Assembly: GCA_964016885.1 (NCBI GenBank)
Contig: OZ024743.1
Location: forward strand, 144,460,001-144,524,000
Length of the DNA: 64,000 nucleotides
Source: Eledone cirrhosa
Taxonomy: Eukaryota
Direction of reading: 5' to 3'
Of this stretch, positions 1 through 64,000 are shown in pieces. The notes below the pieces were generated by a model, which worked only from the letters and a program-made list of their open reading frames with translations, was not told the origin of the DNA and did no database searches. Every line of letters begins with the position of its first letter. The first letter of the stretch is position 1. The position numbers and the translations under genes were made by a program.

Positions 1-744
1 TAAACTTTCTCTTAAAGCATTTCCTTTAAATGACTTTAAACTCCGTAAAAATATGTAAATTATGTAGGCGCACACAGACGCTGAAATATTGACTCTATCA
101 ACTTCCAGTCTGATCAAAGGGAATGTGTGTTTTGTATATATTTTTACATTTGATACATTCTTAATATGTTTTAGATTGATTCCGTAAATTTCAATTGAAT
201 CCGTTAATTTAGACTTTTTGCCAATCACGGCAATGTTTAAAAATGTCTCCTGTTTTTAGTTTTGTTTCTTGTATACTGTCTGTTCCTTTTATTATTATAA
301 TTATTTAGGATATATTTCTGACATGTTTACAGACCATTTCTATGTCAACTTTTTTTTTAATCTTTCTCGCTGATTTTGCTAAAGTCCATTTCGATGGCCA
401 CTTTTACTATTCACCCTGAATTTGGCTGCTATTTACCCTACCAAAATTCACTAATTTATTGGGACACAGAGGTAATGGCTATAAATGTAGAAACTGGTGC
501 CATAGAGTTTGCACTCGCTATGAACTTGGTCAAGACTATTATTTGTGTGAATTTTGTGAATAAAATGAATATTTTCAATTCATATTTCACATTTCTTGAA
601 AATTGTTTGGAAGTGTAATCATAGATTACATTAGTCGTATGTATAATTAAATACACTTTTTTGTCATAATTTCCGTGAAATTTATACTGCAATTAAAATA
701 TCTATGAAATGTCTTATACATATACCTTTCACTCTGTAATGGAG

Positions 745-802
745 AGTTATATTTAGTCTTCAAAGTAGCCCCGACGCGGGGCTACGAAGACTAAATATAA
801 CT
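745..802. repeat. Isolated palindrome/hairpin (17+9 bp arms)
   Basis: agttatatttagtcttc-aaa-gtagccccg-acg-cggggctac-gaagactaaatataact; the arms are exact reverse complements apart from a 3-nt bulge. Confidence 0.85.
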
Positions 803-1057
803 GTCAATAACAATATAAGGAATTAAGATACCTTTACAAATTTTTGAGAAAAGTTACATATGATAGAGCCTCATTGAATTATTTCTATATTAGCCACATC
901 CGTCAATAGAAAATTGAGCTATGTGGCATAAAAGATGCAAAATTCACGAAAATCATTCAAAGTAACCCCGGTATACGGCATGCCTTTCACTTTGTAATAT
1001 AATCTTCATTCTATCCACTCCACTGCATTCCGACATGAAACATCGCAACAAGCGCTC

Positions 1058-1103
1058 ACACACACACACATTCACACACATGCACACACACACATGCACA
1101 CAT

Positions 1104-1202
<99 letters not shown>

Positions 1203-1250
1203 CATGCACACACGCATCCATGCACACACACACTTATATATATATATATA
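1058..1250. repeat. (CA)n/(TA)n microsatellite
   Basis: Direct reading; explains the poly-HT/CV ORFs. Confidence 0.98.
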
Positions 1251-1337
1251 TGCAAACATTTTATTTAAATTGTTGGGATACAACAAGCAAATATTTTTAT
1301 AACTGATATAAAGCACTCGACAAATATTTGGAGTAGA

Positions 1338-4137
1338 TATACGATATTTATAAATGGAAACTATATTTATAAAACTATATTTATAAACTATATTTATAAA
1401 CTATATTTATAAAGGGTTAGGTAGAGCCGGGTATAGAAATAAAATTAAATACATCGATAATAATAATAATATACAAAATAACCAAAATAATAACAACTTT
1501 AATTATGGTAACAATTTCAACAACCATAATAGAAAATATTACTATAACTCCGAAAGTCTAAAAAGAAATAGAACTAGGAATATATTATTGTTCGCTCCCC
1601 CTTTCTCACTAAATATTAAAACCCCTATTGCTAAACTACTCTTTAAAGCTCTTGACAAACGATTCCCTAGAACACATAAATATTACTCAATTTTTAATAG
1701 ACATACTATAAAATTAACCTACTCTTCCACCAAAAATTTAGCGCAAAATATTAATAGAATTAATAATAGAAATTTAAAACCTAAAATACCAATAATAACC
1801 CAAGCAATATTCAATCGAATAACTGTAACTGTAGAAATAAATCCAACTGTCCGTTAAATAACAACTGCTTAGCTAAAAATGTAGTTTATAATTGTAATGT
1901 TAAAACTAATTTAAATTCATTTAACTATGTCGGTTCTACCTCTACAGAATTTAAATCCCGCTTCAATAATCATAAAAATTCTTTTACAGATCAAAACAAA
2001 AAATCTTCAACTTCGCTATCTAGCCTATTATGGGACCTAAAACGAGATAATGTTGAATATTCGCTGATTTGGAATATTATTTCAAAAGCTACTCCTTTTA
2101 ATTCCTCTTCAGAAAATTGTGACCTTTGTATAGAGGAAATATTTTTATATTAAAGACCAAAAATTCCCTTAATTTAAGGAATAATTTATTCAGTTGCTGC
2201 AGGCATAGATTGAACTCAACGTTTAAATATAAATATAAATTTAAAATGTAGTTTAATTAATTAAGTAATTTAGTTAATATATCTAACCTGTCGCTAAATC
2301 ATTAGATTCCTTCACCTTTTTCATTTTCTTTGGTTAAGTACCCAAATATAAATAAATATAATAAACTATTCTAAAAAAGTTTATCCTTTCAATATCTTGA
2401 ATAAAATATACGTAAGATAAATCTCTATACTAAACATATTATTTTAGCTTAAAATATTCTATAATATTTTAAGAGTTTTTAAAATTTTTAAAAATATTTT
2501 TGGAATTGTTGAAATTTTAAAGATTTTTAAAAAAATTTTTTGAAATTTTTTAAGATTTTTTAAAATTTAAAAAAATTTCTTTATTTTTTTATTTTTATTT
2601 TTAAACTTTTTAATATTTTGATATCTGTAGAATCCTTGTTTTTTAAGTTATATTGATATAATATTTTATTTTTTATTAGATTTATTTTTTATTAGATTCA
2701 TTTTATTTTTTATTTTTTATTTTTATTAGCTTTGTTTTTATTAGATTTGTTTTTATTCTGATAGCTTCTCATAATTTTTATTAGATTTATTTTTTATTCT
2801 GATAGCTTCTCATAATTTTCAAAAGTTTGTCCTTTCAATATCTTGATTAAAATATACGTAAGATTAATTTCTATACTAAATATATTAAACATATTATTTT
2901 AACTTAAAATATTCCATAATATTTTGGGATATTTTAGTATTTTGATATTTGTAGAATTCGTTTGCTTTTTAAGTTATATTGATATAATTATATTTCCAAA
3001 ATATAATCCTTTTGTATTTTATATACTCAATTGTACTATGTTATATGTTAATTATATCTATATATGGCTAATGTATCTATATGTGTGTGTTGACATGCAT
3101 ATACATGTGTTATATGTTTTTTTTATGATTATATGTCTGTCTGTATATATGCATGAGTGACGCGTGTATACCAATTGAAGATGCACACACATATCTATTC
3201 ATGTATAGCTAAGAATTATGGATGTGAATGTACAGGCTTACACATGCAGTTTTTGATTGCAGATATGCATAACTTAACAGCCATAAATGCATGAAAGTTA
3301 ATCCTATATATTTATATATATATACTAAAAACTTTTAATTTTTAATTAATAACACAGGCAAAAAATCACTTATGCTTTGTGTATATATATATTATGTACG
3401 GGAGTAGATATAATGTGTATTTTCTGAGTGAGTGTGTATATATATATATATTTATGTACCTTTGCCTATGTGTATGTAATATGCGATAGATAATGTCTCT
3501 AGCAATATATATATTTTATAATGTTTAAATTCCAATTTTTAATATATTGATCTCAATTTTAAACTAAATATCTAATCATAATTAAACAATGTCTAATTTC
3601 TCATATTATATATCTATATTCCATTCATGAATATTAATATTTCTAATTTTATTTATGCTTTTCATCCCAATTGTTAACTCAACTTAATATGACATAACTT
3701 AAGGCTTTCGTTCTCTCTCCCCTCTCTCTATCTCTATATATCTCTTTCTGGATTTTTTTTCTCTGTCTGATGGTTTGATATCTCCCCGTTATTTTTCCTC
3801 TGTTCTCTTTTCTTTTTGTTTTCTTCTTTTTCTTTATCTATCTCTCCCTTTCTTTTCTCCACGTTTCTCTCCCTCTCTCTATCCTTTTACTTACTCTTAA
3901 CACTATGACTTACTCTTAACACTATGACTTACTAAAGTAAACAAATCACTATCCTGATGGCCTCCAAAAACAACGGTCAATTTTTAAAAGGAGTACGTCA
4001 ATGTCTATTTATAAAACTGTTATATTGTATTTTGTCTGATGAAGGCATACCATAATGTAACTTGGTATCCTTGAAATATATATAATGAAAAAAATATGGT
4101 TTTATAAATATAGTTTCCATTTATTAATATCGTATAT
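1338..4137 (+). mobile_element. 5'-truncated Penelope-like element (Naiad type): RT thumb + GIY-YIG endonuclease fragment, long AT-rich 3' region, inverted terminal segment
   Basis: ORF 1588-1857 (APPFSLNIKT..FPRTHKYYSIFNRHTIKLTYS) continues after a frameshift as CNCRNKSNCPLNNNCLAKNVVYNC..YVGSTSTEFKSRFNNHKNSF..TSLSSLLWDLK..CDLCIEE; 1338-1377 is the reverse complement of 4099-4137. Confidence 0.85.
4030..4090 (+). ncRNA. Minimal type I hammerhead ribozyme in a PLE pLTR
   Basis: ttttgt CTGATGA aggcatacca..tggtatcctt GAAA tatata TA atgaaa; stem I closes with G-U pairs. Confidence 0.7.
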
Positions 4138-4817
4138 ATATATAGGAAAATGTTTGGGGGTCAAACATTTTCCTATACTCTACTACCCTAAGTATTGAGT
4201 ACTCTGGTGCGTTATGGTCCATCTGGTTCCTTACCACACCTCCTTCGTTATATATATATATATATGGTTAGATGTTAGCTTAATCCGTTAATGAGATGAA
4301 CTTGCCATTTTCTAATAACAGTAGGTATAGAAAGTTCATGACAACAAGTTACTTATCCTACAACGAATATAGGAAACTCCACTAACAATTGCCAGCCTTT
4401 CTAGACATATGCTTTTCAGAATGGAATTTTTTCCTTTAAGAATTTTCGTTCTTTTATCGCTAAACGGAATATTTCTCTATTAATATAAATATCTGCGACG
4501 TAGTTAATATTTCGCTACTCCTTACTTTAATATAAGCAATTACTCCTTTTACCCCACCAATATTCAATATTTATCTTCGCTCAGGAAGTCTCATTCTTTG
4601 AAGTTTACATAAACTAGACGGGTCCGAATAGTTACAGTACGCGAAATAAAACAATGACCTCATCTTGAAGTTTTCGAAAAAAATGCATATTTACTACAAA
4701 TAAATATATTGAAAACACAGTAAAATATGCGGAATAGCCTTCTCCCCAGTAAATTACGAAAGCCGTTAAAATTTAAGTAGAAATAAAAAATAAAATGAAG
4801 TAACATAAAATACTCAC

Positions 4818-5326
4818 ATTGAAAAGTTTTCGAAACTAGTTTGTTTACAATATTATTCACGCGTTCAAAGTTTTTAACAGAAAATGTAAATTCTGAACTG
4901 CTTGCAATATTTTCAATTTCTTGTTTATCATAGTTCTTTACTCCGATAGCAAATACCATAGCACCAGTTGCCTTTAGACTTTCAGCAGCAACTTTTGCAG
5001 ATACTCTATTCCATGACTTTCCATCAATCATCACAATGGCAATATTTTGTACATTTTTCCTGTCTCCATATTTTTCGGTGAATGAAGTTTTTCTTAAATA
5101 ATTCAATGCTTTATCTGTGTTAGTTAACCCACGAGAATACTGGATTTTGTCAATTGCCTTGTTTATTTGCTCTCTAGTAAAATATCTATTCAAGTCAAAC
5201 TCGTTTTGCACATCAGTACTATAAGTAATTACACCTATCCGCACAGCATTGGAACCAACAGGGGAGTATTTAATTATATATTTTGCAAAGTTCTTCATTA
5301 TATCAAAGTTATGACTGCGAACACTG
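4818..5326 (-). CDS. VWA (von Willebrand factor A) domain exon of a secreted matrilin/collagen VI-like protein, 5' part disrupted
   Basis: YSVRSHNFDIMKNF..VRIGVITYSTDVQNEFDL..YSRGLTNTDKAL..GDRKNVQNIAIVMIDGKS..VFAIGV..IAS; donor GTGAGT at 4817-4812; upstream end runs into (TACA)n and an RTE. Confidence 0.88.
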
Positions 5327-5358
5327 TATGTATGTATGTATGTATGTATGTATGTATG

Positions 5359-5386
<28 letters not shown>

Positions 5387-5389
<3 letters not shown>

Positions 5390-6803
5390 GAGACCTCTTG
5401 TATGCAGATGATTGCGATCTTGTAGCGCACACAGAGAGTGATATGCAGCACATTTTGAATGCATTTTCTGACGCTTGCACTGCCCTGGGTTTGACTGTCA
5501 GTCTCAAGAAAACCGTCGTCATGTACCAACCTGCCCCTAGTAAGCAGTACACTGAACCAAACATCTATGTGTATGGCAAACGACTTGGAGTGGTTGATCA
5601 GTTTGTCTACCTGGGAAGCACTGTCAATCGATACGGCAACCTTGACAGTGAAATCTCACTTAGGATTAGGAAAGCAAGTGATGCTTTCGGAAAGCTAGAA
5701 AGGCGACTCTGGGGTCGGCGAGACATATGCAGCAGGACAAAGGTAAAGGTGTACAGGGCATGTGTACTCTCTTGTCTTCTTTATGCCTGCGAGACCTGGG
5801 TCACATATCGACACCACCTTAAGCAATTGGAGCGTTTCCATCAGATGTGTCTCAGACGGATCCATGGCGTTCACTGGAGGGACCACATCAGTGATGTCGA
5901 GATTTTGGAAAGCTCTATGTGTGACAGTATAGAAGCTCTTGTGCTTAAGCAACGACTCCGTTGGAGTGGCCACCTTGCCAGGATGAAGGATTCTAGAATA
6001 CCAAAACAACTCTTCTATGGAGAGTTGGTTAAAGGAAAACGACCGCCACATAAACCAAAAAAGAGGTATAAGGATTCCTTGAAAGCCTCTCTGAAAGACG
6101 CTAACATCTCTGCTGATACATGGGAAAATATTGCTGCTGATCGTAATAAATGGAGAAAGACTGTATATGAGGGAAAAGTTGCCTTTGAGGCATCTCGAAT
6201 CGCACACGAGAAAGTAAAGCGGGATGTGAGGAAGGGCATTACTGTTGCACTTCCAGACGGCGAGGGTCCTCCTATGGTGCTGACATGCAGCGTATGTGCG
6301 AGACTCTGCCTAAGCAAAGCTGGACTCGAAAGTCATCTTCGCAGTCATAAAGTAAGACCAGTGGTTGACTACCAGGCTGCTGTTGGAGATGCTACTCATC
6401 ATGCTTGCCAAACATGTGGTAGAGAATGTAAATCAGCAGGAGGGCTCAAGCGACATGCAAAAGTACACGAACTCCAACCATAGCCGACTATTCCCAGTGA
6501 ATGTTTTGGTTGCCGACTCTGTGCAAGACATTTTAGATCATTGGCTGGGCTAAAAAGCCACATTCGATCGCAGCACTGTTAGTTGCTATCGTGTGTGTGT
6601 GTGTGTGTGTGTGTAGATATGCTTGTGTGCGTGTGTGTGTATATATATATATGAATATGTATATTATTATTGTTGTTGTTATTATTATTATTGCTATTAT
6701 TATTATTATTATTATTGTTATTAATGTATGTGTGTGTGTATATGTGTGTGTGTATGTGTATATGTATGTATATATATATATATATATATTTCTTTTTTTT
6801 TAA

Positions 6804-6835
<32 letters not shown>

Positions 6836-6885
6836 TTATTTCTTCTCGTGCAATGGCCATACTCGATAACGAGGGGGCAGCCATC
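5387..6885 (+). mobile_element. 5'-truncated RTE-clade LINE (RT C-terminus plus C2H2 fingers) flanked by (TGTA)n
   Basis: LLYADD, FVYLGS, TKVKVYRACVLSCLLYACETW, RLRWSGHLARM..RIPKQLFYGEL, C2H2 motifs; 3' tail ends ..gcagccatc(atgt)n. Confidence 0.93.
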
Positions 6886-6936
6886 ATGTATGTATGTATG
6901 TATGTATGTATGTATGTATGTATGTATGTATGTATG

Positions 6937-7207
6937 TCAGGTCGCTCTTCAGCGCTACTGGTAACATTTAACCCAGTATAACCTGTGCATGCCGGGTCAT
7001 TGGTGACTAAACCAAGCAAGCTTGGTGGGGAGCGTGATTTTCGACACCCTGTGGGACGAAAAACTCAACCCGTCAAAGGGCGGAGAAACTCAAGAGAGTC
7101 AACGGCCATCCAATAAAGCTATATTTTTTTGTAGAGTGAGAGACCCCTAGTCTTCGATAAGACATCTCTCTAGGAGAATGTCTGTCTGATATAAAACCTG
7201 CGACTTC
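6937..7207 (+). mobile_element. RTE-like 5'UTR fragment (possible degraded HDV-like ribozyme at its start)
   Basis: Follows the (TGTA)n tail; aaactcaacccgtcaaagggcggagaaactc resembles RTE 5'UTRs as I recall them. Confidence 0.5.
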
Positions 7208-7851
7208 GTTTGCATTCAATAATGTAGATCAGTTCTTCTTTTTGGGCAAATGTATTCGATGCTCAAAGAGTGGGATTGGCCCCGCGCAGAACCCTTTCTC
7301 ATTTAAAAAAGCTTCAAGCACAGGCATCGCTTGATATGTGACATTTTTTGCAATGCATGATATTACTGACCATAGGCAAGTCCCTAGCAGGACTAAAAAA
7401 CCACGTCCTTGATGCTCATGCTTAAGTATCAATCGATCGCATTACTCGAAATCGATGAGCTAAATATGTCGGAGTCTTACCATGTGGTTATCAAATAGTA
7501 AAATATGTTATATATTTATAATTGGCTTTCAGCCGTTCAAAAGAATTAAACATGTGTCATGCAAATAAATATATATCTGTCAAACTGTAATTTCAGTCTC
7601 CAAATATGCTGGTCTATTTTGTTGACTCCTAAGACTGTTAATTCAAAATATTTGAATAACAAACCCACATGGAGTGCTTAACACAGTAACGTCAGCATTT
7701 AGTGCCTAACAACCGACTTATATATACTAACATTTATTTGACAGAACCAGACAATGCCCCGTCACATCCAGTAGAATATTATTTCTAATTTCTTAAAATT
7801 TGAAGAGGTTACAGGTTGAAACAACTCGAGCTCGCGATCGGAACTCTACTC

Positions 7852-7927
<76 letters not shown>

Positions 7928-7929
<2 letters not shown>

Positions 7930-8116
7930 CGAAGGAAATGTGGTAAGGAACCAGGTGGACCATAACGCACCAAAGTACTCAATACTTAGGGTAGTAGAGT
8001 GGGTAATAGGAACAAGTAAGACCCCGACGGCTGAGCTCAAGCCGTTTCGACGGCTAATTCTGGACTGCATTAGCCGTCGAGACGGCTTGAGCTCAGCCGT
8101 CGGGGTCTTACTTGTT

Positions 8117-8121
<5 letters not shown>
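7928..8121. mobile_element. PLE-terminus fragment with about 52-bp-arm palindrome inside (TA)n
   Basis: 8007-8121 is a near-perfect inverted repeat; 7928-8000 is the reverse complement of 4177-4250. Confidence 0.7.
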
Positions 8122-8160
<39 letters not shown>

Positions 8161-8416
8161 TGTATATTAGGCTTCTACATAAACTGGAAATATTCTCCCA
8201 ATTTTGTAGAAAACTTATAATGAAACAATTGTTTGGAAAGAGAGATATATTTTAACTTTAATTATATCTCATAAAATAATACAACTGGCTTTTCCACATA
8301 ATACATATTGTTAGCACCCCAAACACTTAAATTGGGATTATATTAAAATATAACCTAATGTTTGTTGAGTGAGATGGTTACCAGAGTTTAGCTTTAAACT
8401 ATCTCTGTTATTGTAT

Positions 8417-8453
<37 letters not shown>

Positions 8454-8459
8454 ATGTAT

Positions 8460-8527
<68 letters not shown>

Positions 8528-8802
8528 CTGCAAAGCGGTTCTAAAATCTAGATCATTTATATATATATTCACACATCTCTCTCTGTTTGATCCTAGTACA
8601 TTGCACCGTGGGATCAAACCGGAAACAGTCTTGTTGTAAAACGATCTTCTATGACGGACAATCATTTCCCTCAATAAAAATATTACAGAATACGAAATAG
8701 CGGATATATAACTATAATAGATCGAACAAAGCATGTAAATTATTCAATCTAGTCATAAGTCAATTGTAAAAAAATATTATTCATGTAAAGTGACATACTT
8801 AC

Positions 8803-8847
8803 CACCAACTGGTTGTAATGATACTAGTTTGGCAAATGAACAAAGTC
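8803..8847 (-). CDS. Exon 2 (45 nt, phase 1-1) of the secreted-protein gene: GLCSFAKLVSLQPVG
   Basis: ttgcag/ acceptor and /gtaagt donor; conserved in the paralog at 60929-60970. Confidence 0.8.
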
Positions 8848-8976
8848 CTGCAATATAAAAGAAAATATTTTTCAGAATAAAACACAAGTTTTAAAATATA
8901 CTTTTACAAATGAAGTCAAAATGGAGTGAAAAATCAATACTGGTTTTTAAGTATATTCTGATGCAGTATTACTTAC

Positions 8977-9007
8977 CAAACAGGGAGAGAATGTAGATTG
9001 GCGTCAT
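8977..9007 (-). CDS. Exon 1 CDS (31 nt): MTPIYILSLF, signal-peptide start
   Basis: ATG at 9007, /gtaagt donor, in frame with exon 2, conserved in the paralog. Confidence 0.8.
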
Positions 9008-9018
9008 GATTAGTCTTC

Positions 9019-9065
9019 GAACTAATCAAAAGTGACAATAGCTCTAACGTTCGGCATTATATATG
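9019..9065 (-). promoter_or_regulatory. Putative core promoter (TATATAA about 30 nt upstream of an Inr-like TTAGTT)
   Basis: Same spacing preserved in the paralog at 60620-60665. Confidence 0.5.
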
Positions 9066-9290
9066 GATATATGTGTGTGTGTGTATATATATATATATAT
9101 ACACACATATATATATTATATGTATATATATACATATGTATATATACATATATATATATGTGTGTGTGTGAGAGAGAGAGTGTGTTTGTGTGTTTGTACA
9201 TGTACACACGTACATTCACGCTTGCATTGATATACAAATACATTTAAATGTAAGCATTAAGATGTACATGCAAGAATTGGACATATGATA

Positions 9291-9470
9291 ATTGTTTCTA
9301 CTTTAGGCACAAGGCCAGCAACTACCCAGTGCCTCACTGGTACTTTATTTTATCGACCCCGTAAGGATGAAAGGCAAAGTCAACCTCGGCGGGATTTGAA
9401 CTCAGATCGTAAAGGGACGTAACTATGCTAGAAAGCATGGCGTCCGACCCTCTACCGATACTGCCAATCC
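9291..9470 (-). mobile_element. tRNA-derived SINE (Nin/Deu-like central domain)
   Basis: A box TGGCAGTATCGG, B box GAGTTCAAATCC, gcctttcatccttacggggtcgataaaataaagtaccag domain, tail ccttgtgcctaaagtagaaacaat. Confidence 0.9.
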
Positions 9471-9502
9471 AAACCAAGTTAAATATCTGCACGTTAGTAA
9501 CA

Positions 9503-9672
9503 ATCGGTAGAGGGTCGGACGCCATGCTTTCCAGCATAGTTACGTCCCTTTACGATCTGAGTTCAAATCCCGCCGAGGTTGATTTTGCCTTTCATCCTTA
9601 CGGGGTCTATAAAATAAAGTACCAGTAATGAACTGGGTAATTTGCTGGCCTTGTGCCTAAAGTAGAAACAAA
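9503..9672 (+). mobile_element. SINE of the same family, inverted relative to the neighbour
   Basis: Near-identical reverse complement of 9291-9460. Confidence 0.9.
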
Positions 9673-9772
9673 TATTATAAATATTGCTAATACTAATGTG
9701 TAACACGTTAAATATATCCTAAAATATACATCTACATACAAACACATATATGTGAAGTCTTTTATTCACGTT

Positions 9773-9978
9773 ATAGGCACAAGGCCAGCAATTATGGGGG
9801 GGGGGGGAGGAAAGTCAATTAGATCGACCCCAGGGCGTGACTGGTGCTTTATTTTACCGACCCCGTAAGGATGAAAGGCAAAGTTAACCTCGGCGAGATT
9901 TGAACTCCCATGCAAAGCATGGCGTCCGACCATCTACCGATAGTACCAATCCACCGCCCTATAGAGATGATGATGATG

Positions 9979-10013
<35 letters not shown>

Positions 10014-10103
10014 TGTTTCTACTTTTGGCACAAGGCCAGAAATTCACCAGTGCATTACTGGTACTTTATTTTATCGACCCCGTAAGGATGAAAGGCAAAG
10101 TTA
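9773..10103 (-). mobile_element. Two further SINE copies (9773-9960 variant; 10011-10103 5'-truncated) separated by (AAT)n
   Basis: Same central domain and tail. Confidence 0.85.
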
Positions 10104-10133
10104 ATTTTTAATAATAATAATAATAATAATAAT

Positions 10134-13100
10134 GCTTTCTTTATTAACCACAAGGGTTTACATAAAGTAGACATTAAGGACAGTACAGGAGAATACAGGA
10201 CGGTACAAATGGGCATTTCTGCGTGTAAAAAAACAAAAACAGAGGATGTAACAAAAAAATAACAATGAAAATTTCCCAATAGGGGGCAGACTTCCGAGAG
10301 ACATTTGTGGAGAAAGCCCAGTAAAAGGCCACAGTGACCCTGACCACCAGGGCAAGTGCCCTCTCCCAGTTTTCTACCTTTAATTTACAGACACATACTG
10401 AGAGTAGCCCATTCACTCGTGCCATACTTGCTTCTCTCACCCATCTGGGAAGAGAGCACTTCCCTCTCTACCCTGATTTTCCTTTTCAAATGAAATTTGA
10501 AAAAGTTAATCAGGGCATCACCGAAGAGGTAAGTGCTCGTCTTAAGCCCTTTCAAACGTGTTCACCATACTATCTCTTTCGCCATGGCCACCAGACAGAT
10601 AACTGCCTTCCCTTCCCGGCTAAAGGAAGAGGGCGGGGCAATCCTCACGATGGACACAGCTGATAGCTGGATCCGTCCTACACGTGACAGAAGGTGTTCG
10701 ACATAAACCCAGAAGTCAACAATGCTCGGACACTGGACGAGTCCGTGCAGGACGGTTTCGTCGCCCTGCGCGCATCTCGGACATGCCCGGCTGACGGTAC
10801 CTCCATGCCAGTAGAGTTTATCCCGAACTGGCAAAGCTCCTCGGTAGCACTGCCAGGCCAGGGATTTCTGGGAGTTGTCCATAGGCCCCGGCCCGAAAGT
10901 TCTTCCGAAGAGATTGGCTAGTTGATTTTCATCGACGCCTAGAGTTTCCCCAGGTACGTCGTCGCTCTTCGCCTCCACTAATCCTCTATAGAACGCCAAG
11001 GTGGAGTTTCCACCGATCATATTGCCCGATTGGTCGAGGGTTGTGAGCGCCTGAAGACATTCCAGTCTCCAAGCGCTCCCTCTCGGTCTTCGCTTGACCC
11101 AGGACTGCAGCTCCGTCAAGGAGACGAGCTGAGGAAAGACGCATCTAGCAAACGACGACCACACCTGATCACCGTCGTGGAAGAGGTGGAGATGTCGTAG
11201 CCTGAGCGCGTGTCTGCGCATCATCAGCCACGGCATGCCCAGCCCTCCACGTAGCGGGTGTTGACAGCAGATGGACCGCCTGACCATCGGTGCGCGTCCC
11301 TTCCACAAAAAGCGAAAGAGCAAACGCTCCAGCGCAGTCAGGCGGGGATTAGGACAAGGTACGACGGTCAGGCGGTAGCAGATGACGGACGCGATGTACG
11401 CGTTAGCCACCTCCGCTCGACCTTTCAGGGATAGCTTCCACTCCACCCATTTCTGGGTGAGAGAAGCCACCCTGCTCGTCACCTCGTCCCAGTTTTTGTC
11501 AATCTGGAGGTCCGGACAACCAGACCCCTAGTAATTTAACCAGTCCGTCCGTCCAGCGGCCGACGACGCTGTTGGACGGCATGGACCTGCCTCTCCAGGT
11601 GCCGAGCTGCAGGCCCACTGACTTTTCCTGGTTGATCATTGCTCCTGTCACCGTTTCGTATTCTCTTAGTGTAGTGCCGATCGCCTCGCTGTGTTTGGCG
11701 TTCGACACCACTACGGTGATATCGTCCGCATATGCTGACACGGATCTCCCGTATCCTAGTTCGCGCGGGATACCCCTCAACGTCTCCAGTTTGTGCAGTA
11801 ATGGGTCGAGAGTCAATACGTACAAGAGGGACGAGAGGGGACATCCTTGGAGGACCGAGCGCATGATGTTGAACGGTTCCGAAAGGTGACCGTTCACTCT
11901 CACCACAGAGCAGATGTCGCTGTGCATGGCAGCGATCCAGCCTCTGAAGACGGGCCCAAAGCCAGCCGCCCTCAGGACTGCCGCTAGGTAACGATGATCG
12001 ACCCTATCGAAAGCTTTCGACTGATCTAAATTGATCAAAGTCCCACCCGTACCAGGTGCCCTAGCTACCCTCTCTACGATGTATCGCATGAGGTGGAGGT
12101 TGTCGTGGATGGATCTATCGGGAATGACGCATGTTTGCGCCTCTCCCACCAGACCACCAACGACAAGCGCCAACCTGTTTTCTAGCACCTTGGCCAAAAT
12201 CTTGAACTCTGTGTTTAGCAGAGTTATGGGCCTGAAATTATCTATGTTATCCCCCTTGTTTGGATCCTTTCTCAGCAGCGCCACAGCTCCTCGGCTCACA
12301 GAGCTGGGAATTCTCCCATTCTGTTGCCAGTTGCAGTAGACGTCCGCCAAGAGGCCTCCGAACAAGTCTGGCATCTATACGTAAAATTCATAGGGCAGAC
12401 CATCCAAACCAGACGATTTACCCCTTGTGCAGCCACTCATTGCCTCCCGTACTTCAGCGGCTGTCATCGGCTTTTCGCAACACTCCGCCTCAGTGGCCGA
12501 GAGCCGCGGCAGTCCGTCGAGGTAGATACTAAAGTCCATCCCTCGATCCCGCCCGCCGCTGCCCCCGAAAAGTTGAGCGAAGTGTCGCTGAAAAGCTTCA
12601 CACATTTGCCCGGGATCGAGTAGCATGCGCCCATCGTGGTCCACCACAGACCGGATCGTGGCTTTGTTACCACGACGATCCTCCGCCACTCGGGCCCATT
12701 GAACGGCTTTCGTCCGCTCGTGTCTGAGAGCACGTACCCCAGCACTGACAACACAGCCTTCGTGCTTTGCATTGAAGAATTGGTCAAGGGCCAATTTCGT
12801 CGCAAGTACGTCGCTCGCGATGTCTTTGCTAAGCGCCTCGTCTAATTTTCTAACTAGTTCTCGCTCTGCTCTATTTTTCTCTATTGCTGAAGCCTTACTA
12901 AACCTAATGGACTCTATTCTAATCGCTCTTTTCAGAGCAAACCATCACTTGTTGTTGACGATGGCCCCCGTCAACGCCCGCTTAACTAGTTCGCTAATCC
13001 GGTCTCTGTAGGCCTTGCGCGCTGGTAAGGACGCGTTTAGCTTAAAGTAACCGGGTCCTTGTCTATGAAGCCTATCTAAGTCAACCACACAGATCACGAA

Positions 13101-15951
13101 TGTGTGGTCCGTGTAGCTGACTATCTTGAATTGTGGACAGCCTATGCTAGACTTATCTATTTCCCTACAAAATACTCTATCTAGATATGATCTGGATGAC
13201 CCGATGCGGTTTGTCCAAGTCCACATTAGCACACTCGGGAAATCCAATCGTTACCTGTCAAACAGTTCAAAACGCCTGAGCAAGTTGGTGAGACTCTTTC
13301 ACCCTCCACCCCTATCCACTAATCCCACACAGTCCCAGCGTGCATCTAAGATCCCGTTCCAGTCGCCCACTAACACTAAAGAGCGGGACGTTCCAAGAAA
13401 GGTCTCCAGACGCCGGAAGAAATCAGGCCGCCCTGCTCCTGTCGGGGCATAGACGGCCACTAACCTGAAAGCTTGCCCGTCTCCGCTGGTCACGTCCAGC
13501 GCCACCAACTTACCCTCTGGGTCCAGGAAGATTTCCCGTATGGCAAGATCCAAACCTCTCCGAAACAGCAAAGCAACTCCACCCCCCGATCCAGGACGGC
13601 TGGGAGATGCGTACACATCGTAGCCGCCGAAGATCGGTGCGAAGGCCCGTGCTTCGGAGATTCTGGTCTCGCTGATGGCCACTACATCTATGTTTAGTGA
13701 CCTGAGATCGTTGAGCAGGTGGCCCTGCTTCCATGACGACCCCAAGCCACGCGCATTTATGCTGCCTATTCTGAGTGAGGTCATGTTGAAATGGAGTGGA
13801 AAAGATGGGAAAGACCACTTACCTTACTTCTCGTAGAGGAAGGACGGTTTTTCCATCCTTTTCACTGCTTGTGGCCTCCTCAGGAAGGATGTCCTTATAA
13901 ATCCTCCTGGAGAGTGCTTGTCGGAAGTCTCCGATGTCTTTGGGGAATTTTTGTTTTAGTATCATGTACGTTTTCTGTGTGATGCGAGTGATTTGTATGT
14001 ATGGAGGTGGTGTGAATTTTTGGGTTGTTGTGTAGTCTTTTTCTGTGATGCTGGTGTTGTGTTGGATGTAGTGTAATAATTGGTTGTTGTTCAAATTTAA
14101 TGCTGTGTAGTGTGTATCGTTTTGGTTGTTTTGTTTTGTTTGCGTTTGTTGTGGGTTTGTTTCTGTTTCGCATTTTGGTGACTTTTGTGGTGTAGGTGAT
14201 GGTGGTGTTAGGGTTAATGATGGTGATGGGGTTGGTGATGCTGGTGTGGATGGTAGCATATCTGTCCTAACTTTTTTGTTTGTTAATTTATTTGTTTCCC
14301 TCTGTATTTTGTTTTTGGAGGGGGAAGGAAGAGAATTTTTTCTTTTTTGGTTTCTTTTTTTCTTTTTTCCTGATACCGTTTCCCACTCCTCGTCGTCACA
14401 ATCTGTCTCCAGTTGTGATAGGCCGGGGAGTGGAAAATCCTCCACAGGCGTTAGTTTTGGTTGTGGCGTGGTGGATGGTGTAGGCGCTGGTGCTAGTTCT
14501 GAAGCGTTGGGTGGTGGTGGTGTTGGTTTTGCTATTGTTGCTGGGGTTGTTGCTGTTATAGTTGCTTCTGTTGTTGCTGCTACAGTTGTTGCTGCCATCT
14601 CTGCTACTGGTGGTGTTGATGGTTGAGTCACTGGGGTGGGTAAGAGAGGTAGCCTCAACCTTTTAGCCTGAGGGCAGAAAGCCCTTAGGTGGGTTCCTTC
14701 ACCACAAACGACACACCTAGGCCTTCTGCCCTCGACAATTACGGTGAGGTGGCTGCCGTCAGTGAGGTCTATTACCTCTGGGATCTCCTCAATGCTTTTT
14801 TGGTCCGCTTGGATCAGGAGCTCCATCCCCGATCCGGACCAGTTCTCCTGCTTTTCTTTTGCTATTGCTATTATCTTTGTGTTGGCTTCGATGCCGGCGA
14901 GGACGGCCGCTATTAGCCAGGGAATTTCGATGGCCGGTGGAACGTGGGTCACCCTGATCTTTACGAGTCTCTGGCCACAATAGCTTGGGACGAGTGTGAA
15001 GTCGTCACTTCTTAATGGGGCCATGGAGTGTTCTCTAGCCTCCTCTGGTGTTTCAAAGAACACGTCCACTGTTCCATACTTCTGCCCACATCTGATATGG
15101 GTTTTTCTTGCCCACACATGTCCCATTGGGACTCGGATGCCCGTTCCACTCGGCGCGATTTTACATTAATTGTTCGATACGACACGGTGCATAGACGGCG
15201 ATGATCCATTTTATTAGGTGTGTGTGGAGGGGGGGGGGGATGAGGCTGACCCTGTACCCATCTTTCTTTACCATTTTTTTGGCATTTTCTAATTCCTCCT
15301 GAGTTACCTGAAATGCTTCGCACTGATTTGCTACTCTGGCAAAACTCAGAGTGGTTTTTTTAATGTCATTGTTGCTGTTGTTGTTATCGTTATTTTTGTT
15401 ATTAATTTTAATTTCAATTGTGGTGGTGGTGACGTCAGTTGTGTTCGGTGGGGAAGAGTCCATTTTGCTTGAATTCATTTCGACATCACGAGTTAATTTA
15501 TTTTCTTCTTTTGTTTCTGTTGTCGCGGTGGTGGTGGGGGTGGTGGTTTTCGCGGTGGTGGTGGCGGCTTTAACACCTGCAGTCATTGGTAATGGCGGGA
15601 AATGAATGTCTGCCTGAGACAAATTAAAAATATTGCTACTGCTTAAATTTTTGTGTTGGCAAACGTAGTAATATTTACAATGGTGGTGTCGGTGTGAGGT
15701 GTTAGTTTATGAGGAAGGCTCTCAGCTTCGTGTGGCTGTGAGACTTCCATGTTTATTTTTCAAAGAAATTTTTTTGATAATTATAAATGTTTAAATTTTT
15801 GGCACAAGGCCCCAATCTTTTTGGGTGTCCTTTTCGGAAAACAATTATATACAATTAACAATAAAATTTTCCATAAATGGCAATTTTTAACAAACGGAAA
15901 CAAGAAACCTTTGCGGAGCTCACGATGATACGATTTACTACGTAGGTCGCC
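10134..15951 (-). mobile_element. Tx1-like L1-clade retrotransposon A, full length, frameshifted (ORF1 about 13819-15750; APE-RT ORF2 about 10300-13784)
   Basis: ORF1 knuckle CVVCGEGTHLRAFC; APE motifs SINARGL, ISET, GDWN, SYLDRVF; RT motifs FRPITLLN, LDQSKAFDRV, QGCPLS, YADD; C-terminal CPRC..ETVLH; AATAAA plus (ATT)n tail; both flanks are (AAT)n. Confidence 0.95.
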
Positions 15952-16005
<54 letters not shown>

Positions 16006-16010
16006 AATAA

Positions 16011-17692
16011 TGCTTTCTTTATTAACCACAAGGGTTTACATAATGTAGACATTAAGGACAGTACAGGACAATACAGGACGGTACAAATGGGCATTTCTGC
16101 GTGTAAAAAAACAAAACAGAGGATGTAAGAAACAAATAACAATGAAAAATTCCCCAATACGGGGCAGACTTCCAAGGGACATTTGTGGAGAAAGCCCATT
16201 AAAAAGCCACAGTGACCCTGACCACCAGGGCAAGTGCCCTCTCCCAGTTTTCCACCTTTAATTTACAGACACATACTCAGAGTAGGCCCATTCACTCGGG
16301 CCATTCTTGCCTCTCTCACCCATCTTTCAACACAATACTGAGAAGAGAGCACTTCCCTCTCTACCCTGATTTTCCTTTTCAAATGAAATTTGAAAAAGTT
16401 AATCAGGGCATCACCGAAGAGGTAAGTGCTCGTCTTAAGCCCTTTCAAACGTGTTCACCATACTATCTCTTTCGCCATGGCCACCAGACAGATAAAAACT
16501 GCCTTCCCTTCTCGGCTAAAGGAAGAGGGCGGGGCAATCCTCACGATGGACTCAGCTGATAGCTGATAGCTGGATCCGTCCTACACGTGACAGAAGGTGT
16601 TCGACATAAACCCAGAAGTCAACAATGCTCGAACACTGGACGAGTCCGTGCAGGACGGTTTCGTCGCCCTGCGCGCATGTCCGACATGCCTGGCTGACGG
16701 TACTTCCATGCCAGTAGAGTTTATCCCGAACTGGCAAAGCTCCTCGGTAGCACTGCCAGACCAGCGATTTCTGGAAGTTGTCCATAGGTACCGGCCCGAA
16801 AGTTCTTCCGAAGAGATTTGCTAGTTGATTTTCATCGACGCCTAGAGTTTCCCGAAGTACGTTGTCGCTCTTCCCCTCCACTAATCATCTATAGAACGCC
16901 AAGATGGAGTTTCCACCGATCACATTGCCCGATTGGTCGAGGCCTGTGAGGGGATGGTGGGGGAGGGGGTGGGGGGAGGCTGATCCTGTACCCATCTTTT
17001 TTTACCATTCTCTTGGCTTCATTTAATTCCTCCTGGCTTACCTCGATTGTTTCGCTTTTCTTGGCTGCTTTGGCAAACGACACATTTTGTTTCGCGGTGG
17101 TGTTGTTGTTGTTGTTGTTGTTATTCTCATTGTTATTGTTTTTGCTGTTGCTGTTGTTATTTTTCGTTTCAGTTGTGGTGGAGGTGGTGGTGGTGTCAGT
17201 GGTGTTCGGCGTGGAAGAGTCGATTCTGGGTGAATCCATTTCGATGTCACGAGATAATAATTTATTTTTGGGGGTTTCTGTTGTCGTTGTGGTGGTGGTG
17301 ATGGTGGCGGCTTTAACACCTGCAGTTATTGGTAATGGCGGGAAATCCATGTCTTTATGCGGCAATTCTAAATAATTCAAAATGCTATTAATTATATTTT
17401 CAGTGTTGGGAACCTTAGCAAGGCTTACAATAGTGTTGGTGTTGGTGTTGGTGGTGGTGGGGAGGGGAGGGGTCTGTTAAAAACAGTAAATTTGTCGTCC
17501 ATGTTTTTTTTCAAAGAAATATTTTGTTTGATAAATAAAAAGTTTAAGTTTTTTGTGTCCTTTTCAGAAAGCAATATATGTGAACTTATAAACACTTAAC
17601 AACAACATTTTTCCATAACTGGCAATTTGAAACAACTGAAAACAACAAACCTTTGAGGAGCTCACGATAATACGATTTCCTACGTAGGTCGC
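16011..17692 (-). mobile_element. Tx1-like element B: both termini kept, about 4 kb internal deletion
   Basis: 3' 0.9 kb nearly identical to A; 5' end ggcgacctacgtag as in A; ORF1 N-terminus fused to ORF2 C-terminus at about 16950. Confidence 0.92.
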
Positions 17693-17693
17693 C

Positions 17694-17732
<39 letters not shown>

Positions 17733-17748
17733 TAATAAAAATAATAAT

Positions 17749-17935
17749 AATTGTTTCTACTTTTGGCACAAGGCCAGCAATTATCCCAGTATATTACTGG
17801 TACTTTATTTTATCGACCCCGTAAGGAAGAAAGGCAAAGCTAACCTCGGCGGGATTTGAACTCAGATCATAAAGGACCGTTATTCTATGCTGCAAAGCAT
17901 ATCGCCCGACTCTCTACCGATTCTGCCAATTCACC
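17749..17935 (-). mobile_element. Full-length SINE in (AAT)n between Tx1 B and C
   Basis: A/B boxes, central domain and tail as above. Confidence 0.9.
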
Positions 17936-17960
17936 AATAATAATAATAATAATAATAATA

Positions 17961-20900
17961 ATGATTTCTTTATTGGCCACAAGGGCTGCGATCAAGAAAA
18001 ACATTATAGACGGCACAGGACGATACGATGTGGGTTTTGTGCGTGTAAAGATTTTTATTATTTATATAAGAAAAGAAAAAAAGGACAGAAACATATATAT
18101 ATATATAATCAATAAAAATGAAAATTGAAACAATGAAAAATTCCCCAATATGGGGGAAACCTCTGAGGGTTACTCGTGGCGAAAACCACACAAAAGACCA
18201 CGGCCACCCTGACCACCAGGGCAAGCGCCCTCTCTCAATTTTTCCATTTCTCAAACTACAGGCGTATATTCAGAGCGGTCCCGTTCACTCGGACCATTCT
18301 CGCTACATTCACCCACCTTTCAACAAACTTGCTAGAAAGCAGCACTTGCCTCTCCACCCTGATTTTCCTCTTCAAGTAAAACTTGAAAAAGTTAATTAGG
18401 GATTCGCCGAAGAGGAAAGTGTCTGTCTTTAACCCTTTCAACCTTGTCCACCACACAATCTCTTTCGCCATGGCCACCAGGCAGATGAAAACCGCCTGCC
18501 ATTCCTCCTCGAAGGAAGACGGCGAGACCATCTGCACAATGGACTCAGCTGATAGCCGGATCCGTCCTACACGCGACAGCAGGTGTGCGACATAGCTCCA
18601 CAAGTCAGCAATGCTCGGGCACTGAACGAGTGCGTGCACGACGGTTTCGTCGCTCTGCGCGCATCTCCGACAGGCTCGGCTGACGGCACTTTCGTGCCTG
18701 TAGAGCTTATCTCGAACCGGTAACGCTCCCCGGTAGCACTGCTAGGCCAGGGATTTTTGCAAGTTATCCATAGGCCCTGGGCTGAAAGTTCTCCGGAAGA
18801 GAGCAAACAGCTGAACTTCTTCGACGCCCAGGATCTCTCCGAGAACGTCGTCGCTCTTCCCCTCCACTATTCCTCTATAGAACGCCGAGGTGGATGTTAC
18901 ACCGATACTGGTGCCCAGCTGGCAGAGGGCAGTGAGCACCTGGAGACATTCCAGTTTCCAAGCGCTATCCCTCGGTCCTTTGCTGACCCATGACTGCAGC
19001 ACCGTTAAGGAGACGAGTTGTGGGAAAACGTGGCTGGCGAACGGCGACCACACCTGTTCAACGTCAAAGAAGCACCAGAGATGTCGCAGCCTCAGCGCAT
19101 GTTTGCGCATCATCAGCCATGGCATGCCCAGTCCTCCACGCAACGGGTGTTGACAGCAGATGGACGGTCTTACCATGGGAGCGCGTCCCTTCCACAAAAA
19201 GCGGAAGAGGAGACGCTCCATTTTGGTGAGAGTTGGGCCGGGGCAAGGGACGACGGTGAGGCGGTAGCAGATGACGGATGCGATGTACGCATTCGCCACC
19301 TCCGCCCAGCCTTTCAGGGACATCTTCCTCTCAGCCCATTTTTGGGTGAGGGCGGCCACCCTGCTCGTCACCTCGCTCCAGTTTTTCTCCATCTGGAGGT
19401 CCGGTCCGAACCAGACCCCAAGCAATTTAACCGGTCCGGGCGTCCAACGCCCCACGACACTGTCGGACGGCATGGACTTTCCTCTCCAGGTGCCTAGCTG
19501 CAAGCCCACCGACTTTTCCTGGTTTATCTTTGCTCCTGTCATCGCTTCGTATTCCTTGAGAGCGGTGCCGAGCATCTGGACGTGTCTGGTGCACAACACC
19601 ACCACGGTGATGTCGTCGGCGTAAGCCGACTCGGATTTCTCGCTTCCTAGTTCGCGTAAGACGCCCCTCATCACCGCCAGTTTGTGCAGTAACGGTTCGA
19701 GAGCCAATGCGTACAAGAGAGACGAGAGGGGACAACCCTGGCGGTCCGAGTGCATGATGCTGAATGGCTGCGACAGGTGACCGTTCACCCACACAACTGA
19801 GCAGATATCGCTGTACTTCGCAGCGATCCAACCACAAACGGGCCCGAAACCGGCTGCCTCAAGGACCGCCGCCAGGTACCGATGGTCGACCCTATCGAAT
19901 ACTTTGGATTGATCCAAGTTGATCAGGGCCCCACCCGTGCCAGGTTCCTTAACCACCCTCTCTATGATGTATCGCATGAGGTGGAGGTTGTCGTGTATGG
20001 ATCTGTCCGGAATGGCGCATGTCTGCGCCTCTTCCACCAGACCCTTGACGACAAGCGCCAACCTACCTCGTTGCTAACACCTAGGCCAAAATCTTGAACT
20101 CTGCGTTTAGCAGGGTTATGGACCTGAAGTTATCGATAACATCCCCCTTGTTTGGGTCTTTTCTCAGCAGCGCCACCGCTCCCCGGCTCACAAAGCTGGG
20201 AATGCTCCCGTTCTGCTGCCAGTTGCAGTAGACGTCTGCCAAGAGGTCACCGAACAAGTCTGGCATAAATGCATAAAACTCGTAGGGCAGACCATCGAAA
20301 CCTAGAGATTTACCCCTCGTGCAGTTAGCCATTGCTTCCCGTATTTCACCAGCTGTTATTGGCTTTTCGCAACACTGTGCTACGGTCGTCGAGAGCCGAG
20401 GCAGTCCGTCGAGGTAGGCACTGAAGTCCATACCCCGATCCGGCCCGCTGCTGCTCCCAAACAGTTCAGCAAAGTGCTGCTGAAAAGTTTCACACATCTA
20501 CTCGGGGTCGAGCAACACGCGCCCGTTTTGGTCAGATTAAGACCGAATTGTGGCTTTGTTGTCACGTCGCGCCTCTGCCACCCGGGCCCATTGGACGGCT
20601 TTTGTCCCCTTGTGTTTCAGAGCATGCGCTCTAGCTCCGACAACGCAGCCTTCGTGTTTTGCGTTGAAGAATTGGTCGAGTGCCAATCTCGCCGCAAGCA
20701 CGTCGGTTGCAATGCCTGTCCTAAACGCCTCTTCTAGCTTCCTCTACTCTATTTTCCTCTATCACTAGTCCTTTGCTAAACCTTATCGACTCTACTTTAA
20801 TTGCCTTTTTCAGGGTGAACCACCACCTGTTGTTGACGATCGCTCCCGTCAACGCCCGCTTAACTAATACGCTAATCCGGTCTCTGTAGGTTTGCGCGCC

Positions 20901-23900
20901 GAGAAAGATGCGTTCAGCTTCCAGTAACCGCGGGTCCTTGTCTATGAAGTCTGTCTATGTCGATCTCACAGATCACAAATTTGTGGTCTGTGTAGTCGAC
21001 TATTTTAAATTGTGGACAACTTATACTAGCCTTATCTAGTTCTCTGCAGAATACCCTATCGAGATGCAATCTGGATGACCCGATGCGGTTTGTCCATGTC
21101 CACATTGGCACATTCGGGTGATCCAGTCGATACCTGTCAGACAGTTCAAAACGTCTGAGCAGGTTGGTGAGGCTCTTGCACCCTCCTCCCCTATCCACTA
21201 GCCCCACACAATCCCAGCGTGCATCCGAGATACCGTTCCAGTCGCCCACTAACACTAAAGAGCGGGACGTTCCAAGAAAGGTACCTAGACGTCTGAAGAA
21301 ATCTAGCCGTCCTGTCCCTGTCGGGGCATGGACGGCTATTAGCCTGAAAGCGTTGTCTTCGGTGCCGCCTACGTCCAGCACCACCGACTTACCTTCTGGG
21401 TCCAGGAAGATGGTCCGTATGGCGAGATCCAAGCCTTTCCGAAACAACACAACCACTCCGCCTCCCGCTCCCGGACGGCTCGGAGATGCGTACACCTCGT
21501 AACCGTCGAAGATCGGTGCGAAAGCTTGCATTTCGGAGATTCTCGTCTCGCTGATGGCCACCACGTCTATGTTTTGTGACCTGAGGTCTTTAAGCAAGTG
21601 ACCCTGCTTCCAAACCGAGCTCAAGCCACGCATGTTTACACTTCCGATCCTGAATACGGCCATGTTGGGTGAGGAACGGGGCAAGTGAGAAAGGATAACT
21701 TACCTTGATCGTCTGGTGAAGGGACCGTTGAATCGTCCCTTCGGCTGGTCGCCGGCTCTTCTGTGAGTATATCCGAGTATACTTTCCGGTTGAGTGTCCC
21801 TCCTAGGTCTCTGAAATCACCAACTGCGTTGGGGAATTTCATTTTAATGTTTGTGTATTGTTTCTGTGATATTCTTACCGGTCTTTTATTCGTTGGTGTT
21901 TTGATTGGTGCTGGTATTATGTAGTCGTGCTGTGAAATGTCTGTGTTCAATTATGTAAGTCATTAGTTTCTTGTTGTGTGTATTTATTGCTGTGCATTTC
22001 TTTTTCTGGGGGTGTGGTGTGGTTCTGCTATTTTCTTGTCGTTGTTGCTGGGTGTGTGTGTTTTGTTGTGTTTGCGATGTTGGTGCTTGTGGTGGTGTTG
22101 TTGAAGGTGTTGTTGTTGTTGGCGGTGGGGTTACCGCCGATGGAGATGGTAGTGCTAGTGTGGGTGGTGATGGTGTTGGTGGTGTTGCTGCTGTAAGTCT
22201 TTTTGCAGTAGCCTTTACCCCTTTTTCATTTCTTCCCTCCTTTCCCTGCGCTGCTTCTGCGTTTGTGCCTTCTTGCGACCTTTTGCCACCCCTCTCTCAC
22301 CTCACACTCCATGTCCGATTCTGTGAGGTCGGGGAGGGGTACCATGATGTTTGCAGTGGAGTCTCTGCTGCAGCTGCAGTTGGTATTACTGTTGTTGTTG
22401 TTAATACCTCCACTGCTGCTGCTGTTCTTGATTTCCGTGGCGTGGGTACGGGTGCCACGGACCTATCCTTCCTGCTTGCCACCTGTCCTGTTGCTGGTAG
22501 CAGTGGAGTCGGTTTCGGAAGGAGGGGGGTTTTCTCCTTTCTCAGGGTCTTCTCATTGCAGAAGGCCCTGAGGTGAGTCTTCGACCCACAGCGAAAGCAT
22601 TTCGGGCGTTTGCTCTCAACACTTATGGGAAGTTGAGTGCCGTTATCGAAATCTATCACATCCGGGATAGCTTCGATGCACTCCTGGTTGCTTTGAATTA
22701 ACATCTCAATGGAGGCGCCGACCCAATCTTCTCGTACTTTTTTCTGTACTTGCAGTACGGTTGTTTTGTCCTCTATTCCGACGAGGACAGACGCGGCCAG
22801 CCAAGAAGGGGCCATCCCGGGGGGGGGGGGGGGAACTTGGATCAGTTTGACCCTCACAATTTTTTGCCCGCAGTAGGAGGGCACAACACCATTTCCTCGC
22901 TCCTTAGGGTCACTAAGGATTGAGACTTTGCCTCCTGGGGTGTGGCAAAAAGCACATCCACGGTGGCATATTTCTTGCCTCGGGTGATATGCGTTTTCCG
23001 CTGCCACACACACACACAGACCTTAAGGCTTTTTGTATTTGATCCTCTGTGGCTCTTTCAACCCTACGTGATTTTGTGCTTACTGTACGGTACGTGACCG
23101 TACAGTGCTGTTGGGTTTCGAAAAATTCTTCAGCTTGCTCGGTGTCCGGTTTTCGTCACCATCTTCTTTGCTTCCTGTAATTCCTCATTTGTTATAAGGA
23201 TGGTTTCCATGTTCTTTGCGATACCTGCAAAGGAGATTGTTTTTTCTTTGTTGTTGTTGTTGTTGTTGTTGTCGTCAGAGCTGCTGTTACTTTTGTTGTT
23301 GCTGCTGGTACTACGACCGCCGCCGCCGCCGCTGTTGCTGTTGTTGTTGTTGTTGTTGTTGCTGTTGTTGCTGCTGCTGTTGTTGTTGCTGTTGCTGCTG
23401 CTGCTGCTGTTATTACAGCTGCTGCTGCTGCTGTTATTACAGCTGCTGCTGCTATTCTTTATGACGTCAGACGAATGAAATGGCTTTCGGTATTTAACGC
23501 ACACATCTTTCGTCGTTGTCGTCATCGTGGAGAAATGGTCCACGGTACGCGCGTTCTCTTGATGAAGAACGTTACGAGAAACTACATTTTCTTTTTCTTT
23601 AATGGCGTCGCTTGTGAAAGAGGCGACAGAGGCGACACCACATTTAGAGAAGGGAGAGAGACAATTTTTTTCTGACGTAATGACGATTGGGGAAGAAGAC
23701 AGAAGGAGTGGGAGAGACTTGTGAAAATTCTTTTTTGTAGCCATGTTTTTTTTACGGTTTAAAATGAATATTGGGCACAAAACCCCAATATCTGGTTATT
23801 TAACCCCGAAGGGCCAAATAACGGACAGAAAGACCCCTCTCACGAGGAGGAGGGTGTCTTATCTACAATTTGGTTCAAGTTTTAAACAATTTACAATTGT

Positions 23901-23959
23901 TATAACGGTTAAAAATTACTATACCTTACAAAGCCGAGCCTCCGTCAACCATGGCATTC
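17961..23959 (-). mobile_element. Tx1-like element C, full length, frameshifted
   Basis: ORF1 CFRCGSKTHLRAFC; APE 20914-21663; RT 18742-20497 with YADD; (AAT)n on both sides. Confidence 0.95.
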
Positions 23960-23990
<31 letters not shown>

Positions 23991-23993
<3 letters not shown>

Positions 23994-26350
23994 CTTTCGT
24001 TATTAACCACAAGGGTTGACACAAAGTATAACATTAAGGACAACACAGGACAATACAGGACGGTACAATTGGGCATTTCTGCGGGTAAAAAAAAACAAAA
24101 ACAGAAGATGTAACAAAAAGAAAACAATGAAAAATTCCCCAATGGGGGGGAGGGGAGATTTCCGAGGGTCGCTCGTGGAGAAAGCCCACAACAAGTGCCT
24201 TCTTCCAGTTTTCCTCCTACGATGCTACAAGCACACGATCAGGGTAGGCCCATTCACACGGGCCATTCTTACCTCTCTCACCCACCTTTCAACAAACTGG
24301 CTGGAGGTCAGCACTTCCCTCTCCACCCCGATTTTTCTTTTCAGGTGAAACCTGAAAAAGTTAATGAGGGCATCATCGAAGAGGAAAGTACTCGTCTACA
24401 ATCCTTTCAGACGTGTCCACCATACGACCTGTTTTACCATGGCCACCAGGCAAATGAAGACTGCCTGCCCTTCCCGGCTAAAGGAAGGCGGCGAGGCAAT
24501 CCTCACGATGGACTCTGCTGATAGCCGGATCCGTCCTACACGCGACAGCAGATGTTCGACATAAACCCACAAGTCAGCAATGCTCGGACACTGGACGAGT
24601 GTGTGCAGGACTGTTTTGTTGCCCTGCGCGCATCTCGGACATGCCCGGCTGACGGCACTTCCATGCCTGTAGAGTTTATCCCGAACTTGCAAAGCTGCTC
24701 GGTAGCACTGCCAGGCCAGGGATTTCTGGAAGTTGTCGATAGGTCCCGGCCCGAAAGTTCTTCCGAAGAGATTGGCTAGTTCATTTTCGTCGACTCCCAG
24801 AGTCTCCCCAAGTACGTCGTCGCTCTTCCCCTCCACTAATCCTCTATAGAACGACAAGGTGGAGTTTTCACCGATCGCATACCCCGACTGGTCAAAGGCT
24901 GTAAGCGTATGAACATTCCAGTCTCCAAGCGCTCCCTCTCAGTCTTCGCTTGACCCAGGACTGCAGCTCCGTCAAGGAGTCGAGCTGGGGAAACACGCGT
25001 CTAGCAAACCGCCACCACACCTAATCACCGTCGAGGAGGAGAAGTCGCAGCCTGAGCGCGTGTCTGCGCATCATTAGCCACAGCATGGCCAGCCCTCCAC
25101 GTAGCGGGTGTTGACAGCAGATGGACCGCCTGACCATCGGAGCGCGTTCCTTCCACAAAAAGCGAAAGAGCAAACGTTACAGCGCAGTCAGGCGAGGCTT
25201 AGGACAAGGCAAGACGGTCAGGGGGTAGTAGATCACTGACGCGATGTACGCATTCGCCACCTCCGCTTGACCTTTCAGGGATAGCTTCCTTTCTGCCCAT
25301 CCCAAGGCGAGAGAAGCCACCCTGCTCGTCACCTCGTCCCAGCTTTTGTCCGTCTGGAGGTCATGGCCGAACCAGACCCCTAGCAATTTAACCGGTCCGT
25401 CCGTCCAGCGACCGACGACGCTGTTAGACGGCATGGACCTGCCTCTTCAAATGCCGATCTGCAGGCCCACCGACTCTTCCTGGTTGATCATTGCTTCTGT
25501 CACCGCCTCGTATTCTCTTAGTGTAGTGCCGATCGCCTCGATGTGTTTGGCGTTCGACACCACTACGGTGACGTCGTCCGCATATGCTGACACGGTTCTT
25601 CTGCATCCCAGTTTGCGCGGAACCCCCCTCAACATCTCCAATTTGTGCAGTAATGGCTCGGGAGTCAATACGTAAAACAGGGATGAGAGGGGGCATCCTT
25701 GGCGGACCAAGCGCATGATGTTGAATGGTTCCGAAATGTGACCGTTCACTCTCACCACATAGCAGATGTCGCTGTGCATGGCAGCAATCCAGCCTCTGAA
25801 GACAGGCCCAAAGGCAGCCGCTCCCAGGACTGCCGCTAGATAACGATGGTCGACCCTATCGAACTCTTCGACTGATTTAAATGGATCAAGGACCCACGCG
25901 TGACAGGTTCCCTAGTTACCCTCTCTAAGATGTATCGCATGAGGTGGAGGTTGTCGTGGATGGATCTGTCGGGAATGGCGCATGTCTGTGCCCCTCCCAC
26001 CAGACCACCAACGACAAGCGCCAACCTCTTTGCTAGCACCTTAGCCAAAATCTTGAACTCTGTGTTTAGCAGAGTTATGGGCCTGAAATTATCTATGTTA
26101 TCCCCCTTGTTCGGATCCTTTCTCAGCAGCTCCACCGCTCCTCGGCCCACAGAGCTGGGAATTCTCCCGTTCTGCTGCCAGTTGCAGTAGACGTCCGCTA
26201 AGATGTCTCCGAACAAGTCTGGCACATATACGTAAAGTTAGTAGGGCAGACCATCCAAACCAGGCGATTTACCCATTGTGTAGCCAGTCACTGCCTCTCG
26301 TACTTCAGCAGCTGTTATCGGCTTTTCGCACACTCCGTCTCAGTGGATAA
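23991..26350 (-). mobile_element. Tx1-like element D, 5'-truncated
   Basis: RT and C-terminal fragments; 3' end aacccttgtggttaataacgaaagc(att)n. Confidence 0.93.
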
Positions 26351-26362
26351 ACTTATATATAT

Positions 26363-26484
26363 ATCACTAGCTCTGATGAATTGACTGGCTACAACTATGT
26401 ATTGGTGATCGAACGACGCGAAAACAGGCGGGTAGCGATCTCTAGACCTACCAGTTCAGAGAAACAATTGTCAGCAATGTGATT
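26363..26484 (+). ncRNA. Type I hammerhead with long stem II, within a PLE-like pLTR fragment (26363-26702) between TA runs
   Basis: atcactagct CTGATGA ..tgactgg...ccagttca.. GAAA caattg TC agcaatgtgat. Confidence 0.7.
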
Positions 26485-26779
26485 AAAAACCTTTTTTGTA
26501 TAGCAAACCGTGTCACTCTTCTTTCTTGATTTATCATTACTCCAAGTGTTAACAACATAGAAATCACCGCGTACTCGCAGCATTACTATGGAAACACCTT
26601 GTTGAGTCAAACTTATCCAAGCGTTGATATCATCCACTACTCGGAGTACCCTAACTGGACTACACATAAGTGGACTACCTATAACAGTAATCTGTTATCC
26701 TGTATATATATATATATATATAGTAATAATATTGGTAGGTAGGTAGGTAGATATATAAATAGATAGATAGATGAATAGA

Positions 26780-29700
26780 TAGAGAGATAAGTTTCTATTT
26801 ATTAGCCACGAGGGCACAAAAGAAGGGGACAAATACAAGGGGGGGGGGGTTACATAAAAGAACGAGTAAAAAACAAATAACAAATATAAAATTAACAATA
26901 CAGCCCTCAATAGGGAGGAGGCGTTTTGGGGGTCGCCCCCCCCCCCGAAAAAGTGTGCAACCCTTTTCCTTAGGAGCACAGAGAGAGGGTGCTCCCTTGA
27001 AATTCCATCTATCCACCTACAGGCTGATAAAGAGAGAAGGCCCATTCACACGGGCCATTCTTGCTACTTTCACCCACCTTTCATAAAACTTGCTGGGGTA
27101 GAGCACCTCTCTCTCCATTCTGATCCTTCTCTTAAAATGGTATTTAAAGAAAAGGACCAGTTGTTGGCCGGAGAGAAAGGTGTCCGACCTCAGCCCTTTC
27201 AAACGTGTCCACCATACCACCTCTTTCACTATGGCTATTACACAGAGGAAGACCGCCTCTCCTTCATTTTTGAAGGGGGGAGGCGGCTTGATCGTTACAA
27301 TGGACTCGGTGGTCAACCGGATTGGTGCCACCCGCGACAGCAGTCGTTCGACATAGACCCACAGATCGGCAACGCTCGGCCCGAGCAGTGTACCAATGCG
27401 TGCGCAACAGTTTCCTTGTCGCGCACGCATCTGGGACAGATCTTTTTCGAGGGGTCCCTACCCGGGCGCCCGTGTCTGTAGAGGCCTTTCTCAAACGAGT
27501 AGCAGCCCTCGGTAGCACTGCCAGGCCAGGGACCTCTGGAAGTTGTCCATAGGACCCGGGCCAAATATCCTACCGAATAGGCTGGCCAGTTCGTCTTCTT
27601 CCATTCCTAGGGCTTTTCCGAGGGCATCGTCGCACCTGCTAACCACCAGCCCTCTATAGAATGACGAGGTGGAGTCTCCACCGATAGCCGGGTCCGCCTG
27701 TCAGAGAGCGATGAGCTCCTGGGCACACTCGGTGTGCCAGGCGCCCAGTTTTCTCGGTCTTTGCTTGACCCAGGACTGCAACTCGGTGAGCGAGACGAGT
27801 CTCGGAAAGGCTCGCCTCACAAAAGGGGCCCACATCGGTTGACCGGTGAGGAATACCTGGAGGTGCCGTACCCTTATTGCGTGTTTACGCATCAGCAGCC
27901 ACAGCATCCTCAGCCTCCTTTCGAAGGGTATTGACATCAGATAGATGTCCTCCCCAAAGGAGCCCGCTTCTTCCAAAGGAATTGGAAGAGTGAGCGCTTC
28001 ATTTTGGTGAGCGTTTCCCTTGGGCAAGACACGACGGTCAGGAGGTAATAGATGACGGACGCTATATAAGCGTGCGCCACCTCCGCCCGACCTTTCAGGG
28101 ATAGTTTGCACTCGGCCCACTTCTGGGTCAGCGTAAACACCCTGTTCGATACCTCACCCCAGTTCTTATCCACCTGGAGGTCTGGCCCGAACCAGACCCC
28201 GAGCAACTTCACCGGGCCCTCCGTCCAACGTCCGACGACGCCATTGGAGGCCATCGGTTTGCCCCTCCACTCGCCGAGCTGCAAACCGACTGACTTGTCC
28301 CGGTTCAACTTAGCCCTTGTAAACCTTTCGTATTCCTCCAGTAAAGTGCCGATCGCCCCGATTTCCGAGGCGGTTGACACCATTACTGTCACGTCATCGA
28401 GTAGGCCGACACCGCTTTCCGCAATACCGGTTCCCAAAAGGTGCCCCGTAACAACTCCAACTTCCGCAGCAGTGGCTCGAGGGCCAATAGATACAGAAGG
28501 GAGGAGAGAGGGCATCCCTGTCGGATGGACCGCGTGATTTCGAACGGCTCCGAGAGGTAGCCGCTCACCTTGAACCTAGAGCAGATGCGGCTGCTGTGCA
28601 TGGCAGTGATCCAACCCCTGAAAACGAGTTCGAAACCTGCCGCCACTAGCACCGCATCCAGGTAACGATGGTCGACCCTATCGAACGCCTTAGATTGATC
28701 CAAGTTGATCAGGGCCCCAACAAAGCCGGGTTCGTTCCCAACCCTCTCTATGATGTATCGCATGAGGTGGAGGTTGTCGTGAATGGACCTGGATGGGATA
28801 GCGCATGTCTGCGTATCTCCCACCAGGTTGCCAACGACAAGCGCCAACTCTTTGCTAACACCTTGACCAAAATCTTTAACTCTGCATTTAGCCGAGTTAT
28901 GGGCCTGAAATTACTTATTTCATCCCTCTTGTTCTCGTCCTTCCTCACTAGCGAGACTACGCCCTTGGTCTCAGAACAGGGAATTCTCCCGTTCTGTTGC
29001 CAGTTGCAGTAGACCGTCTCGAGGAGATCGAAGAACAAGTCTGGCATACTTAAATACAGTTCGTATGGAAGACCATCGAGGCCCGGAGATTTGCGTCTGT
29101 CGCATTGGCTCAGCACGTCCCCTATTTCAGCAGCTGAGATCGGCCTCTCGCAAGACTTCGCCTCCTCGTCCGAAAGACGCGGCAGGCCGTCGAGGTATGG
29201 ACAGAAGTCTACATCCACATCCGGCCTCCCTCCCCTTCCTAACAATCGGGCAAAGTGCTTTGAAAGACCTCGCACATCTGCGTAGGTTCAAGGACCATCC
29301 GTCCATCCTGATCTCGCAAAGACCGGATAGTGGATCTAATCCCACTTTTGGCTTCTGTCACGCAAGCCCAACTAACAGCTTTGGTCCCCTCGTTTCCCAG
29401 AGCACGTATTTTGCTTCGGACAACGCAGCCTTCGTGTTTCGCTTCGAAGAACTGGCCCAAGGCCGTTCTCGATGCTAGCACTCTGGCTACGTCGCCGCTT
29501 CTAATTGCCTCTTCTACACTATCTACCAACTCACTTTCCTTCCTATTTCTATCTGAGGCTAACTCCTTACTAACACCTATTGAAACTACTCTAATCTCTC
29601 TTTTGAGAGAGCCCCACCACCAACCGCTCCTTAACTAAAGTACTAATCCGGTCCCTGTAAGCTTTACTTGCCGGTAAGGACAAGTTGAGCTTCCAGTAAC

Positions 29701-32515
29701 CGGGTCCCTGTCTATGCGTTCTATCAAGGTTGACTATGCAGGTCACTAACTTGTGATCTGAATAGCCAACCATGAGCATTTCTGGACAACTTAAAAATTC
29801 CCTCTCCTTATTTCTAACTAAGAACCTATCTAGGTACGATCTAGATTGACCGTTGTGGTTTGTCCAAGTCCAGGTTGTCACAGTCGGAAAATCTAGTCGA
29901 TATCTATCAGCCAGGTCGAATCGGCCGATTAACCCCTTGAGGCTGTTACAACCCCCTCTATCGGGACATGCCCCCACATAGTCCCAACGTGCATCTAGGA
30001 TACAATTCCAGTCCCCCACTAAAAGCAAGGAGCGGGACGTCCCTAGAAAAGTCTCCAGACGATGGAAGAAATCCGACCGCGTTGACCCAAAAGGGCCGTA
30101 GACGGCGACCAGCCTAAAAGCTCCGCCTTCACCACTGCCAAGGTCCAGAACCACTAGTCGACCCTCCGAGTCCAAGTGTACCGTCTGTGTAGCGAGACGC
30201 AGATGTTTTTGCAGCAGAACGACAACCCCACCCCCACTGACAGAGATATGCGTGCATCTCAAAGTCATCAAAGGTGGGGGCCAGCTGTCCAACGCTGCTG
30301 ATCCGGGCCTCGCAAATAACCATCACATTTATACATCGTGACCTGAGGTCATTTAGAAGCATTGCTTGCTTCCGAAGTGAGCCCAGGCCACGAGCATTTA
30401 GACAACCTACTCTCAACACAGCCATGTTGGTGGTAAAGAGAAAAGGCACTTACCTCTCTGCGTCCCGAGGACCGGGCCTCACAATTTCCATGGGGGTGGG
30501 GGAGGGGTTGTTGGGTGGGGTGGTGGTTTGTGGAAGTGTAGGGGCATCAGTGTGTTGTGGGGTTGGGGCGTTTGTAGTTGAGTGGGTGTCTGGGTAGGGG
30601 GTGGGGAAATGTTTTTAGGAGGATACGGTTGATTGGCTTGGCGCAGGGGGGCGGGACACGTCCTCCGTGAAATTGATTTTTAATGTTTTAAATAAGTTCA
30701 TTGGGACTTTAACCATTTTTAAATGTGGTAGTCCCACAGCAGTCACAAAATTAGGCCCTTCGGTCCAAACCGAAGGTTTTCAAATTTGTTTTCATTAATT
30801 CTTTGTTGTTTGTGTTCATGTATGTATATTGTAAAGTTTTTTTTTGCGTTGCAGTTAATGTTGTGTAATGGGGAGGGGTGTTTTCTATATAGTTTGTTTT
30901 CTCTTGGGGAGGGTTTATTTTAATATGTGTGTCTGTGGTGCGCCTCCTCTACTTTCTTTTTACTACTTGGAAAGGATCTCCGTCTTGCGACAAAAGGGGA
31001 TCGTCTTCCGTATTGGGTGGGAGGGGTATATTTTCCGGTAGTGTTTGCGGTGTGTGTGTTTTTGTATTTGTTTTGGGTGGGGAGGGGTTGGTGGGACAGT
31101 GTTCTGTGTTGTTTTTTCACGTTTTTGTTGTTGTTGTGGCGGTGGTAGTGGCGGTGGTGGAGGTGGTGTTGTTGGTTTTTGTTGTCGTTGTGGTGGTGGT
31201 GGTGTATTTAGTTGTTTTTGTGGTGGTGGTGTTGGTTGTTTTTGTTGTTGTGGTGTTTGTAGCAAATGTCTTTTAGGTGTTAGCTGAGGACAGGCAGCCC
31301 TCAGGTGACCTCTGTCACCACAGAGGTAACAGGAGGGTCGCCTACCCTCCACAATGATGTTGAGGTAGTTACGGTCATCCAGCATGACGCGTTCAGGGAT
31401 TTGGGCGATACGTTCCGGCCTTATTTTGGGTCAAAATTTCGATGCCCGTTCCACTGAACGCGTCGCCTGATGCCTTCCCTACTGAGATTAAATTGTCCTC
31501 GTCTAAATTGAGGAAACCGGTTAGTAACCACCAGTACTCAATGTTCGGGATGATTGTGTTGATCCAAATTCTTTGTGTTTTTTTTACCCATGTAGGTTGG
31601 GAAAAAGGTGTAGTTCGTGGAACAAATTGGCGACACAGAGTATTTTTTCGCCGCCAATTCGTCTTTCATCAATATGGATAAACTCCCATAGAGTTTATCC
31701 TTTTGTATAAATACTATGTCCTTCATGGCCTCTTTTAGGATCAACTGAATCTCAGATTGAGATGGCTGTGATGTTTTTTTGGTTTTGTTTGCAATTGTAC
31801 GGAATACAACAGTTCTTAATTCAGTCTGTTTTTTAAGTTCTGGGGGCGAATTGATGGAAAAAGATCTGTTTTCGCCAAAAGATACGTATTTTTTGGCTTT
31901 TTCAAGCATTTCTCTTGCGTTTGATATATCTTCAAGCACATAAGTGACGGATTTTTTAGCAGTCTGTGCAAAGGATACTTTTTATCGTTGTTGGTGTTTG
32001 AGTTGTTCTGTTTCTCGTTGTAGTTTTCAATTTTTTCAGTGTTGGAGTTGGAGTTATTTTCATTTTTGTTGCTGCTGTTTTCCTCATTTGGAGTGTTGGT
32101 GTTGTCATTGTTAGTGTTTTCGTTGTTAATTTTGTTGTAACTAATTGGGTTTGCACCCGTATTTACATGTTTGTTGGGCATATCACCGTTCTCAGAGTCT
32201 TTTAAAAAGTTGAAGGGGGAAAGCAAAGCGCTTTGTACCGCTTACTTCTTTCTCTCCTCTTCCTTAGTGGGCGTGACATTTCCGTTCAAATGTGATACAG
32301 ATATGGCGTCTATTTTTGACATGCGAGTCAACAAAAACTTTTCAGGAGTAGTTTTTACCCCCAAAAGGGGTAAAATACGATGACCACCAGTCTACAGACC
32401 TAGCCGGGAGGTTAAAAGACACGAAGACAACACAATAAAAAACAAACACTTACTGTTAATAGGTAAAAAATTCAGAAAGGTAGGAGCCGATGTTGCAAGC
32501 GTCTATACTATGCGA
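26780..32515 (-). mobile_element. Tx1-like element E, full length, degraded, in (GATA)n
   Basis: ORF1 CYLCGDRGHLRAAC; APE CLNARGL/GDWN/SDH; RT; flanks (TAGA)n. Confidence 0.93.
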
Positions 32516-32527
32516 GATAGATAGATA

Positions 32528-35500
32528 TATTTCTTTATTTGCCACAAGGCTGCACAAGAAAAGGGGACAATAAATAGACATGCCGGGGATTTTACATACA
32601 GTCGCGTAAAAAAATATAAAACAAACAATTACAACAATCGAAATCCCCAATAGGGGGGAAGCGCCACAAATGGGTTGTTTAATACCCCGTCGATAGAACA
32701 ACCCTCCACTTCAGAAGCCTGTTGTGCAAGTGCTCCTTTCTTCCTTTTGCTCTCATCTTTAACCTACAGGCTTATAAACAGAGAAGGCCCAATCACTCGG
32801 GCCACTTTCGCTTCATTCACCCACCTTTCAGTAAATTTACTGGGGTGCAGTGCCTCTCTCTCCACTCTGATTCTCCTTCTAAAGTGATACTTAAAGAAGG
32901 GAATCAATTGTTGTCCGGAGAGAAAGGCATCTGTCCTCAGTCCTCTTAATCTCGTCCACCATATAACTTCTTTCACTATAGCCACTGTACAGAGGAAAAC
33001 CGCCTCTCTTTCGTTATTGAAAGAGGCTGGCGGTTTGATCCTTACTATAGACTCGGCAGTCAACTGGCTTTGTCCCATACGCGACAGCAGTTGTTCTGCA
33101 TAGTTCCACAGGTCGGTTACGCCCGGGCAGTGTACAATTGCGTGCAGGACGGTTTCAATGTCCTGCGCGCATCTTGGACACGTCCTCTTGGAAGGATCCC
33201 TGCCGGGGCGTCCGTACCTGTATATCTTGTCACGAATCGGTAGAGCTCCTCGGTAGCACTGCCAGGCCAGGGACCCCAAACAGACTGGTGAGCTCATCGT
33301 CTTCGACGCCCAGAGTCTCTCCGAGCACGTTGTCGCCCTTGTAACGTACAATCCCTTTATAGAATGTTGAAGTAGAGTCTCCACTGATTGCTGTGCCCCC
33401 TTGCCAGAGGACTGTGAGCGCCTGGGTGCATTCAATGTGCCAGGCGCCCATCGTTTTCGGTCTTTTCTTGACCCAGGACTGCAGCTCTGTCAGCGAGACG
33501 AGCTGCGGGAAAGCCTGTCTCACAAACGGTGCCCACACAGGTTGAGGGTCGGTGAGGAATACCTGGAGATGCCGCTACCTCAGCGCATGTTTGCGCATCA
33601 TCAGCCACGGCATTCCCAGCCCTCCGTTGGAAGGGTGCTTACAGCAGACGGTTCTCCTCACCATCGGAGCCTGCTTCTTCCACAGAAACTGGAAGAGCAT
33701 GCGTTCCATCTTGGCGAGGTGTTCACGGGGACAAGGCACGACAGTCAAGCGGTAGTAGATGACGGACGCTATGAAAGTGTTCGCCACCTCCGCTCGACCT
33801 TTCAAGGACAGTTTGCACTCTGCCCACTTCTGGGTGAGTGCAATCACCTTGGTCGTGACCTCGTTCCAGTTTTTCTCCACCTGGAGGTCTAGACCGAACC
33901 AGACCTCGAGCAATTTCACCGGTCCGTCCGTCCAGCGTCTAACGACGCTGTCGGACGTCATCGGTTTGCCTCTCCACGTACCGAGCTGCAAACCGACAGA
34001 TGTGTCCGGGTTTAATTTTGTTCCCGTCAGCGTTTCGTATTCTTTCAGTAAGTTGCCGATCACCCCGATTTCCGAGGTGCTCGACACCATTACCATCACG
34101 TCGTCGGCATAAGCCGACGCCGCTTTGCGCAGTGCCGGTTCTAGAGGGATGCCCTGCAACAGCTCCAATTTCCGCAGTAGTGGCTCTAGAGTCAATACAT
34201 ACAGAATGGAGGAGAGAGGGCACCTCTGTCGAATGGAACGCGTGATTGCGAACGGCTCCGATAGGTAGCCGTTTACCTTAACCCTCGAGCAGATGCTGGC
34301 GTGCATCGCCTCGATCCAGCCTCTGAAAACGGGACCGAAACCGGCCGCCTTGAGAACCGCTTCCAAGTATCGATGGTCGACCCTATCGAATGACTTAGAC
34401 TGATCCAAATTGATCAGAGCCCCACCGAAGCCGGGTTTACTACCCACCCTCTCTATGATATATCGCATGAGGTGGAGGTTGTCGTGTATGGACCTGGTCG
34501 GGATTGTACACGTTTGCGCTTTCCCTACCAGGTTCCCGACGACAAGCGCCAACCTCGTCGCTAGCACCTTGGCCAAAATCTTTAACTCTGTGTTGAGCAG
34601 AGTTATGGGCCTGAAGTTGTTAATTTCGTCCCCCTTGTTCTCGTCTTTCCTTACTACACCCTTGCCTGCAGAACTGGGAATTCTCCCGTTCTGCTGCCAA
34701 TTGCAGTAGACGGCTTCGAGGACGCCAGAGAACAAGTCCGGCATGCCTATGTAAAACTCATAGAGTAGACCATCTAGATCGGGTGACTTGCGTTTCCCGC
34801 AGCGGCCCAGAGCGTCCCGTATCTCAGTGTCCGTGATAGGTCTTTAGCAGAGAAGTTATATTTAGAGAGTTGTTATGTTGCCACAAGGAACCAGGTTTGG
34901 TAGAAAGATATGATAGGAATATCGACAACGACTTTAGCTTGTTTTTACATAATTTATTAACAAAGGTTAAGAAGTGAATTAAGCTGGCATGCCAAGAATA
35001 ATGAAATAATTCAATTAAGATTACAAGAGAAAATATGGTCGACTGGCTGAGGCGTTTGGCCAGGTCCGTAGTAATGTTTTGTTGTTACATATTGTTTGTA
35101 CTTACGGAGCAAAAGAACAAGTGGTGTTTACCTTAGCATGGTCAAGCTGCGAGTCTGAGATTTCTCAAATCTTCGCGGGCTATTTCTCCCTCAGAACGTG
35201 TAGGGATACATCCTCTTCTCCTGGCGCTGATTGGCTGAGCTGAGCCAAATCACGCACAGAGAATGTATGTGAGCCCGCGGAATGTAGGTCACTACATCAC
35301 CTCCGAGCAGATTTTTAGCCGAAAATCGTTAACGATGAAGCCAAGGACCCACAAAGTACAGTTTACACCCCCCCCCCCCTTCTAGACGGTAGTTGATACA
35401 GATTATTGAATCAGCAAGAACAAATGCTGAAAGAGCACATCAGTGAAAAAATAATTGAGCAGAAAGATGCATGCAAGAAAAAAAATGAGGCGCTACGGGC

Positions 35501-38500
35501 CGTGTTGAGCCGCTGTCAAATGACTAGCCGTTTTGTAGTTTATACGTGACCACCAAAGGTCTAACAGAAAACGGATAAAGTCTGACATGGGCGAAGTTGC
35601 GGTTCTTGCATTAAATGTTAATGGTAAGTGTTGTACCAGTAGCTGTGGACGAAGCTATTATGGTAGTTTACCAGTGCTGGCAAGAAGATGATGGGTAGGC
35701 AAGAAAATGTTGGCCTCCCAGATGTATTGCCGAATGTGCTAGGGAGCCAGGAAAAAATGGCTGGTTGCTTTGATAAGAAAAAAAGCAAGCTGAATCTCTA
35801 GGTGGGTTGCAGTCCCACAATTCGGGCGAATTCACAGAAGTGGTGGAAATGCTGACAAGTCCAGTTCTATTTGTTGTTTTCCCGGTGAGTTGGGTAAGAT
35901 AACAAGATAGAGGTTGTTATGGACGATGAATGTGCAACGAGATGCGAAACTGTTTGAGTTCAGCTGCAACTAGCATTCTCGTGTTGCGGTGCAGGTGAAT
36001 TAAGCTGCAAGTGTCGATAGCATGTTTTGGTACCTCCAGAAGGTGAAAAGGGATCTCGCAGAATATTATGACGCTTGAAGATCACATACCATAGACAACA
36101 ACATGTTTGTGTGTGTATATATGCAGGCATGTAATACAGCAAAGAAAATGTGTGCGTGCGGTCACATATACAATGATAGAGAGAAATGAATTTACATATA
36201 ATACAGTTTTAAAAAAATAAATGTCCAAAATAAATGCCTGAAAAAAAAGGAAGAAAGAAAGAATTGTTTCTTTTCTTTTAACAAAAAGTTCACTTCTTTT
36301 TTCTTTGGGAACGCTCTTACTAGGGAGCTAGTAGAGTTGTTGTTGTTGTTAAAGCAAAGTCACAATGAATCTTCTGTAGAGTCGAAGTCTAGCGTTGAAG
36401 AACCTAGAGTCACCAATATGGCGGCCACGTCTGACGCCATAATGGTGAGAAAACTAATTTCTTAATTTCTCTAGTGAATTGAGCTGGCATGCCAAGAATA
36501 ATGAAATAATTCAATTAAGATTACAAGAGAAAATACGGTCGACTGGCTGAGGCGTTTGGCCAGGCCCGTAGGAATGTTTTGTTGTTACATATTGTTTGTG
36601 CTTACGGAGCAAAAGAAGAATTGGTGTTTACCTTAGCATGGTCAAGCTGCGAGTCTTAGATTTCTCAAATCTTCACGGGCTATTTCTCCCTCAGAACGCG
36701 TAGGGATACATCCTCTTCTCCTGGCGCTGATTGGCTGAGCTGAGCCAAATCACGCACAGAGAATGTATGTGAGCCTGCGGAATGTAGGTCATTACAGGTC
36801 TTTCGCAGAATTCGGCGTTCGTGTTCGAGAGACGCGGCAGGCCGTCGAGATATGAACTAAAGTCCATTGCCCCGTTCGGCTCACCGTCGTTCTGCTCAAA
36901 TAGTCGCGTAAACTGCCGCTGAAAGGCCGCGCATATTTGCTTGGGGTCAAGTAGCACGCGTCCGTTTTGGTCTTTCAAAGACCGAATCGTGGACTTGTTG
37001 CCACTTTTTGCCTCCGCCACTCGGGCCCAGCTGACAGCTTTCGCTCTTTCGTTTCCTAGAGCACGTGTTTTGCTTCTGACTACACAGCCTTCGTGTTTCG
37101 CATCGAAGAACTGGTCCAGTGCCGTTCTCGACGCTAACACTCTAGCCGCGTTGCCACTTCTAAGTGCCTCCTCTACCTTGGCTACTAGTTCTCTTTCTCT
37201 TTTGTTTTTCTCTAAGGCTAACTCTCTGCTAAACCCTATCTATTCTATTCTAATTGCTTTCTTGAGAGAGTACCACCATCTATTGTTGACGATGGCTCCC
37301 GTTAACTGTTGCTTGACTAGTCTACTTATCCGTTCACTGTAAGCTTTACGTGCCGAAAACGACACGTTCAGCTTCCAGTATCCGGGTCCTTGTTTATGTG
37401 TTCTATCACGGTTGACTAATCAGACGACTAATTTGTGATCTGAATAGGCAACCATTTGCATTCGTGGACAGCTTAACATCTCTTTGTCCCTTTCTCTAAT
37501 GAAGAACCTATCTAAATACGATCTAGATGTCACGCTGTGGTTTGCCCACGTCCACTGTGGTGCAGTCGAGAAATCCAGTCGATACCTATCGGCCAGTTGG
37601 AATTGGCCGATTAAAGTTTTGAGGCTGTTGCACCACCCTCTACTGGCTGTTGCACCACCCTCTACATAGTCCCATCGTGCATCTAGGATACCATTCCAGT
37701 CCCTCACTAAAGGTAAGGAGCGTGACCTTCCCAGAAAAGACTCTAGATGCTTAAAGAAGTCTGGCCGTGATTGCGATTGCCTGGTCGCGGCATAAACGGC
37801 CACCAGTCTGAAGGCTCCACCTCCAATACTGTTCACGTCTAGGACTACCAGTCTACTCTCCGGGTCCAAGTGTACTTGCTATACTTCGACGTCCAAGTTC
37901 TTCCGAAACATGACAGCCACTCCACCTCCACCTCCTGGCTGACAGAGAGATGCGTAGATCTCAAAGTCGTCGAAGATGGGGGTTAGTTGCTGCCTGTTGT
38001 GGATCCTGGACTCGGTGATGGCTATCACATCCATACCGTGTGACCTAAGGTCGTTTAAAAGTTGGGCCTGTTTCCAGGGCATCCCTAGGCCACGCACATT
38101 CACGCTTCCAACTCGTAAACTAGCCATGTTGGTGAAGAAGAGTTGGCGAAAAAGGACGAAAGGTGCACTTACCTTTTTGTTTCCTGGAGATCGGGTTGTT
38201 CAATCTCCATTTGGATGCTGGATGGGGTGTTGGGTGGGGTGGGGAAACATTTTAACAGGACGCGGTTGATGGGTTTCTGGCAGGGGTTGCCCACGTCCTG
38301 TGAACATTTATTTTTCAGGTCATTATAGGTTTCCATAGAAACCCTTATAAGTTTAAGGTGTGGAGACGATTCTGCCTTGACGAAAGTTTTGCCCTCCGTC
38401 TCCATCTTAGGGTTTTGGGAGATGACCTCCATCAAACTCTTGTTGTTTGTGTTGATGTATGCGTATTGTTGTTTGTGTTTTTGTTGTGTTGTTTTAGTTT

Positions 38501-40165
38501 GTTGTTCTTCCGGTAGGTGCTTGTGTTTGGGGTGGTGTTGGTGTTGGTTTTGCTGATAGGGGGATGTTTGACTGTGGTGTTGTTTGTGTTGTTGTTTGAG
38601 TCTGTGGTTGTGTGTTGGTGTTGGTGATTGGAGTTTTGGGGGTTTTGTGGTGTCTTTTTTTGTTTTTTAGATTTCCGCGGTTCTCCCTCTTCTTCACTTA
38701 AAGAAGGAGAAGCAGCTTCATCCGTCGATGAATAATCATCGTCAGGAGTGTGGGGTAGGGTATGTTGTGTGGTGGTGGTGTATCGGTGTGTGTGTTTGTG
38801 GTAGTGTTTGATGGAGTGGGATGGGGTGGGGCTGTGTTCTTCAGGGTGTTGTCTCTGTTTTTTCTGTTGTTGTTGGTTGAGTGGCTGTTTGTTTTGGTGT
38901 GTTTGCTCGTTTCGTCTGTTGTTGTTGTTGTTGTTGTTGTGGTGGTGGTGGTAGTGGTAATTATTTTGGTGTTGGTGTTGGTAAAAGTACTTTTTTTTAA
39001 AGATTTGTTTGTAAAGGGCATGAGGCTTTTAGGTGGGATGTGCTTGCACATCGAAAACAGTGTGGCTTTCTGCCTCCAGTTAGGATGTTGATGTAGTTCT
39101 GGTTGTCGACCAACACTCTTTCGGGGATTTTGGAAATTCTTTCTGGTGTCATTTGTATCAGAATTTCCAAATTTGCCCTGCCCACCTTTGTCTGGTCGAT
39201 TTCCTGACCGAAAGAATTGTATCACTTTCTGGCTCTATAAAACCGGCCAAGATCCACCAAATGTTGATGTTCGGTGGTATATTATTTATTTTAATTTTTG
39301 AGTTCTTTTTCCCATGTAAGTAGGGAAAAAGGTGTGCTTTTGTGATTACTGGTGTAACAGAATGCTTTTGTGCGAGGGCCTCGCTTGTAAAAAGTACCGA
39401 AACACTTCCATATAGTCTGGCCTTCTGCATAAACTCAATGTCCGGCAGAGCTTCTTTCAGGGTTGTTTCGATTTTTCCTTGACTGAGGAATACCGATTCT
39501 TTCGTTTGATTTGAAACAGTTCGGAAGGTTACTGTCCTTCGAACTGTTTCTCGTTTAATTTGCAAGGGTGAGTTTATATGAAATCCACCCTTTTCTTCAA
39601 AGGTTATGAATTGTTTTGCATCGGTCAACATTTGTTTGGAGTTGCTTATTGTCGATGTGTTTGTACTCTGTTTTATTTATCAGTCTGTGCGAATGTTGTT
39701 TTTTCAATTTTGTTGTTGTTGTTGGTTTTTCCGTTTGTAGTTGTGTCAATTGTTTCTGCATTTTCTGTATTTTTGGGCTGTTATTTTCATCTTTTGTTGT
39801 GTAAATATCCATTTCTTTACGAAACGAAGTTTTGTTGTTGACAGTCGTATCTATGACGACGTCCATAGTAGCAGAAGCAGATATAACGTTAAAATCTGCC
39901 TCTTTCTCTCTATTTTCTCTGTTTACGTCCTCCAGCGTTCTTTCCGTGTTATTCATGTTTTATAGTTGGCAAAATTGTATAATTTAAAACAATTTTTAAA
40001 TTAAATTTTCGCCCCCAAAGGGGCGAAAAATTGGATTACCACTCAGCTGACAATTCAGCTTGGGGGTTAATCTACAAAATAATATGTTTTTTCAAACAAT
40101 TTGTTCTGTTTTTCGTATATAAATTTACAAAAAATCTTACCGGCGATGTTCCACGCGTCAGGCAG
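32528..40165 (-). mobile_element. Tx1-like element F, full length, interrupted by an LTR element, in (GATA)n
   Basis: ORF1 CFRCASTSHLKASC; APE 37420-38127; RT 33575-34744. Confidence 0.93.
34871..36796 (-). mobile_element. Small non-autonomous LTR retroelement
   Basis: Direct repeats 34974-35296 and 36474-36796 beginning TGTA(G/A)TGAC on the minus strand; purine tract ggaggtga before the left LTR; PBS-like TGGTGAC at about 36409-36415; no intact ORF. Confidence 0.75.
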
Positions 40166-40189
40166 AAAGAGAGAGAGATAGATAGATAT

Positions 40190-41500
40190 AAATTCAGCCA
40201 TCTACTAAAGGAAGTAAACCAAAACACTTACAAGGTTACATTGGGTGTTGAGAACTTATATAATAACATTCCTCACGTCCAAGGAATCGAGACTATCAAA
40301 TACTGGATGGACTCACTTCCCTGTGAGCTACCAAACCGTATTGACAGAAATTTCAGTATAAATGGTCTTCAATTTATTAAAAAAAAAACTACTTCAATTT
40401 CGACGAAAAAGCTTACAGACAAACACCAGGAACAGCTACGGGTACAAATGTGTCGCCAACAAACGCCAACTTAGTCATGGGATAGCATGAATTACAAATA
40501 TACAAAGAAACCACACAAATGGGAGAGAATTCAGTTGTTATATAAAAGAAAACTGGAAAAGATACCTGGATGACTGTTTGATTCTGTGGAAGGAAAATCT
40601 TGACAAACTAAAGAAATTTAAAACCCTAATCAATAATATGAGCCCTAACATCCAATTCACTATGGATTTCAGCAACGAAGAACTTACTTTCTTAACCAGA
40701 AAGCTATAGAATGACATATTTCAAACCAGCCAACTCCCGACAATATCTCCTTTTTACATCTTCTCATCCAACACATGCTCATAACAATATTCCACTTCAC
40801 TTAGCTAAGCTAATATGTACAATAGTTTCAAACCCAACAATAAGAGACCACAGACTATGAGAAATGAAAAGAGTATTCATCAAGAGAAATCATCCTCTGA
40901 ATCTAATCAATAATAGCATTCAAAAAGCAAGACACATTAATAACCAAATACTCCGAGAAACAAAAGCAAACACTTTCAACCCAAAGAACACAGTTATACA
41001 CACATATACAACTAAATCTACATATCCTACTAAAGAACAAAAAATGAAAAACCACTTCCAAAAATACCCAATTATAATACGTAATCAACAACCTAAGCCA
41101 CTAAAAAGATTAGATGCAAATGTTCTAACTGTGGGTGTGTAACTATTTATTAGAAGGCTACGAATTCAACTTCAAAGGAGGTCCCATTTTCAAAATTGAA
41201 AATGACTCTTCGTGCAACTCAGAAAATGTAATATATATATTAAAACATGTAAGTGTTGCTATGAACACTACATTGGACAAACTGGATAAAATTCCGACAA
41301 ACTGTCAGTTCACCGTCAACAAATTAGTGATCCATCACAAGAAAGATCCATCTTAGCCAACATATAGAGGAAAGCAGAGAGCGAACTTTGCCAAATTTCA
41401 ATGTTTTGTCATTCTAAAAATGTTACTAGAGGAAAAACTCATTGGCAAAGAAAAGTATCCTATAGAAAATGTTATACCAAAGTTGAACATTTTGCACACA
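40190..41500 (+). mobile_element. Degraded Penelope-like element (Neptune type)
   Basis: VENLYNNIPH, WKRYLDD, IQFTM, SSHP..NNIP, CNSENVIYIL..YIGQT; many frameshifts. Confidence 0.85.
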
Positions 41501-42164
41501 TAATGTTTAATTCCTAGTCAGAATTACGTCACTTTTCATGGATTGTGTTATTTCTTGACACAGAGGGCTAAGATACAGCCAGTTGTGTCTCTTAAGCGAC
41601 AATAACATTACGAATGGAAACAGTAAATTAGACAAACAAAAACTTTTGAAAAGCTGTTTTAATCGAAACCGATCAAATATAAATGTATAAAAACTATCCT
41701 TTTTGAAGTGAAACAAATTTTCGTTGTGTACTATACACATAACATGTATATATAATAGGTACCTTTTCAAATCTTGATTATTTTTCCTATATATATATTA
41801 GGATTCGTGCTCTGAAATAGCGATGTATACATGAAAGTATGTATAGTATATTTGGCAATATACCGTATGTTTAATTAAAAGCATTTAGAAGACAATACGC
41901 TATCGGTTTTAAAGTAGTGACTATGTCACTTACTTCTTTTCGGTGAAATAAGGGAGAGAAGTTAACAGTCTGTTCACGCTGGTTGGCGATCATCAGAGCC
42001 ACGCACTCCCCTGCTTCCGCCGAAAATTATAGAAGCTGGATTCTTATAGAATTCCAGTAATAATCAGGAACTGATTATACAGAGCGATTGCCGGTCCAGC
42101 AAAAATTAGGTATAAGGATTGGTGCTCTGAAATAGCGATGTATACTAGAAGGAAGTGGAGGAGA

Positions 42165-42200
42165 TTTCAACGTTTCGGACAGAAGTCCTTCTTCAGGAAG
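42165..42200 (-). ncRNA. Minimal PLE-type hammerhead
   Basis: ttc CTGAAGA aggac ttct gtcc GAAA cg TT gaa. Confidence 0.75.
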
Positions 42201-42698
42201 GTTAGGATAAGGAGAGAACAGATAGACGTATGAGTAGTGTGAGAAGGTTAGGGAAGGAAGTTTAAAAAAGTGATAGGAGAAGGTGGGTGAAAGGTCCGGC
42301 TTGGTGGGGCCAGGGCGGAGGGTATTGGGGGTGGCATGGGTGTGATTGTGTGTGTGTCGAAGGGAAGAAATTGGTAGATGTGCGTGGCTTCAGACTAAGT
42401 GTGGCCACGTGAGTGTCCCAGAGTCTTATAAAGTGAAGTGTGCACACTGGTATGAGTGTGTGTATGTGCGTGAGTGTATCTACACGCGGGTGTGTATAGG
42501 TGATTTGTTATGTATGTGTGTACCTACGTGCGTGATTGTGTCTGTGTTAGTTGCTGTGTGTGTGTATTTCCACGTGTGTGTTGGAAGACTGTGTGTACGT
42601 TGTATGACAAGTGTTGTGATTGTGTTTGGTCAGTAGCGGAAATATATCATGTACATGTGTGTTAGGGTGGATATGTGTATGTTTATGAATAGGTGTGT

Positions 42699-42776
<78 letters not shown>

Positions 42777-42940
42777 GGAGTATACAGGTAAATCGAGTAG
42801 AGAACAGTGGCCGAGTATGGGTGGGTGCAACGTGCCAAGGAAGGTTTTGTATGTAATTATATATTAATATATTTGTGTGAATTTGTACGAAGATCCAAAC
42901 AGTGAAATAGATTCTCGAATAATGTAAAAATTAGCAAAAC

Positions 42941-43888
42941 TCCTACCTACCTACCTACCTACCTACCTACCTACCTACCTACCTACCTACCTACCTACCT
43001 AAATAACTACCTCCCTATCTACCTACCTACCTACCTACCTACCTACCTACCTACCTACCTACCTAAATAACTACCTCCCTATCTACTTACCTACCTACCT
43101 ACCTACCTACCTACCTACCTACCTACCTACCTACCTACCTACCTACCTACCTATCTACCTACCTACCTACCTACCTACCTACCTACCTACCTACCTACCT
43201 ACCTACATATCTACCTACCTACCTACCTACCTACCTACCTACATAACTACCTACCTACTTACCTACCTACTTACCTACCTACCTACCTACCTACCTACCT
43301 ACCTACCTACCTACCTACCTACCTACCTACCTACCTACCTACCTACCTACCTACCTACCTACCTACCTACCTACCTACCTACCTACCTACCTACCTACAT
43401 AACTACCTACCTACCTACTTACCTACCTACCTACCTACCTACCTATCTACCTACCTAAATAACTACCTCCCTACCTACATAACTACCTACCTACCTACTT
43501 ACCTACCTACCTACCTACCTACCTACCTAAATAACTACCTCCCTATCTACTTACCTACCTACCTACCTACCTACCTACCTACCTACCTACCTACCTACCT
43601 AAATAACTACCTACCTACATAACTACCTACCTACCTACTTACCTACCTACCTACCTACCTACCTACCTACCTACCTACCTACCTACATACATACATATCT
43701 ACCTACCTACATACATACATACATATCTACCTACCTACCTACCTACCTACCTACCTACCTATCTACCTACCTACCTACCTACCTACCTACCTACCTACCT
43801 ATCTACCTACCTTCCTACCTACATAAATACATGCGTAAATACATACATACCATAGTTGCATACATATATACATACATACATACATACA

Positions 43889-43918
<30 letters not shown>
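42941..43918. repeat. About 1-kb compound (CCTA)n to (CATA)n microsatellite with recurring aaataactacctccctatct interruptions
   Basis: Direct reading. Confidence 0.97.
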
Positions 43919-43919
<1 letters not shown>

Positions 43920-44410
43920 GTACATATTTATAAACATGCAACCTAACGTATATTTGTATGAACAATTATGCATACAACATGTCGCCTTAATCTAGATATA
44001 TGGTAATGGTTGAATCGTTACGTGGTCAAACAAACAAGATTATAAATTTATGATGAGAACATTTGTTTTTCCCATGTAATCAAAACAGCAGGTACCTAAA
44101 TACCAAACACATGTTTGATAAGCTAAACATACAGCGTTGAATATTAATGAGTGTTTTATTTTTTATTTTATTTTAAAATCAGTATTATTTACAATAATAT
44201 GTGGCCACGTCTACATTCACTTAATATTCTAGTATGTCATACACTAGCGTTCTCGTGTAAAAAGAATAATTATGGAAAGACATTTTGTAAGACTGTAAAT
44301 GATTCTCGGTAAAATTCTTAAAATGCACTTTCGCATTTCATCAACCATAAGTTTTGTATATTTAGTACTCTTCGAAGAGTAGCTACTTCATTAATTAGAT
44401 TAATTAAGGA

Positions 44411-44602
44411 AGGGTAGTGGATTGGCAGTATCGGTAGAGCATCAGACGCCATGCTTTGCAGCATAGAATTATGGCCCTTTACGTTCTGAGTTCAAATCGC
44501 GCCGAGGTTAACTTTGCCTTTCATCCTTACGGGGTCGATAAAATAAAGCACCAGTAATTCATTGGGATAATTGCTGGCCTTGTGCTAAAAGTAGAAACAA
44601 TT
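44411..44602 (+). mobile_element. SINE, same family as 9291-9470
   Basis: A/B boxes, central domain, tail. Confidence 0.9.
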
Positions 44603-44909
44603 AATTAGAGTAATTCTCGGTCACAAAGTTTCTTTATAAACTTGTGTTAACAGTAACATCTAAGATACTGGAGTAAGGAGAGATTATTTTCCAGTGTTTT
44701 GAAAATAAAATTTAATTTTTAAATATTTTAAAATTTTATTTTTAATTTTATTTTAAATATTTAAAAATTTATTTTTAAAATATTTAAAATATTTTATACG
44801 CGTTTTTGTTCAAAATGTAAAATAAAAAACATCTAAACTATAATAAAGTAAGGAGCGTGGGGCCGCGTCCAGAATATGATTTTTTGTCCCGTTTGTAAAA
44901 TAAGTTGGA

Positions 44910-45357
44910 CTAGCAGAGCTACCCGGCGTTGCTCGGATATTAAATAACAGTTGTGTATACCATTTATGTCAATACTTCAGTGCTGCTTCGAAAACTATAC
45001 TTTTACAAAATCATCGGCTTTTTCCAAAAGGGGGTTCCTGCCCCCAGGGGTCCCCTACCCAATATGTGCCAATTCTGAGAGTTCACATTCATCTGTAGGA
45101 CAAACGTAGCCCATGTGTCAAGTTTTGTGAAAATCGGTTGCGAACTCCAGAAGTTATGACGTTTTGTTGCATTGCACTGCAGTGCTTCAGTCGACTCCAA
45201 GGGAGTGGTTAAAGGGGTTATCTGCCGGGGGGCCCTATAATCAATATCTGGAAAAATGACAGTGCCCATGATCATCCAGAGTACATAAGTAACCTATGTC
45301 TTAAGTTTGGTGAAAATACTGTAGAAATGCATAAGGTTTATACATACGCGCGTGCGT

Positions 45358-45412
<55 letters not shown>

Positions 45413-46035
45413 TGTGTGTGTGGTGGGGGTGGGGGTGGGGGTGGGGTATGTATTTGTGTGTGCGTATGTATGTGTATGTCCGTCGGGGCATACGTATGTA
45501 CTGGCCTAAGTCTTCACTATTTACTTTTACTATTTTAATAACCTCTGTCATTTTCGTTTTCAATTTTATTTACATCATTCTTAAACTCCGAGGCTGGAAA
45601 TCATTCTGTTATTTTAAATAGAATATTAGTCTAACGACTCCATTTATATCATAAACTTGGTCTTGTCTTTGCATGAAATTGTTCTTCACGATCCACATAA
45701 CGACGTATTATCCTTGCTTTTTTCCCGTTCATTACCAGGGAACGTCTTCACGAACCAAAATATCGTCTTCCTGTTTTTGTTCGGTTGCAACGTTTCTCGA
45801 AATATTTACTTCTGCGTTCACAGATTACTCTCAGTTCAATTTGAATGGGAAATTCCTGTTTCATCGATGTTCTCCGTAACCATGGAAGCTTGTAGCTTGA
45901 AAGTCGATCCAACACCTCCTCGGGTCATTCTGCATAACTGTGTAAATTTTCGCTGCATTCCACCAAGCCGTTTCGACGTTTATCCGACTACACCTACATA
46001 TACAACGTCCGACCACTTCCAATTTATATAGTAGA
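44910..46035 (-). mobile_element. Non-autonomous Helitron
   Basis: A/TCTACTATATAA start, 3' hairpin ccgagcaacgccggg, CTAG/T end, internal microsatellite. Confidence 0.85.
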
Positions 46036-46665
46036 TTTGTTTATATATGAATGACAAAACAAAAAGTACAAAACTATACATGAATTGTTTCTACTAAACC
46101 TTCAATTTAAGACACAACCTACATATTTGATAGGACTCCAGCTCACACCTTCTTCTTCTTCTCCTTTTGCTCCCCCTGGAACATTGGGCTGCGAGCCACC
46201 CCCACACAACGCCATGTTCTGAGTCTGCTTTTCAACTCCACCGTGATGCACGGTGCGTCATGGTGTATCTAACCATTTTTTTAGGTCTACTACGGCTGAT
46301 TTCTTCCAGAGAGAAAGAAAGAGATGGAAAAAGGCAGAGAAGATTCATCCCCGGAGGAATAATAAAAAAATGTTTACACTGCACATTTCATTTTTTTCAA
46401 AGCTAAAGCTGCCGATCCAAAATCAGTAATTCAACTCCCTGAAAACTTTCAAATATGTGCTGTTCTAGCATGAATATTAGCTAAGGGGCAGCTGTCCACA
46501 AAGTAAGATTTACTTGCATATCCCCGCTCATATAAACACATAAATACATGCATACATACATTACAGTTGATATTTTTTTTATTAAAGCGTTTTCATATTA
46601 TATATATATATATATATATACGTTTTTTGAAATATCCAGTTCTGCGTTTACAGATTGACTTTGTT

Positions 46666-46716
46666 AGTTTCAGAAGATCCCGTTAAGGGTGAAAGCAGCG
46701 ATTCTTTGCTTAAACT
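46666..46716 (+). ncRNA. Variant hammerhead-like motif (CAGAAGA core); copies at 49929-49979(+), 61357-61407(+), 61247-61297(-)
   Basis: agttt CAGAAGA tcccgttaagggt GAAA gca..tgc TT aaact. Confidence 0.55.
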
Positions 46717-46870
46717 TTAATCTGTTATTTTAATAAATATTTGCTCTACGGTTCTTATATATTTGATATATATTTATCCTTATCTAGCCCTCTTTGGATT
46801 TTAGTATTCAAATTTATTATTATTACTATTTGGCTCCCTCGGTTGAGCACTCTACTGACTTATATTCATC

Positions 46871-49001
46871 ATGCAGAAACAACATCTGAATATTTCTACA
46901 AAGAACATACCCGTACCAAGCAGGAAAACATACCTAAAACTCCTGATACAGAAAACAGACGCGTTCATTAAAAGGTTGCGTTGGCGTGCCTTTTATTTTG
47001 ATAATCCGCGAAAAGCAGACAACAAACAGGATAAATTTGGATTTAAAACCTATAATAACCCCCCGTGGAACCCAGCATTGCTACCCTTCGAAAATGATGT
47101 CTTGGAACTCATTCGGAGTATCAAATTTCGGAATAGGAGCAATTCCTTCCAGCAAGACTTGAAGAATAGAATTCGTTCTATTAAGGATTCTAATGCCGTG
47201 CACGTCCATTCCGACAAAACTGGCAACCTATATCAAGTGGAGCGCAGTACTTACCATCAACTACTACATAATGCTGTAACCAAGGATTACCGTAAAACTA
47301 ATCGGTGCGTCATCAATGAAATCAACGATGCTGGGTTTAAAATCACCTCTGATCTCAACATCCTGGACCGGACCGAACCTCTGGACCCTATTTCTCCCCA
47401 CTTTACCCTGAAGGATCACAAATCCAATTTTCCGAACAACCCCTCTATTCAGCTTATTAACCCTACGAAGTCCGATTTAGGTAGACTTAGTAAAACGATT
47501 CTTGATAGAATTATACCTGAAATTAGAAGTTTGGCCCCTCTTGCACTGTGGAACAATTCTTTCGCGGTGATTGATTGGTTCAACGGCATATGTAACAAGA
47601 AACATTGCCGTTTTATCCAATTCGACATCAACAATTACTACTCCTCCATCACTTTACCACTCCTCCTTAGAGCTATCAATTTCGCTAAAACACTCACAGT
47701 GGTTAAGGATTTCGAAGTTGATGTCATCCTCAATGCCCGAAAGTCGGTGATTAATTTCGACGACTCTATTTGGATTAACAAATCCTATAGTACCCCATTC
47801 GACGTGAGTATGGGCGCCAGTGATTCTGCGGAGGTTACTGATCTTATTGGCCTTTTCCTTCTTTTCTCTATCAAGGACGAATTCCCCAACGCGGGCGGTG
47901 GTTTGTACCGTGACGATGGTCTTTTAACCATGACTAAGTGCGGACCTCGTGCTTGCGACAGGTTCAGAAAAGAACTCACAGCCTTCTTTAAAGGCTTCAA
48001 CCTCTCTATACAGGTTGAGGTCAATCTCTCGGTCGTTAATTACCTCGACGCTACCCTCAATTTATCGAATGGGTTGTATTACCCGTATAGAAAGCCGAAT
48101 GATACGCTTAATTACATAAGTAAGCATTCCAACCATCCTGCCAGCATAACCAAGAACCTGGTAAGAAATGTTTCGTTGAGGCTTTCCCGTCTTTCCACCA
48201 ACGAACGTATTTTCAACGACCATTCCACTTATTACAATGAAGCTCTTGCTCGAAGTGGATTTGTCGATAAGGTAGCATATACAGAGTATGATAATAGACC
48301 TAGAAGTAATAGACCCCGTCGCATTTGTTGGTATAACCCACCATATAATATAGAGGTGGCCACACCATTAGCTAAGATCTTTCTTTCCCTTATTACGAAG
48401 CATTTTCCCCCAAGCACATAAATATAGTAAAATTTTTAATAGAAATACTATTAACATTTCTTACTCTACGACTCCTAACCTTGCACATAACATCACAGCT
48501 TCAAATTTAGCTAAACTACCTAGCCGTAGAAACACGTGCAACCCTGTAGTTAGTACTAACTGTAATTGCAAGAATCGGGCTGATTGCCCCCTATCCGGGA
48601 AATGCCTCTCTAGTAACATTGTCTACAAATGTAAGGTTGTAACACCCACGTCCCGTAGGGCCTACATAGGGTTAACCGCCAATAGTTTCAAGCAGCGTCT
48701 TTACATGCATACCCATTCTTTTCGTTACTCTCTTAGAAGGAATATGACGTCACTTTCAGCTTATATCTGGAGTCTAAAAGACAACCACACCCAATATAAG
48801 TTACATTGGGGGATCCTAGCTAGGGCTAGATCGTATAACGGAAATAAAAGACCATGTGACCTCTGCGCCGCTGAGGCCCTGGAAATACTCTACGCCACAG
48901 ACCACATCTTAAACAAAAAATCTGAGGCAATTTCGGCTTGTAAACATAAATTGCACAAAACTTTCCTGTATTACAGCCCCACGTTATACCCTAACGGATA
49001 G
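46871..49001 (+). CDS. PLE RT plus GIY-YIG endonuclease, one frameshift at about 48410
   Basis: IQFDINNYYSSI, FDVSMGASDSAEVTDLIG, YRDDGL, NYLDATL; removing one C from TTTTCCCCC gives HFPQAHKYSKIFNRNT..CNCKNRADCPLSGKCL..NIVYKC..YIGLTANSFKQRL..CDLCAAE..LNKKSE..CKH. Confidence 0.9.
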
Positions 49002-49990
49002 TACAATCTATACGTGGATATTTTACGTCTTGATGTGGGAGCTAAGTATATGTTTTGTTTATACCTTTACTTATTTGCATAGGTAAGTATATATTACCCG
49101 TATGTTTTGTGAAGGTACGTATACCTTCTCGTACGCATATTTGATTGGTATGGCGTATAATTTTATATATTCTGGTACATATGGTTTGGCTATGTGTATA
49201 CGGGAGTTTTGCGTCTGTGTGAGTATCCAGGTTCGTACGTATGGCGGGTGTGTGTATATGTGTACTTCATGTTTTGGTTGACTTACGTCTCCGAACATTC
49301 GTGTGTTTATATGAAGGTATGTGTGCGCGCTTGTTATATACGTATTTATTTATATACGTTTATTTATTTATTTGTATACACGCATACACACACACACATA
49401 TTTATATGTATTTATATATTTATTTATTTGTATACCTATGGTAAGTTTTTGCGTATGCTCGTGTATGTACGTATTTGTTTGCGTGTATGTATTTATTTAT
49501 TTCTATTACTTCTGTATTGTATTTATTTACTTTGTTCTTAACTCTGTAGCGGAGATTCACTTGGTCTCCTTGTTAGAATTTTAATCTACGACTTCTGCTA
49601 TACCATTTACGTGGTTTTGTCTTTGCGTGCTATTGTTTTCCACGCTCCACATATGACGTATTATCTTCGTTTTTTCGTTCATTGCCAGAGAACGTCTCTA
49701 TGCACCACCTAAGAGAACATTAGTCTACGACCTCTTTTATACCATAAACGTGGTTCTGTCTTTGCGCGTAATTGTTTTTCACCGCTCCTATTAATGACGT
49801 ATTATATTCATTTTTTCCCGTTCTTTGCCAGCGAACGTTTCCACGAACCAAAGTATCGTCTTCCTGTCTTCCTCCGGTTGCAACGTTTTTTGAAATATCC
49901 AGTTCTGCGTTTACAGATTGACTTTGTTAGTTTCAGAAGATCCCGTTAAGGGTGAAAGCAGCGATTCTTTGCTTAAACTTTAATCTGTTA

Positions 49991-50083
<93 letters not shown>

Positions 50084-50310
50084 TTCAAGAGTAACCAATC
50101 TTAAAGAGAGAGATGGAGATAGGAGAGGAGATATGAGAGGAGAGATTGGTGAATTAGTTAGAAGCCAAAGCGTAAAGGTATGTGCTCAATGTGCAATATG
50201 CAGTAGAAAGCAGCTAGATTTGATTTGCTTAACTAATGAATATATATATATATATAGTGACGAAGCATAAGTCAATTGCATGAACTCATAATCCTTTATT
50301 TACTGCTTTA

Positions 50311-51393
50311 TTTGTATGAAATTGTAAATAACTCATCCAAGTATTAGAACAGGGGGAATTAACTCACCGAACGCGATAGTAAATATACCGTTTTGGGGCC
50401 CCAGGGACCACGTTTTCCAAGTTAAAGATTTGATACCTCGTCTATTTGCTTCCTTGGCACTTTTTACATAGGTGTGTAAATTTTCATGTCCGTCCGGCCA
50501 CGTCTACTACCATTTAACCGTGCACAACTGAATTTCAACCACCACCCATTTCACAAATATATATTAGACTAGCAGCTGAGCCCGGTTGCACCCGGGGCCA
50601 CTTTTTATTAAGTTAATAATTTGAAAAATATTATTGAAAGTTTATTATAAAGAAGCAGTTTCAGGAAAAAAAAATAGAAATATGCACTTGGGGCTGGACG
50701 GCGTACAATGAGAAGTGGAGCGACGTGAAAAGCGTTGTTTATTAACAGCGAAATAGCAATGTCGATGATATGCAATTTGAAAAATACTACTTACTGTTAG
50801 TGGTGGTTAACATGTATTAGAATTAAAATAAAAACACGCGTCTCTTCTTCTCAATTTAAGGGTTTTATTTCTTTTGATGGAAAACAGTGACCGTACTGCG
50901 GAATCGATTTCATAAAACGGTACTGTATGATCGTTAAATGTAGAAGGATGATAGTTTATTAACAGCGAAATAGCAATGTCGATGATATGCAAGTTTAAAA
51001 ATGCATATTATGAAGGTTTGTATGATAGTTTACACTTTTTCCTGAAACTGCTTCTTTATAATAAACTTTCAATAATATTTTTCAAATTATTGGTACTGTA
51101 TGTTAACAGCGAAAGAACGTTGATGAGTTTAAAAATTTGTATGAAATTGTAAATAACTCAGCCAAGTATTAGAACAGGGGGAAATAACTCACCGAACGCG
51201 ATAGTAAATATACCGTTTGGGGGCCCTAGGGACCACATTTTTCAAGTTAGAGATTTGAAACCTCGTCTATTTACTTCCTTAGCACTTTTTACATAGGTGT
51301 GTAAATTTCCATGTCCGTCCGACCACGTCTACTACCATTTAACCGTGCACATCTGAATTTCAACCACCACCCATTTCACAAATATATATTAGA
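50311..51393 (-). mobile_element. Non-autonomous Helitron (50569-51393) plus a tandem partial copy (50311-50568)
   Basis: A/TCTAATATATA start, cccgggtgcaaccggg hairpin, CTAG end fused directly to the TC of the next copy. Confidence 0.85.
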
Positions 51394-51439
51394 TTACTTT
51401 GAATACCACTGTTGTTATTACTACCTCATACTACTCTCT

Positions 51440-54246
51440 CTATATATATTTGGTGTATGGAATAGCAGACGATCATAACGTTTATAACATTCCATCTCTC
51501 ATTTATTTCAAACATACATTTATTTCATATATATATGAATACATATATATATATATATATTTTTTGTTTTAACATATATTTATTTCTAAGATTTCACCGT
51601 AGAGATAACATATATTTATACATACATGACAGAAAGTGAACATGGGACGCAGAAAACATTTCTCATCTAAATCTCAACGCATGGCAGCAGACGCACAACG
51701 ACAAATAGAGATGGGGTCAATCCAATCAAACAATAATCGCTCTACAACATGCCAACAAATTTCTACAAATATAATTCAGTTAACACACCAACAACAACTT
51801 GCAACAAATACACCAAACGTTCAGAGAGGAAGGAGCAGGTCAATTGAAGGTCTGGCAAAGAATCCTACAGATGAACCTTTCCAAGAGCAAACTGTTCTTT
51901 CCATAATGCCACAACATAATGAAGGGAGTCTCTTTGCCTTTGTTTGTCCACACTGCAAAGCTTATCGCTGGCCACATGAACCCAAATCTCTGTGCAGCTT
52001 CCAGGGAAAAGTGAAACTCCCTCAACTTCCTCTTCCTCCACCAAATATACTGAAATATTTCGATATCACTCAAGCAGGGAATTCTTTTCTTCATAAGATA
52101 CGGGCATATAACAATGTGCTTGCCTTAGCTTCAATTGGTTGCAAAGAGATTAAAGTACCAGGATTTAGTCCTACATTTAAGATCCAAGGTAAGATTTGTC
52201 ATATTACTGGATCACTACTTCCAAGTGATGCTTCACCCAAGTTTGCACAGCTTTACTTCTATGAGCTTCAGAATTACTTGCATCATGGTTATTTAGATGC
52301 TGCTGTCCTGCATGACCTACAAGACCTACAAGAAGACTTGCACTACTGTAACACCTATATACAAAGCTTCAAGGCAGTCATTGAAATGCCAGTCTCTGAA
52401 AATGTGAATATATCCTACATGCTGACAAAGTAAAACCCACTAATTTTCATTGACACACATATAATCTCCCCATGGCATCCGAGATTGCTGTTATTCAACC
52501 TGAAACAGCATTAGGTCTTTTGGATGTCATCATTCATAAAAGAGATGGTGGTCTTCAGAGGATTAATCAGTTGCACCGTTCTTATGATCTGCATTATGTG
52601 CTACTGTTTCCTTGGGGGAACGATGGGTTTTAGGTTGGTTTGAAAAGGATTGACAACAACCATAAACTCACACCCACTGATTTCTACTGTTATCGGTTTC
52701 AGGTTAGGCAAGGTGACTGTAACATTATCATGAAGAGCAGGCGGCTGATGCAGCAATATGCTGGGAAAAAATAGAACATTGTCGCAACAATCAAACCATG
52801 ATACGAGCTGAAAAGTATGAGGGTTTGTATGATGCTGTGGCTGAAGGAGATTCAGTAAATGCAGGCCGGAGAATTGTGCTTCCTCCTTCAATCTATGGTT
52901 CCCCTCGCTTCTACAGTGAGTGATTTCAGAATTCGATGGATGTGGTTCGACACATGGGAAAGCCATCTTATTTCATCACGGTAACAACTAACCCTAACTG
53001 GGATGAAATAAAAAATATTTTTCACCCTCGTGAATAACCTAGAGACCGTCCTGATATTTGTGCAAGAGTCTTCAAGATCAAGTATGACAGCCTCATGGAT
53101 GACATACTGAAAGAAAATCTCCTAGGAAAAGTTGTGGCTGATTCTGCTACAATAGAGTAGCAGAAACTACAGAAACCCACTATGGCTTGCATTATCACTC
53201 CAACAAATGATGCAGCAAGATTGGTGAATGAGTTCATGGTCAACAAGTTCCCTAGTCATGAAATAATCTACAGAAGCTCTGATACAGTAGATAATGAACT
53301 GCAATATCCAATTGAGCTCATCAACAAACTTACCCCATCAGGCTTCCCAACATACTTAAACTGAAGAAAGGCAGTTGCATCATGCTTCTGAGAAATCTGG
53401 ATCCTCTAAACGGGCATTGCAATAGTACACACTACATCACCATCAGTTTACATAATCATGTAATTGAAGCTGAAGTGGCATTGGGACCCAATGCTGGAAC
53501 CAGGTTGCTAATCCCACGGATACCACATGTATCTCAAGAGCTTGAGTTCCCTTTCACCTTTACTTGCAAGCAATTTCCTGTCAAACCAGCCTTTGCCCTT
53601 ACATGCAACAAGGCACAAGGGCAGACATTTGAAAAGATAGGTGTATATCTACCAACACAATTCTTCTCACATGGTCAGATGTATGTTACATTATCACGAG
53701 TTACAAAAAAAGAAATATAAAAATATTAAATGAAAGGGGTCTGTTTGCTGACAACTGTGTCTACAGAGAAATTCTACAGTGATATGAAACAGCTATCACT
53801 CTCTTTTAGTTGAAATGCATTTCATTTTCTTTTTAACTGCTAGAAAAGGGACACTACAAAAACTTAAGAAGTCTATATGTGAATACAGTAAAACAACATT
53901 ATAGCGAAGGTCAACTCTTCATATTGGTAAATGCAATTCATTCATTCATACCAGCAGCATCTATTTTCAAATTCACTGCTTGAAGTTTCCCATCGACATT
54001 CTCAACTGAAGATTCATTACATTTTCCGTCAACAGTTTCATCGCTTTACCAGCTCCATTATCACCTTTTTTATGTATCATGGATTGCTTTACTGATTACA
54101 GAAGTAAATGTAACACAGTCTTTGTTCAGTTTATGTACATATTGTCAATTTACGTATCATATCTATGTGCATATATATTTACTTATATCAATATGCACAC
54201 TATATATACTAGCAGAAAACCAGCACGAGGGCGGTTCTTCTGCTAG
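51440..54246 (+). mobile_element. Decayed, internally deleted autonomous Helitron (RepHel pseudogene)
   Basis: CPHCKAYRW..GKVKLP, IRAYNNVLA, PKFAQLYF; Rep GKPSYFITVTTNPNW, DRPDICARVF; Pif1 helicase MLLRNLD..QFPVKPAFALTCNKAQGQT..FSHGQMYVTLSRV; CTAG/T at 54243-54247; 5' end uncertain. Confidence 0.9.
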
Positions 54247-54989
54247 TATGTATAATATGCACAAATTAAATTTCTTTCATATTTCTAGTCATTAATTACT
54301 TAAAGATTTTTTAAAGAATTTTATTTCAGAGGAGAAAATATGGTTTCGGTTATATAGAATATAATGAAGGGCGTTACGAGATATTTACATAAATAGGTAT
54401 TCAGTGCTATAATTAAAAATGTATACATATAATGAAAAAGCAATCTCACAAGCCTGCACCGTTTCAACAAAACCTAAGATTATATCGCGGAAAGCATTAA
54501 TAAAATGTAACAGCTAAAATGAGTAATTATCGTTATATACAAGTGTTATGCACAAGTTCTTCAAATAAATGAAGTAGTGAAAGCGTGTTATCCCATACAT
54601 CGAAATTTATACAGGTATACAAAGACAAAAATTACGTGAACAAAAGCTTAAGACGACAGAATATATGTAGTCTCCAGAAGTTAATAATCAAAAGAAGTTT
54701 TAGATGGCCAGCATTCTATTACTGAAAATGTGGTGAATTCACCCTGTTGAAGATGCTCTAAATAAATCCAAACACTTACATTATAGAAATACATATTTAT
54801 CATTTATCATATAATACAATGGTCTCAGAAAATGCTTCCGAACGTTTAACGAATGCACAATCGTGGTATTCGGTAGGAATTATTCAATAAGCAATATATT
54901 CTAGATATTTCTGTATGCTTAAAACCTGTCTGTTATGAGTGATTGCCAGATGATTCATGGTTTCAGAACTGCAACTGGAATTAATAAGA

Positions 54990-58915
<3,926 letters not shown>

Positions 58916-58926
58916 CTATATATATT

Positions 58927-59253
58927 TAAGGCCCCACTCGGTCACGAATGACTATGGTTTTGCACCTAGAAAGTTTCCCTCCGAGGCACAAGCTTGGGTA
59001 AGGTTTGTTTTGTGGAAGACCAGCAGTCACCCATGTATACCAGTCTCCCCTCTCCACGCCACCGATGTTGTCCAAGGGAAAGGCAATGGCCGATACAGCT
59101 TGGCACCAGTGACGTCGCAACTCATTTCTACAGCTGAGTAAACTGGAGCAACGTGAAATAAAGTGTCTTGCTCAAAGACATAACGCATCACCCGGTCCGA
59201 GAATCGAGCTCACAACCTCTCAATTGCAAGCCCAATGCTCTAACCACTAAGCC
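58927..59253 (-). mobile_element. tRNA-derived CORE-type SINE (second family)
   Basis: ggcttagtggttagagc A box, gctcgattc B box, tctttgagcaagacacttta CORE-like motif. Confidence 0.85.
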
Positions 59254-59804
59254 TTGTATGTAATATATTAGATTATATATTGAATTTCATTTATTGAGGA
59301 TGTTATTTTCTTCCATAATTTAGATAAAATATTGAACTACATTGGAATGAAGGTTATAATATTGTTTTCTATTTCTGAATTTTGATCTAACCATTAAATT
59401 TCAATTTTAGATATGATCATAAATCTGTTAATATCATGGTGAAATGTATTGATTTCGTGTGGTTTACTGTTTAAGCTTTGTTTATTTAATTTTTGTAAAT
59501 TTTAAATTGATTAAATGCTTGCTATATGGTTATAAAGTAACACATACCACCAGGTAAGATTTAAATACTTATCGAAATATTTCATATATTCCTATGTCAA
59601 AATATATTTGATTGTATATGTGTTTTTGTATGTCAACACGTGTGTGTACGTATTACCTTAAATTAATCTTTAGATTTATGAAAATATATATTTGGACATG
59701 TGGGATTCAGACTCGTGGGTGTCTTTATTTTCATAGATCATTCTTCATATGTGAATATTTGCTGGTAATTGTAATTATTATTATTATTATTATCTATCTC
59801 TATG

Positions 59805-59999
59805 AGGGCGTGGATTGGCAGTATCGGTAGAGGGTCGGACGCCATGCTTTGCAGCATAGAATTACGTCCCTTTATGATCTGAGTTCAAATCCCGCCGAGG
59901 ATAACTTTGCCTTTCATCCTTGCGGGGTCGATAAAATAAAGTACCAGTAATGTATTGGATAGTTGCTGGCCTTGTGCCTAAAATAGAAACAATTATTAT
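59805..59999 (+). mobile_element. SINE, same family as 9291-9470
   Basis: Full head, domain and (ATT)n tail. Confidence 0.9.
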
Positions 60000-60676
60000 T
60001 TATCTCTATGTTATTCTATGTTCGTGAATAAAAGACTTGACATATAAGTGTTTGTATGTAGATGTATATTTTAGGATATATTTAACACCTGTTACACATT
60101 AGTATTAGCAAAATGTATAATATTAGTTAGATTATTGTTACTAGCGTGCAGATATTTAACTTGGTTTTATTATCATATGTTCAATTCTTGCGTGTACATC
60201 TTAATGCTTACATTTAAATGTATTTGTGTGTCTATGCAAGCGTGTCTGTATGTGTGTGGACTTGTGTGCATTTATTTGTGATACATATATGTTATGAGAT
60301 TTGGCATGTGGTTTTTCCTTATAATATCTTAATCCATTGGCACAAAACAAGTTAGCACACAAATAAGCATGCTCTAATAAATTCATGTATATGTTTGTAC
60401 GCGTTTGTGTATGTAGAAAGACAAACAAGCACACACAGACACGCGCTCACACACACACGTGACCACACACACGCGACCACACACACACACACGCGCTCAT
60501 ACATAAACACGCACTCACACACACATACATATATATATATACATACACATACATACACACACGCGCGCGCGCACGCACACGCGCGCGCGCGCACACACAC
60601 ACACACACCACACAAATATATATATAATGCCGAATGTTAGAGCTATTGTCACTTTTGATTAGTTCGAAGACTAATC

Positions 60677-60707
60677 ATGACGCCAATCTACATTCTCTCA
60701 CTGTTTG
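60677..60707 (+). CDS. Paralog exon 1: MTPIYILSLF
   Basis: ATG at 60677, /gtaagt donor. Confidence 0.8.
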
Positions 60708-60928
60708 GTAAGTAATTTTGAACCAAAATATAATAAAACGAAAACAAAAACAGACAAAAAAAAAATAATAATAATAAATAAATAAATAATAAAAATAAAA
60801 TTATACTCAGTGAATTAAACATTCGAACATAAATGACCAGCTAAACATATTGTATTTTGACTTCATTTATAAAAGTATATTTTAAAACTTGTGTTTTATT
60901 CTGAAAAATATTTACTTTTATATTGCAG

Positions 60929-60970
60929 GACTTTGTTCATTTGTCAAACTAGTATCATTACAACCAGTTG
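60929..60970 (+). CDS. Paralog exon 2 (42 nt): GLCSFVKLVSLQPV
   Basis: ttgcag/ and /gtaagt; frame-preserving 3-nt difference from the minus copy. Confidence 0.8.
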
Positions 60971-61227
60971 GTAAGTATGTCACTTTACATGAATAATATT
61001 TTTTTACAATTGACTTATATGACTAGATTGAATAATTTACATGCTTTGTTCGATCTATTATAGTTATATATCCTCTATTTCGTATTCTGTAATATTTTTA
61101 TTGAGGGAAATGATTGTCCGTCATAGAAGATCGTTTTGCAACAAGACTGTTTCCGGTTTGATCCCACGGTGCAATGTACTAGGATCAAACAGAGAGAGAG
61201 ATGTGTGAATATATATATATATATATA

Positions 61228-61678
<451 letters not shown>

Positions 61679-61767
61679 CCAAAGATTAATATGGTTCATT
61701 GATTACTCAATGAATATAGTTTTACAATAGATTAAAAGCACTCTACAGTGAAGTTTTCTGGAGTTAT

Positions 61768-62137
61768 TATTATTCAGAATAATAATAAATGAAGACATTC
61801 ACATAATCAAAATATATGTTTTATTATATATATTTCGAAGGTACTGTGCTGTTTTTTCAGTACGCCCTCGTCAGATAAAATACATGAATTGATGTATGAC
61901 ATACCTCAACGGTCTTGATTGTTCAATTTCAGTAATGGCAGTCAATTGTTCAATTCCAGTATTGACTGCCAATACAGGAATTGAACAATCAAGACCGTTA
62001 AGGTATGTCATACATCAATTCATGTATTTTATCTGACGATGACGTACTGCAAAAACAGCACAGTACCTTCGAAATATATATAATAAAACATATTTTGATT
62101 ATGTGAATGTCTTCATTTATTATTATTCTGAATAATA
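61768..62137. mobile_element. 370-bp palindrome with a hammerhead on each arm (61819-61880 minus, 62027-62088 plus)
   Basis: ttttat CTGACGA ..gtactg...cagtac.. GAAA tatata TA ataaaa. Confidence 0.85.
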
Positions 62138-62256
62138 TATATATATATATATAAGAGAGTGAGTCCTTGGTTCAACCGGGGGTACCCACAGTATGTAAGG
62201 TACTCAATTCATTAGTAGAATGTAAACAACAAATATCACTGTATTTCAAGGCCAGT

Positions 62257-62310
62257 TGGTTTTCCTGATGATTTCCTTCGAATGAAACAGTTCTAGTCCT
62301 GTAGAAGCCA
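62257..62310 (+). ncRNA. Type I hammerhead in a 165-bp insert between TA runs
   Basis: tggttttc CTGATGA tttccttcgaat GAAA cag..ctg TA gaagcca. Confidence 0.75.
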
Positions 62311-62312
62311 TT

Positions 62313-62403
<91 letters not shown>

Positions 62404-62470
62404 AAATTAAGATGATGGATAAGGTTCTTAGATAATTTAATTTATTATATATAAACGTGTTATATGTTTT

Positions 62471-63269
<799 letters not shown>

Positions 63270-63270
<1 letters not shown>

Positions 63271-64000
63271 ACTCACCGTGTGCTGAGGGTGCTGCTGTAC
63301 TCCACCTCCGAATGCAGGAATCGATGCCTCATCAGGCGGTAAAGTGTTTCGACCCTTTCCATTGCGTCAGCAGAGCTACCTAAGGCCACCTAGCGATGTA
63401 GGCGACGAAATTCCTGCACAACTTAACAGGAAACAGGCGAAATATCCTGTGAGATTCGCCGGCCTAGGTCTCCGATCCACTCTTGACTTGACACTATCGG
63501 CTGTTCTTTCCTTAATCTCCCCCAGCCGCAACCTCATCGACGAGTTCCTCTGCAAGGTGACAGAATCTGACGCGACCCGGGAACTGGAATCAGCTCTGGA
63601 TGATTGGACCGACGAAAGCCTTGTCGTCCCCCCCGTGTGCCATTGTCCAACGTAACTGGGATGATGTCAAATGCATGTCCACCTTCTGGCGGATTGAGTC
63701 TTCTTCGGACAAAAAAACCGTGTCGTTTGCCTACGCTTTGCCTCGCACTCAAACAGTAGAGCTTGTCTCCATTCGGGGGCCTTCCTCATCAACCAGTACC
63801 CTTGTCGATAATGAGTGCACCCGCATTGGAGTTGCACAACACCTCGACCTCCGTATGTGCGAGCCACATTGATGCTGTTGTGGAGCAGTGGTCGACGAGT
63901 TCGGTCTGCACTCATTATCTTACCGCCTTAGTGCAGGCCTGTTTCCCCGTCACGCTGTTCTGAACGATATCATCAGAAGGAGCATCGACACAAACAGTTC
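63270..64000 (+). mobile_element. Degraded CRE-like (restriction-like endonuclease class) non-LTR retrotransposon fragment
   Basis: QAKYPVRFAGLGLRS, QRNWD, RIGVAQHLDL..CCCGAVVDEFGLHSL..RHAVLNDIIRR; starts right after (TA)n. Confidence 0.7.

Follow-up and report, generated by a model that had tools for sequence, protein, structure and literature searches.

A conserved U1-type splice donor at the ORF1 end of L1/Tx1-like LINEs in Eledone cirrhosa, with a predicted long-range RNA clamp and donor-exact hybrid elements

The sequence studied here is a 64,000-nt stretch of the Eledone cirrhosa genome (GCA_964016885.1, contig OZ024743.1, positions 144,460,001-144,524,000), referred to as the window, in which LINE-type elements A to F all lie on the minus strand. 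Element A (10109-15951) is full length with broken ORFs and an ATT tail, and in element B (15960-17690) the head and the start of ORF1 resemble A and give way near 16950 to a 3' end of A/Y type, this junction lying away from the donor described below. Element C (17950-23990) is again full length with broken ORFs, while D (23960-26346) is an A/Y-type 3' part that is 5'-truncated and has no ORF1 end. Element E (26760-32520) ends in a TCTA-type tail, and F (32517-40160) carries a 1.9-kb insertion in ORF2 at 34851-36797. Head-to-tail stacks of elements are seen at the ATT or TCTA tails. Scanning the window for Rfam families and tRNAs gave no matches.

We assign the donor-bearing elements to an L1/Tx1-like LINE lineage, the Tx1 label stemming from the first reading of the sequence and not from an RT tree; homologue searches returned no match named Tx1. 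ORF2 contains an APE endonuclease, a reverse transcriptase and a C-terminal zinc domain, all above cut-off (PF03372, PF00078, PF13966). ORF1 proteins of the Tx1 clade typically combine a CCHC knuckle with RNA-binding domains. The domain search gave a zf-CCHC match below cut-off for ORF1 of E (E 8e-4) and none for ORF1 of A; ORF1 fell into the Atlas CCHC/ZCCHC3-RBD clusters at 0.90-0.93, and a protein homologue search with ORF1 found none.

An earlier note on this DNA had reported a perfect AG/GTAAGT at the ORF1 end of four elements, and the motif is indeed present, exactly and on the minus strand, in A (13817-13824, exon end 13823), C (21698-21705, exon end 21704), E (30448-30455) and F (38167-38174). 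The pyrimidine-rich spacer of 22-39 nt that was said to follow is likewise found, measuring 32 nt in A (13785-13816), 34 nt in C (21664-21697), 22 nt in E (30426-30447) and 39 nt in F (38128-38166), with 77-79% pyrimidine, and leading to the ORF2 ATG at 13784-13782, 21663-21661, 30425-30423 and 38127-38125, respectively. The TAA within the motif, recognized before as the ORF1 stop of A (13821-13819) and F, is also the stop of E. The statement that the neighbouring ORF1 ends can barely be aligned holds between the A/C and E/F pairs, but not within them, where the ends are alignable. Elsewhere in the window, the exact motif recurs once within ORF2 of C (at 21387) and seven times in a CCTA satellite (43085-43637).

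Among 30 loci picked by their ORF2 codons alone, 27 carry the donor with at most one mismatch, compared to 0.6% of shuffles, and the other three are damaged copies. Across 15 family representatives, which were hand-picked and are related to one another, positions -1, +1, +2, +5 and +6 are invariant in every case, and variation at +3/+4 yields GTAAGT, GTGAGT, GTAGGT and GTATGT. The non-coding +5/+6 positions are thus fixed in families whose spacers vary and whose ORF2 sequences differ by a dS of ~1.0-1.1 between the A clade and the E/F clade. Against the 5' end of the U1 encoded in the Eledone cirrhosa genome itself, the donor forms 7-8 of 9 Watson-Crick matches. Most families read the site in phase 2, as Arg-stop; C, C2 and J read it in phase 1, as Gly-Lys-stop (TGA in family C, a stop that the window copy has lost); and H reads it in phase 0, with the ORF1 stop 30 nt further on. 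Because the site is read in phases 2, 1 and 0, its conservation is not protein-driven. H and J keep the TAA of the donor although it neither terminates ORF1 there nor takes part in the pairing of the clamp described below. Among distant L1/Tx1-like metagenome relatives (23-41% identity), a donor with at most one mismatch was found in 1 of 40 loci, which is chance level, after 40 of 80 loci without a readable ORF2 start had been dropped. Judged from these comparisons at the sequence level, the motif is a lineage-wide trait of these L1/Tx1-like LINEs.

Donor and spacer are complementary to the first 45 nt downstream of the ORF2 stop. One strand of this long-range helix is thus supplied by the pyrimidine spacer, a feature absent from the first reading. 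In A, the 3' arm (10340-10383; all 3' arm ends are approximate) follows the ORF2 stop at ~10386-10384 and pairs with the spacer at -36.0 kcal/mol (z -3.9). The corresponding arms lie at 18210-18255 in C (stop 18258-18256; -43.7 kcal/mol, z -3.5), 26975-27016 in E (stop 27019-27017; -34.2 kcal/mol, z -5.0) and 32722-32763 in F (stop 32766-32764; -39.7 kcal/mol). Of ~600 windows compared, the one after the stop is the best partner in 12 of the 15 families (z -3.8 to -7.6); in G (z -2.4), I (-1.6) and N (-0.4) the clamp fails. Cognate arms pair at a mean of -41.2 kcal/mol versus -32.4 kcal/mol for non-cognate ones (0 of 100,000 permutations), although the cognate pair takes first rank within its row in just 5 of the 15 families and one of the top two ranks in 10. 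The sense strand is stabler than the antisense strand in all 15 families, 77 of 488 pairs are G-U, and the arms co-vary, the partner strand of families M and G having changed in step with the donor. The helix covers the ORF1 stop and ends ~4 nt upstream of the ORF2 start. Predicted donor accessibility is lowered by the clamp in 10 of 15 families, is not lowered in C, C2, I and N, and is raised in M2; local hairpins, themselves weak (z +0.65 to -2.7), partly hide the donor even without the 3' UTR. On these folding predictions, the clamp likely hides the donor once the transcript is complete.

Use of the donor may have left traces in the genome. The 265 ORF2-start regions compared yielded 34 go-back junction calls, every one of which ends at donor position -1, most of them being copies of a single event (family Y), whereas none of 18 deletions in the same regions ends there. 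The calls comprise one deleted Y copy and three independent hybrid classes, C to A, M to E2, and M to that M-E2 hybrid, of which only the Y and M-E2 hybrids were detected without a donor-anchored search. All three classes resume after a CAG, for which the chance is ~0.03 given the AG. The C-derived part of Y stops exactly at the exon end of donor C, and Y resumes after a CAG in ORF1 of A (13865-13867, 42 nt upstream of the A donor), an acceptor with a poor pyrimidine tract. Its parents stand in that order, C and then A, in the window. The ORF1 of Y is 91% like that of C, its ORF2 97% like that of A, both ORFs are intact (699 and 1139 aa), and Y accounts for 28 of 30 loci in one search sample. 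Bypass of the helix by the reverse transcriptase was rejected as the origin of the hybrids: ~2 kb separates the take-off sites from the 3' arm, and the helix of M extends beyond the junction. Since every hybrid junction shares the 2-nt AG on both sides, template switching at microhomology could also have produced them. Occasional splicing from the donor is the likely origin of at least three types of hybrid element, including one large young family. The chimeric mRNA that had been envisaged is thereby borne out in the form of retroposed hybrids, and the reading of the motif as a splice donor gains support from its consensus-type variation, its three reading frames and the three donor-exact junction classes.

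The acceptor side is less uniform. The polypyrimidine+CAG sites noted before in the 3' UTRs of A (10219-10240), B (16097) and D (24079) are present. The statement that C, E and F are without such a site needs amendment, as C has a moderate CAG ending at 17986, retained in five family copies, and the window copy of F has one at 32550; for F it stands in the four intact copies, all of which lack that CAG. No single acceptor is common to all families. Thirteen of the 15 families end ORF2 with a pyrimidine-rich stretch and TAG, the next base being G in 11 families, and A and Y, with TAA at the ORF2 end, have the strongest distal CAG. Searches anchored at the exon end for spliced retrocopies gave 5, 13, 10, 2, 5, 13, 18, 1, 0 and 1 matches, comprising small indels, microhomology deletions, two inversions, unrelated matches, Y variants and two M-hybrid copies. 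Joins from the donor to the 3' UTR CAG were absent from the 5 matches inspected for Y and the 13 for C/C2, as were joins to the ORF2-stop TAG from the 2 and 5 matches for E/E3 and F; these patterns covered Y, C/C2, E/E3 and F, and each detects only some of the joins that could occur. In one copy of F (L146), a join lies near an AG early in ORF2, one base off a clean splice, and was not counted. Contigs from seven runs of unknown kind, of which X3-X5 resemble genomic DNA, showed no donor joint on a Y copy among the matches listed, which speaks neither for nor against splicing. The proposal of an ORF1-only mRNA made through the 3' UTR CAG finds no support here, given that only some families have this acceptor and that the joins tested yielded no retrocopy of this kind. 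The proposed check for genomic copies lacking exactly the donor-to-acceptor segment found none in the combinations tested (3' UTR and mini-intron).

Our preferred reading, held tentatively and at slightly less than even confidence, is that the U1-complementary 5' splice site serves as a docking site on nascent RNA and is predicted to be masked, after ORF2, by the helix with the start of the 3' UTR. U1 would bind the donor while the 3.4-kb ORF2 is being made, and bound U1 would favour full-length RNA by reducing premature 3' end formation; U1 at the donor of the EVD element is reported to prevent premature termination (PMC5580714). By analogy, protection by U1 is the role we would prefer for the donor. 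AATAAA is almost lacking on the ORF2 sense strands, which counts against this role, as there is almost nothing to be protected from. Incomplete RNA with an exposed donor might be retained in the nucleus, as an exposed 5' splice site motif has been reported to keep unspliced mRNA there (PMC4380460). Once ORF2 is transcribed, the helix, whose formation in vivo we infer, would mask the donor, and the complete RNA would therefore stay unspliced. In tandem arrays, read-through RNA may sometimes be spliced from the donor to a CAG shortly upstream of the donor of the next element, chosen through exon definition by U1 at that second donor. Retroposition of such inter-element RNA would combine one family's promoter and ORF1 with another's spacer, ORF2 and 3' UTR. 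That all this amounts to a completeness switch, with U1 held on the donor until the 3' UTR clamps, only whole RNA escaping splicing and nuclear retention, and leaks in tandem arrays swapping promoter and ORF1, is possible, and we advance it with somewhat more reserve.

A different use of the same donor, which we regard as somewhat unlikely, is the regulated removal of ORF2 to give an ORF1-only mRNA, with the clamp setting the ratio and the acceptor being the ORF2-stop TAG, the 3' UTR CAG or an early-ORF2 site. EVD with its shGAG RNA offers a precedent (PMC5580714). The pyrimidine stretch and TAG at most ORF2 ends would suit it, and so would the strong distal CAG in the TAA-ending A and Y and the moderate one in C; however, the families share no acceptor, and the G-G-T following the ORF2 stop is already explained by pairing beside the ATG. 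The lack of retrocopies for Y, C/C2, E/E3 and F, for which ~300 nt would suffice, also speaks against it. L1 proteins prefer their encoding RNA in cis, and such a preference could account for the missing retrocopies. The same preference should make intron-less copies common if a mini-intron of 42-54 nt, beginning at the donor and closing with an AG shortly 3' of the ORF2 ATG, fused ORF1 to ORF2. No such copy of Y or F was found, the AG is missing from the four intact F copies, and the splice, in frame in window copies A, E and F, is out of frame in the phases of C, C2, J and H; this idea is already largely refuted, and we give it hardly any probability.

The clamp might alternatively be a translation device linking the ORF1 stop, the ORF2 start and the 3' UTR, through termination-reinitiation or cis-preference, with the U1 match being secondary. 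This is improbable as the main explanation, though compatible with the one we prefer. The position of the helix over the ORF1 stop and just upstream of the ORF2 start agrees with it, as does family H, where ORF2 lacks an AUG at its start (ATA in all of the first 100 of 635 matches), the ORF1 stop overlaps this ATA and 1146-codon frames are intact; SART1 and L1 are reported to use termination-reinitiation (PMC5972666). It leaves unexplained why U1-critical positions, unpaired ones included, are invariant in three frames, and why junctions are exact at the donor. Shared ancestry or selection for an Arg-stop ending, with hybrids arising by AG microhomology, would fit the Arg-stop of most families and the AG common to all junctions, yet it is very improbable in view of the three frames, the invariance of non-coding +5/+6 at a dS of ~1 beside a variable spacer, and the contrast between scattered deletions and go-back junctions that are not scattered.

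Several known systems share parts of this arrangement. In EVD, a Ty1/copia element of Arabidopsis, a conserved donor of the U1 type lies where the structural gene ends, and U1 is proposed to act there in splicing as well as against premature termination; EVD is an LTR element with one ORF and a short intron, its acceptor and poly(A) site lying close by (PMC5580714), whereas the elements described here are two-ORF LINEs with no shared acceptor and a helix reaching over 3.4 kb to the donor. Family Y resembles SVA_F1 in carrying a 5' part up to the exon end of a donor, joined after an AG, in a product that expanded. SVA_F1 (MAST2) and pt_SVA_D6 (STK40) are subfamilies reported to be founded by such retroposed RNA, but there a host exon was spliced into a non-autonomous element, while the joins here are element-to-element and Y is autonomous (PMC6139936). 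Human L1 SpIREs are likewise genomic LINE copies of spliced RNA, yet these are described as internal 5' UTR/ORF1 deletions and dead ends (PMC5860796), in contrast to inter-element joins of which one was strongly amplified. Kibi and Koshi, microsatellite-targeting members of the Tx1 clade, are animal non-LTR elements with APE and RT whose copies stack at simple-repeat tails; the consulted sections of that report describe no donor or clamp (PMC4494074). SART1 and L1 coupling also involves a bicistronic RNA, a short spacer and RNA structure near the junction, although the SART1 structure is local and downstream (PMC5972666) and the partner strand here lies beyond ORF2. Family H comes close to this coupling with its overlapping stop and non-AUG start; the stop/start overlap of the SART1 type is absent from all other families, with spacers of 19-40 nt after the donor. 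Our literature search, which mostly did not extend to subscription papers, turned up no LINE for which a donor or clamp of this kind is described.

To our knowledge, it is an open question by what means LINEs preserve a two-gene RNA that has no introns, and likewise how their 5' ends and ORF1 are swapped during evolution. One short element ties both together: the donor is conserved, its long-range partner strand co-varies with it, and the hybrids can be dated and their parents named. Family Y would present splicing as the founder of an intact, amplified LINE family, rather than as a dead end. If our preferred reading is true, leaks from the donor in tandem arrays would provide LINE families with a route to a new promoter and ORF1.

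Between about 40160 and 10109, the window carries a head-to-tail stack of six minus-strand L1/Tx1-like LINE copies, arranged F, E, D, C, B, A. An intact relative encodes an ORF1 of 699 aa and an ORF2 of 1139 aa with APE, RT and zf-RVT domains, and among named relatives the most similar ORF2 comes from Argonauta hians (74% over the RT region). Placement in the Tx1 clade rests on this architecture and on tail-stacking (PMC4494074) rather than on an RT tree. Searching the genome with a pattern built solely from N-terminal ORF2 codons gives 10,481 exact matches, and family sizes amount to at least 2,220 copies for A, 485 for M and 635 for H. For Octopus vulgaris, 13 recently active L1-Tx1 families have been listed, and the available main-text account leaves splicing unmentioned (PMC13282606). 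In element B (15960-17690), a head and the beginning of ORF1 resembling those of A continue near 16950 into an ORF2 end of the type found in A and the young family Y; the two parts meet in short shared sequence and not at a donor. The ORF2 of F contains a 1.9-kb insertion (34851-36797) with terminal direct repeats of ~270 nt and without a long ORF, possibly a small LTR-type element.

The array may lie inside a host intron; a VWA-domain exon (4663-5655) is on the same minus strand, and a plus-strand RT fragment that carries C2H2 fingers (5128-6480) overlaps it. Copies of a tRNA-like SINE, undetected in the window by ARAGORN and Rfam, occur at 9280-9685, 9900-10100, 17737-17934, 44417-44603 and 59810-60004, and one lies in the ATT tail that separates C from B. 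Long open frames at 46859-49001 (+), 51630-52433 (+) and 57986-58915 (-) have no Pfam match; the first and last are alike and, judged by their motifs, look like Penelope-type elements.

The earlier note had reported a perfect U1 site, AG/GTAAGT, at the ORF1 end of A, C, E and F. These four sites, their pyrimidine-rich spacers and three acceptor-like CAG sites in the 3'UTR were confirmed, whereas acceptor absence in C and F and general non-alignability of ORF1 were not: C has a moderate acceptor-like CAG, the window copy of F has one at 32550 that is missing from 4/4 intact F copies, and the ORF1 ends of A/C and E/F can be aligned within each pair. At the family level, the exact 8-mer is present in 28/30 C-type, 24/30 E-type and 26/30 F-type loci, while 28 of 30 loci from an A-protein search belong to Y, whose donor carries a single change at -2 (-1 being the last exon base and +1/+2 the GT). 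Among 30 loci chosen solely by ORF2 codons, which include tandem copies and are non-independent, 16 have the exact donor and 11 differ by one mismatch (shuffles, 0.6%). Seven further minus-strand copies of the 8-mer, inside a CCTA/TACA satellite (42942-43926), are attributed to chance.

We aligned one representative from each of 15 hand-picked families at the site (ORF2 identity 68-97%; dS ~1.0-1.1 when the A clade is compared with E/F). The donor is invariant at -1, +1, +2, +5 and +6, with A at -2 and at +3 in 14/15 families each and at +4 in 12/15; past +7, pyrimidine richness is the sole retained feature. All 15 donors match the U1 5' end of this genome at 7-8 of 9 positions, and a sixteenth family, sighted once, has CAG/GTAATT. 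Distant relatives lack the donor: a site with no more than one mismatch occurs in 1/40, as expected by chance. The U1 snRNA genes form tandem arrays with 2.67-kb spacing at G000:C2:169.4-181.0 Mb and C1128 (G000, assembly GCA_964016885.1). The donor is read by ORF1 in each of the three phases, with TAA, TAG or TGA as the stop codon (phases for J and M come from broken copies, that of C was settled in further copies), so protein constraint cannot explain the conservation. The sequence evidence supports well that the site is a true splice donor, which we consider highly probable. In family H (L352/L353, L354 and L337; e.g. G000:C1:12375054), ORF2 starts with ATA, not ATG, in the first 100 of 635 matches, and the ORF1 TAG overlaps this ATA; ORF2 frames are intact (1146 codons; dN/dS ~0.22 versus sister families), and AUG-free reinitiation is likely.

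The donor and spacer are predicted to form a clamp by base-pairing with the beginning of the 3'UTR. In 12/15 families, the 65 nt past the ORF2 stop are their best partner among ~600 element windows (z of -3.8 to -7.6 against 300 shuffles); G, I and N do not show this. Cognate pairs average -41.2 and non-cognate pairs -32.4 kcal/mol (0/100,000 permutations, the families being related), and the window copies reach -36.0 (A), -43.7 (C), -34.2 (E) and -39.7 kcal/mol (F). In 15/15 families the predicted pairing is stronger for the sense strand than for the antisense, and 77/488 pairs are G-U, a pattern that suggests selection at the RNA level. Donor changes in M and G are accompanied by matching changes in the partner strand. 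In E, E2, E3, H, J and M2, bases +2 to +4 are unpaired in the predicted helix, yet kept.

Three hybrid junctions end precisely at a donor. Family Y has a C-type 5' end and ORF1 up to the precise exon end of C, followed by A from right after a CAG 42 nt ahead of A's donor; similarity is 91% to C in ORF1 and 97% to A in ORF2. The window contains both parents in this order, separated by 7.8 kb. A second junction joins the M exon end to E2 past a CAG, with a 23-nt duplication (1/30 unbiased loci), and a third joins it to an M-E2 hybrid past another CAG (2 copies, from a donor-anchored pattern). In the first M-E2 copy, ORF1 further upstream fits none of the representatives well, making later recombination likely. 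Across 265 ORF2-start regions, all 34 calls of junctions that go back upstream of a donor stop at -1, compared with 0/18 deletions; Y and its derivatives account for 29 of these calls, and ~10 came from donor-anchored patterns. With an AG taken as given, the probability that all three are CAG is ~0.03 (CAG share of AGs 2/15, 2/5 and 5/10), and each of the three acceptors lies <100 nt from the following donor, the arrangement to be expected under exon definition. The AG is common to both junction sides, so microhomology switching could also have produced the junctions. Moreover, E (L157) and E2 (L347/L348) share ORF2 at 97% and ORF1 at only 71%, indicating that ORF1 swaps without a donor-exact junction occur too. 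A donor-anchored pattern also turned up two A copies (L219, L223) whose inversion begins at the donor and folds back onto the local hairpin.

What benefit keeps the donor is less certain. An ORF1-only mRNA is conceivable, though we think it somewhat less probable than the reading favored below. Pattern searches, which saw part of the possible family-acceptor joins, yielded no retrocopy joined to the 3'UTR CAG (Y and C/C2 covered), to the ORF2-stop TAG (E/E3 and F) or across a mini-intron (Y and F). That the helix serves as a translation clamp, in the manner of the termination-reinitiation used by SART1 and L1 (PMC5972666), appears more doubtful still; it would leave the retention of the unpaired +2 to +4 bases unexplained, and it is compatible with our reading. 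ORF2 is almost without AATAAA, which weakens a simple telescripting role. We tentatively favor U1 docking combined with a check of completeness, a reading that may well prove wrong; a precedent is the nuclear retention of unspliced mRNA by an exposed 5' splice site motif (PMC4380460).

In its way of working, this donor can be likened to that of EVD (PMC5580714), and the hybrids to SVA_F1 (PMC6139936); SpIREs are described as dead ends (PMC5860796), unlike the hybrids. Literature searches turned up no LINE that has such a donor or clamp. We propose that U1 would dock on the donor in nascent RNA and that the clamp would later mask it, such that the finished RNA remains unspliced. Leaky splicing from the donor within arrays would then give rise to hybrid elements, and the clamp could account for their retaining the spacer, ORF2 and 3'UTR of a single parent.
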